The notes under the pieces: generated by a model
What the model saw: the letters and a program-made list of their open reading frames with translations, nothing else
The model's database searches: none
What the model was told of the DNA's origin: nothing
Shown: one piece after another, positions 1 through 64,000 of the stretch
How positions within the stretch are numbered: position 1 is the stretch's first letter
Layout of the letters: each line of letters begins with the position of its first letter
Translations under genes and position numbers: made by a program
Source of the DNA: Podarcis melisellensis
Lineage: Eukaryota
Reading direction: 5' to 3' (one strand)
NCBI GenBank assembly: GCA_964234715.1
Contig: OZ174280.1
Length of the DNA: 64,000 nucleotides

Positions 1-1880
1 CTGTGGTGAGGAAATTGACCATGTGTATTGCAGGGAGCTACAGTTTAGGAATATCACCTCTGAGTCCCTAAAAGGGCTGCTTTCTGTATTCAGCAGGACA
101 TGGTTTCTTCTTCAGTGTTTTAAATATTAGGAAGCACATGAAGGATGCTTGATCATTATGCAAGAACAGGCAAAGAACTTCTAATGAAACTGGCACTACT
201 ATAGAGAGTTAATGGTCTCTCTGGCGTACAAAGTGCCACACCCTTTTGGAAAAGGATGCCAAATAATGTCCCACAGAAACAATGGGGGGGGGGCTGTGTG
301 TTAAATGTTTTCATTGTGATTTGGATGAGCACACTGTGAGCATGTTTATAAAATCTGAAGACAGAGTGATATTTGGAGGGATCTCAAACATTTCAAAAAA
401 CAGATCAACTTGATAAATTTGAGTACTAGGCAGAGAGTAGCAACAGAAAACTGGACAAGATGGACTTTGTTGGAGTTTTCCAAACTGGGGGTTTGGGCCA
501 GTTAATCTTTAATGCCCTTTACTTAGTGGCACCAGCATAAACTGGATATGGGGGAGGGCATTCATAGCTGAAATAGCAGGGGTAGGGAAGGCTGGGGTTG
601 ATGAACTCCATCTGGATTTGGCATGTCTTAGAGGAACGAGGTTCAGTCACCCTTTAGAACAGATAGCTTTGTTGGTCTGAATAACCCTTTTCTAAATAAT
701 TTCCAGCCTTTAAGTAAGGTTTTACCCTGACCAAGAGTGGCTCTGTGAGTGCCAGCCTGATCCTCTTAAGCTCTGATTGTATAAAGGTGACAGGCAAAAA
801 AGAAAAAAAAAAAGCTGGCCCAAGACTAACTTATGCTCTCTCTTTTTGTGCATATTTATAAATACATCTCCTTTCACTGCACTAGGTCTAGATGTCCAAC
901 ACTCTGAATCTGGCAATGAAATGGTGGGAAAGGTGATGCCAGATGGGTTAAGCAGGACTTGTGGTTCGACGGCTTCTGGAAGGAGCCAGGGATCTGTCAG
1001 GACCAGTGAGATTAGTGCTTTTATTGATCCAACCTGCATAGTAAGGATATGGCTGTAAGCAGGGTGTAAGCAGGCATGAAACTGGTAAGGACACAGAAGC
1101 ACCTCATCCATTTGGGGGCATCTTGCATTCTCTGGGACTCAGAAAGTAACAACTCTTACAAGATGCAGAAATCTACCCGGCTGCCAGAATGATTACATCA
1201 ATGCAACCTTCAGCTTGGAAGCCCCAAAGAAGAATCTGTAGCGCAGAAAGGGTTTGTAGAGGGGATTATAAACAGGTAATGGGGCACACAAGGCAGCAGC
1301 AGCACTGCTCAATACACGATTAGAGGCATGGCCTTTCTAGTTCTTTCTTCTTCTTCATGGCTTTCTCAACAGAGAAATAGCATCACGGAGGAGGGAATGG
1401 GATGCATCCCTGTAGTCCCTTTCATACCAAGTCCTGTTTGCGAGGGAGGAAATTGCAATTCAGAAGCACCGTTGAAAATGTAAGAAAGCACCTTCTGCAG
1501 GCACAGAGGTCAGACGTCTGAGCGAAGGCCTTGAAACTTGGGTGGGCTCTGCCTCTGCCTGGTGAGGCGAGAGCAAAGCTTTTATCTTGTCCCTGCTCTT
1601 CCCTTCTCACTCCTCCTCTCCTCACACCCCAAAATCTGCATGAGAGAAACAATAGAGGCGCAGTTCTTTGCAGTAGGGCATTGAACTGAGGAGGGGGAGG
1701 AGAAGGGGAGGGAGAGGACAGCAGGAGCAGGGAACTCGCCCACTCACAGTCCCAGCACACAGCAGTCGGTCCAACCTGCTTTGCACACACATACATGCCT
1801 CAAGCATGGATGCATGTACCCTTCAGGCATGCACACGCATTGCCCTCCAGACATCTATTGACTGGTACATGCATGCAAGT

Positions 1881-1903
1881 ACACACACACACACACACAC
1901 ACA
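1881..1903. repeat. (CA)n microsatellite
   Basis: Direct reading. Confidence 0.95.
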
Positions 1904-2179
1904 AACATGGCAGGGGGAATGCAAGGTCTCTAGATTTCTCTCTTAGAATCAGAGGCCAATTCAGCAGTGGCTGTTCCATTAAGGCAAATGGCGGCACCAA
2001 CCTCAGTGAGCTATCAGTCAGCTCCCACCTGCCTGCCTTCTTACCTTCAACCAGCCCAGAGAGCAGCCTTGGATGTCAGCTTCCTCTTCCTTAATCTCAG
2101 TGTTGCCTTTGTAAAACTCAGCAGGGAAGAGGATGGGGACAAAACTAGAATGAGTTGGCTCTGCCTGTTGTTGGCTATG

Positions 2180-2193
2180 GCGCCACCTACTGT
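2180..2193 (-). promoter_or_regulatory. CTCF-like site
   Basis: Minus strand ACAGTAGGTGGCGC matches CCASYAGRKGGCRS at 13/14 positions, with the CpG retained. Confidence 0.55.
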
Positions 2194-2924
2194 CAATCTC
2201 CCTGCCATCTGCCCTGCCAGTCCCCGTGGACACCAGCCGCCATCGGGGACCATTGACTGTGTCATATGCTCCACATTCAGTAAGGCTATCAGACTGCAGA
2301 GACCAATAGAGCCCTTTAAAGGAGGAAATTTGCCGTGTAATAGCAAGACATAAAACATGGCCTTTCCAGAGCCATCCTAGTGTAGCTCATTTTGCCTGCT
2401 TAGATCCTAGCATGGAATTCTGAGTTTATTTTACTTATTTATTAAATATTTGTATCTCACGCTTGCAATAACACAGGGTCCTCAGATAAGCTTAAATAGA
2501 TTTAAGAACATGATAAAACATTATAAAGTTGTTGTTTTTAAAAAAATGGATTAATATTCAAGAGGTATGGGCACAAAAATACAACACTTGCTGGACAATA
2601 TTGAAAACGTTGGCAGTACCATGAAACAAAACTATTTAAACTTGACATCTGAACACACTCAAAGAGGTAAAGTGAGGCAAATATTCTGGGGCAGTGGCTA
2701 GAGTGGGTGCTGATGATAAGAAGGCCTGGTTATGCATTCCCATCCTCACAGGGCATAGAAGGGCCTCTCCCATTGACCTCAGGGTGTAGATAGATGCATA
2801 CAGAGGAATTGTTCTAGACATCACTGGTTGTGATAATATATTTAGTGGCAAGAAGAGCAAAATGTTGCAATAGTCTGAGGGAAAATATGGAAAGTGTTGT
2901 ATGATACATACAGAAACATAGAAA

Positions 2925-3125
2925 ACCAGCGTGGTATAGTGGTTACAGTGTCAGGCTAGGGTTTGGAAGACCAGAGTTCAAATCCTCACTCAGCCATGAA
3001 GCTCACAAAGTGACCTTGGGTCATTCACTGCCTCTCAGCCTAACCTACCTCATAGGGTTGTTGTGAGGATAAAATAAGAAGGGGAAGAACTATTAAGCTC
3101 CTGGCAGGAAAGGTGGGATATAAAT
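2925..3125 (+). mobile_element. tRNA-derived CORE-type SINE (Squam3/MIR-like)
   Basis: A-box GTGGTATAGTGG, B-box GTTCAAATCC, CORE-like GTGACCTTGGG...CTCTCAGCCTAACCTACCTCATAGGGTTGTTGTGAGGATAAAAT, and a TAA-repeat tail. Several other copies occur in the window. Confidence 0.85.
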
Positions 3126-3149
3126 GTAATAATAATAGTAATAATATTG

Positions 3150-3241
3150 AGCTCCATGTTGGGCAAAAGATTTCTGCATTGCAAGGGGTTGGACTAGATG
3201 ATCCTTGTGGTGCCTTCCAGCTCTATAATTCTATGATTCTA
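3150..3241 (+). mobile_element. 3' part of a tRNA-Lys-derived SINE with a CR1-like tail
   Basis: TTGGGCAAAAGA...GGACTAGATGA...CCTTCCAGCTCTATAATTCTATGATTCTA; matches the copies at 14408, 30455 and 34725. Confidence 0.8.
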
Positions 3242-3276
3242 ACAAAAAGATGTATTGAACCTAGTAGATATTTACT

Positions 3277-3631
3277 AGGTAAAGATAAAGGGCCCCCTGA
3301 CCATTAGGTCCAGTCATGGCCGACTCTGGGGTTGCAGCGCTTATCTTGCTTTATTGGCTGAGGGAGCTGGCGTACAGCTTCTGAGTCATGTGGCCAGCAT
3401 GACTAAGCCACTTCTGGTGAACCAGAGCAGCGCACAGAAACGCCGTTTACCTTCCCGCTGGAGCAGTACCTATTTATCTACTTGCACTTTGAGATGCTTT
3501 CAAACTGCTAGGTTGACAGGAGCAGGGACCAAGCAACAGGAGCTCACCCCGTCGCAGGGATTTGAACCGCCGACCTTCTGATCGGCAAGTCCTAGGCTCT
3601 GTGGTTTAACCCACAGCACCACCCGCGTCCC
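3277..3631 (-). mobile_element. Sauria SINE, full length
   Basis: Head GGGACGCGGGTGGTGCTGTGGGTTAAACCACAGAGCCTAGG, B-box GGTTCAAATCC, internal GTCATGCTGGCCACATGAC and an (ACCTTT)-like tail. Degenerate TSD ATTTACTAGGTA / ATTTATTGGGTA. Confidence 0.93.
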
Positions 3632-5207
3632 ATTTATTGGGTACAGCATGACAAAACATTATGAGGGTGCCAACATTAAAATTGAGCTCATAATTGAGCC
3701 CACCAATGGAATGTATCCTTTGATATATTTTTGTAGACCAGTGACACCCAACCCTCTAATATTTGGGTAGATATGCATAGTAACCTAGGTATGAATTATG
3801 AAGGACAGACAAATTGAGGCAAGTGGGCAGGCCTACTGTACTCATAACAACATCTTACCAGCAATAATTAATTGTACAGGTTTGTGGCTATGTAGCTAGC
3901 TCCGTGGTGGCAGAACCATTTTCAGGTATTGTGCCCTGTTGTACCAGCTATATGCACAATGCCACAACTCTGCGTCAGGCAATAACAATTGTGCCAAGCA
4001 TAGAAAGGTTGAATTGCCCTGCTATGGTATTATGATACCATTACAACCTATGACTGTGCACACCAGGGCATGTCAGTCTATGCTGACTGAGCACTACTCT
4101 AACCCTGTATTGGTTGGCATGATGATTACCAATGAAATTGGCTTTTAGATTGGAGGTTTAAAACCAGAGGCCTGCTGGGTACAATTTGGTCTTTTTAAGA
4201 GTGGCTCCTCAGCTGACAACCCAGAAGTGAGAAAGCAATGAAGACAAAGTGATGACACTGGAAACAGAACTTGCTAGCAGGACTTTTTTTTTGGCTGGGG
4301 GAAAGGGCCAGCTCCTCAAGGCGACTCTCCTGCAAAACTAATGGTTGACAAGGGTTTTAGATTGTGTGCTTCATCAGTTTTATTTAGCTTAATTTGGCCC
4401 TAAGGAAAATAATTCCAATCCTTTGTTTGTTTGCTTCAGCTTTCCTTGGGAAGTAAGGCCTCAGACCATTAAACAGCTGTTGAAGGCCTTGACAACAGTT
4501 AAGAGACAGGAAGCAGAAATGCTTGTGACTCCCCCCCCTTTTCACAGAGCAAAGTTACAAATGAAGGAGTTTTCCATGTATTTATCTTGAGAGCTAGCCA
4601 AGTCTGCAAAGCAACATGTTCCTAATTTTCTGTAGTTTTAACTCCAAATTAATTTGTAAGTGATCTGGGTGCCTTGTTCCTCGAATGACACCTAATAGTG
4701 CAAGGGAAGTGCCTGCCAACTGAAACTTTGCAGCGGGCAAAAAGAAAGCAGGTCAGGAAAAGGCCTGGAAGCACGACCCCCTGTGAGTGTTTAACAAGGT
4801 GTCAGCCCACGATGTTTGCAGATCAGACTAAGTGGCTGTGACATCAGAGTCCCGGGCAGAGGTGGAAAAGGGATTATTCTGATGGCCTGGATACAAGGCA
4901 GTACAGAGCAATAGCAGGCCCATCTTTATAGATGACTAGGCAGCCCGACTTCAACCTGGTCAGGATTTGTCCCTGGGTTAGGGATAGACATGCAAAGAGG
5001 GTGTGCTCACACACACCCTAATGTTTTTTAAAAAACTGGGGGTCAAAGGAAGCAGACAGAGAGAGATGCAAGCAGAATAAAAAGGCTGGAATGGGTCTGC
5101 AGCTGTCTCTGGAAGTGGTGACAAGGCAATTGGCTCCAGTGATGGCAGTAAGGAAGGAGCAGAAATTCCCTCCTTCTCAGGCAAAAGCTAAAAATCCATA
5201 CTGCCGC

Positions 5208-5270
5208 CTTCTTCTTCTTCTTCTTCTTCTTCTTCTTCTTCTTCTTCTTCTTCTTCTTCTTCTTCTTCTT
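5208..5270. repeat. (CTT)~21 microsatellite
   Basis: Direct reading; it explains the poly-K, poly-L and poly-R ORFs in the track. Confidence 0.97.
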
Positions 5271-7809
5271 CTCATGACACTGTCTCCATCCAAGCTCCAC
5301 TGGCCACCTTTTGTGGAGAGAGATCTGTGGGGTGAGGGGCTGCTTTTGTGGCATGCAAGCAAGGGGGAGGAGCCATTTGGCCCCTGGCCCTCCAGAATTA
5401 CCCTGCCTCTGGTCAGCTTTGCAAGGGTCTTTTTCTCTGCAGGAAAAATCTAATGTTTTGGCTTCTAGATGTGATCGTTTTGTTGGCTTGTTTTTCTTCT
5501 TTACCTCTTCCTAATCCTTATTTGTTTGTCTTGTCATTTCCCTCCCCCTTCCTTTGTTTAAATAAATAAATCATCCACCCATCCACCCATTAAGGGTGCA
5601 CACCTTAATGAAATGTGCTGTGCACTTCTATGGACCATCATGCATTTTGCAGCATAACTACTGAATGCCCCAGAGCAGCTGCAAGTAAAGGCTTCAAGTA
5701 TTGGCTTAGATTAATGTATGGTTGCCATACGTCCGGAATTTCCATAGCCATGATTCAGTGGTCAGAAACAGTGTCTAGATTTTCACTTTTTGAAATATGG
5801 CAGCCCTAAGTAACGGCCATTTCTTCCTAGCCAATCTCCAAATGCTTCCTCAGTAAGACAGCTGGAGACATTGGTTGAGTGCTATAAAGATGTATCTTGG
5901 GGGCTGAATGGGCCCATGCATGTGAGAGCCAGTTGGCACTCCCACTAGGGGAAGCTGCTGGCCACCATTAGATATATTCTGAACCTCATTCAGCCCAAGG
6001 TAATAAATGAGCTGGAACCACCTCTGAACATAAAATATGCTCAAGAAGGAATATTATACAAGAAACTGACATGAAAATTTGCCTTACCATGCTATTTGGA
6101 ATTTTCATTCAGAAACTTGGATGGAGCCTGGCAGCATGGTGGAATCCCAGGAACAGCTGAAGGTTAGAGGTCAGAAATTGGGAAGTTTCCTGCTGGGCAT
6201 TACTGGAAACTGGCCATGTATCTCTGCATCATGTCTGGCTGCAAGACAGCAATGAATCTAAAGTTAAGAAGGTTGCCAAAAGATCAAAGGCTGATTATGT
6301 GTTTTTTGAATTCCTATACTTAGTGTTCATTTGCTATGTTGTGAGCCACTTTGGGTACAGTTTTGTGGAACAGTGTCATACAAATAAACACATGATGATA
6401 GCAAAAAGAAGAAAAAGGTTCCTATGCTATAAAAGTGTGATGCAGGAATCAAAGACAGCTATTTGACTATGGCAATTAGGAAAAAACCCCTTTGAATATC
6501 AGAAAGGAGGTAGAGTAAGAGTGAAAATTAAAGTGGGAGAGGCTACCCCCCCCCCCACCTTCCCACCCTAGGACATGAAGAAGAGTCTGACTTGTAGAAG
6601 AAGTCAACAAGATGGTGATTTATCTCCCTTCAGTTTGGAGAGATGCTGGGAGGAGAGTAGTGACCTAAAGCAAAAGAAAGGAGAAATTTGTAAGGTAAGC
6701 CTGGAAGATATGGTAAACACTGTCTGAAATTCTGGAGAGCCAGGCAGCGTAAACAAGGTTTGGGCAGACAGACCCATGATCTGACTCAGTACAATGCAGC
6801 TCCCTGTGGTTGTATGAAAAGCCCCCATATAAGAGTCTCACTGGGGGCAGCAGTGTGTGTATGTGTACAATAGGTGCTGTGGCTGCTGAGCAGAGGAGAC
6901 ATCAGGGGAGTGATGGCAGAGTTGGGCCTCCACTAGCCATGCTCTTTCTGATGCGCTTACAGTAAAGAAACAAACCTCTGTGATTCCATGCTGAACAGGG
7001 GGGAACTAAATTGGCTCAGGCTCTTGCGTCATGGGAAGCGTGAAGGTTTGAGTTGGCTGGCAAGGTGGTTGTAACCTTGGCACCTGGACAGAAACCCCTT
7101 TATTCCAAGCCTTCTTCTACCTAGTAACTACTGGAGTTGGCTGCATCATCACAAGCTGCCCAGCACTCACCTCAGGCCTTCTCAGCCATGAAGAAGAGAG
7201 CAGGCCAAACCCACAGCGGTTCGCCAGTGTCCCAGGGCTCCCCGCTCTTAATAGGCCACTGCTAGAAACAAGGAAGTCTCTGGCTCCCACCAGGAGTTAA
7301 TTAACAGAAGGAAAACACTTTTAAAGGCTGCCAAGCAAGCAATCGACAGTGTCAGGCAAGGTTACTACTACACAAACTGAGCTCAGCTACACAACTTTTA
7401 GCCAGGATCCACAACACGCACACACACAGAGAGCTGCTGGCAATCTCTGTGAATGAGCAGCTCACCAACAAAATGCCTGAGGAAAGGGCAGTGGTTCAGC
7501 TGGGAATCCAAGTTATTTGCCTGTTGGCTAGGATGGCAAGGCCAGGGATTGCTTCAGACCTGTGGAGGACCAACTAGAATACAGGCACTGAGAAGTCTCA
7601 GGTCTGAAAACATTCAGGTGAAGCAAGGAAAAGAACTAGTCAAGATGGAGCATCCTGAATTATGCCACTTATCATTGGGATCCTACCCACAGGCAAAAGT
7701 CTGGGGGAAGAGGATTGACGCAAATATAGGTGTGTGTGTGAAAGCTTTCATGCGTTGGTAGCTTCTCATTTGGATTATTAGAATGTGTTTGTGGGTGGGG
7801 CTGCGTGTC

Positions 7810-8455
7810 TCTGGAGTCAGTCGGGAAGCTTCAGCAGATGCCAAATATGGCTGTGAGAGTGTTAATTGGGACCAGACATTATGAACATAATATCTCACAC
7901 TTTTCTCATCCTCACTGTCTCCTAATTCAAAGTGCTGGTTTTGGCCTAAAAGGCCTACATAATTCAGGGCCTTGGGACTTGAAGGGACGCCTCTTCCTGC
8001 CTATATGGTGAGCTCATCTGTGGGTGCCCTTTTCCAGGTGCCCCCTCAACCCAAAGTTATGAGGGTAGTCATGAGAGGGAGAGAGAGGGTCTTTTCAGTG
8101 GCAGAAAGTGTTCCTGGGGAAGTTTGCCTTCTCTGGCATCCATGTTCTCTTTTTGGCATCAGGCTTAAGACTTTTCTGTTCTCTCAAGCCATTTAATATC
8201 ATGTGTTTGGTTTTCTTTTTCGTTCCTGTGATAGTCTTAGTGGTCTTTATGTACTTCTATATTTGCTGGTTGTTTTTTAGCTCATGTGAGCTAAAATACT
8301 GTATTTTATTTTGTTGTTCTTTTGGCTAGATGTTTAAGTTACAGTCTGAATTTTTATGGTGCTATTATGCTTTTCATTTATTTGCATTATGTCCGGAGAA
8401 CTTATTTATGAGGCATCTGACAAATATAAACAAATATATAATAAATAAATAATGG
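7810..8455 (+). mobile_element. Degenerate L2-type LINE 3' end (ORF2 C-terminus, 3' UTR, (TAAA)n tail)
   Basis: KLQ..QN.A.R-like coding remnant, AGGGTCTTTTCAGTGG motif, T-rich UTR and AATAAATAAAT tail. Confidence 0.65.
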
Positions 8456-9123
8456 TATTACTAATTAGTGAGGAATTGGGTAGAATTTTTCCTGCCCTTC
8501 TATCTGCATGTGTAAATTGCCTAGAGACTTCGAGGGGAAGGGAGAAGGGGGAAGAAGGAAAGAAAAAGGAAATTCAGGAATGAAGCACCAAATTTGCCTG
8601 AGGTATCCAGACTCCTACCATGACAACAGCTCTGATCAGAATGTTTGGAGTTGACAAACCAAACCCTCTCACATCAGCAGCCAAAAAGTCTTTATAAAGT
8701 TAGCTCAGGCAGAACAGAATTCAGAGGACACAAGCAGAGTATTCTCGAAAGCCACGTTGCTATCTCTGCCCAGTCTATCATGCTCCTAAGGCTGGCCTCT
8801 AACACTAAGACTAAGAGGGACCTAAAGGCCTGGCTCAGAGATTCAAACAAAGAAGAACAAATCTCTTGCTTACTGTCAGTCATGGGACTTACAGAATAAC
8901 CTAACAAAGTCCTTACTATGTCAGATGAATGGTCTCTCTGCTTACCTTGCCTGTGACAGCAACTAGCTCAAGATGACCCTTCGACAAGGCAAACAGCAGA
9001 ACAGAACACTGAAAGATGAATAGGAAGGTGCCATATGACATACCCATTTGTTCACCTGACTCATTGTCTCCATTACACTGGCTGTGTTCATGCCTCATGG
9101 TCAGCCACAAACATGGAGAACTG

Positions 9124-9496
9124 CTACCAGTCAGTGGTCCTGTCTGCATGTTGCAGAAAGCCACAAACAATGGCTTACTGTGAACAAGCAGAGTGCAAGT
9201 CCATGCTGCTGAATAACTCCCATTTTACTCCACTCTTCCTCAAACTGGGAGGAACAAACAAGACTTGGCTTACTATGACATCTGAAGCAGCACTCGTGGG
9301 TTTGCCCCCTGCTCCAAACATACCACAATGGTTAGCCAAGGTTTGCTCATTGCTTTCAAATTGTGTTTTGAACAAACCATGAGTGCTGGTTCATATGCCA
9401 TGGGAAGCCAAGGCTTGTGGTTTGTTGCTCCCAGCTTCAGGAGGGCAGCGATTTAGCAGCATGCACTAGCATATGAAAGGGCCCACTGACTGGCAG
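9124..9496. mobile_element. Foldback non-autonomous DNA transposon (MITE, possibly Harbinger-like)
   Basis: Long imperfect inverted arms: CAGTCAGTGG / CCACTGACTG, CATGCTGCT / AGCAGCATG, CTTGGCTT / AAGCCAAG and CAGCACTC / GAGTGCTG. Confidence 0.6.
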
Positions 9497-10325
9497 CAGA
9501 CCACCAGGGTTTTGGACCTACTTGGAGAAGCAATAGATTGGAGACCTGTCATTAATGTATGTTGTCTGTTTACCCTGTAAACCCACATCACAACCATGTC
9601 TGGGTTTTATTCTACTGTGTGGTGCTACAGTGGTTCAAGCTGCTTATACCCCATTTTGTATTCACTCCTCTTCCATCATTATGCCCAGTGATTTAACACA
9701 CAGTCAGGAAGCACTTTAGGAATTGGTAGGCATCATTCCCTGAGATACCCCCTAACTCACAACTGGAAGCTAGCCTTGTGAACTGCACTGCATATCTAGG
9801 TTCTTGTCAGTTTTGTGGAACAGCAGGAACTGGGATAAGTTATTTCTACAGTGGGCCTGGGTGGGAAGCAAAGAGTTTCTGACCTACGGAGAAGGAATGA
9901 ATGGGTACGGAATAAATCCAACATACATTTATTTACCTACCTACTTACAACTCAAAATGATGTGTCTAAGTGGTGCACAATAAAACCATTCCATAAAATG
10001 CAAAATAGGTTAAAATACAGATCACAAATCCCAACTGCAACATACACAGATGTCTAATGCCAGAAACAATTTGTGAAGAAGTAAAAATACAGTTGAGCCT
10101 TCATCAGGAAAGACCTTTTACTCCCCAAAGCCTCAGAGCTCTGGGAAAGGGGTTATTGGGCTGCCATAGACCCCACAAGCTGACCAAACTCACTTGGACA
10201 AGACTGAACTTCTGGTGCCTATGGCAGATATTGTTGGAGGGGACACTGAGAGAGGCAAGGCACAACTCAGTAAGAAGGACTAGTTGCTGCTGCTCTAATG
10301 GCTTCCGGGACTATATTCTCTAATG

Positions 10326-10461
10326 CAGTGTTTCCCAACCTTGGGCCTCCAGCTGTTTTTGAACTACAATTCCCATCATCCCTGAGCACTGGTCTTGCTA
10401 GCTAGGGATGATGGGAGTTGTAGTCCAAAAACAGCTGGAGGCCCAAGGTTGGGAAACACTG
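10326..10461. mobile_element. hAT-type palindromic MITE
   Basis: Near-perfect ~55-bp inverted arms starting CAGTGTTTCCCAACCTTGGGCCTCCAGCTG; 8-bp TSD CTCTAATG / CTCTAGTG. Confidence 0.92.
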
Positions 10462-10929
10462 CTCTAGTGAAAGAAATGTAAGGTTTGGGATCTGGCCAAA
10501 GCTCAATTTGGAGTTGACACACTTTACCTGTTTTGTCTTCAACAGGGGCTCCCATCTGAGTGTATCCTCCGTGGAATTGATGGATCACAGGGCGTTCCAA
10601 TGGGCATTCCCTTTGGACAGCAGGTCAGTCTCCCTCTGTATAAGGCAGGTTCCTATGTATGCCAATATCATAACCTTAGACTTGGCCTGGTAAAGGTAGA
10701 TGCAATGGAAAATTTCCTTGGAGCAAAGATGGGATATAAAGGCAGTAAAATAAATACTTTCCGTTTTGTCTACTCACCACACTTCATTTACAGCACAGGT
10801 AAGCCAATTATTCCTAGTTTTTCTCTTCTGTCTGCTTCTGAAAGCAAGTTAGTGACTCTCCCACAATCCTCTACTTAGATGAGAGAAACAGAAATCACAT
10901 CTTCACCATATATGGAAAGCCCTCTTATA

Positions 10930-11115
10930 GCAGTCATGGCCTCTCCCTGAAGAATTCTGGGTACTGCGAGTTTGTTGGTGCTGGGTGTTGTTAGGAGACC
11001 CTTTATAAAGCAACAATTCCCAGCACCTTAACAACTACAGTTCCCAGGATTTGGGGGTGGGGGTAGGTCATGACTGTTAAAGTAGCATAGGAGTGTTTTC
11101 AATGTACAGTGTGGA
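10930..11115. mobile_element. Palindromic non-autonomous DNA transposon fragment
   Basis: Inverted arms CAGTCATGGC / GTCATGACTG and GTGCTGGG / CCCAGCAC; related copy at 54750-54900. Confidence 0.6.
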
Positions 11116-11914
11116 TCTGAAGAAAAGTAGAGACAAGGAAATGAATGAGACATCTTGCTTCATTCCCTGTTTGGCAGAGTGATCGTTCTATTAAATCTGT
11201 TATCAAAACTGTGTTTTGCCAATCTTTCCCCACCCACCCCGCCTACACCCTATGCCAACCAGATCTTGCTTGGGCATCTTTGACCTTCAGGGTGCGGCCT
11301 TACTGCATGAAGCCAAGGACAAGATGACACCCATCATTCAACATTCAGAAATCAAGCAGGCAGGCAACTGAATTGTATTTCATCACCAACAACATGACAA
11401 TGTCCCATTGAAGACAGCAGATTAGTTTTTGGAAGCACAGAGTAGGATATGAGGCACATATATCACTCTGCTGTTCAACAGAGGCGAATTACCTCGGTTG
11501 GAAGGGGCTGCTGCCTCTGCTCCCCACCCCCAACACTCAGCAGCTGCCTCTCAAGGCAGCTCCCTTAGCCTAATGGCAGGGCTGGCTGTGGCCTTGAGTA
11601 AAGCCAATGACCACAAGGTCTTCTCTTCTGCTTCCAGCAGAATATGGGAGCATTATGAATTGCAATGTGTGAACGGATCTGATTGAGTGAGCCTACCTCT
11701 GGGTAGAGTATATTATCCAGGATTATCAGGGCAGCATAAGTACTATTGATGTTTGTTTTTAATTCCTTTTTTGCTTTTAACTTGTTTTTAACTTTATGAT
11801 TTTATTGTTTGGTTTTATGATTTTATATTATTATAAACCACTGTGATACATCTTTATGATACAGTGGTATATAAATATTCAAATAAATAAATAAACAAAC
11901 AAACAAACAAACTT

Positions 11915-12185
11915 GTCCTACTTTATCTTTACAATCACCCTGTAAGGAAGCTTAGGTTGAAAGATAATGATTGGCCCAAAGACGCCCAGTGAGCTCCTTT
12001 CCAAAGCAGGGATCTGAACATGGGTCTTCTTGGTCCTAGTCTGACACTCTTATCCAGGAGTAGCCAATGTGGTGCCTTCCAATTCTCATCACCGCTAGCT
12101 GTGGCTGATGGGAGTTGTAGTCCAAAACCTCAAAAGATCAAGATGCTGGCTACTGCTTTTCTAAACACTGCACTACACTGGCTAT
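11915..12185 (-). mobile_element. CORE-type SINE interrupted by a hAT MITE (~12055-12157)
   Basis: SINE body TTATCTTTACAATCACCCTGTAAGG...GGCCCAAAGACGCCCAGTGAGC is separated from its head CACTACACTGGCT by a GCTGATGGGAGTTGTAGTCCAAAA MITE. Confidence 0.65.
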
Positions 12186-12454
12186 CCATCCATATATTAA
12201 TACATGAACATATACATATCAGCAGTGACACAGTTTACCACTCTAGAAGTCCAAAAACCTGCCGATGTGGAAATGAGTGGAAAGGCAGTGTACCATCTCT
12301 TTTTTTGTAACTCTACCATAGGCCTTGAGCGTGATAGGGTCCTACCATGATATTACATTGCAAAGGTTGTTACCTGGCACTTTAGGGCCAAAGAAGATGC
12401 AGAGTCTCTTCATTCAGCTAGTGAAGTGATACTGACATCTTGCCAAAAGTATTA

Positions 12455-12589
12455 TGAAAAGCTCACTGGGGGAACTTGGGCAAGTCACTGCCTCTCAGCC
12501 TAACCTACCTCACAGGGTTATTGTGAGGATTAAATGAAATGGGGGGAGAACCATGAACACTACCTTTAGCTCTTTGTTAAAAAGGCAGA
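12455..12589 (+). mobile_element. CORE-type SINE, 5'-truncated, running into the assembly gap
   Basis: GCTCACTGGG...CTCTCAGCCTAACCTACCTCACAGGGTTATTGTGAGGAT. Confidence 0.8.
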
Positions 12590-12748
12590 NNNNNNNNNNN
12601 NNNNNNNNNNNNNNNNNNNNNNNNNNNNNNNNNNNNNNNNNNNNNNNNNNNNNNNNNNNNNNNNNNNNNNNNNNNNNNNNNNNNNNNNNNNNNNNNNNNN
12701 NNNNNNNNNNNNNNNNNNNNNNNNNNNNNNNNNNNNNNNNNNNNNNNN
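12590..12748. other. Assembly gap (159 N)
   Basis: Run of N. Confidence 1.
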
Positions 12749-13072
12749 CTCTCTGCTCTGGCTTCCTTAAAAATAAAATAAAATAAAAACACAATTCTTG
12801 AGAAGGAAGGCATGGGCTCTTATTTTACTGGCCTCTGGCAACCTAAGTGTAGCAGTGGTTGGGTTAAAAAGCGCTTGACAGAGGAAGATTAAAAACAATC
12901 CAAGGAATTTGTTGCAAACTTCCTGGATGGTTCCCCACACGCAGTGGCGTTTTCTTGGCTGCCTGGCTTATAATCAGCAGAGAGGAATGTTGTAAATTAA
13001 ATATTTTTAAACAACTTTGCTCTCTCCCTGGTTAAACATTGCAAAGATTGCTCTTTCTTGTCTGTTTCATGC

Positions 13073-13081
13073 TGGGTGGTC
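13073..13081 (-). promoter_or_regulatory. Perfect GLI consensus site GACCACCCA
   Basis: The + strand reads TGGGTGGTC(TC) in a repeat-free block, next to the GC box CTCCCGCCCC. Confidence 0.6.
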
Positions 13082-13884
13082 TCTCCCGCCCCCCATTTGC
13101 CTGTACGTCTTCCTCAAACACAATTAACCATTTAGATGTTGCACAAAGGATTAGCTTATGCATACAAGGCCAGACGCTAGTCCTTTTCCTTGAGGTGGGG
13201 GGCGGAAGGGGGGTGGGGGCAAGGAACCAGGGGGCAGATCTTTTACTTTCCGCTAAAATACAAAAGCCAAGAAAATCCCCTAACCCCTCCAGTTTTCCTT
13301 GAATGATAAAGGCCCAATGGTAGGCTCCTCAGCTGCCCTCAAGTGCAGGCCTCACAAGCTCCTTGCTTTCTTATCTTGATGGTCAGCACTGAAACAGCCT
13401 TAAGCATCCCAGTTGATGTGGCACCCAGAAATTCTGGTACCTTATAAACCCGAAGTTTGCCTTAACACACTATCTGTTTATGAGCTTTGCCTAGCCACTG
13501 GTCTGCTGTGCCTGCAACAGTAATTTCTCGACCCACTGCCACTCATATGTGGAGGTAACCTGTATTCTCAAATGCAGATTAATCAGAGGGATGTTAAGAG
13601 ACAGTGTTCTGAAAAGTAGAGAGTGTCATTCCCCCTCAGGTATACCTACCAAGTACTCACATGTGTGGACATAGTCTGTTGATGTATAAATATTTTTAAC
13701 TCTCATGAGAACAGCAAGTCAAACCTGGGAGATAAAGTAAAATCCTGCTACTTCAGGATTAGCTGCACTCCTTAATTGGAGTTACCACCACTGGGGAAGA
13801 GGAGTATATACAGGTGCTTCCTCTCTTGAGAGCCTGACAATGGGAGAAGAAGCCTCTGTTTGAACTTTGGTTTGGCAGCTGTAT

Positions 13885-14111
13885 TGTAGTGTGGTGTAGT
13901 GGTTGAGAGCGGTAGACTCGTAATCTGGGGAACCTCCACATGCAGCTGCTGGGTGACCTTGGGCTAGTCACACTTCTTTGAAGTCTCTCAGCCCCACTCA
14001 CCTCACAGAGTATTTGTTTTGGGGGAGGAAGGGAAAGGAGAATGTTAGCTGCTTTGAGACTCCTTCGGTTAGTGATAAAGCAGGATATCAAATCCAAACT
14101 CTTCTTCTTCT
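13885..14111 (+). mobile_element. tRNA/CORE-type SINE subfamily with a (CTT)n tail and an internal deletion across the B-box
   Basis: GTGGTGTAGTGGTTGAGAGCGGTAGAC...GGGTGACCTTGGGCTAGTCA...GCTTTGAGACTCCTTCGG...CTTCTTCTTCT. Confidence 0.8.
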
Positions 14112-14407
14112 AAATGACAGCAAGGGGTCAGAAACTGGTGTGCACTCTCATATAGACACACACATATCATGCCAGAGCCATTTCCTCAAGGCCACTTTCT
14201 TGTACTTCTGGCCAGGGAGCAGGGAAAGCAGTTAAGTCCAAAAACATCTACTGTCCAAGCTCTCCCAAGAAATGCTGAGCACATATGCCCTTCTTCTGGG
14301 CTGGAGCAGGCTCTGAGCTCCGTACTGTATTGCATTTGTAGAGCTGGGACACTGGATACCTGCAAGTGTCCCTTGTCTGAAGCTGCTGTGCACATTGACT
14401 TAATAAA

Positions 14408-14542
14408 ACTATAGAGTTGGAAGGGACCATGATGACCATCAAGTCCAATCCTCTACAGTGCAGGGATCTTTTGCCCAACGTGGGGCTTGAACCCACAACC
14501 CTGAAAGTAAGAGCCTCATGCTGTACCAACTGAGCTATCCCA
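14408..14542 (-). mobile_element. tRNA-Lys-derived SINE with CR1-like 3' tail
   Basis: Minus strand GGATAGCTCAGTTGGTACAGCATGAGGCTCTTAC...GTGGGTTCAAGCCCCACGTTGGGC followed by GGTCCCTTCCAACTCTATAG. Confidence 0.88.
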
Positions 14543-14574
14543 CTTGGCTGTTGTGCACGTTGACTTAAGTGGCC

Positions 14575-14766
14575 CTGGGCCATAACTCAGTGGTGGAGCC
14601 TCAGCTTTGGATGTAAAGGGTTCCAGGTTTAATCCCCAGCATTCCCACACAGGACTGGAAGGGACCTGACTGGTAAACCTTGTGAGCTGCTGCCTGTCAG
14701 GGTGGATAATAAGGATCTAGATGGCTCCATGGCCTGACTAAGTGCTAGGCAACTTCCTATGTTCCT
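14575..14766 (+). mobile_element. Older tRNA-derived SINE with a CTTCCTATGTTCCT (CR1-like) tail
   Basis: A-box TAACTCAGTGG and B-box GGTTTAATCCC; related copy at 29530-29695. Confidence 0.7.
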
Positions 14767-16403
14767 AAATGTAGTTCCTGGGATATGTTTGAAAGGCTAC
14801 CACTCTGGGTTGGCAGCTTAGTTAGAGTTGGTATAAATGTATGGCTGCATGTATTCATGTGTATATGGATATCTGCACTAAACCTTGTAACTCAAGGTCT
14901 GAAACAAAGCATGTGAATTTTGTAATTGATGCTGCAAATTTGCTTAGATGTGCATAATGTTTTGTACATCCCGTGCTAGAAAGCTCAGTGCCTTGGGATA
15001 TAATAGAAGCTATGCAGATTTCTAGACCTTCAGCTATAACAACCCTGTATGTCATTAAGATGAAGAAAATCATATCTTCCCAGCAATTAGTGTGTTTAGG
15101 AAAATGGTATTTACTCATAGCAAAATTACACCGATTAATTGGCAACGCCGCTGGTTTTGGCCACACACCCAGCAGGGCCAAAAGCACATTGGTAAGATTT
15201 GTTTTACATCTAGCTTTAAAATTACATCTAGAGTTTGCTGCTGTGTTCAAACAAGATTTTTTAAATTGTCATCTAGTTTTCCAGGCTGGAAAATGGGCAT
15301 CTCCAGAGACAGAGTGATACAGTAAATGCACAATCTGCCATGTTCCCCTGCCCCTCCTTCCAGAAAGCAGAGTAGCTATTGTATCTTCACTATTCCTAAC
15401 ACGAATCTCAGCCAACACATTCATAACTGGTCTGACAAAAATGGGACTCTGATAATATTATATTGCTAAACTGGCCTGCCACAAGATAGGCTGGCCTATC
15501 TATCAGAACACACAGGCTGCACATGACACACCAGAACAAAGATATGGCTGATTTTATTATAAAAATGTTGGAGTCTCTTGAGCCTCACAGCATTTGGAGA
15601 ACAATTCTTCTCCATTGGCTTGTAAATGCAATGCAAATGCATTTACAGGGTACATTTCTAATGAAAGAAATACTTCCCTGGAGAGAACTGAACCCATAAG
15701 TCAGTCTCCAGGTCTTATAATCACATTTTGGGATGTATGTCAAGAAACTAGATACTACTGAAAGGGCAGCGCAGATGATAAAAAGTTTCAGTCCCATGAA
15801 AATAAAAGGATAAAACAGGGGAGGAGATGGGTCTACTCCCTGAACCACCCTGTGTGGACCCACTGGCACTAGAGGCCACCTCCCCTCTCCTGGGCCCTGA
15901 TGAGAGATCTCTACCTTTAGGCTCTGACGGCCAGTCTACAGGTCTTTTGGGGAAATCAAGCAATCCGTGAGATTTCCCCACGGCTGGAAACCTTATTACA
16001 CCAGAAAAGTGTGTCCGTTTGGGCCAAGCTATTTTATACCACAGTGCAGAGTGCTTTTCAAGATGATGCTTGAAGAGGAAACACCTGATGTGGTATTGGT
16101 AGTCTTGCAGCCCTCATCCTGCCTATTTTAAGAGTACAGCCACATGTAATTGACACATTTTCAAACTTGGCCTCATGCAGATCTGCAGGGATGAGAATGC
16201 GAAAGGGAAAAAGAGGTAAAGATGTGGCTGTTGTCTCTTTTGATACTCATTTGCCTGCATGGCACTCCGTGTCAAAGAAAATGTGTGCTAGTCATGTGTG
16301 TTGATAGCACAGTGTGAGCTCTTCAAGTTTAATGTGGCCATATAATTTCATGTTTAAATTGGACCTGTTGGTCACGCTTGTAGCTCCACCAACTTCAAAA
16401 TGA

Positions 16404-16406
<3 letters not shown>

Positions 16407-16466
<60 letters not shown>
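16407..16466. repeat. (CT)~30 microsatellite
   Basis: Direct reading. Confidence 0.97.
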
Positions 16467-16471
<5 letters not shown>

Positions 16472-19209
16472 ACAAGAATGTACAACAGGCATATTGGAAA
16501 CTGAAGGTGTTTGGGGGTGGGGGCGGCTGCTTGAGCCCCAGGGCTTTTTGAAGGAGGTACTGTGAACTATGGCATATCATGGCTTAAGATGTGTGATGGA
16601 AATGGGTCACAATAAGTAAAATGATAAAGACAAGATATAACTACAGTACAAGAGCAGCCCACTAGAGAAGCCACTGCCTTGCAGAGATCTGTGCAGTTGT
16701 AGGGACTCAAGAGCTGATGGTTTCCACATGGAAGAGGATTGAGGCAAGCAGCTGCTAGGATGCAAGGGAGCAGGAACTAGCCGTGTGGAGGGTGCCTGCT
16801 ACAAGGCACAACTACATTAGCATGAACCCAGAGGAAGCACCTCTGTTACTGGAAGGATGTGTAAGGTGAGCCTTGTGCAGAGCAGACCCCAGAATCTCAC
16901 TGCCAGATCACTAGAGGGTTAAATTAAAACAGCTATCTTGTGATTTCTAGAGGAACCATTATTTGGAATTATTCATAATTGCACTGCTGCCACACACAGT
17001 GACTACATCAAGAGCAAATCTGTGCTTTGATAATCTACTTTTATCTTGCCCCAAACACCTGCAGGTCATAAAAGGCAAAAAGGAAAAGCCGGTTCCTCCA
17101 GCAGTCAGTAGCACTTGCAAGCAGCAGAAAACTTGAATTGAGGACCTCAGTTCTAATCTGCTCACTGAGCTTCCCATCCCGGACACTAAGCAAAACAGGA
17201 TCATGAAGACAAGGAGATAACATCTGATACAGATATGGGGAGTTATCATAGGAGCAAAGACCTTGCAAAAAAACTATGATACCAGCTCCTCAGGCTCACT
17301 TCTCAATTTACATTTTGTATTCTGGATACTTGCATACAAAAGACAGACATATTGTGTCACCTAAGATCAGCACACCTTTGTGATTTCAACACACCTTTGT
17401 GATTTTCTCAGTAAATTCACTTAGGAGAGTGGGAAAGGTTGATCTTTTCCCAACTGCTGCTTCTATGCGAATACACAGGTTTAAATGCATGAGAACCATT
17501 TCCAGCAAATGCAAGCAATGCACATTTTGTACTTAGCAAACCCCAAAGTTATAGAATAAATCAGAATATGATCTGGGTTATCTGGCTACGTATGAAGTAG
17601 AGCAACATTGGGTTACAGTAGAATAACACAAAGGGGCAATGGATGAGATTCTCTATTTTTTAAAGTAAAATGTTAAGTTTTTAAAATGTCCAATCCACTA
17701 ACCTGAACTTTAGACAGATCTCACAATTTATGGCACTATCAAGGCAACATCTAAATGCCTTGACTATGTGGGCATGCTTTTGTTTTTTAACATCCTCACA
17801 GGATGTCCCAGAATAGTTCAATATATTGGTACCTTGAGTTCTATCGCTAGTTACATTTTAAAAAGATAATAGGGTGCTGAAGTTTTCTCTGGGTATTTGA
17901 AGAACAAAGTTATCCTTCTGCATTCTTTTCCACAAGTGCAATGTGACATTAGATGCTGGAGCAGTTCATAAGGACTTAGATGCAGAGTTAACTTGGGCCA
18001 TATAGGAGGACCAAAGAGCTGCACAGGGCTGCATGTGGAGAGACAGGCAGCCTTTCATCTTAGACAGCTGCTGCTTCACATCTTTCCATTTGGAGCCAGT
18101 TCTTTAATGTGGTTATTTTTAATTTATGAAGGAATGGGCAGGGTTGGCTTATAATTTTGATTCTCCTGTGTTAAATGGGGAAAAAAATGCTGCTCCCCTT
18201 AGGGGAAAAAAAGATCAGGATCATGTTTATCACTTTGTCTAATGAAAATGAACTAATATTCCTCTGGGCCAATATCTGGTAGCAGAGACCAAACAACCAG
18301 GCTTAGATGTGCAATTTAAAAGTTCTGCTAGTCAGATTCCTGTGAACCAAACATTTTAAGAAGCGAAGAGCCTCTTTCTGACACACAAAAGTTCAAGAAC
18401 TTGTATTTTGCACCATGATCCTGGAATTGTATTTTGAATTGTGACATGCGTGTTGTTTTAAATAAAACTATTTTGGCTAAATGGTTAGATGCATACCACT
18501 CTGCTGGAGCTTGTTTTACCATGACTATGCTAGTATAGTAATATTCACATTTAGATCAATATTTAACCTTCAAGAGGTTTAAGAGATTTTAAACGGGACT
18601 CAGGTTTACCATTTCTCTCCTGTCCTCCATCCATTTAAAAAATATTCCCTTGGTTTCATGGAATCCATAATCACTGCATAGTCTCGGTATTCTTATGCAG
18701 GGGGTTTATTGCTTTGCTTTGTTGTTGTTTTTATTATTATGTGTTTTTATTATGTATTTTAATGCTATGAACCACCCTGAGCTTTTCAGATGAAGGGCAG
18801 TATACAAATTAATTAAATAAATTAAAGGAATGAATAACAAAGTTTAGGGTAGTAAGTGCTACCAGTTTTTGATGCAATGAACCTAAAAGAGGTGACTAAA
18901 TGTGGAACTGTAAAACAGTGACATAAAGCACTCAGGCTTTTAGTTTCTGTCAAAATCAGCAAAGGTAAGGCAAACAGTGACAAAGCACAGGAAATGGTAT
19001 ACTGTGTGCTCCATCGTCAGGTGAATACTAACAACAGAACAAAAACCTTCTGAGTGGTCAGGACACACTCTAAGATAGTAAAGGAATGGTAATATATGCC
19101 CCGAGGTAAGCCAAAGCTTGCCAAAAGTTTAAGATAAACAACAGGAGTTGGATCACTAAATGGCTAGCCTGTGGTATATTTTCCTTTGATATCCACTGTG
19201 ACATCCACT

Positions 19210-19790
19210 ATTCATCATCATCATCATCATCATATCCCACCTTTCCCCTGGACTGAGACTCAAGGCGGCTTACAAAAAAAGTGCAAAATACAGCTAAAAC
19301 AGAAAAGCTAAAAACACAGAAATCATTAAAAAGTAATTAATCAATAATATAAAATATGAATAACAACAATAAAAACATCACAGCAGCAGCTCTTTCCTTA
19401 AAAACAGGCAGTTCCTAAAGGCCTGTTGGAATAAAAAGGAAGAGGACAACAGGGAAGGAGCCAGTCTAACTTATTCCAGGAAGAGAGTTCCAAAGTCAGG
19501 GAGCAGCCACCAAGAAGGCCCTCTCCTGCATTCTCACAAGCACATCTGTGAGGGTGGCGGGACTGAGAGAAGGGAATGCGTATTAAAGATAGAAAAATGG
19601 ATGACTTGCAGAGACGCTGAAGGAAGTTCAAAACAGACATAATTTGTTGTATTCGGGTTAAAATGTATAACTGGTGGAAAATTAATAAAAATTTATAAAA
19701 AAAAAAAGAGAGAGAGAAGGGCCTCCCCCTGAAGATCTCAGGGCCTGGGCAGGTTCATATGAGATAATAGGGTATTGCAGATATAGCCTG
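19210..19790 (-). mobile_element. L2-type LINE 3' fragment containing a nested poly(A) insertion (19575-19711)
   Basis: L2 tail (CTCAAGGCGGCTTACA), AAAGGCCTGTTGGAATAAAA and GAAGGCCCTCTCCTG motifs; the element resumes after the insertion. Confidence 0.7.
19575..19711 (+). mobile_element. 5'-truncated poly(A)-tailed retroposed insertion (L1/Tx1-like 3' end)
   Basis: AATAAA at 19684-19689, an A-tail, and a 10-bp TSD GAGAGAAGGG at 19565-19574 and 19712-19721. Confidence 0.75.
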
Positions 19791-20439
19791 GGCTAAGCCA
19801 TTCATATGCAGGTACTGTTCATCATGTGGAAGCTTGAAAAATAAATTTGGGTTTACATCTGCACAAGGTGGTTTGATAACATAAGTGGTTTAAGGATAAA
19901 GTGCTCATTAGTTTATGAGCAAAGCTTAGTTCATATTATATACCGGTATTCTACCAGGTAGCAAGTGCTTGCAAATGATTTTAAAAACACAATTACCCAC
20001 CTGGAAGGGCTCTTTCATGAGCTTTTACTGAATGTATGGTCCCCAAAGCAACTACTTGTGGTCTTATCATTGTGAGACGTCCTTCTTTCTCAGATACATG
20101 TATATTCTGGCATTTAATTATAAACCTTGATATAACCTTGACCTATCTGCTGTATTATGTTGACATGATGTGAACACAGCTCTAAAGCCTTGTGTGTCTG
20201 TGCATTTCCACGAATAAGGAGTAAGATCATATGGAGCCAATTCACATGCTGGATTATTGTCACTAAAATATACTTAAGAATTTAAAATTATGTAAGTGTG
20301 AACATGTCCTGCAAGCAAACAATCACGCCTTTTGCAGTGAATCCCAAAACTCAGGCATTCATGATTTTAAATACTATTACCCTCCCCCACTTTTTTCCCT
20401 TGGAAGGAGATGAATCCTGATCTGCTTTGGAAGGCATTC

Positions 20440-20760
20440 CATACTCATGACCATCTTGTTTTTCTGTAGATATTTCAGTTTTATTATATTATCTTAAGGT
20501 GGAGTCAGCAGACACCTAAACAATTCTCAGTATACTGACTGCTGGGCTAATGTATGTATGGTTTCTGAATTTTTTTATCCCCTTTCCCCAACATTCTGCT
20601 TGCCTTTTGAGGGCTGCAATGCTTTGTACTGACAATTTTAGGGACGACAGGCGCAGATGCCTGAGTGAGACTAGTTAATTCAGAATCAAAGTGGATTTTT
20701 AGCAGAGAATATTTTTCTCACTGTGCATCACCTTGCAGTTACTGCTTCTCCTCCCACTGT
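20440..20760 (-). mobile_element. Old CR1 LINE ORF2 fragment
   Basis: Degenerate CR1-like segments (TGTGCATCACCTTGCAGTTA; TTGCCTTTTGAGGGCTGC). Confidence 0.45.
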
Positions 20761-21039
20761 TATTTAATCGTTTTGTAACATTGCGTAGTTAGCCTTAAGA
20801 CTGAATCATCTTGTACTATCTTGCTTTTTTAAGGTACTGGAACCCAGAAAGTTGGCACTTTCATCACAGTGAGATCAGCTAAGCTGTTCTTTTGACTGAG
20901 TACAATCTGTGTGGTCCCTGCTCTTAGCTTGGTTGGCAACACACAGCATTCACTGGATTTACAGGAACCAATATCACCCTGTGCAAGGCAGCATGCATGT
21001 CAATGAGGGAGGATATGGCGGGGGGGGAGGCGGGAAGAG

Positions 21040-21085
21040 TCACACAGAGGAAACAGAGAGATGTTCTTGTAAATATTTATTTATT
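21040..21085 (-). terminator. EIF2B3 polyadenylation signal (two overlapping AATAAA) with downstream U/GU-rich element
   Basis: Minus-strand AATAAATAAA at 21076-21085, about 140 nt after the stop codon, followed by CTCTCTGTTTCCTCTGTG. Confidence 0.75.
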
Positions 21086-21225
21086 AAGGTGTAAATAAGA
21101 AGTTAAAAGCTGGAGAGGATATCGGTGTCAACGATGCTAGGAGTCAGATCATGAAACAGGACTGCAGGCTCCTGCCATGCCATAAGCTCAGGCAGCCAGA
21201 AAACCCTCTTTTAAATCTGTGAAAT

Positions 21226-21278
21226 TCAGATTTCCATCAGCTGTTCAGTACCCATGATAACTTCATTAATGTGCTTAG
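21226..21278 (-). CDS. EIF2B3: EIF2B3 terminal exon, coding part: (S)[16 protein letters not shown]
   Basis: Strong polypyrimidine acceptor TTTCTCTTTCTCTCTTACAG|CT; TGA at 21226-21228; QLMEI C-terminus. Confidence 0.96.
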
Positions 21279-24200
21279 CTGTAAGAGAGAAAGAGAAACA
21301 CATTTTAGAAAACGAGTTATTTAAAACCTATGCCTTATCCAATTTAGAAATGAATTTATTTATTTTTGAGGGGGAGGGGCACAGATTATTTGGTAAGTTA
21401 GGCACCTAGCAAACAAATGATCTGTTCCTGTCTGAGGCAGGCACCTAACCAAACATTAGAAGGTGCCTTGAATGAGAGTGCTTACAAGTATCAATCACTG
21501 TCACATGCAACAAAGGCAGAGAGCAACCAGCAGCTGTAGCTGGCAGGTGTATATCTGGAAATCAGCGTGGAGTCACACTGGCCTAAAGGAAGGAAATGCT
21601 GTAGAAACTAAATCACAGTACGACCCCACCCAGACCAACCTCCCTTTGGCAAGAAGCTGAACCCTCTTCTGTCAGCCCCGTACGGAAGTGGGCCCAGAAT
21701 TAGCAGAAACAAAAGGGCTCTATGGGAGTTTTCAGTCCCGGGTCGAGAGGCAGTTCTTTTCAGCTGGCTTCACCCTGTTCTAAAACCCAGATAGGGTTTT
21801 GCAAATTCTCCACCTCCTCAAAATTTTCTTACCAGGCTGTCTTTTATTTGCCATTGGCAAGGTTACAGATGCATTCAAGCCGCAAAGAAAAGAGAGGGAT
21901 TAAAGAAGGTACTTTCAAAAGGGTCCCAGAATTTGGGCTCTGCTTGGCACAATTGTTTCAGACTGAGAGCATCTGTGCCAAGCAGATCCAGAGCCACATC
22001 AAAATGTCTGATTAGTGCTTGGTGAGGGAGCATTGCCTGGCCCATTTGTTCTGGGTGCTCCAACCTGAATGGCTTGGAAAATGTGTCACTTGTTACGCAG
22101 GAATTTCTGCTGGGAACAGAGGAGTGCTGCAACAAGCAAACTCCTTGGGAAACGCAGACAGAGAGCCCCTCACAGAAAGCTTGGGATCTAGAAGGCTGAT
22201 GAACTTCTGTTGAAATCAAACTGCAATTTGAATAAACACAGGGACAGAAATGACTCAGTCCCAGCAAAACTCCATCATGGCACTGGGCATTCATGACAAA
22301 GTGCTTTCCTCCACCGCACAGCAGCTATTCGCTGGCAGCATCTGTCCTGGAGAGCCTTGCCTTCAGGGGGAATATGAAAGCATCTCCTTGTTGTTTGCTC
22401 AATTCGCTCCAGACAGATTGCTGCTGGTGATGGCAAAGCTAAGCTGTAAAAGAGGAGGAGGAGGAGGAGGAGAAAGGGTGTGTGGGAAGAGAGAGAAGGG
22501 GTGAGGGCCAAAACCCAGGACCACCACGAAGCTCCAGCCCTCAGGGGCTCCAGAAAACGTTCAGTTTACTCACTCAATTACATACACTGTTTTATAAACC
22601 CTTAAAATAAAATAGAAAACAGTCCTTGGCACAGAGTTCCTGTTCTATTATACAGTAGTGATGAAAGACTACGCTGTGTATGAGCACTCCTGAAAAGCCA
22701 GAGATGAATTAATAACAATAACAATAACATTAAAAAACAGAATAGAAAGGAGAGGGTGGGGTTGAGATTGCAGAAATGCAAAGATGAAAACGCACACTCT
22801 CTGGGTGGCTTGAGCTAGTGCAAAAAGCAACTCCTTTCTCTCTCTTGATCTGATGGTAGGTGGGATAGAGGGGATACCCACAGACGCAGGGAGCAGCTGC
22901 AGCTAGAGGTCAGGAGGTGGGGTGGGGCCCGGAAGTTCCATGTGGTGAGGGAGAAGGGAAACAGGTGGTGTGGGGCTGGTTTGTTTGTGTTGGTAACAGG
23001 AGTGGGAGCGTCTCACAAATGCTTGCTCTATTCCGCTCAGGATTTATTTAGACAATTCAGTGGTGCCTCACAGGCCTAATGTGGTGGATGGTGTTGTACA
23101 CTTTAGCCATCAACAGGGGCAACTGCAGCTCCTAGGATGCAATGCTCTATTTAAATAGGAGACTTTTGTTAGTTGATGCACTCACTATAATGGGGTGTGT
23201 CAGTAGGATGAGCGCCTTTGGGTCTTCCCAGGTGTAATAAATGGGGGGAAACGTAGTTAATCCCTATTGTTGCATTCACCTGTCGGGTAAACAGCCAAAA
23301 TATCTATTATCAAAATGTTTTCACTAAAAACAATTTATCTGAGACTTCTGCCTGGACAATAACCACTTAGTTTGGGACTAGTTAGCCCCAGAAAGCTATT
23401 CCCACAGTGAAAAGTCTTGCTTAACCAGGATTAATTATGGACTGATGTCTTCTGGTGTAAGTGCTGGGAGCTGGGCAAGAAAGTAAATGTCTTACAGAGG
23501 AACAATGGACAAGGCAACTAGGGGCAAAACTGGAGGAATTTGCTTCTGCAAATATCTAGGATTGGAATATCCATGCATCTAGCTGTAGCAAGAAACCACT
23601 AGCTCTGCCTCAAAGTTCTGAATTCAGCACCTTTCCTGCTTCTGACAAATTAGGCATATTCTGTGATCATGATGGAGGTAATGGAACAGCTGTAGCAACT
23701 ATGCTCAAGATCCCTGAAGAAAGCTGCTTACTGGGGTCAGTTCGGATAGGTTGCCTCTCATGCACTTAGACCAGGGGAAGGCAGAATGGCGCCCCCTCCA
23801 GATCTTTCTGGACTCTGACTTCCATTAACCCTGACCACAGGTCATGCTGCCTGGGGCTGATGAGATATGAACTTCAACAACATCTGAAGATGAACAAGTT
23901 GGTACTCCTGACTTAGACCAATGGAAGAAGAGCCAGCAGATGAAGTCCAGGAGGCATGCAGACGGAGAAGGACAGACATGTCCCTTCTATTGCTGGGTAG
24001 GACAAAGTCAGTAGATGCGCCAGGAGAAACCAGGAGCTTAATGCTCTCCAAGAGTCTGTAAGCCAAGACAAAGGGAGGGAATGCTGGTATGAGAGAACCC
24101 CATTCCAGAACCAAACCTAGAAACCCTGCTGGACCTACCCAGAAACAGAAGAAAGGGAGAGTGGTTTGCTGATATAGATCTTCTTGAGACAGGCATAGCT

Positions 24201-27200
24201 CCACATCTGAGAAGGACAAAACTGAAGAGTTCTAACACTAATATTTCAGGATTTAAGGAATTGCCAAGGAGCATCAAATTCCTATTACTTCAAAGACTGT
24301 TGCACTTCAATCTTGAGATCACTGTACACAACGTGGTATCATGTTCTTCTGGGGCTTGATGGGAAAGTGATAGTGGATAAACAGACCCTTCGTCAAGTCA
24401 AGGGCAAGGTAAAAAAGATCAGAGCAAGCCCCTGGGCAGCTCCCAGTGTTCATTGCTGACTCAGGTATAGATGATGTCTCCATCAAGAACCACAGTCATC
24501 TGAAGACTTAAAGAACAGACTGGCAAGGCCTTCCCTTTCAGTGGCTCTGTCTCATTGAGAGGGCTATATGCAGTCTCTTAAGGGGCCTCTCACTGATTCT
24601 ACAATCACATGTTGCAGATAAGCTGCTACAGGGGAGCTATATTTTATTGTGAACAAACTGTCCTAGAGTTAGATAACAATCTTCTTGGATTAGCAAGAAT
24701 CTGGATATTTTCATATCTAGCTCACATCAGTCTATATTTTGTCTTTTTATGGGTACCTACTATTATTTGAGCAAGAGAGATTTCATCAAACCTGGCCTGC
24801 TACTCTTGCAACCAAGTCCCTAAATTTAATAATGAGAGAGGGAGAAATGGCATGTTTGTGAAGAAGATAAACAATATTTTTAAAATGTATGTAGAAAAAT
24901 TGTGGAAAGCATTGTCAGCATTTCCAGGTGCATATGTGACAGATGCATATCCAGGGCTCCTCAGCCCACTTCTGAAGGTGAGCTGGGGAGAAACAAGAAC
25001 AGGAGATGAATGGGACTGCAGGTTCTTACAATGTGCTTTTTCTATATTTCTGCAGAGCCACCCATATGCAGATGCCACTGTAGGCTGCATGTACACAGCC
25101 CCTAAAGTCAGTTCCCTGGAGTTAAATTTCCAAGGCCTTCCAGATGCACAGTTGCGATTATACAAATGTCATGCAGTGATTTGGACAGCTAACAACAAGG
25201 TCTCTGACTCACATGGGCTGTTTACAGAGAACCTCAGGCCACACAGAGCAGTTTCCTGTTGTGATAGATTCTAGTCCAGGATAGACCTCTGCATTCAGAG
25301 TCTGATCTCTTTTGACCTTTCTGCAAAAGTATGATCATTATTATAGAAGAAGAGAGAAACGTTTTACATTTTAAGGAGACAAGCAGCCTTTTAACTTTAG
25401 CTTGGTTTCCACTGAAGAAGGTAAAACTGGATTACAAGGCTACTGCCAGCTATTGGCTACAACAAATGTGCCAGGCGGGTTGTAAAGCTGACTTTATATT
25501 TAATGGGCATGTGAAAGATGAATGCTTGCAGCTCTTGGATTCATGACTATAACAAATTGTTTAAGACCTACAAAACCATAAGAAGCAGCATGCCAAAAAG
25601 GGTTATATACCCATCTGTTCTTGAAGAATATTATTTAAGTTTATAAATCTATTAGCAAATAAAAAGTATGTTCAGATCCTTAGCACTGGACCTATGATGG
25701 ATTTTCCAAGGAAGTGCAGCAGCATAACAGAGAATTGGAAGGGTCAGAAACATAGAACTGAGTATAACATAGAGCTGAGTGTAAAGAATACCATGAGGAA
25801 GGATTAAGCTGCCTTTAATGAAACACTGTCCACAAGACACTGAAGCAAAATAACTGTGTACTAGCTACGCTTTTGGTCATCAAATTGTAAGTATGTGAGC
25901 ATATTGAGGCAAATTAAGTGGGGACCTACAAAAACAAGAAGGAACACAGAACACATGACATATGAAGACTGGCCACGGGAACTCCAGACTTACTCTGGAG
26001 CAGGCATCCTCAAAAGCTGTCATTATGGGTCTTACCAAGCCAACAGGATCATCACCCAATACTCCCCAAGGAACTGGAAGAGTGGTTCATAGTTTGCAAC
26101 ATTCACTTTAACTCTTAGCTTAGGGGTCAAGGCAATAAGTAACTGGGTAAACAATGTGCTTGTTTGCCTGTGTGCGCATTTGCATGCATGTGGAGGAAAC
26201 ATGTGGTTGTTACCCACCAAAGAAGATCAATTGGGTATTAGTGCTGATTTCCAATGGGCATTTAGCACTGATAATCAATCACCAGTGAACAAAATTATTT
26301 TTCAAGATGCATATAATATATGGTGGTGGTGGTGGTAGAGTCAGGGCAAAGTGTGAATCTTTTCTAAAAATTGCAGGTGCCTCACAAGGGATGCCTACTT
26401 CACTATTAGAGAAGCAATGGTCCAGAGGGAAAAAACGATGAAGAGGAAATAAAATGTTGTCAAACATTCAATAAAGATGGGGAAAAGAAGGAGAAACAGC
26501 TATCTGCTAGGACAACCGGGAGATAGCCCCCAAACAAAACCAAAACAAATGACAACTCTAATGGGTTCAATTTATAGTGGACCAGACTGAATGTGGGTTG
26601 CAGAAAGCACCTCCCAGCTGTAAGAGTAGTTGGGCAACTGAACGAAAATGCTGCATGGCATGTTATTTCCGGGATTACAAAGCAACCCTAACTGTTGATC
26701 ACCACCTCTACATCTGAAGCCTTGTTGCCTCCTATTGGTCAGGAGGGCAGGTGGGGGGGAAGTGCCAGTGCCAGGCTTGCATAGCAGAGAGCTCAATCTG
26801 GCATCCCTTTAGAATACACATTGTTTCTACTGCTCCAATTTCACATCCCTCTTCTGCAAAAGGGCTGGCTTAATATCCAGCCGATCCTTTGCCAGCCCAG
26901 TTCTCTGTACAGTGGTACCTTGGTTCCCGAACGGCTTAGTTGACAAACAAATCGGCTCCTGAACGCCACAAACCCGGAAGTAAGTGTTCCGGTTTGTGAA
27001 CGTTTTTTGGAACCCGAACATCCGTTTCGACTGCTGGCATTGTTTCCGGGGCTAATCAGCCAATCAGAAGCTGCACCTTGGTTTTCGAACGTCTTGGAAG
27101 TCAAACGGACTTCCAGAACAAATTGAGTTTGAGAACCAAGGTACCACTGTAATTGTTTTACTGGCGGTCTGTTAATTATTATATATGCTTTATGCTGTAT

Positions 27201-30200
27201 TTGTGACTTTCTATTATGTTCTATCATGTTATCGTTATTTACTGTTTGTAAGCCGCTTTGGGATTCATTTGAATGAAAAGTGGCATAAAAATATAATAAA
27301 TCAAATCAATCAATGTTCCTCTGCACCCCACCCTCAACACACCCATTTTGGGGCCTCTCATCAGTGGGAACATTGCCTGTGGTGGCTGTAAAATAGTCTG
27401 TGTCAGAGCCTCCCTGCTCCTTACAGAGATATCTCTGCTTAATCCAAACACCTAGCAGCATGGGTTGGGGATTAGGATCGCTCCATTCATGTCCCCAGGG
27501 ATATGCTAAATCTTGAAGATTTGGCCTATGTGAGTGGGAAAGGCAGGATTATATTACTCTTGCGTTCCCTTCAATATTGAACATGAAAAATGGAATAGTG
27601 GAAGCAAAGTGCACTCTTGATGGGATGTGGCAATAGCTCCAATTGATAGCAACAGGAAATACCGCTTCTGACTGGGGTAAGTACAGCAAACAGTCAAGGA
27701 ATATAAATAGGTATTCCTGTGGCTGCTCCTCACTTTGGAAGTTCTAGCAACCCAACAAAGTCCAAGCCTGAGCAAATTATCCATGGCCAGGATGAGCATA
27801 AGGGTTTTTTAAAAGGCAGAATTTAGAAGATTCATTACTTAATACTCCAGCTTACACTGTGGGGGATAGGGTGGTTTAAACAAGTAAAAGAAATAATGAC
27901 GAAATCGTTATGATCAGAAAGCCTTCGTGGTGTCTGTTCATGCCCATGAGAACCAAATGCATTAGTGTCCAAATTAAATGACAAAACACAGTGTAAACAC
28001 TTCTGCAACTCGGGTCATACACAGTGTATACAAATCCAGCCAGCCTTTCCATTACAGACAGTTAAAGTCTAAAAATCAGCTTGAGAGAGAAGGCAAGCCA
28101 ACCATTTCTACCACAAATTAACTGCTTGGGTGCGATTCTTTTGTCACAGTTCCACATCCCAAGCAAAGGAGGTACCAACTCTCCCTCCTCCACTCATTTT
28201 AAAACCCTGGTTTCAGAGAAGATAGTTTAAACAGCTAGTCCTTGATCAACCATGGGCTCTCCAGCTCAGATGGGCAGTTGCTAAGACTTCAATACCAGCT
28301 GCTTGTAGTATAGGGACCAGTTTTTGATGCACCTCATGATTATAGCAAAACTGCTTTAGGCTACTTTTTCTTTCACGTGTGTATGTTCCACCTTGATTCG
28401 AGTGTGTGCTTCATGGCTCCAGGCACAAGACAGCATGTTGGTCCCTGCAACTTCTATTGCCAGCACTTTCAAAGGTTAGAGGCAGCCTGGTCTGACTTGG
28501 CAGGCTGCGTATCCTCTGAGCACAAACTCATTTTACAGGCATATACGTTTTAGGAAATACTTTCAAATAATTTAAATTATTTGTTGAAATTGGTGCTATG
28601 AGAATCCAGGAACCAAACTATAGACCGGCAACAATGGATCAGATCATGGATATATTGACAACCCCTCTCCTCAAAATGGCCACAATCTAATTTCCCACTT
28701 GTATTCATGCCACCAAGCATACCTGATCTGGGGCATGTGACAATAACTAGTTAGTTAATAACTTCTTGTGTTGCCTGACACTTGTGTGTGATCTAAGGGC
28801 CACCATCATTTTAAGGATAACTTTTATTCACTATAGAGCTATTTTTAGTACACTATTGTCTACATTTGGGGCAGGATTCAAAATAATCTCCATTTCACGA
28901 TATTGCTTTTACCACCAAAGTACTCTCTTGAGTCCACTGATTTGCTAATCATATGCACTTGCATATTGCTCTAGCTGAGAAAGGATAAATCCTGGAAGTG
29001 GTGATGGATGAGGAATAGTAGCCGTTCTAGAAAACAGTGGTAAAGTTAAAAGATCATTCATCTGCTTACATTTGGGTTCCAGATGCTGGCTGTTTCCGAT
29101 CAAGCAGTCCTTGATATCAGCTCCGCTCTCTATCACTGCATTATGGCACACAACACAGTTCTGTAAGCTGCACCTGTAATGCAATTATAAATGGGGCATT
29201 ATTATTATGATATTGTTTTATTATTACCTTCATATCCCACCTCCAAGGAGCTCATGGTGGCATATATATTTGTCCCCCTCTCCATTTGATCCTCACAGCA
29301 ACCTGGGAGGTAGGCTCAGCTTAGAGCTAGTGACTACCCCAAGGTCATGCAGTGGAGGGCTTCATGGCTAAGTGGAGATTTGAACCCTGGTCTCCCAGGT
29401 CCTAGTCCAGGACTCTTAACCACCACACCATGCTGGCTCTGAAATGCAGCAGGAAGTTAGACCAAGAACAGTAGTGACTCCTTGACCAACAATAGCACCG
29501 CTACTGCCACCAGGGGACAGGAACCATAAATGTATGGTCTCAGATTCCATCTCTGTTGTAAAAAAGGATCAGGTAGTAGGTGGGTAAAAAATTCCCTGCC
29601 TGAGATCCTGGAAAATGACTGCTGGTCATAGCAGAGCAGACAATACTGGTCTAGATGAACAAATAGCCTGTCCTTGTGTAAGGCAGCTTCCTATGAGCAG
29701 ACCTGGGATATAAAACCTGCCTTTCTTCCAATTCCAGTCTTCTTCTTTCCCAGCCTGGGTGCTTAGTTGCTATGACGGAGCTCTGCTGCCAGATGTCACA
29801 AAGGGAGCATACAAAAGGACAAAGACAAGACAGTTGCCACCTTTCACATTCAGGATGCTTTTCTATTTGCAGCTTCTACTGCCTTGCAGAGCTCCCCCCC
29901 ACCCTTTTGTATTAGGGTAAATATTGCCACTGACTTTGTATTCATGCACACACAAATACCCTGCTACGTTAAACCAACAAAAGCCAAGGAAATAAAGCCT
30001 GGAATGCTCTCTGGTTCAGGGATTCCCAATTGGTGCAACCTTGCACACTGTTTGCTAGAATAACAAGGACATAGCCAAAATAGTGAAAGGTATACTACCC
30101 TGCCAACAGTCTTTGCAAAAGGATGGTTTTAAGTCACAGTTAAAGAGTCAGAGGAGAAACAAGCAAGCAAGCAAGCAAGCAAGCACCAGATTCCTAATTT

Positions 30201-33200
30201 CAGCTCTCAAAAACATACATGTAAGTGGTACTATTCCTTTGCATCTCTGTCTCATGAGAATCCATCATCAGACAAAATAGGGAGTGTGAAAATCAGTGTT
30301 AGAAATATTCACTGGCATTACACACAATTTCCTTCTCAAACACATACCAAAGCATTGTCAGATCATAGGCTTCTTGTCTGTGCACAGGCAAGTACAAAAA
30401 CAGAAAAGCTACATAGGCATCCAGCTACTTGAACAGATGTGATTTCATTATGTAACAGAATCATAGAATTGTAGAGTTGGAAGAGACCATGAGGGCCATC
30501 TAGTCCAACCCCCTGCGATGCAGGATTCTCAATGCAACAGAAAATAATAGCACACAGAAATGCAGAAATCATAATGCTTTTTGGATACTTCCAAAAGGCT
30601 GGAATTCTATGTCCTTTCCCTAAGCCCTTTCACAATGAGACACAAATCTATATTTCTTTTCATCGCCTAATGTTTGGTATCAAATTCCAAAGCTCTATTA
30701 AAACCTGGATGAATTGGGGAAAAGTTTTAATAATTTTCACATTTTACAACATTTTCTCATTTCTGGTTGAAGAAAATGACAACCTCACTTGAAATGTACA
30801 ATTCAAGCTTTTCATGTTTCATTCCCAAGTTGCCCACTTGCAGCTAAAGAAAGCTGCACTCAAGTCCCCTGGCACAGGATAGATTTAGACCCTGAGAAAT
30901 TGCTCCCCCTATTGGTTGCCCATCACTGTTCCAGTGGAACATGGCTGTCAAAGCAGGCAGACTGTCCCGTGAGCACAAGCAGCATATACAGGGCTTCAAA
31001 TATCAAGACAGAGACCTTGACTGGACTTAATGAAAATTCGCAAGGATACGATCATAATGCCCCGGGTTGCTAAGGAGACCGACTCCCATCTCAGACAATT
31101 GGGAACTGAGCTTCTCCAGTCAAAGCTGAGTTGACAATCCTCTTGTTGAAAAGAATTTAACTCCCTCTCTAAGACATCATAGGGCTCAGAGAGGAGCAGG
31201 CCTATGGTATGAAAAGGGAGACATTTTGAACAGGCAAGACTCTCCTTGCTGTAAGCCCAACTGCCTCCCCTCTCACACAGCAAGGCTGCACAGTTATGCA
31301 TGATGGAGTCATCTAGCTCAGGTTGCCTTGGCAAGGCCTCTTATTGAGATGTTAATAGAGGGGAAAGGCTGTGTAGACAGCTCTCTCCCCCTTTGCTCCC
31401 TATCCCTGCTACACTGACACAGCTGCTTCCTTTCCAACAGCTCCATTTACTGCACAGCAGTGCTAGCATGAAGAGTATCTAGGATTCACTGGTTTACACA
31501 CCAGAAACCCAGAGTGTCGTTGGGATTTTTAAAAATGCACCCCAAGTTCAGGTGCAGCACTTGCAAGATCCCCGGGGTTTGCCATCACAGAGAATTGCAA
31601 ACTATAACTTTCCAAGCTGAAAGTTCCTCAATATCTTGATTCCAAGTGACTCTAAAACAAATGCCATGGAAAACAAATCAAGAGCACACTCTCTTGCATA
31701 CTGTTGAACTTACCCAAGCTTCTAAGCTGGCTTCATTTGTGATGCTAGGCTGTGATTTCAGGAGATACATAAAGTAAACTGCTCACCTCTATATTTTCAA
31801 AGGGCAAGTTCTTTATATCAGCATGCTTTGGTGTTACAAAATCTTTTACACTGGGAAAAACTGAAATCAATTAGTCTGCAAAGAACTTCCAGAAGCATCC
31901 TCTTAAGACATATGGCAAACAGGCAAACACCCTCACCCCCTCCTCCATCACCTTTTTTAACAGGGAGCTTGAGGAAGAGTTCTGTGTTACTCAAAAGCTC
32001 GCTTAATGTTTTGTGGCTTTTATTTGGCCTAATAAAGGCATTCTAATACTGCTCTTGTTTGGGCTTATTAAGAAACAAAATTTGGCTGCTTTCAACATCT
32101 GTTGGGCTGAAAGAATCCATGAAAGAGCAGAAATCTCATTCTGGATGTCAGATTCCAGCAAAACAAGGGAAACGTATTTTCCAGCTCCAGGATGACAAAA
32201 GCTTACCAGGGCTGGAAACATTTTAAATTCAGTATCTATAATGCAGGATTTCAAACACACACTGCTAATTCTAAGCTCCCACTAGGGCCCTGCCCCACAA
32301 TAGAGCAGTTTGGCCAGATTTTACCACAGGAGTGGAAAACAAATTGAAGACGTAAAACACATTTTGTGGGTGTTCCTTCCACTCACTGACAGATGTAATA
32401 CAGCCATTTGGAAATTACTTGCAAATGCTTTTTTGTGCACATTTTAAAAATCAAACTATAAAGACTGCCAACAGAAGAATTTTGTGTTTATTTTATTTCA
32501 AACTCCTTTCTGTTCCCCCACCCCTGTCAAGAAATAAGCTTATTTTCTTATGTGGTAAGCATCTGATTTCCTGGCAATTTGATTTCCAGTTTTGAGTACT
32601 GTATTCTTATAAAACTACAAATATAACATTAGCCTGTATAACAGCTTTGATGCTAGCAGTCACCTATGTAAGAATGTATCGGATAGAGTGGTTTCTAATG
32701 GGAAACACATTTATTGTTGCGAAAAGGACAATCTACATTTTCAGCACTGTGAAAGTAGATATCTTCCGATCCTAAAATCTGCAGCACTCACCTTATTAAC
32801 AAGTCACAAGTGATTTAAAGGTATACAAATTGGCCAATGTGAACACAAAATCAGCCTCTATGCTAATCATAATATATTTAATGTCCATTAAATTCCGCAA
32901 CTCAAGCTTTGTTTAAGAGCCATAGTCAAATTTCAGGCTGTAAAATCAATACAAAATAAAACACAGATATCAACAAAGACATTACGAGACAGAATAGTAC
33001 AGTGGTACCTCGGGTTACATACACTTCAGGTTACATATGCTTCAGGTTACAGACTCTGCTAACCCAGAAATAGTACCTCGGGTTAAGAACTTTGCTTCAG
33101 GATGAGAACAGAAATAGTGCTCCAGCGGTGCAGCGGCAGCAGGAGGCCCCATTAGCTAAAGTTGTGCTTCAGGTTAAGAACAGTTTCAGGTTAAGAACGG

Positions 33201-36200
33201 ACCTCCGGAACGAATTAAGTACTTAACCCGAGGTACCACTGTATTTATTGCGCTGAAAAACCTGTAAGATATCTTGTAATTATTATTATTTTAATAAGTA
33301 ACGAGGGTGGTCTCTTTGCTTAATAAGTCTAAGGAAAATGATGAAATTAAAATTGTCATGCATGGGCAGAGTTGCTGCTATTAGAATTAATACACTCCTG
33401 AGGTTTCTTTTTGTCTTTGAACATGTGCCAATTAGTATACATGCACAAATACTGACAACTTGGCAGGAAAATGTTATCTAATTTTAGTTGGGAGGGTAAA
33501 TGATAATGAGTTTCTTTGCAGAATTCAAAAGAGAAAGAGAACAGCCTGCCCAAACTCTTACTATTTTGTCATGGCACTGAAAATGACACATTAAATACAT
33601 GGCACAAGCCCATTGGAAGATATTCCATTCTGTTCCATTTCGTACTGTTTTACGTGTTTTGCAATTGTAGTGGTTTTGTTTTTATAATGGTATATTCAGT
33701 GGCTCCCAAGTGGTTTTCCCCACGGACCACTTAAAAATTGCTGAGGATCTTGGTGGACCAATTCATTATTTTTCTGCCTCTTGTAGCAATCACAATATGC
33801 TGTGATAGGCACTGTATGGTTTTTATTTGTATCTTTATTGCTTTTTTATTTCTTATATTGTATTGTATCCTATTACAATTTGAATTCCACAGAATTCTAT
33901 GGAATTCAAAAGGCAAGTGAGTTCTTCACAGACACAGTGCAGAGACCACCTGAAGGAAGCTTGTCCGCAGACCACTTTGGGAACCCGTGGTATATTTTAA
34001 GAAATTGTGTGTTTCTAAGAATACAGAAAACCAGACAGTAACAAGCTCTCATTATTGAAATACAGAATGGAGAAATGGGGAAAATATGAAAACAGCATTC
34101 ACCGATTTTAAAATACTAGTTGTTAATTGGAACGATTCCAAAAATGTTATTTAGAACTCACTGTCAATTTGCTATCTTATTAATTACTAGTATGAAACAA
34201 ATCTTTAAGTGGAGAAAATATGCTTGAACAAAATTGTTGCAGTGCCTGAGTGGGATAAAATCTGTACTAAATGTTTTGATATGCCAGCTAATATTAATAT
34301 GAGGGAAACATTATAAAATAATAATAGTATTTGAGCCCCAACAAACTGAAAACTATGATTATGTCATTCATAAATGCTGGAGATGTGATCTATTGTGTGA
34401 TAATGTATCATGGAAATGTTTTCCGACATTACAAGGTACCTGCTTTATTGGATGGAATGGTGAGAGATAAACATGACATGCTCACCTCTCCTTTATTAAT
34501 GGTGGGTGGAATTAAACTGGTGCTCTTGTGTTCATGCTAGTGGAAGAGGAGGGGAGGTATTTTTGCCTCTCACAAGCACTCTGCAGCTCCCACTGAAAAC
34601 TAGCTCCAAGGAGTTCGGGGACCCTCCAGGACAGGGTGAAGAGTGGCACAAGGGGCTATAGGGAGAAGGGGGAACTGGCAAAAACCACCTCTCTGTGCTG
34701 TTAGCGGACACCACTTGATCGCTCCTATAGCAGAGCATGAGACTCTTAATCTCAGGGTCTCAGTGGGGGGGGGGGGTTCATGCCCCACGTTGGGCAAAAG
34801 ATTCATGTATTGCAGGGGACTGGACTAGATGACCCTTGTGGTCTCTCCCCATCTACATTTCTAGGATTCTACATGAGCTCAAAAGCCCTTTCGTGAGCAA
34901 AAGGGCATCACAATTGGAGGTGGCCAATTGATTAGTTGCTAAAAATGGGCACAGACCAAAAAAACTACAATTTAAAAATGGTTCTCCAAAGAATGGCACA
35001 TTGTACAAATGCCTAAAGTTACTGAGATTGTGAAACTTGGGATAAGGAAGCCAACAAATGGAAACTTTTGTCAAAACATGGCATCTATTCATTAAATTTG
35101 GAAGGCTATGTATACATCTCAATATGAATGTTTATACAGGTTTTTAAGTTCAGTAGCATAATTTGTGTTCTTTTTTTGTTTTGTTTGAAAAGCTTTTTAA
35201 AGAGTTTTAAATTTTTTTAATAATGAAAAAGCTAACAACCACAACAAAACTGATGCATCACAAAACGTTTGACTTAGAACTGAAATTACAACTAGGAGTT
35301 TTGATCGGCTTCAAGCAAATCCAAGTAGCTGAACTGGTCTTCTCTGGAGAGGAAGGGATTTAGCCCAATTTTGTGATACTAATGCAGACACAGCCATCTG
35401 ATGCTAAAATATGTTAATGTGTTGACCAGGTGTGATAGAGAGAAAAAGGGGTTGGGAGTCTGACTTTTGAGAGAAATGGGGGGGGGGGCATGGAGAAGAG
35501 GAGTGATGACCAAGAAGTTGGGGGGGGGGTAGATTACAAGGATTTAAGTCTTTAAAGCAGAGACCACCTAACAAGATGACTCTGAAATGCTTCTAATTTC
35601 AGTAAAGCCGCAACCCACCCCCTCCCCTCCCCCATGCCTCCATTGTAAACAACTAATCCCAGCAGAAAACAACAGAGAGTAAAATGTATACTCATTCTGC
35701 AGCATTCCAGGCCTTGCTTTATCTTTTATTTATTTTTCTAAGAGGTCAGAGATTGTTTGAAAGAAGGGGGAGGGAGGGAGGGAGGCAAAGACACAGGCCA
35801 TCTCTTGTGTGGGCTTGAAGGAAGCTGTTTTAAAGGCAATGTCCAAGAACATACAATCTGGAGTTTTTATAGCAGAGCAATCCCAGGCCTCATTCTCTCT
35901 CCCCCCCCCCCATTTTGTGGTAAAGCTACACAGCTTTAAACCAAAGGACAGGGTGGTCGATTACTTCGGAAAGAAATGTAAAGAATTGGGAAATAATTCC
36001 TTTTCCTGTTGAAACTATAAATAAGGAAGGCTGATTTACACAGTGCCAGGACTGCTGACTTTCAAAGCTTGCTATCTGTCTATAAATCAAGTGCGTTGAG
36101 GGAAGTTAACTCTATACTTAAAGAGAGAGAGAAAAGCAAAGCCTCCACCACCTAAAGGTAGCGAGAGAGCCAAGGAATTGTGGTCTTCTATTCTCTTTAG

Positions 36201-39200
36201 CCCCAGAAAAATGCATCTGAGTGAAATCAAACATACTGTGGAGGAGTGGGGGAATGGGAAGGGTGGGAGACTAAAATCTGCAGCGTTCAGCACACAAGGA
36301 ACAGGCTGCAGAAATCCAAAACACAGCCCATAATTACAGGCTACCCGCCAATTATTTAGGACTCAGTGATTAAAGTAATGAACAGCCATGGAGGAAAAGG
36401 AGCTTAGATGACTGAGGTCAAGACCTCAAGCAGAGCCCCAGCCCTAGACTCAGCTACCCAAAAAGGTATGGATGACAAACCCTTGCCTTGCAGCCAGTCT
36501 ACAGACATGGAGAAGCACAACACATCTATTCTTTTATGTGGTGCTTTTAAATGCCAGGGTAGTGGCTAATGGAGCAGCAGCCATCTATTATTTGACACAG
36601 GGCAAGGCTGGCAATGTGGCACACTTCAACAAGCCCTGGCTAGATTTTGCACAGCTATGCTGCTCTGAAGAGTTGTGAAGGAATGTGTGGTGAATGATTC
36701 AGCCAAGTAAGGGGACAGGAAAGTGTAATTAGCCATAACTTGTAAAGTTTTCATCCTTTTGGTCAAAATTATTGCAAGTTTGGAATATGCATATTTTATG
36801 TCGGAACCTGGGATAGTCTAGAAATCTTGCAGCTGTATTGAACATTCAGCTCCTCAAAACAATCTGGATCAACCTGTCTCAGAGCTGGTGTCTGTGACTC
36901 CAGGACCTGGTATCCTAGAAAACGCCGACATCTGTATAAAGGGTGTCTAAGACTGGCTCAACATTTCAAGGCTCCTGAGGGAACCACAGATCTCACCATG
37001 TATTGTATTGGCAGCCCCACAGATGTGGCAGGATATACAGTGGATTTTTAAATTCCATACAAGGCTGGCATCTGCTAACCTGTATTGTGATGGGACTAGA
37101 ATGTTACCTTTGACTGCTTTGTCAGGGCATGACTCTAAGGGACTATTGATCTATGGATCTGACTCGTTTCCGGAACTCAGAATTGCTCACTTAATTCACA
37201 AGTTCTCAAGGTAATGATGTAGTCAGTTTCTGGAAAAAGGTCTAATATAACACAGAGGCTGTTGGTACAATTGCTCCTAAGTGCTTCTTTACCCCACTCC
37301 GAAGCCATATTTGTAGATTCAGTCAGTTACGTTGCTTACAGAGAAGCAAAGCAGAGGAGGAGCCACAATGCAAGTTTGAATCTGACCAAATATGCCACAA
37401 AGCCAATCAGAAGGGTTATAATGCGGCATAAAAATCACCAACACAGTTATGCCCAGAAGAGCTGTTCCAGCTGGTACAGAGACTATGTTTCTCATGTTTG
37501 AATATTATGGCATTTAAAGCTAATGTGGACTTTTCTTTTTTGCAAAGCAATTTGCAGATAAAATAATACAAGCTTAATTTGATCGTTGAAGCAGAATCCA
37601 AAACAGAGATGTCACAGTACCTTCTTGTCAGAACTGCTTAGATACATTTCAGTTGTTGCTGAAACATGTTTATATTCAGGAATTATTAGCGCAGTTGTCA
37701 AAACCCTGTCCCTAGGTTATTTCACAACTGCTTAACACAATAACATTTATTTCAGCCATGTATTTGTTACAGTGTTTGTGTTACTGGAGTATCTTATCTT
37801 TGATCATTGGATCATGATGGAAAGGCGTTTTATTCTTCCTCATGTGGTCAGATCATTACTTTTGAGATTATATCCCACAGACCTCTGGATCGAATTTAAG
37901 CCCAAACATTCATTGCACTGCACCTGCATGCACCTGCACTCTCCATCCTTTCACTTTTCTGCCTAAGAGCAGAAAAGATTTCTTTTTTTAAAAAAACACC
38001 TGTTCTGAAAACAGCATGAGAATTTCTTACTGTGGCCACTTGCTGAATTCAATAAGGCAATAAAGGCTATGGCACTGTTTTGGGAAATAGCTTAATGTTT
38101 GCAGTAACAGCAGACCCCATCATCTTCTACTCTCATATAAAGTACCTCCAGGTTTCATATGCTTGATTTGGGGGATTATCCATTCAGATAAGCTCTCTTC
38201 AGATTTAGGTACCACTCTCCAACTTTAAAACAGAGTGCAACAGCCTTATGACTTGGAGGAGGGGAAGAGAGAGAGAGAGAGGTCACGTAAGTGCTAGTAT
38301 ATTTTCATTACTTCTTGCAATATTTTCAGTTATGTACCTTCATCGTTGCTTCCAGCAAAGTGCAATGAACAGTTTTGTAGAACTCTTCACTGTAAAAAGC
38401 ATCATGTAAAATAAGGAAGGATGGGGGCAAATGGTACAAATGTCTCAATTCTTCAAGCGGGGACTTGGTCTTTTGGCAGGGCAATAGCATCACCCCCTCC
38501 CATTAAATCCAGTGGGCATTCCTACAAGCTTATGGGCCATTATGCAATGGTTCTGGGTGGTCTGCTAACTAGAGTCCTTCATAATGGTGAAGGACATGTA
38601 AGGTGTCAAGAAGCGACATTCTCTATTAGTATAATGCAGTGCAGAGCTCATCCTGGAGCTCCAGAGGCATAGTTGGCCAGGCCCAACGCCAAAGCAAGCA
38701 TCTTGCTGGCTGTTTCTTGTCTGTCTTTGGCAAGAGCTGCTTTGGCGTTAAATATAAATCTTATATGTAGAATATTTTTGTCCTTTTTAAGTGGTGGACA
38801 TCTTCCACAAAGCCCACTCAGTATAAACAGGGAGTTCCAAATTCGTGCTGCTTCAGTTTTGTGGGGCAAATGCTTTCTCCAGAACAGAAACAAATTCTGG
38901 TTCACATTAATGCCAGAGCACTTTGTTCAGCCCATACTGCCTGACTGATGGCAAAGTGTCCTCCAGAAAGAATCCATCATTTATCACTGGACATAAGTAG
39001 CCTGCATCAGTGTGTCCCGTATGATCACACTTAGTCTAGCCCCACAAGGAGCATGCCAAACTGGCAACTGAAGAGGAGGCATTCCTGTGACAGTTACCAT
39101 CCTAGGATGCAGACCACCACAATATAAAATGTTTTGATCATCTCCACATGAGTTCCACATTATTTGCAGCTTCGCAACTATGAGGTTGGAAACAACTTCA

Positions 39201-42200
39201 TTTTCTCATTCCTACTCAAGAGGGATTATGTTGTAAAATATATTTTATGATGCCACACAAATATTGCCTTGGCAGCAGGCTTGTTCCCTTGTACGTGTTA
39301 TACAAGGTGGGGGTGGGAGAAAGCTTCTGTGCTTGTACCCCTATAAATCCCCAATACCACCCTGGGCTTAATTAGAACTTTCTTCAGATCGCTCGCAACT
39401 TTGTACATCAGGTGCTGATTTGGCACCATCGAGGAAACAACTCATAAACTTCACAATCAATCTGCAGTTAGCAGCCAACTCCTCTTGCCTTGCTGGTTGG
39501 GTTTTTCTCTCCCCTCCCCCGCCCTTGTACACATTCTCATAGAAAGTAGCATTAAATTGGAGACATGTGGTAGGCGGCAGTGGAGCTTAACTAGACACAT
39601 GTGCTCTTTCTCCCATCAGCCTGCTGCCTGAAGAACAGTGAATGCATCTACATCGTTCACTCAGGCAGGTAACTGAAAAGGTGCTTTAGAAAAACACAAT
39701 CACCACCAAGAAGCAGCACATTTCCTAACTATGAGTGACTGTAGAAGGTCCCAGATATTTCTAGCCCATTTTTCCATATAAACTATAATTGAGGCAGCTT
39801 ACAAACAATCAAGAACAATAAAATTATGTAAGCCAGCTCACACCAGCAACTTCAGTAGGAGTAAAATCTTTATCTCCCAAAACGTTTCATTGAAATAAAG
39901 CCACTGCTCATCTGAAAGTGAACAGTGATGGGACCAGGTGTACTGGCCTTTGTAGAATGTTCCAGATTCTGGATGCCAAATATATCATCTAGGCTGTGTT
40001 CAAATATTGTTGTTTATTCCTCCCCAACACTTTCAAAACTCCCAACATCTTATCCAGGCTCTTCCACCTCAACATCCTTGTCTGACCACACTGATTCCCA
40101 TCACAATGATCCTTAGCATTTAAACTGAGCAATTCTCTTGGTGCACTCCACTGAATGAACAGGAGCTATACAAAAGGACAGGGCTTGCTTTCCCAATGCC
40201 CATTCATCTTCAAGCAGCATGAGCAGAATTTCCCAATAGACTGTGCCCTGTGGCAAGGGTGTTATTTGGATTTTGTGCCTCAGACACCAAAGTGCCTGTT
40301 CACTTCCTCATACTTCCCTCAAGTCATCATCCCCACAAGTGACCTCCCTTGTCTGTTTTATCACATGATACCAAGCTTTCAAGTCACCAGGCCCTTCAGA
40401 TCTCTACCCAACCCTTGTCCAAGATTTTATCCTCACCTGTTCCTTGAATTGACCTGTAAATTACCTAATTAGGCAAGTTACCTCATTTAACAAGTGTCTA
40501 AAGTATTACAAAGAGGCATAGCGCTATTACTGAACAATACCTCAAGCGAACTTCATATTGTATTGTGCTTGTGAAGCTCCCCCTCTTGCATTCCCCTTGA
40601 AGAATATGCAAGTCAAGTGATCCTCCACAATGACATCTTTTCAGATGGAGACCCTAGTCATGCAGCATATCTGCCTGGTTGGTGAGGACAGCAGGTGTGA
40701 GATCTCTGCACGATCATGTGCCATTAGTGTGTCTGGCTCACACATTCTGTGAGGGGGAGGGGCTTCCACTGCCATCAAAGTGCAAATCAGGGCAGTGATT
40801 CTCTCTGGTCCCTTAACTGGTAGGGGACGTGTTCAAGCATCAAATGTATTTTTACCACACTACACAAATGGAGGCCAATATGGTCTAGACTAGTTCTAAA
40901 AATGCAAGAAAACTGCAGGAATAGAAGTCGTCTATCATTCCTAGATTGAATGTTCTATTACCATGCTTATAGGCAAAAACTCCATGCCTTCACTTGGAAA
41001 AAAAACAAAACAAAAAAATGGCCCAGAAAGTACTTTGTTGATTTTATCTTGTCTTTTAACACTTCTATCCCAATGGATTAACCATGCAGACCCAGAGGCA
41101 AACATTTTATATACAAACATAGCCAGCTTAAGCCCATGGCATCTTGGAATGCAGCCGAGCACATCCAGTGTTTTAAGTAATATGCTGAAAATAAAACTGA
41201 CTGAATTATACAATAAGAGCAAAGAGCCTGCCAAACATGTTACTGTTACCAATGACATCAGTTTTACTCTGATGACATTCACTACCACTTGTCATTTGGC
41301 AAGCAATCTTCCCAGATGTGCTGTGCATGCCACATGATAGGCAAAGCCAGCTCAGTGCTGTGAGAACTTGGCTGGAAGTTCCCAATGGAACGACTACAGT
41401 CTCCTGCCCATGTTATAGTAGCAAACTGAGTATTTTTAACATGGAGAATAATTATAAATTGTAGGGCTCTGTGACAAGTAGCAACAGAATCCCTTTTCAA
41501 GGAGTTGGTTGAGCATGAGACTAGACACCTAGACATTCCTATTAAACAATGCACAGATAATTTGTCAATTGAGTATCCCTGAGGTGTTTCCTCTACATTC
41601 CATTTACATGTCAAAAACTGAAATCTGGGTAAGACCTTGATGTTTCTGCTTCACGGTTTTTTCCAACTTAATGAAATTCAAAATTAGCAACTCCAAATGT
41701 GGATCTCTCTAGTACCATTGACTAAACTTAAGCTTGGAAATATGCAAGTTTGTCCTTTGTCAACTTTGCTTCCAAGATTGTTCCTTCCCCATCCGCTGTC
41801 TGATGTTCCATTTCCCTTGGGAATCAGCATACTTCTTGTGAATCTCCCACCTCTAACCATAACATCTATTAGAATCTGCAACATAACTAAGAGCCACTAC
41901 AGTGACCTCCATTCCATTCCCCACTTTCTACATGGCTGTGGAATATCTAGGTTTAAACTCATGGATTTGTGATCCTGACACCAAGTTTGGCTCTGAGTGC
42001 AACTAGTTGATGCTGGGGTTCTAGAATCAACTTTAATGCTACAAAAACAGAGGTTCACTTGCTCAGTAAATGGAATAATATGAACAGCATCTTGAAGCTA
42101 TGCTTCTATTAAGATTTTCTCTCCCCAGCACCTTCTGATACTATGCAACAATCCTTGACTGGTCACAACAACTGGATTTCAGGCTGTAGAAACTCAGGCA

Positions 42201-45200
42201 GATTACCTACTGTTAGGGATGGTTGGGGGGGGGCTGTGGGAGAGTTGCTTCTACTTAGCTGAACTGGCTTTGATGCAGAGATTGGCTATTAACTTAGCAG
42301 CCAATCTCTGTGCTCACTTCTCATTGCAAGCCATACTCTTCCATTGGTCACATATGTGGCAGAAGGAGCAGAACAGAACCAATGAGAGAGCTTGGAGCCA
42401 AGGGTCACCTTTCAGTTATTGCCAGGGGCCGTAGCTGTTTGCATGGTAAGCAGCCTAAAAACAAAAGACTTAAGTGTCAAACACTCAGAGGCATAAATCA
42501 TGACTCCTACCTTGCCACACTTTAGCCAAAGTAAAAAAGCCAACACCCATTTCCCAGCTGCTGTAATGATTGAAGGAGAGCATGTGGCTACTGTGCATGG
42601 ATACACCTGGCTGGCAACTGAATAGTCTCTGCAGTGTGGGGAGCAGTTTCTTCCTGGCTGCACAGCTCAGTGCAGTCATTTGTCACTGAGCCCTCGGGAA
42701 TATCCACAAGGAAACATGGGCATTTTCTACACTCCTGCCTGTCACCTGATTTGCCAGCATCTCTCAGCACTTATACTCTTCTATAAATTACTTCCTTTAA
42801 CAGCTTTTACCAGTTCACCCTGCCTGCTTGCCAAACCTGGTCAAGCATGCCTGTCATTCAGCACATATGGAACTTGCGTTAGTTTACTGCCTCCTGAAAT
42901 GGAAGGGCAAGCGTTGTAGTGAGGAAAGCATTAAGGAGAGAACTGATAATCTCACTTAGCTATACTGGATTCTTTTTTAAAAAAATGCTAAGGATTACTT
43001 AACCAAACTAGGAATCTAGACTTGATGTAAAAGAGAACTGGCTCATTGTTGTTGAGTTCTACAAAATAACTCTTTCTGTCATAGCAAATCAATGGGCTCA
43101 TGGACGCTAATTAAAAGATAAACATCATTAAAGAGTTGCCTTGATGCAAATTCCAAACATCTCCACATTTCTTTATTGTTGAAAACAGCACTGTAGGTTG
43201 AACACATGCAGCCAGGTAAAAACTCTCGGGTGAGAAAGTGAGCTAAACCACAGCTCTAAAGAGAAGATCCTATCTGTTATTTGGTGCTGAATTCCTGATT
43301 CATTTTATGAAGGCCAAGCAGCACAAGGGCTATTTTGGGTTGATGGGATTTCACAAATACCTTAGAAGAAATACTCAATCTAACACAGAGGAGCTCTATC
43401 AGAAGGTGAATCATGGACAGCAAAGCAGATGGGTAGTGGAGTTTTAAAATATTCAGTATTTAGAATAGTGTAGGAAAATATTATTTAATGCCACAGCAGA
43501 AGGTGCAGAATAATTTCACACATGAGATATTCAGAATATTTCCCCACCCAATGAACAATCAGCTTTTGATATTCATTGCTAAATGTAGTATTTAAAGCAC
43601 CCAGATCCATTTTGTTTGTCAAATGCAGGTTGCTAAATCAGAATAATAAAAAACCTGCAGTTACGCTTTAAAATATTCCATTTGTTTATACACTGGAGAT
43701 TCCTTATATCCCAAGCTTTCCATTTTCACCAAAAAGCTATTTCTCTCCAAGGTAAAGCTCTCAACAGAATATGAGTGCCATTTATCAAGTGTAATTCATG
43801 GCACCAAAACTGTATGGGATCAATTTACAAATGAACCAAAGGCTAGCCATTATTTTTGAGCCAAAGGATTTATGATGTACTCAATGTTTGGCAACTGGGC
43901 ACCACACTCACCTGTAGTTTCCTTTATTAAGTACAGTGTTCTCCGGAGATCTGACATCTTTTGCTTCCTCCCCTCCACCCAAGCATGTGGCTGTGAGAAC
44001 CAACTTCACATTTTTCAGGGGTCTCACCACTCTCATGAGAGCTATGAGTCAATGTCAAGCTTAAGCAAAAAGGAGTCAATAGCTCGTAGGGTTTCCTATT
44101 CACTAGTGCTCACAGGAGGCTGCTCTGTATAGCATATGTGCTGCTGGAGCAAGCACAGTAACCATTTGTTTTTATCAAAGGTTAAAACTATGCTGAAGGA
44201 CTGGAGGGTCAGTGTACCAAAGACTGAGGAAAGCCCTGGGAAAATCCACAGAGGCTACAATCCTTGGGGGAAAATCTGTGAGTCCTACATAAACAAATAA
44301 TAAATGCTGCCACTTAGCATTTGTGGAGTGTATGGAGTGTTAGGACACACCATGCTCCTTTGAGGGTAGTTTGTCCACCTTTGGTCCCCACCCTGCACTC
44401 ATCTCTCACCTGTGGCTGCTGGAAGCTGTCAGCATGTGACAGCAGCCACATCCCAGAAATGACTTCAACCGGCCAGCTAAAGCAGGTGAGGGTAACCAAT
44501 GGGTCTCAAACCCTCAGTGAGTTAGGGACTTCCCCTGCAAGCAAAGACAGGCTACGGTGGATTGAATGGACGGGACCAATAATGAATCCAATGGCCAAGA
44601 AGATGATTTCTGCACGTGCTGTAGATGGAAATGAGGGGAAGAGGGGGCTCATCAACCTAGAAAGGTATGGTTGTGCTAATGTAATGTTCACCGTAATGCT
44701 ACATTGAATGCAACCCCTTACCTTTGCAACTTAACATTTATTTTTCTTTCATCATTTTTCTTTTGGTCTTGGGAGATGAAAGCTTCTGCCCCGGGGCTTT
44801 CAGCCAAGATCAAGTGTGCTTGGAATACTCTTACTTCAGCAGACATTGGTGAGTCAGTAACCAAAACTTAAATATGTCAAACCACAAAAAAATAAGAAAA
44901 CTACCTACCCTTCCTCAATCCTGACAGAGTTCATGATGATACAGTTAGTAATTTTAACTTTGTCTTTGATCACACATGAAGAACCAATGACAGAATGTTT
45001 AACTGCCGTTTTCTCTCCTAGTTGTGTTGACGCACCTACAATGCTGTCAGATCCAACCTTGAGAGGAGCAGAAAGAAAACATAGTTAAACTTCCTATTTA
45101 CCTTTTATGGGTGCTGCTAGGTCCAATGAGCACAGAACAGATACAGAGGACTCATGGAAGCTTAAATGAAAACCAGCAGGGAAGAACAGTCCCTTACAGC

Positions 45201-45610
45201 AGACTAGGAGATGGGAACCCAGACAGATATTTGATCTCTGAAAAAAGCTATGCCTTCCCCATGTCATACGAAGCATGTTTGTGATCCAAGAGTCTTTTCC
45301 ACATAAACAAGGTCTGTTTATTTCTTTTCAGTGCTGTAGAACTAAAGAACTGGCTCCAGGATATGAGTCTTAGCACTGAAGAGGGTGGTGCAATCTTTGC
45401 TCATGTAGAACTGTGTATGTGTGCACTACAGCTAGTGGCACCACCCACCCTGTGGAATGCCCTCCCATCAGAAGTCAAGAAGATGAGTAATTATATCTCT
45501 TTTAAGAGACATCTGAAGGCAGTCCTGTACAGGGAACCTTTTAAGGTTTAATGTTTTACTATGTGTAAATATGATGGAAGCCGCCCAGAGTGGCTGGTGC
45601 AACCCACTAT

Positions 45611-45642
<32 letters not shown>

Positions 45643-48600
45643 TACCATAGTAGAACAATGGTGTCCAATGGTCATAGTCTTTGGCTAAAATTTATGAGGA
45701 AGCAGGAAAAAGCATAATACTACTGTTGGTTGCTGCTCTCACTTAGAGTTTAATACTTTCCAATACATCCTGCTGTAAATGGTAATTGGTTGCAATAGGT
45801 GGGGGAAGACAGCTCTATCTGACTGAATACTTACATCAAGATCTACAAATCTGATACATAACAACTATGCCAGTCTGCTGGATCAGTCTGACTTGAAGCT
45901 GGATGCATTCTGGCCCAGTCTGTACAATTATATATTGAGCTGAGCTATGAGTGAGCCTTATGCCTGTAGGCATGCAAGCATTTCCCTTTTCAGTGCACCT
46001 GAATGCAGTGTGGTTGTTTTCAATTAACCATAGTTTCCCATATCATCCAAACCAGGAAACTATGGTTACTAGCCTCAAAACAAACCAGCATCTTAAACCA
46101 TGTTTGAGAGTTTGTTTAAGATCTTGTCCTTTTCTAAAGTTGGTAACCACAGTTTCCTGGTTCAGAGGAAATGGAAAAATAGGGTTAATTTGAGACTTCT
46201 ATACTGCATTCAGGCACCTGGGCGTAGTCACGTATACTTAAGTAACTGATCAATTGTGTCACAAATAACTCAGTTCTGCCCCCATCCCAACATAAAGCCT
46301 CCCCGCTAAAAATAAATCCTGGCTATGCCCATGTTCAGGCATGCTGCAAAAGGGTGTGGCTGCATGCATGAACACAATTATCACTCATATCTCAGCATAG
46401 TAAGTCCAAATACAGTCTCTGAGAACTTTCATTGTATTAGGCGGACCGTTAATATGGAAGGAAATCATGTAAATTAAGGACCTTTTTATGTCCCAGCACC
46501 CCATATAAAGAGATGTTGCTACTCACCAGACCTCTGTCAGTTACTTGTGCAGTACAGTGAACCAGAGGTTCCTCTGGGCAAAGCGAAGACAGCATTTTAG
46601 GAACCTGAAAGATGATATCCAAAGTCACAAGTTACAATCCATTGCAGAACTGGGATAAAAATCTACACCCAAAGGGCTTGTTGGAACAGAACGGTCCTCA
46701 ATAGGTACAAAGAGACAGCAAAAATTGCATTTTTCTGATATATATCAGGAGGGAGTTCCAAAGTGTAGCTGCCACCACGTTAATAATCTGATTTGTACAT
46801 CATATGGAATGAATCTCCTGATGCGATACTATCTGAAGGAGTGCTCCTGCAGACTGAAGTGATTGTCTAGGTATATATGTGGTGAGACAATCTTTTGGGT
46901 GTCTTGGGCCTTTTTTCCAGCTGGAACTCTCAGGTGGGTGCCACTGCTATTTTAAGAGAACAAGGGAGGTGTTCATGATGAGACAGAAAAATACTACTAG
47001 TCCTAGTTAATTAAAAGCAAGCAATATTATTAGAAGCAATATGCTGTGTGACTAGAGAGCTATGACCTAGAGCTGGGGATGGATGTGTTGGGGAAATATT
47101 AGGGCACCATCAATTTTGGTTCTCTCAGTTTCTCATTTTTCCAATCTGAAAGTCAGTTCTCTGCATGTTTTTTTGTCAATCCTCACAAAAGTTCTTTAGC
47201 ATTTTAGTGTGAATTTCTCCTAATAAACCCCTTTTTGTATGCAGTTTTGACCAATATACACATTTTTGCAAGCACTTTCACCTACTGTTTTGAATTTTTT
47301 GTATACTATCTTCACTAATTTTGTACCCCCTTTTCCCTGATATATGAAAGAAGATCTAGCAAAGGACCGTGCAGAAAGCAAAGGGAGAGGGGCTGCTGAA
47401 CTCTTTCCCTTCCAGCCATTTCCTTGCTCAAAACTGTTCCAATCACAAGCTACTTTCCTGCCCATCTGTAGGAGAAAAGGTGCAAGAGCTTTGTGAAGCT
47501 TTAAAATGTGTACCCCAGTTAAATAATGCAAAAATTGTCAACTAAAAGGACTCATGCCTGTTGCCTGCATGAGTAAATGAAAATAACTATCTAAGAGGCA
47601 ACTATCAGCTATGCACCTAAGAAATGAAACATTCCAAACAACCCAGGAGAAATTTTTTCCTATGCTAGTTCTGCTACCTAGATTTACACATCAGAAGTCA
47701 AGTAGAAAAACTGAATTACTGCTAGATAGAAGGCAAGGACCAGGCATGAAGAAGAGACAAAGGCGCCTCCTCCCCAGTTACAATTTTGGGCTAGTTCAGG
47801 ATCAGGCAGTTGTTAGAGCACTTTTTGTTCCGTGTTGAAGACCTGTTTTGCCTGTGTAAGGGGCTAGAGACCTTGTGCATAACGCTGTACATATTTAGCC
47901 ACCTTGAAGACTTAAGAGATGAGGAGAGAGGAGCCAGAATATATTTCTTATTCAAAGTACTTATAGGCCACCTTTCGGGGGGAAATCTCACAAGGCAGGA
48001 AACAATGAGATGGGATACTTTAAGATACACCGGATGACTAAAAAATTGTAAGAATACAGCATTGTAAAAGAAGAAGTAGTAAGAATCAGTGGCAAAGACT
48101 GTTAAAGACAGGCCATCTGGAATATATGAGTTCTCAAGGTATGTTTGAAGGCTTCTGGTATAGGGGAGGTGTGTAGTAAGAATATGATTTAAGACATAAG
48201 GGTAGATAGAAGAGCATGATCTCTACCAGGTCAAACTAATGCTGACTGTAGTAAATTCCAGGTGCTTCAGCAAATGCATGAAAGAATAGGAAAATGTTCC
48301 ACAATAGTCACGTCTTCAGAGGAGCGAGTAAGATACACAGATAATGTGCATACTCAAGGCACAATCCTCAGTTAAAATATCAGAGCCCATATAGTAGCAT
48401 AAAAAGTGGCCAGAGAGAGCGGCTATACATAGAAAAAGGAGATATGAAAGATAGAGCAGTACTTGCAGGGAGTGTCAGGGTCAAGAGGAGGTTTAGCTTA
48501 GCTTTTCGTTTTTCTGAAGAAACCTACTTCCTGTTCTTGGAGCTACTCCCTCCTGCTGCCACCTGCCCACACAAAGGCAGCGGCAAACTTAAGAGGTCAA

Positions 48601-51600
48601 CTGAAAACAAGTAAAACATTTCCTGAGTGCAAGGGCAGGGAGGTAAACTGCTGTTCTGTTTCTGCTGCTGAAGCATTAACAGCTGTTTCGCAAGTTACTG
48701 ATAAAAAAGAATATACTGTGTGCACATCTGTACATGCATCTCCTTAATGGTGTGGCTTACGTATGGTGAAGCAGAAGCTAATCTTCTCTCCCCCCATGTG
48801 ATGGAACAGGTATACATGTAGCCACTCCAAACCTAACTATGCAACCAATTTGCACACAAACGGTGCAAAGAAAGCAGTAATAAGTGAAGCAGGCTTAAGA
48901 GAATAATGCTGCAGGTAAAGACTCTGCTTTCTGAAGAAAATGGTGACTTTGGCATAATTTTTATTGTACCAGTGGACTAAATATGCTCACAAACAAATGA
49001 GTGAATGAATTCTGAATGCAACTCCACAAATTAAAGCAGAAAAAGTAGGGCGGGATGTATGCGCAGATCAAACAAATACAGATTTTATAAAAAAGGAGCA
49101 CCTCGAACCAAAAAACGAAAAAAACAAAATCAGAATGTTAGAAACAACACTCCCTTTTAAGGACTCCTCATTGACTTTTGCTGTGATGTTTTCCCTCAGC
49201 ATAGTTTCCTTAATAATGTTACCATCCTGGAAAGTTAAACATTGAAGGAAAATCTTCTCTGACCATCGAGACCCCTGTGAAGATTTGCACATTAGTTGGG
49301 ATTACCACCCAGGTGCAAACACATTTTCAGTCCTGACCCCAAATGCTTCAACTGTTTAGATATCTTAAAGGCGGCCGGGGTGGGGGGGTGGGGGTTAGAG
49401 GCAACCCACACAGTTTCTGGATGAATTCAACTTTGTGGCTTCTTACACAGGCTGACAGCAAGTAGTGGCCCCCTTAGCCATACTGCTCAAAATTAACAAT
49501 GGTAGTAGCAGTGCTCTCTCTCTTGCCCCTGCCATAAAATGGCTGCCATCCCGGCTATGCCACAGCACAGGTCCCAGTCATCTCAAATTGCAGGACAGCT
49601 TACTGTCCAATGCCTGGAGCTCCTCCAGATGACCTGTTTATTAAGCATTTGTCCTGTTTTCTTCCTACAAAATTTACATAGATGTAATACTATGCCTGCT
49701 CTTTATTGAGCATTTGTATTGAGCAGTTTTGCTTGCAATGATATTACATGGCAATGAGAATTCAGGGTGGTCTTCCTACCAATCCATCCATATCCCACAC
49801 TTTAGGATGCATTTCCCTGTCACTTTCCTAACTGCAAGAACTCTCTCTGAGTGTTGTTTTTTTAAGTGGATTTGTTGTGCCGGAGCACTTTAATCTATTT
49901 TGATTGTACAAACCTAAATTGCCCTCAAAATGGTGGCAATCTGGAGAATGCGATGGTATCCTTTAAAAGTGTGAGCAGTCTTTGGCCACTCAGTCTCCTT
50001 CCTCTAAGTGATGCAGCCAAGATGCAGAAACTTCCCACCTTACCCATCAACAAAATCCTGCAGCATTTTTGCCACACCTACCACACAGTATTGGAAATTT
50101 TACTATGTATTTTGTGTTTTTTATATTGTAATATTATATTGCAAACTACCCTGAGACCTACAGACGAAGGGTGGTCTACTTACTAAACAAACAAACAAAC
50201 AAACAAACAAACAAACAAACAAACCCATACAGTTTAGATTTCCAACAGATAGCACAGGGTGCCCGACAAAAGAACAAAGTAAAAAATAAATTCCTTAAGT
50301 TTGTGTATTTATGATCACAGGACACCAGTCTATATTGGACTGTTGCAAACATGTACACACCTCCATCTTCCACAAGTCATGCAACATCTCAAAATTGTTC
50401 CAGTAGACAGATAAGCATGCAGATGTGGTTTGTTTTTGTTTTACCTGTCTGTTAGCTTCAATGTAAAGGCCAAGAGTGTTTACTCGGTAGCACAGCCCAT
50501 CTTTCATTATGTGAACATAACAACGAACTTTCCCTTCATGGAATGCTTCCTTCATATCTCCTCTCCGATTGTTCCAACAAAGGTTGTCTGTGCCCAATTC
50601 AAACAGGCTATCCTCCTTCAAGAAGCTATAGATGTCTGTACAATATGCAAAAGCCATAAAAATGAGATTTGAGTGAACATCACATAATATTTTGAAAACA
50701 TTACTTGGGAAAGCATACAGCACATCTTCACATGCATGTTTCTGTGTGCGGTACAAAATGCCATCCACAAAAGTGGATGTGGCTCTCACATGCATGCACA
50801 CATGTACAGGATACTCAGCCCCCCATCAACTGATCTGTGCAATTCAGCTGAAGCAGGTGGGGTTGTCTATAATTAAGCAGTATATAAGCTGTCTAAATAA
50901 ATACATACTCCTTTTTGAACTAACCTAGTGGTTTCTGGTCCTTTTTCCTTTGGTCGTGCTCTTTGATGTTTTGTCCCTGTTGCAATGGTGCAGGAGATGA
51001 AAACTGCTTCCTAACCAAGTATGGAATCAGCTCACTTCGGATTGATGTAAATGACCTAGGGGAAGTCGAAACAAAACAACATACAGATATTAAATCTGGA
51101 AACACTTCGAGAAAAACAAGTTGCTTATTTATGACTGATATTCAAGTGGTTATCTTTGCATTCATGCCATTGGATTTGAAACCCAAGCAGAGCATTTGCA
51201 GAACCTTTAAACTGTGAGCAAGTAGACATGCACTTTGGTTTTGACTTCTGTACAGCACTGAGCACATATTAGATACTTTATATATAATACAGAAAGATGA
51301 CACAAGCCAGTGAGCTGGTGCTCCTGTGTCCCTTCTCCTGAGACAGAGAGAACTAGATTTGGACAAGAACCCTCTAGTGCTCATTACGTTCCACACAGCC
51401 TCCTTATACCAACCGAGAAGACACAGCAGGAGCAGGGAAGGAGAGTGGGTTAACTGTAGTATACTTGGCCAACTATAACTTGGACGGATGGCTTTAAAAG
51501 AGGATTAGACAAATTCACAGAGGATAAGGCTACCAATGGCCACTAGTCACAATACCTACGTTCTACCTCAGAGACAGTAGGTCTCTGAATACCAGTTGCT

Positions 51601-54600
51601 GCAAATGGCAGGTGGGGAGGGCACTCTTGCCCTCAGGTTCTGCTTGTGGGCTTTCCATAGCCATGAGGTTGGCCACTGTGAGAAGAGAATGCTGGACTAG
51701 ACAGGCCTTTGTTCTGGTCCAGCAGGGCCCCTCTTGTGTTATACTATACAGATAACTACTTGAAGAACACGGGGGGGGGGGGAGATAAGCAAGTTGCTTT
51801 TCTTCTTTGAGGTCTCTGTGTAGCCTCACAAGTGGGCGAATGGTAAATAACTGGATCAGATCAGCAGGTCTTGGGACTGAAACCCAAGTACTTACAATAC
51901 CGTAGCTAGAGTAGGAGGAGAAGCTGAAGCAGAGATGGGAGTCTTTGCCAATGTGTTACTGTGGCTGCTCCTGTCCATCAGAAATTTATTTATTTATTTA
52001 TTTGAACAATTTATATACAGCTTAACTCCAATGATATTCTAAGCTATGCAAAAGAAGCTCAATTTAAGGCAAATAAAAATCAAGTACGTGGATCTTAAGG
52101 GGCAAAGAGCTTTGTCTCCTCTGAGTGCATGTTCAGTCTTAGGCAAGAGGTCTTAAGTCATCAGAAGCCAATTGGACAGTGGGGTCAGAAGCAAGGTTGG
52201 AAGGTGCCAGAACAGAGACTGTTTATACAGCTTCCCTGGAAAGTCCCCCCACCAATTCAGCAGAGGAGGCCTTTACCAAAAGCATAAACTCTAAAATGAT
52301 AATTTCCTTAGCAACAGTGCTCAGTCTTGTGCTCCCCAACTAGACATACCAAGCAATAACCTTGCCTGCTTCCACACCTGAGGTGCTTTTTAAACATTAC
52401 CTACTGTGTCACAGGGGTGGTGGTAAAATAAAATAAAATGATTTTTGCAAAATGCAAATGGAGTCTAAGCCAATTAACTGAAAATACTAAGAAAATGAAA
52501 GAAAAATGAGTAAAATCACTGAGCTCAGAGAGGACGCTCAGATAAAGTTCTCTGTTATGCTGCAATGATCAGAAAAGAACTGAGGAAGGCACCACTTTGC
52601 CCCTTGCGACAAGTGCATGAAAGGCCTGGCTAAATTGTTGTTCTGTCCAGTTGTTCTTAGGCTGCAACTGTCCTCAGCCCCAGCCAGCATGACCAAAGGG
52701 TTAGGGATGATGGGAGCTGCAGTCCAGTAATATCTGGAGGACTACAGATTAGCCACTCCTGCTTTAGTTCCTGAGATGCTCTGAGAGGCACAGGAACTAC
52801 AAGCCCCATCCCACTCCACATTCACAACATAAAAGCATTAGCCATGTCAGTTAAAAAAACCCAAAACCAAACCTGGGTAAAATTAGAATCTAAATAGTTA
52901 TGTTCTGAAAATATTGTTGGTACTAAGCAGCTTTCACTCAGCAGGTGTTCCTTTTTGTAATCTTATCATGGTTTCAGACAAACAATTTAGTGGTGAAAGG
53001 ATTAAAACAATTTTTGTGGCATTATAGATTTCTCCTCTATGTTTGTAACTAGGACACCTGGGACTGATTTGCTGTCTCCTTGTATGTTCCAGCAGTGCTG
53101 ACTTATTTGCCTCACGAAATGAGGATAAGAGGCTAACTCTGCTTGTTTAAAATTGCAAGCTCTTGGACCACACATGGTTCTTTCCTTAGGGAGGAAAAAA
53201 GGCATTGCTTCTAGGTTGGCACATAGCAAAGATGAAGATCATAGAAATAAATCATGGAGAGTGAGTTATTTCACATGTTGAACAGATTCTTAAAAGATGC
53301 AGCATATGCACTAAGAACAATCCTGTAGTAGTTGGTCTTCTCATAGTACCATATGTATGACACTTTCTCAAACATGGAAATTGTTTGTAGTGTTGGAAAA
53401 TGTGTATAGTGTAATATATGAAGTGAAATGAGAGGGATGTGAACATCTCAGGTTCATACATCAGGAAGCCATGGTGGTATTTGTTTCCTTATGTGTACAA
53501 GCCACCCATCATATATTACAGGACACACATTTTTTCCTACTCAGAGATGATGTTTGAAAAGTAATATGCAAAATGGCCTTGAGACATAGAGGAGTTGGAT
53601 TAGGTTTGAAGCCAGAGTTGATTTTTTCCATCTCTGACTTCCATGGGATATTTCAGCTTTCATCCCCAGACCTACTGTAAAGATTAAACCCAGCATTTTC
53701 CTGGCATTGGTACCACTGAGGTTTTCAACCAAAGTTTCATAATTGTACCCTATAAATTTTTAGGCACTGCTTGTGGAGCAAGCTGAAGTATCTAAACATA
53801 ATTATATTATTTTGTCATAATTTTACCCTCCTCTGTGCATTGTATTTTGCAATCTGTCCTTAATGTCTGAAATAATCACAGAGCTATAATCAAGAACTAA
53901 TGAATAACTCTTCATTCTTGAATCACAGCATCTCTCCCTGCTGTTTACAATCTGAGTGCACCATAGTTCCTCCCCCGCTGCCTTGCCTTCTGCCATGCAT
54001 GTGGGTATGCAGATGGGCAGTTTACTAGCTTAAAATGTTTACATGCAGCTGTGTCATTCAGCAATGATTTCCTGCTTGGGTTTTATGCTGAGTTCAAAAC
54101 TGACAGTCCTGTGTTTCTCTCAGACGCTGACCAGAGCATTTATGGGATCCATTACATATAAAATTGCTGCGTTTGGCAGAGGCCAACATTGTCTGATGCA
54201 ATGATGCCCAGCAGGGCATTAAAGAGATGGAAACGGGAAGATGGCAAAGCTTGTCTCAGGATGCTTCTACCTAGCATAATATTGCCCTTCAAAAAATAAA
54301 AATAGGGGTGTATGTGATAAACAGCATGATCTCTAGCTTGGCACTATCAACCTGCTTCCTTTGTACCACACATTTTGTAGGAAAAAAATAATCACATGTG
54401 AATGCTGGTCATTCGGTGCTGCTTAAGCAGAGCTTATTGTGGATTGTCCCAGGGTCTAATGCTTTTGGAAGGTATTGTTTTATTAGCAGAAAGGCAGTGA
54501 GCAATAAAGCCTTTGGAATTTTCTTTAAGGCTTTTGCCAACACTAGTGACGGCGTGAGAATCTTACATGGAAGTATGCCAGCCAATGTGGCAAATTAATA

Positions 54601-57600
54601 TGGAGCTGGAGCAAGAAGGAAGGGAAAGGCAGGAGGATTAACACTAACAGAGGCCAATAAGAAGGAAGATGGGAAGAGCCAAAGTAGCCCATCTTGATTC
54701 TTCAGGTAAGACAGAAGCAGCAGCTGCCTGCTCAGATTATAACAAAGGTGCCATCTGCACCATACATTTAAAGCAGCACCATACCACTTAAAACAGTCAT
54801 GGCTCCCCTTCAAGCATCTTGGGAACTGTAGTTAGTTGAAGATGCTGTGAGCTCTGATAACTGTAGCTCCTTGAAGGGAATAGCAGTCCTCCAACAACTC
54901 TCATCACTCTCTGCAGATGGGGCATAAGAAGAGGTAAACTGATAAAACCCAGACATTTCCCCTCTTATCCTGGATCCTATACCTTCCCCAAAGGCCTCCA
55001 AGTGATTGAATTGTACTGTCTGATCCACATACAGAAAATAATTCAGCCACAAGTGAGTGAAAACTTGCAGTCATGGCAGCTGAAGCCTGCAGAACTCTGC
55101 AGGAGGAGGAATATAGTGAAGCAGAACAGAGGCAGACAACTTACACGCCGATGGCTGAAACAGGACTCCCCAGCAGCATAAAAATCTCATTTGAAAAATG
55201 TGGAGTTTGGCCTTATTGCCACGGACAAAGTCTCATGCAAAAGGTTAACTGAGTAAGAAAAACAAACTGCATGCAAAATCTGTTGATTTCTAAGACAAAT
55301 CTAAAACAATTCTGGGGTTGGCTTTTTATTTTGAGGGCTAATATTTTTAGGACAAGGGTAATGCACACATGTTCACCAAATGAACATCCACACTTCATCG
55401 CACAGGAAGCTTCATGAATGTTTTCATGGAAGGGATGAAATTTCCATTATCCAAATAAAATATGTAAAATTAGCCACAGGCCTACAGCTTACAATATATT
55501 TATAAAATGTCCTTCATGCAGAGCAAGATTCCCGCCTCTGCAGAACAGGATCCCAAGAACGGGCGTTTAGCAAAGCACACCCTAAATCCTGAAAAATATT
55601 TGACAACGCTGTTAGTAACAAAAACTGGCCCACTGTCATGCCAAAAAGCAACAAAACCAGCTACTCCAAAATCATGTCATACAGATAATTCTTGGATGGT
55701 CTCCTCTGCCTCCTAGTCCTCAATATGGTGCTCTTTGGCCTGACCCCCGGCAGGGATGGACACAGCCATTGCTTATACTTCCTTGTACTGTTTCTTGCTT
55801 GCTTGAGAAGTTTTTACTACAAGTGTCACTCCCATTTCGCTGGCTGTCATTCATTTTTATTTTCTATGTTTAAAGTTAAACACCATAAAACAGTATTAAT
55901 GAGTATTAGCATTTTAATAGCGCCTTGTGTGTTTTTTTAATACTGATCTGTGATGAAGTGTGAAATCTTTTATTGTTGCCAGCCCCCACCTGTGAAATCT
56001 GCTATCCTTTCTTTAGCACTGCTTACAGGGTGGGAGTGTTGCCCTCCTCATTAAGAAGAGCAACACCATCACTTATTTTCTCAGGTACAATAGTAGTTAC
56101 AAAGACCAAAGCAACAGAGCAGAATTGTTCCTTTAATTTCAGGGTCCCCCTGACTGATTGCTTCATTTGAAGGTTTGTTGAGACTGTAGGTAGGGTTTCT
56201 TAACATACTGAGGGATTAAGCCTAAACAATTATAAAGTTACTTCCCTGGAGCTTTTGAAAAGAGCTCTTTGGTTCTTGGCTCAGTTCCTCTGTTGCCTCC
56301 CTCCCACTTTTTAGTATCTTTCTACTATTAATATCTGCCACTGCTTTGCCTTCGCCTCTCAAGCCAGCTGCACCTCCTATGGGAAGTTCACCTGACACTT
56401 CTGGAGAGCTGTGACTTGATATTGCTCCGGTCTGTCTTTTACACCACCATCTGGTAATATCTGGCTAGAATTTAAGCAGAGATTTGGCTAGGTTTCCTAC
56501 CTCTATTATGACCAGGAAATTCATATTGATCTTAATAGGAATAGACCAGTGTTACACCTATAGCAGTATGGGTTTCTAACCGACAGATGCTTGTCAATTA
56601 AGTATTAATCCTGCCAATTCAGTCCTGATGAGTTTTGCAGATTCAAAAAAATAAGAAAGATGTAAGTGGGGGCAGAGGAAGGGAGGGAGGGACAAAAAAG
56701 TAAAGAGGATAGAAGAAAGAGAAAAGTTAATTATGAACCCTGTTGGTACATAGTTCATGGTTCTCATCGTTTTAAGGGATAAAGCCAAATAACGTTTAAA
56801 AATGCCGTGTAAACCAGGCGCACTCTTGTTGGATCTCAACATTATTTTCTCCTGATCCTTTGATGGAGATTAAAAATTTCCATGTGAATACAAATAATGA
56901 AACAACAGTTACTTGGAGGTTTCCCCCCAGCTCTCTATTTCTCCAAACTAGAGCAACCAGTCACAATTCCCCTCCCCCCCTCAATCCCCACTGCTTTAAA
57001 GGAAAAAAAAAGTCAACTCACTTTGAAGAAAAAAGACAAAACAATGCCAAGAACAGGGGGATTAGGGAAATGATATTTATATCATGGACCAAATTAAAAT
57101 GTCAATGCAGGAGGCGGGCAAACAGCCCCTACCATATATACACACCAAACATGTCTCTTCAAGTAAAGGGAAAAGAGATTTGAAAAGAGTTAATGCAGCC
57201 CCCAGTTAATACCACCTGCTTCAGACTCCACACTCCTTAAAAGACAGGGTTTGGGTTGATTTCCCACAATATGGCTTTAGTGAGCACAATGGAAGAAGCC
57301 ATTATTAGCTTCTTCTTTTTTAAACTTTCTTTACTGAGTCCCGTCTCTAAAACATAGGAATTTCAGAGACATGCTAAGAATGCAGTGCTAGCAGATGTGC
57401 GTTATATGCAACAGTAGGGAAAATAAACAGGCATACAATTTTTGGCCTGGACTGTGTGTACATCATTTTGCCTCATGTCTTTCCATGCTCACAGATCCCG
57501 TTTGATCTCCTGGAAAAAAATGGCATCCACAAGTGTGGAGATTGCACTACTTTTCCATTCTACTGAAAAAAAAGTCACTCTGCAGTCTGAGAATAGATGG

Positions 57601-60600
57601 AAGAACTTCAAAGAAAATACAGGATGACAATGACGGATGGTGGTGTCATGAGGGTGTTTCATAAAAACAGCGAAGAAAGCATGGCAATTCCACAGTATAT
57701 GTCTACTGTAGAAGCACTGGATAAAATCTATTCTTTCCCTCATGCAGTGCTTATATTGCCACTGAAAGTGTCACATGGCTGTGGTTACAAAATGATATGT
57801 TCATCTACTGTTGTGTACCTGTTATATTACTAGTAACAAGAGTTTAAGTCCAAGGAAACAGATCAGTTTGATGACTTCAGGGTCTCCATTTAGTCTGACA
57901 GTTCTATGCCATTGAATTTTATAACACAGAACAGGTACAGACCTTAAGTGGAACTATAAAGCCATGTTCAGAGATGTACCATATCTTGGAGTTAGTTATT
58001 CCAGACTCCTGTTCCCAATTATTCATTGTTTCTGGTAACAAATTCAAAAAACAAAACAGTAATCTCACTTAAATCAAATTAAGGTGCTTCTTAATATACC
58101 CCAATGTATGCAAAAATGTCCAAAGGTACTCAAGAAGGTGGTATAGCCCCCGGCATGCTTGGATAAAACATTATTTGGAGCCAGACTGGCTTCAGACTGG
58201 TTTGGGGTCTGAAACTGACTCAGTTGCTCTGGTTGATCGTTGTTGGGAGAGAGACGGTGTGTGTGACCTTGTTGATTCTCCTTGACCTTTCAGCAGCTTT
58301 TGATACCATTGACCATGGTATCCTCCTAGACCTCTTGCAGAATTTGGAAGTTGGGTGCACTGTTTCATGGTGGTTCTGCTCTTATCTCTGAAAGCAATTC
58401 TAGAGCATAACACTGGATGACTTCTGTTTGGTTCCATGAAAGTTCTTCTGTGGTTGCCCAACAGGATTTGATCTTGTTGCCCAAGCTATTTAACAGCTAT
58501 ATGATGGCGTCATTAGAGGATCTGGGGTGAGGTGCCATCACTATGTTGATGACATCCAGTTCTCTCTCTGTTCCATCAGTGTCAGGAGATGAAGTCCAGA
58601 CAATGAATCTGTGCTTAGAGGCAGTAATAAGCAGCACGTGGACCAAAAAACTGAAGCTAAATCCAGGTAAGATGGAGGTGCTATTTGCAGGTAGTTCCCA
58701 GGTCTGGGACCAACAGCCTCTTCTGGATGGGGTTGCTCGTATTTTAATATATCAAGAAATCAAAGGATTCACATACAGTTCTATGATTCAAAATACTCAT
58801 ATACCTACAACACTCTGAAATGACAGTTACAAAGACTGTTAAAATCTGACAGTGTGCACATCTGAAAGCTACAAATACAACTGAGACCAGCTAGGAAACA
58901 TAGGCACCAAAGAAATCGAAGTAGCGCTGAGCAGAGAAAAAGCTTCCTATGGAAGAGATGGTGACTTCAGTGCCCTCAAAGTTTCATTCCCTTTCAGGTA
59001 CTCTGTCCTCCCTTACTGCAGGACCACCCCCAACTCTGTAAATCCTCAGATTTAAGAGTTATTGAGATAAAATAAATGGGACTGTTTAAAATGTAGGCAA
59101 GTGTGAAGCAGTGGTCTCCTCATAAGTAGGAAGGAAAAACAACAACCACATATCCTTAATTGCACATTTACTTAACAGACAAAACTTCATATTCCACATT
59201 ATAAATAATTAGGATATACATTTTGTTTGCATTTTGATTACTAGAAATATTGCAATTTGCTCAGTTTCTTCTGAACAAATTTGTTTCTTTATGCATTTTA
59301 ATCACAAGGAAAGTATTCATTATACAGCCTGATTTTTACAGGGCAAAAAAATAAATTCCAGCCATACGGCTGACGTGTTCTCTATTAGATGTCCACAGAG
59401 CAAGCTCTGTTTTGCAGCCATCTTTTCGGCATGCGAGAAGAGAGAGAAAGAGAGAGAGAGAGAGAGAAAGCATGCATTAAGCCAGGAGTTTGGCTCTGCC
59501 AGACCTCCCTCACAGTCTGTAGGCCTTGCCAGGAAACACAGGTGACAGTGTGAATGATAAAAAGGCATTGAGAAGGGAAAGCAAAGCTATGGGCTGGTTT
59601 AGTCTGGGCAGCATCTTAATGTAAACCTGCAGAGGCCTCTGTGTACAACATACCACAAAGCAAATCAAGCAGAAGCGTATGGACAAACTATACCCTCATC
59701 AACTGAAGCAGAGCTTCCCACCCCCTGGTAATCTCAGTATTCTTCATAGGAGGTACAGGACACATTTCAACTTTTCCCTCGCAGGAAGAATTTCAAACTG
59801 TAGCTGAGGTTGGAGAAGTGATCTTTTCTGGAACACTTTCCCAGAGAAAGGCAGGTCTGGAGGGCTGGCTGAAGGAAAAGGAAGGGGAACTATACAGGAA
59901 GTGGTTTATCAAAATGCAGGGTTTTTCAACCATTTATAGTTGTTTTTTAAATTCCTGTTTTTCAGAAGCACCAAAGGTGACAATTTAGCTAGTCTGAATA
60001 CAAGCCAGCCAAGAGCTACAACTGGAATGTAACAAGCTTTTCAGCAGAGCACAGTAACCACGTTACTCAGCGGACTGCTCCACGCGTAGCTGTTGAATCT
60101 CACTAAGGACAAAAAATTAAAAATTTGACAAAATAAAGACAAAACTAATTCATCAGTTTTAAATTCTAGCTTGGTTTATTTAAGAATATATATAGGAAGA
60201 TAGGTTACTCAAGAGGAAGTTGTCCTCAAATCTTCCTTTTGTAATAGGTGCCTGATTCTATTTTGCTCTCCTTCTTGTTTAGTCAATGCATGCCTTTCAC
60301 CCTCAGAATCAGGCTCAAAGGTTCATTTTACTAAATAATTGCCTACCTTAGCTGTGGAGTAGATGAGTGGCAGCATGGTATAATGGGCTCGGACCTTGAG
60401 CCAGTCACTATCTATTGGTCTAGCTTACCTTACAGGGTTACTGGGATGATAAAATGGGGAAGAACTGTATCCAGCACTCTGAGGTCTTTGGAGGCAGGTG
60501 GTGGGAGAGGTTAACTGTAATAATGAATGAAAACCAACCAGCACAGTTTGAATCTAGATAAATGGCAACTGCTTGGTCTGGTGATATAGGAAGGTGTGGA

Positions 60601-63600
60601 ACTTCCCGCTATAGACGATATCCAGCCCCCCGGTCCTGTTCTGCTGGGAGTCATGAGGACTAGAACCAGAAATTTATTCATTTCATCATTTTCTATCTTG
60701 CCTCTTTCACCAAAGAGATTCAATGGGACTTACGAACAGTATTAAGAACAAAATTAAAATAATCCCTAAATGTACCCCATAAGCATTCAGATTAATTAAG
60801 AACAAATAAATTCCAGAAGCACAAAAGTAAGCAAAACTGACCCAGCAAAACTTAAAACATGAACCAAATGCATTTTTTAAAGCCAAGTTTTAGCTTATCG
60901 TATTAATCAATAGAGTAAGGGTTCCCAACAGATCTTGCACAGCAAGGGACTCTATAGGGTAGGTGGCACAACAGAAATGGCCCTACTCATAGCTAACACC
61001 AACTTCACCTCCCAAGGTTGAGGGATCTGAATCAAAGCCCCAGATGACACTCAGTATGTGCAGGGAGGAACATTCTGAATAAGACAGTTTCCAAAGCACA
61101 CAGATTCCAATATACGTTTAAGACCAGCACCTTGAATTGAGCCCAGAAAATCACATAGAACCCAAATGATAAAATCAGAGTGCTGCGGTTCTGTCAGCAT
61201 TCTACATGCAGTATTCTGCAAAAACTGAAGCTTCGAAATAGTTCCACATAGAGCATATTACAGCAGCCTAATCTGGAGGTCACTACAGAATGCAAAGTCT
61301 GCCTTTCTCACAAATGGCTGTAGAATATTCAAAAGCATAAAGGCACAACAGAACATTCTCCTCCCCCCTTCTCTCCACAGCCCCCCACCGCCCCCCAAAC
61401 CTGGCTTAGGGGTTCTTGCAACAATTTGGAGCAGATTTGTGGAGAGTGCAGGGTATGCACAGCGGGAGGAAAAGCCCTGTTGTGCAAGAGGAAATCCTTG
61501 CACTCATGAGATGTGGGTAGTTGAATACAGTACTGCCCCTGTCCTTTTACCATTCGAGTGCATTGTACTGAAGGGAACATCCTGCATGTAGATGTATTTT
61601 TGAAGCTGACCTCTCTTCCTTGGCTGGCTTTTTCATGAACAAGTCAAGGTTTAGTAAACTATTATCTCTGCTGTATCACGTAGCAGCATTTTTTTTACTG
61701 ATTTTCATTCTATCCCACTCACACCAGCTTTTTTAAAAGTGAAAAATAGAGTTGCATTCATGAAGTTTCCTAAATCCAGACATTTGGCTTTCAAGGTGAT
61801 GAGAGACACTGAAGTACACAGCCTATTTCATTTACGGTAGTGACTACAGCAAGTGGTAATAAAAGTGAGGGTCCTTGGGCTCAACTATGGGCTGCTCCTG
61901 ATTTTAAGGCAAATGCGCCGACTTTTTCCTACAAAGACTGTTCTAGCCAGGATTGCTCTCTTCCATAAATGGTTGTTTTGCTTCCTCTCAGTGGGTGGTC
62001 TCAGTTTCATAGAAGAAACACCACAAGTTAAAGAATACAGGATGTATCAAAGATGTGCAAGGTTATCCAGGATGGGCTGGGATTTGCAGATGCACCAAAC
62101 AATATACACACAAAAGGAATGGAAATATGTTAATTTTGTTAACAAGGAAGCCCCAATAGATGTGAATTAAGAGAAAGCAGGCACGTATTAGGTTTCTCTA
62201 AGAAACCAGCAAGATTATTGGTTCAGTGTGGTATATCCCATCTTCTATTGCTACTGCTTTTGGGTGGGAAGTTATCAGTCATAAAAAAATACACATTTGA
62301 GGGTTTGGATTTAATTTAAGTGTCTAAACAGCTTGCTTTGGTCTTGTCAGATACAGTTAACTGTCAAGCATTTATGCTGAACAAACTTCCCTCTCATTTG
62401 ATATGTTCAGCTAGCAGAGGTCCTGTGGCAACTTCTTAGTTAAAACCAATGAGCCTTCCCATATCACACATGGCACCAGTGGTCAACTAATTTTGGATAG
62501 ACTTGGTGGCCAGTGCATCTTTTGTCAATATGATCAATGTCATTTCTTGTTGTTGCTGTCGTATTTATAGTGATTCAGTACAATGCCTTGCAGCTGTGTC
62601 TGCAACTATGCAATCTGTACCAATGTTTCAGGAAAACTCAGTTAAAAAGTTAATGGTTAAAAGAACATAGCCATCACTAAGAAGCAGCTCTGACACCAGC
62701 TGTATCTCTGAAACACAGCAGAAGGTCAAGGACAAACAGAGGCACCTCTGTGGTTCTTCTGCAGTTCAGAAATGGAAAGGGGCTGTGGACTCCTGCAGGC
62801 CTTCTCTGCACCTGCCATGCAGCTGGAGTTCCATCCACCTGAGGCACAGGCACAAAAATGAGCCAATGGGGAGGGCAAAGGCTTGTTTTAGCTCTTTGCT
62901 GGCATTGAGCAAGCATGAAGCTAAAGCAAATTGCAACCTTCCTCCCATCTTTGGGGCTGGAATCATCCCTCCACCTTTGTAGCTCTGTTTCTGGGAGGAA
63001 GCTTCTGGCTTCTCTTGTTCACCAGAGCCCAGCTGATTTTTCATCAGGTGAGGGCTAAAAGCAAGACTGCTGAACACAGTGTCTCACCAGAAGTGCTTTC
63101 TTCCACTAATAGTGTGCAGGGGTGATATACAGACAGGGTTGTATTCAACATATCACTAAGCAAATCATTCTTTCCCTTTCCTCCCCCAATGTGCTTCCTA
63201 AAACTGTTCTGAGCTCCCCCCCCCCAACCCTCCAAAGCAGATTTGGAGATTGTGTGGCATAAAGGGGCATTTGTATCTGACATTGTCACTACAGGGTTGG
63301 CATAGGCGGTGGAAGAGATTAACCTATGGAACACAGGTTAGGTAGAAAATACTGCAGCTGCTAGAACGGCAAAAGCTTAAGGGTTTGTTGTGTTTTTGTT
63401 TGTTTTTTAAGAGAGGAGGAATTTAGGAAGCATTCAAACCCAATCACAGCAATTAAATGGGGTTGAGAATCATAAAAGTATCTTCTCTCTGCCCACCCAC
63501 CCACCCTCTTCCAACAGTGGAAGAATCTCTGAACAGAAAATCCCACCTTATGCATTCCACATAATTTCTAATGTGATTATTAAAATGCTTTAAAATGCAA

Positions 63601-63725
63601 ATGTGATTTAGACTCTAGAAGACCTCTTTCCTTACCTGTTCTCTACAAGGAAATCTACCACACATTTCTTCAAGCAGTACAGATGAGCATCCATCAGTCC
63701 TGTCCTAATGTGCATTTTAGAATGC
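21226..63725 (-). CDS. EIF2B3: eIF2B gamma subunit, 5'-partial spliced CDS: join(63636-63725, 50925-51055, 50445-50635, 46527-46604, 44909-45057, 29070-29173, 21226-21278). Upstream exons lie beyond the right edge.
   Basis: Seven exons, all bounded by AG/GT with matching phases. They splice into one open frame: [20 protein letters not shown]...[20 protein letters not shown]...[16 protein letters not shown]...left-handed beta-helix repeats...[13 protein letters not shown], recognisable as the vertebrate eIF2B gamma C-terminal half. Confidence 0.97.
23772..23910. mobile_element. hAT-type MITE
   Basis: CAGGGG...CTCCTG ends, a perfect 8-bp TSD ACTTAGAC (23764-23771 and 23911-23918), and an internal imperfect palindrome. 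Confidence 0.88.
26910..27149. mobile_element. Tc1/mariner (pogo/Tigger-like) MITE
   Basis: TIR CAGTGGTACCTTGGTT / AACCAAGGTACCACTG with TA TSD on both sides; CpG-rich, so probably young. Confidence 0.92.
29070..29173 (-). CDS. EIF2B3: EIF2B3 exon (~exon 11), 104 bp: [34 protein letters not shown]
   Basis: Acceptor ATTACAG|G and donor T|GTAAGC; LbH repeats. Confidence 0.96.
29195..29440 (-). mobile_element. tRNA/CORE-type SINE immediately upstream of the exon 11 acceptor
   Basis: + strand reads GATTTGAACCCTGGTCTCCCAGGTCCTAGTCCAGGACTCTTAACCACCACACCATGCTGGCT. Confidence 0.85.
29507..29520 (+). promoter_or_regulatory. CTCF-like site
   Basis: CCACCAGGGGACAG matches the core consensus at 13/14 positions. 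Confidence 0.35.
29530..29696 (+). mobile_element. Degenerate SINE with CR1-like tail
   Basis: CCCTGCCTGAGATCCTGGAAAATGACTGC...GACAATACTGGTCTAGATG...GGCAGCTTCCTATG. Confidence 0.6.
30455..30532 (-). mobile_element. CR1-tail SINE 3' fragment
   Basis: AGAATCATAGAATTGTAGAGTTGGAAGAGACC...CATCTAGTCCAACCCCCTGC. Confidence 0.8.
33000..33241. mobile_element. Tc1/mariner (pogo/Tigger-like) MITE
   Basis: TIR CAGTGGTACCTCGGGTTA / TAACCCGAGGTACCACTG, TA TSDs, and internal repeated TTCAGGTTA. Confidence 0.93.
33697..33988. mobile_element. hAT-type MITE
   Basis: CAGTGGCTCCCAAGTGG...CCACTTTGGGAACCCGT, repeated GGACCA subterminal motifs, and an 8-bp TSD GGTATATT. Confidence 0.75.
34725..34871 (+). mobile_element. 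tRNA-Lys-derived SINE with CR1-like tail (poly-G expansion in the B-box region)
   Basis: AGAGCATGAGACTCTTAATCTCAGGGTC...CCCCACGTTGGGCAAAAGATTC...GGACTAGATGACCC. Confidence 0.85.
38554..38562 (-). promoter_or_regulatory. Perfect GLI consensus site GACCACCCA (EIF2B3 intron 10)
   Basis: The + strand reads TGGGTGGTC(TG). Confidence 0.55.
44782..44817 (+). pseudogene. Possible 3'-truncated U2 snRNA retro-fragment
   Basis: GCTTCT..CGGGGCTTTCAGCCAAGATCAAGTGT resembles the U2 5' end GCTTCTCGGCCTTTTGGCTAAGATCAAGTGT; the last 12 nt are exact. Confidence 0.45.
44909..45057 (-). CDS. EIF2B3: EIF2B3 exon (~exon 10), 149 bp: [50 protein letters not shown]
   Basis: Acceptor CCTCTCAAG|GTT and donor GG|GTAGGT; shows the hexapeptide (LbH) repeat pattern. 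Confidence 0.96.
45428..45642 (+). mobile_element. L2 LINE 3' end with (AATC)n tail
   Basis: GTGGCACC..CCCTGTGGAATGCCCTCCC...GGAAGCCGCCCAGAGTGGCTGG; (AATC)8 at 45611-45642. Confidence 0.8.
45937..46396. mobile_element. Foldback MITE with a nested short hAT-like element (46217-46333)
   Basis: Inverted arms GCTGAG..ATGAGTGA / TCACTCAT.CTCAGC, CCTGAATGCAGT / ACTGCATTCAGG and AACCAGGAAACT / AGTTTCCTGGTT. The nested element TGGGCGTAG...CTATGCCCA has an 8-bp TSD TTCAGGCA. Confidence 0.75.
46527..46604 (-). CDS. EIF2B3: EIF2B3 exon (~exon 9), 78 bp: [26 protein letters not shown]
   Basis: Acceptor TCTTTCAG|GTT and donor CTG|GTGAGT; phase 0/0. Confidence 0.95.
47935..48470 (-). mobile_element. Degenerate non-LTR retrotransposon 3' fragment
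   Basis: Tail-like end (ATTTCTTATTCAAAGTACTTATAGGCCACCTTTC) and a decayed C-terminal remnant resembling a zinc knuckle (TIVEHF). Confidence 0.4.
50185..50224. repeat. (AAAC)~10 at the end of an L2-like tail (~50085-50224)
   Basis: Direct reading. Confidence 0.9.
50445..50635 (-). CDS. EIF2B3: EIF2B3 exon (~exon 8), 191 bp: [15 protein letters not shown]...[28 protein letters not shown]
   Basis: Acceptor GTACAG|AC and donor CAG|GTAAAA; lies within track ORF 50295-50801. Confidence 0.96.
50925..51055 (-). CDS. EIF2B3: EIF2B3 exon (~exon 7), 131 bp: [43 protein letters not shown]
   Basis: Acceptor CCCCTAG|G and donor G|GTTAGT; contains the [16 protein letters not shown] motif. Confidence 0.96.
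51478..51742 (+). mobile_element. CR1 LINE 3' end
   Basis: GATGGCTTTAAAAGAGGATTAGACAAATTCAC ([10 protein letters not shown])...GGCCACTGTGAGAAGAGAATGCTGGACTAGA...TCCAGCAGGGC. Confidence 0.85.
52620..52762. mobile_element. Degenerate hAT-type MITE
   Basis: GGGATGATGGGAGCTGCAGTCCAGTAATATCTGGAGG; same family as the copies at 10326 and 23772. Confidence 0.65.
54750..54905. mobile_element. Non-autonomous DNA transposon fragment
   Basis: CATACATTTAAAGCAGCACCATACCACTTAAAACAGTCATGGCT...GGGAACTGTAGTT; related to the copy at 10930. Confidence 0.6.
58185..58740 (+). mobile_element. L2/CR1-group LINE reverse-transcriptase fragment, frameshifted
   Basis: Encodes [19 protein letters not shown] (from 58272), YVDDIQF (a decayed YADD motif, 58542-58562) and [12 protein letters not shown]. 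Confidence 0.88.
60365..60510 (+). mobile_element. Degenerate CORE-type SINE
   Basis: GACCTTGAGCCAGTCAC...CCTTACAGGGTTACTGGGATGATAAAATGGGG. Confidence 0.6.
60670..61320 (-). mobile_element. Degenerate L2 LINE 3' fragment
   Basis: AAGACCAGCACCTTGAATTGAGCCCAGAA, GTATTCTGCAAAAACTGAAGCTTC and TACAGCAGCCTAATCTGGAGGTCACT motifs, plus an L2-type tail at the low-coordinate end. Confidence 0.65.
61992..62000 (-). promoter_or_regulatory. Perfect GLI consensus site GACCACCCA (EIF2B3 intron 6)
   Basis: The + strand reads TGGGTGGTC(TC). Confidence 0.55.
63636..63725 (-). CDS. EIF2B3: EIF2B3 exon (~exon 6), 90 bp: [29 protein letters not shown]
   Basis: Acceptor TTTCCAG|G and donor AG|GTAAGG; contains the DAHLYCLKK motif. 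Confidence 0.96.
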
Positions 63726-64000
63726 CTGGAAAGGGAATGAAAGAGAGTGAAGTTATTCGGCTCTGCATTCCCCAGCCATTTTAAGAGCTCCACTTTAAAA
63801 TCACTACATGGTAAAACTTTACAAGAGACATCTGTGTTCCCAAACCCTTGCTGCGGAATTAGTAGGGAGGTGAATGTTGATGGCTTCCATGACTAGACTG
63901 TGTCATACAAACATACACCTGTTTATCCATTGCCCTTATTCCATAAGTGCTGTAGGCTCCAGCCTGCAAAAGCTTGGGCCACAATTAATCCAATAGTCTT

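Follow-up and report, generated by a model that had tools for sequence, protein, structure and literature searches.

The window analysed here, a 64,000-nucleotide stretch of the Podarcis melisellensis genome (contig OZ174280.1), holds the 3' half of EIF2B3 on its minus strand, with the stop at 21229 (3' end about 21.2 kb). Single exon-bearing ORFs matched PDB eIF2B gamma in phmmer with E-values of 1.8e-20 and 1.7e-11, and squamate EIF2B3 proteins served as tblastn queries against the window; the exons were searched singly. The coding parts are as follows:

63635-63733, 50926-51057, 50415-50636 and 46515-46607, minus strand: first four of seven EIF2B3 exons, the seven covering residues about 185-451 (phmmer, tblastn)
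44908-45057, 29047-29172 and 21229-21279 followed by the stop, minus strand: remaining EIF2B3 exons at the 3' end (phmmer, tblastn)

In zebra finch HECTD3 lies directly upstream of EIF2B3, as in mammals. On the other side, the rodent Mastomys has, 8.7 kb beyond the EIF2B3 stop and on the same strand, the start of a gene whose product carries Patched and sterol-sensing domains. A published list of a synteny block that is reported to be shared among bony vertebrates, lizard included, has PTCH2 next to EIF2B3 (PMC3502363). The start of PTCH2 just downstream of EIF2B3, which an earlier note on this DNA gives for mammals, does not hold in this lizard, as the 21 kb between the EIF2B3 stop and the left end of the window contain no PTCH2 exon. 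Motif searches for PTCH2 exon 2 gave no match in the window, neither the window nor the flanks from birds, lizard and fish matched rodent PTCH2 exons 1 and 2 in tblastn (the fetched fish and sauropsid flanks end before PTCH2), and no CpG island was found in the window. A position of PTCH2 to the left of the window, also proposed earlier, agrees with the same-strand arrangement next to EIF2B3 in the rodent and with the published synteny, although the window itself holds no PTCH2 exon; from synteny in other species we infer that the gene lies beyond the left end in this genome. Since both a PTCH2 exon and a CpG island are absent from the window, such a target would be at least 13, 38 and 62 kb away from the three sites described below.

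The 9-bp GLI binding-site consensus (GACCACCCA / TGGGTGGTC) has three exact and 17 one-mismatch matches in the window. The exact copies of TGGGTGGTC, at 13073 (site 1), 38554 (site 2) and 61992 (site 3), all lie on the plus strand and are each followed by a T, just as the earlier note had described them, and its five one-mismatch sites at 33304, 35562, 35950, 49764 and 59022 were all recovered. Its placement of the sites within and beyond EIF2B3 is likewise borne out, with sites 2 and 3 being intronic and site 1 lying 8.2 kb past the stop codon. The statistical case that it built on about 0.3 expected sites is weaker than claimed. Dinucleotide shuffles gave 0.44 expected copies of TGGGTGGTC and at least three copies in 0/100 shuffles, and the total of 20 perfect and one-mismatch sites (13.3 expected) was matched in 5/100; 224 CpG-free control 9-mers matched in base composition averaged 0.92 copies, and 18 of them (8%) reached three or more. 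As many as 4769 distinct 9-mers occur at least three times in the window. The chance probability of three sites sharing one orientation is 0.25, and the T trailing site 1 is a different base in two birds and the teleost. Against the empirical null, three perfect sites are not a significant number, and little evidential weight attaches to their count, their common orientation or the T that they share. A repeat origin of the three sites was ruled out, their 1-kb flanks having no similarity to each other or to the rest of the window.

The window was compared with four bird EIF2B3 loci (including Mimus, Cariama and Taeniopygia), Podarcis muralis, bowfin, the teleost Characodon and the rodent Mastomys. 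Twenty-six collinear blocks align to the four bird loci; 19 lie outside exons and together cover 5.6 kb, or 8.8% of the window. These 19 keep their order between lizard and bird at 70-92% identity, well above the neutral level for such distant lineages, and some block cores also align in bowfin, teleost and rodent; in the only rodent examined, site 3 and most blocks were undetectable. The frames tested in the flanking blocks contain stops, an Rfam scan of the conserved blocks matched no RNA family in any of them, the sole Rfam match over the window is a tRNA-like SINE head at 14480-14537, and an ARAGORN run gave no match. Blocks shared by finch and bowfin further downstream were considered as coding sequence and rejected, with stops in all frames. 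The blocks also hold conserved homeodomain-like, FOX-like (TGTTTAC) and CArG-like motifs. The motifs and the blocks around them are listed below:

1539..1547, plus strand: one-mismatch motif TGGGTGGGC; its block, about 1418-1602, is weakly conserved
12881..13335, unstranded: conserved non-coding block with site 1, 76-78% identity over 400-470 bp to three bird loci
13073..13081, plus strand: site 1, perfect GLI motif, exact in Mimus, Cariama, Taeniopygia and Podarcis
20908..20916, plus strand: one-mismatch motif TGTGTGGTC (GACCACACA), in block 20859-21013, exact in three birds
32367..32375, plus strand: one-mismatch motif TGGGTGTTC (GAACACCCA), in block 32331-32498, exact in four birds
35496..36509, unstranded: 1-kb intronic conserved block with two GLI-like motifs, 73% identity over ~1050 bp to four birds
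35562-35570, minus strand: one-mismatch motif TAGGTGGTC, exact in four birds
35950-35958, plus strand: one-mismatch motif AGGGTGGTC, exact in four birds
38498..38974, unstranded: lizard/squamate-level block, a zero-difference run with site 2 near its left edge
38554..38562, plus strand: site 2, perfect GLI motif, within a 16-kb EIF2B3 intron (flanking exons at 44.9 and 29.1 kb)
49303..49311, minus strand: one-mismatch motif TGGGTGGTA, in block 49163-49338, exact in the three birds aligning there
56650..57395, unstranded: largest deep intronic conserved block, without a GLI-like motif, 78-82% identical to four birds
61960..62044, unstranded: 85-bp conserved block with site 3 at its core, 81-83% identical to four bird loci
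61992..62000, plus strand: site 3, perfect GLI motif, within an EIF2B3 intron (flanking exons at 63.6 and 51.0 kb)

Site 1, which reads GACCACCCA on the EIF2B3/PTCH2-sense (minus) strand, lies in block 12881-13335, with an N gap (12590-12748) 325 bp to the left. The block aligns to the three bird loci with E-values of 1e-84 to 1e-88, and its central ~200 bp are >90% identical. In bowfin and Characodon GACCACCCAGC is found about 500 bp past the eif2b3 stop with alignable flanks, in a module that runs from an upstream GGTTAATT..TTTG through a spacer to GACCACCCAGC; the site 1 motif survives in these fish copies, while most of the flanks have diverged. The rodent has GACCACCCAG at the position collinear with site 1, an agreement of position and 10 bases only, as its flanks gave no alignment with MAFFT.

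Site 3 is exact in 4/4 birds and forms, as GA-GACCACCCA-CTGAGA, the invariant core of its short block, which also keeps a CC(A/T)6GG (CArG-like) motif at 61965-61974. The collinear intervals of rodent, bowfin and teleost yielded no counterpart, and a homologous-protein search with the chance ORF over the site (61844-62167) returned no matches. Site 2 is present in Podarcis and has no bird homologue within the collinear interval, even at word size 7. No other stretch free of differences from Podarcis muralis is as long as its block (477 bp; such runs have a mean of 31 bp and a 99th percentile of 196 bp). A comparison with four more distant organisms showed conservation at about 38.55-38.75 kb; contigs of two more distant relatives align at 38541/38553-38745 only, at about 88% identity, a figure for the block as a whole and not for the 9-mer. 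Conservation in other reptiles, which the earlier note had posed as a test, thus divides the sites: 13073 and 61992 are unaltered in all the birds that have the region, and 13073 recurs in bowfin and teleost, whereas 38554 is not conserved beyond lizards/squamates. On the EIF2B3-sense strand of each bird locus, the only copies of GACCACCCA are the counterparts of sites 1 and 3.

Several one-mismatch motifs share this history. Bowfin keeps the 35562 motif and the neighbouring TGTTTAC; Characodon has a different one-mismatch variant, TTGGTGGTC, at the same place, and TTGTGTA at the TGTTTAC position. The 32367 variant, GAACACCCA, corresponds to the known Gli site in the floor-plate enhancer of Foxa2. 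The 20908 motif lies 321 bp beyond the EIF2B3 stop, and its variant GACCACACA is the motif of the Gli2a ChIP-seq peak in zebrafish ptch2 intron 2 (PMC3828767). For the weaker block at about 1418-1602, alignments were obtained with finch 115879-116088 (E 1e-4 and 0.005) and with bowfin, both of which have GGCCACCCA at the place aligned with the 1539 motif. Block 56650-57395 belongs to the same landscape, and its cores recur in bowfin, teleost and rodent.

The motifs are conserved beyond what their blocks account for. Of the 20 perfect or one-mismatch motifs, seven fall in bird-aligned blocks, against 1.8 expected, a number reached by 4/224 control motifs of the same composition; at least two perfect copies in blocks were reached by 5/224, and several of the controls that score so high are one-base shifts of the GLI sites. 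All seven block-located motifs are exact in all aligned birds (the four birds being non-independent samples, and site 1 being judged from its separate bird alignments), compared with 17% of the 9-mers in those blocks (P about 5e-6). As judged from these comparisons, the GLI-family sites are probably under constraint, in candidate distal enhancers whose most plausible target is PTCH2. Because the motifs are unchanged from lizard to birds inside conserved non-coding blocks, the blocks make good enhancer candidates, and the two perfect and at least five near-perfect motifs that persist in this way (two of them also in fish) mark good candidates for Hedgehog-responsive PTCH2 enhancers.

PTCH2 is a direct GLI/Hedgehog target and a feedback antagonist of the pathway. 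In mouse, Ptch2 is GLI-bound in 4/4 ChIP datasets and is one of three loci bound in every dataset, with a promoter enhancer (chr4:116,767,757-116,769,455, mm9) that requires its single GLI site (PMC4765071). Three GLI-bound regions have been counted at mouse Ptch2 versus 14 at Ptch1 (PMC3828767, citing Peterson 2012), and zebrafish ptch2 has Gli2a ChIP peaks at -0.55 kb, -3.9 kb (motif TGGGTGGCC) and in intron 2 (PMC3828767).

On balance we favour a reading in which distal GLI-responsive enhancers lie in and beyond EIF2B3, with PTCH2 as their most plausible target. A collinear series of conserved non-coding elements extends through the 3' half of EIF2B3 and past its end, and several of them carry GLI-family zinc-finger motifs that are themselves probably under purifying selection. 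Hedgehog signalling would let GLI activators turn these enhancers on, and in its absence GLI repressors would keep them silent; PTCH2, on the same strand as EIF2B3 and beyond the left end of the window, would respond with Hedgehog-induced negative feedback. EIF2B3 itself would be a bystander, and separating its introns from PTCH2 would lose the elements. For these blocks we infer GLI occupancy, Hedgehog responsiveness, enhancer activity and PTCH2 targeting. The bystander role, already proposed in the earlier note, fits the dense collinear conserved blocks in a housekeeping gene and the gene orders HECTD3-EIF2B3 in finch and EIF2B3-PTCH2 in rodent, with PTCH2 remaining a presumed target.

ZIC proteins bind the same motif as GLI, and the blocks could be real enhancers whose motifs are read by ZIC or other C2H2 factors, or that serve PTCH2 or another gene and receive no Hedgehog input. 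We consider this unlikely. Motif conservation demonstrates constraint and leaves the factor unnamed, and the homeodomain-like, FOX-like (TGTTTAC) and CArG-like motifs conserved in the same blocks suggest tissue-specific inputs; against this, two of the sites are the exact optimal 9-mer GLI consensus, and two of the variants coincide with the known Foxa2 Gli site (GAACACCCA) and with the zebrafish Gli2a peak motif (GACCACACA). Mutation of the -550 bp GLI site in a zebrafish ptch2 reporter had no obvious effect (PMC3828767), but the neighbouring gene is among the three loci GLI-bound in every mouse dataset (PMC4765071). An assignment of the blocks to another gene (EIF2B3, HECTD3 or a distant developmental gene), with motifs unrelated to Patched feedback, would fit a window without any PTCH2 exon; HECTD3 sits just upstream of EIF2B3 in zebra finch, and enhancers may skip genes. 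We regard it as improbable, given that dense and deep conservation of non-coding sequence is unusual (as is known from genomic regulatory blocks) for broadly expressed genes of the housekeeping type such as EIF2B3 and HECTD3, that the oldest module lies in the EIF2B3-PTCH2 intergenic space of fish, birds, lizard and rodent, and that PTCH2 is an established direct GLI target.

Chance would place the motifs in the blocks by accident and have them conserved merely because the blocks are. The 8% of control motifs that also reach three copies, the >90% identity that the core of the site 1 block has anyway, and an initial choice that could have covered many motifs all speak in its favour. It nevertheless seems very improbable in view of the 3.4-fold enrichment in blocks, matched by 4/224 controls of which some are shifted GLI sites, and of the seven out of seven motifs conserved exactly against the 17% baseline; moreover, the short block around site 3 has the motif as its invariant core, and the site 1 motif persists in fish despite the divergence of most of its flanks.

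If distal GLI-responsive enhancers of PTCH2 are indeed present, they would resemble the multi-enhancer Hedgehog-response architecture reportedly described for Ptch1/patched by Lorberbaum and colleagues in eLife in 2016, in that a Patched-family feedback gene apparently has several dispersed elements with GLI/Ci motifs, some of them ancient. They would differ in belonging to the paralogue PTCH2 and in lying upstream, inside a neighbouring housekeeping gene. The concept of genomic regulatory blocks with bystander genes, said to go back to Kikuta and colleagues in 2007, is matched by candidate developmental-gene elements inside introns of a neighbour that is unrelated and broadly expressed, and by a linkage that appears to be kept from fish to amniotes; unlike in that concept, the block is small and the presumed target is a signalling receptor, not a transcription factor. 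With the known Ptch2/ptch2 GLI-bound regions the candidates share the presumed target gene and the motif family, and GGCCACCCA of the finch and bowfin 1539 block is the reverse complement of the motif of zebrafish peak III, a likeness of motif and relative position only. The PTCH2 GLI-bound regions described in the literature that we reached are at the promoter, a few kb upstream, or intragenic, whereas the three perfect sites are farther upstream (at least 13 to 62 kb) and are not the promoter site. If the blocks are GLI-dependent enhancers, the PTCH2 regulatory domain would reach tens of kb into EIF2B3, and the linkage of the two genes from fish to amniotes would have a concrete explanation.

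The split between bowfin and tetrapods is usually dated to at least 430 million years ago. A tentative possibility is that the EIF2B3-PTCH2 linkage has been held by an ancient Hedgehog-feedback landscape, and that a differing enhancer complement underlies the reversal of Hedgehog sensitivity between the two Patched paralogues, PTCH2 being the strong responder in fish and birds and PTCH1 in mouse (PMC3828767). The oldest modules would be the perfect GLI site just past the EIF2B3 3' end and the GLI-like and FOX-like module in an EIF2B3 intron; sauropsids would have kept or added further GLI-site elements as far as >60 kb upstream, such as site 3, most of which would be absent from the single rodent examined. 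Should the blocks be GLI-dependent enhancers, 12881-13335, 61960-62044 and 35496-36509 would be short defined elements, with orthologues in chick-like birds and fish, that could help to show why the PTCH2 response is strong in birds and fish and weak in mouse, and the blocks would be relevant for reading non-coding variants in EIF2B3 introns.

Closer to the gene, Mastomys has GACCACCCA 4.9 kb and TGGGTGGTC 0.44 kb upstream of the PTCH2 ATG, the latter (440 bp) being among the likenesses to the known Ptch2/ptch2 GLI-bound regions. The GC-rich flank of this rodent promoter site is similar to the flank of lizard site 1, a likeness that we treat as coincidence. The two flanks have opposite orientations, and birds lack the inserted G-run of the lizard.

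EIF2B3 is represented on the minus strand of the window by seven exons (residues about 185-451), which were placed individually through tblastn of squamate EIF2B3 proteins. Single exon-bearing ORFs match human eIF2B gamma at residues 261-328 (E 1.8e-20) and 403-443 (E 1.7e-11); the closest EIF2B3 protein is that of Podarcis muralis, and the DNA identity of the Podarcis locus to the window is ~96%, which assigns the window to another lacertid lizard.

EIF2B3 exons located by tblastn
63635-63733, minus strand, exon
50926-51057, minus strand, exon
50415-50636, minus strand, exon
46515-46607, minus strand, exon
44908-45057, minus strand, exon
29047-29172, minus strand, exon
21229-21279, minus strand, exon, then the stop codon

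The GLI-consensus sites at 61992 and 38554 are therefore intronic, and the one at 13073 lies 8.2 kb past the stop codon. An exact search recovers the three perfect, co-oriented copies described in the earlier note: TGGGTGGTC is found precisely at these positions, always on the plus strand and followed by T. The five one-mismatch variants named there are likewise all among the 20 window matches with at most one mismatch (GLI-like motifs).

Perfect GLI sites
13073, plus strand, site 1: exact in three of three birds with the region, in fish (flanks alignable) and in Podarcis
38554, plus strand, site 2: exact in Podarcis; block aligned in two more distant relatives
61992, plus strand, site 3: exact in four of four birds and in Podarcis

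Dinucleotide shuffles of the 64-kb window give an expectation of 0.44 copies of TGGGTGGTC, and at least three copies were seen in 0 of 100; for the GLI-like motifs, 13.3 are expected and 20 were reached in 5 of 100 shuffles. However, 224 CpG-free control 9-mers of the same base composition average 0.92 copies in the window, at least three being reached by 18 (8%), and 4769 different 9-mers have at least three copies there. A shared orientation of three sites has a chance probability of 0.25. The motif count by itself is weak evidence. A repeat origin of the three sites was ruled out, as their 1-kb surroundings have no match elsewhere in the window.

Comparison loci were retrieved through partial and full EIF2B3 proteins of eight species.

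EIF2B3 loci compared with the window
L001, Mimus
L002, Cariama
L003, Todus
L004, Characodon (teleost)
L005, Taeniopygia (zebra finch)
L006, Podarcis
L007, Mastomys (rodent)
L008, Amia (bowfin)

Against the four bird loci, blastn yields 26 collinear blocks, 19 of them non-exonic and summing to 5632 bp (8.8% of the window); examples are 35496-36509 (~73% identity over 1 kb) and 56650-57395 (78-82%). None of the conserved blocks matches an Rfam family.

Site 1 is held by block 12881-13335, whose core around the motif is >90% identical in birds, with GACCACCCA exact at Mimus 57859, Cariama 61386 and Taeniopygia 112939. A lizard-specific 8-bp insertion beside it draws a blastn gap that masks the conservation of the motif, which is visible in other alignments. 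The bowfin carries GACCACCCA 497 bp beyond the eif2b3 stop, aligned to site 1 by blastn (E 0.005), and the teleost carries it 519 bp beyond the stop. In a five-species alignment the elements GGTTAA.T.T.TTTG, GTA and GACCACCCAGC follow one another in preserved order, and site 1 therefore lies in a module common to ray-finned fish and sauropsids. The rodent has GACCACCCAG at the collinear place, 3.75 kb past the EIF2B3 stop and after the homologue of the 16.95-17.07 kb block; its agreement with site 1 is one of position and 10 bases, as the flanks fail to align. Within the site 1 block, TGTTTAAAAATATTTA and TTAATTG motifs are also invariant between lizard and birds.

Site 3 sits in an 85-bp block (61960-62044) in which GA-GACCACCCA-CTGAGA is invariant in four birds, as is, in lizard and the four birds, a CC(A/T)6GG (CArG/SRF-like) motif, CCATAAATGG, at 61965-61974, 24 bp from the site. 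On the EIF2B3-sense strand of every bird locus, GACCACCCA occurs exactly as the counterparts of sites 1 and 3. The collinear intervals of bowfin, teleost and rodent hold no site 3 counterpart; among the lineages compared, its conservation is confined to the lizard-bird level. At 35562, within an intron, the GLI-like motif reads TAGGTGGTC on the EIF2B3-sense strand; finch and bowfin retain it, and the teleost has another one-mismatch variant, TTGGTGGTC. Adjoining it is a forkhead-like TGTTTAC within TTGTTTACAA (window about 35640-35660, minus strand; L005 about 94160; L008 about 31560), kept in lizard, finch and bowfin and read as TTGTGTA in the teleost.

For site 2, no bird homologue was found in the collinear interval, even at word size 7. 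At ~96% identity, chance alone would leave a 9-mer intact in two cases out of three, and finding the site in Podarcis therefore tells little on its own. The site is, however, included in the longest zero-difference run against Podarcis (38498-38974, 477 bp; mean run 31 bp, 99th percentile 196 bp), and such runs mark constraint because most of the other longest ones coincide with bird-conserved blocks. Contigs of four more distant organisms, aligned to 35400-41399, match at conserved blocks only, and two of the four cover 38541/38553-38745 with nothing alongside, at ~88% identity; this speaks for the block and not for the 9-mer, because differences near the ends of aligned pieces are unlisted. 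The run and these alignments together place site 2 on the margin of an element conserved at the level of lizards or squamates. Further zero-difference runs of 220-419 bp lack a bird alignment (30969-31387, 25363-25635, 25082-25311, 27847-28067, 41023-41274 and 53491-53781) and may be additional lizard-specific constrained elements in EIF2B3 introns.

A motif search and tblastn with exons 1 and 2 of rodent PTCH2 detected no exon of this gene in the window, nor in the flanks of the bird, lizard and fish loci. Mastomys has a gene of 1221 residues, with Patched and sterol-sensing domains, whose start is 8.7 kb beyond the EIF2B3 stop and on the same strand. A perfect TGGGTGGTC precedes the ATG of this gene by 440 bp, within a promoter rich in GC boxes (L007 78449), and a second, in opposite orientation, is found 4.9 kb upstream (L007 73948). 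One paper lists PTCH2 next to EIF2B3 in a synteny block and reports that teleosts through amphibians share this block and that lizard and mammals have the same neighbours (PMC3502363); in zebra finch, as in mammals, HECTD3 is the gene directly upstream of EIF2B3. The window has a weak block near its left end (about 1418-1602), whose aligned counterparts in finch and bowfin read GGCCACCCA in place of the lizard's GCCCACCCA (site 1539). The reverse complement of GGCCACCCA is TGGGTGGCC, which has been reported as the motif of a Gli2a peak at zebrafish ptch2, 3.9 kb ahead of the start site (PMC3828767). This block hints, as a lead only, at a PTCH2 promoter a few kb beyond the window. Two deep finch-bowfin blocks also lie between EIF2B3 and PTCH2, non-coding with stops in all frames: L005 117213-117396 / L008 40444-40626 (78% over 187 bp, E 5e-31), containing GGTGGGTGGC, whose lizard counterpart would fall beyond the window's left end, and L005 115989-116060 / L008 38462-38534.

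Could the motifs lie in conserved blocks by chance? Seven of the 20 GLI-like motifs fall within non-exonic bird-aligned blocks, against 1.8 expected; among controls, 4 of 224 reach seven copies there and 5 of 224 have at least two perfect copies, several of these high-scoring controls being one-base shifts of GLI sites. All seven (13073, 20908, 32367, 35562, 35950, 49303 and 61992) are exact in every aligned bird, against 17% when every 9-mer of these blocks is scored alike (P ~5e-6, sites treated as independent). The baseline uses the same birds, which makes the comparison fair, although birds share most of their history. Conservation in other reptiles, a check proposed in the earlier note, is borne out by sites 1 and 3, exact in birds.

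The best reading of these sequences is that the conserved blocks are candidate distal enhancers of PTCH2, in and beyond EIF2B3 as a bystander host, which would read levels of GLI activator and GLI repressor. The Hedgehog-response landscape proposed in the earlier note is partly supported, on the constraint of the motifs and not on their number. As rival readings, a different GLI/ZIC-type factor could read the same motifs, the blocks could serve another gene, such as HECTD3, or the motifs could lie in conserved blocks by chance. Among the elements already described, the mouse Ptch2 promoter enhancer depends on its one GLI site and is bound in four of four ChIP datasets (PMC4765071), and zebrafish ptch2 has one peak in intron 2 besides those at -0.55 kb and -3.9 kb (PMC3828767). 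Distal PTCH2 enhancers would extend these described elements and resemble the dispersed Ptch1/patched architecture (PMC4887206). A literature search returned no relevant paper joining Ptch2, Eif2b3 and GLI. More speculatively, and on the basis of a single rodent, sauropsids and fish may retain more GLI-site elements than the rodent, which, if true, would fit the stronger PTCH2 Hedgehog response in fish and birds (PMC3828767).

As a whole, the window is vertebrate DNA depleted in CpG, and no CpG island was found in it; its only CpG-rich spots, 26600-27400 (obs/exp up to 0.83) and 32800-33300 (up to 0.62), have a G+C of just 38-50%, fail the usual island criteria and may be young insertions. The single N run (159 N, 12590-12748) ends 325 bp from site 1, and 11900-12560, directly to its left, looks by eye like interspersed repeat. 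A tRNA-like Rfam match at 14480-14537 (minus strand, 34.5 bits), not called by ARAGORN, is probably a SINE head. Dinucleotide microsatellites occur at 16406-16466 and about 59437-59467, and a long (AAG/CTT)n-type run at about 5100-5270 is the source of poly-K and poly-L ORFs.
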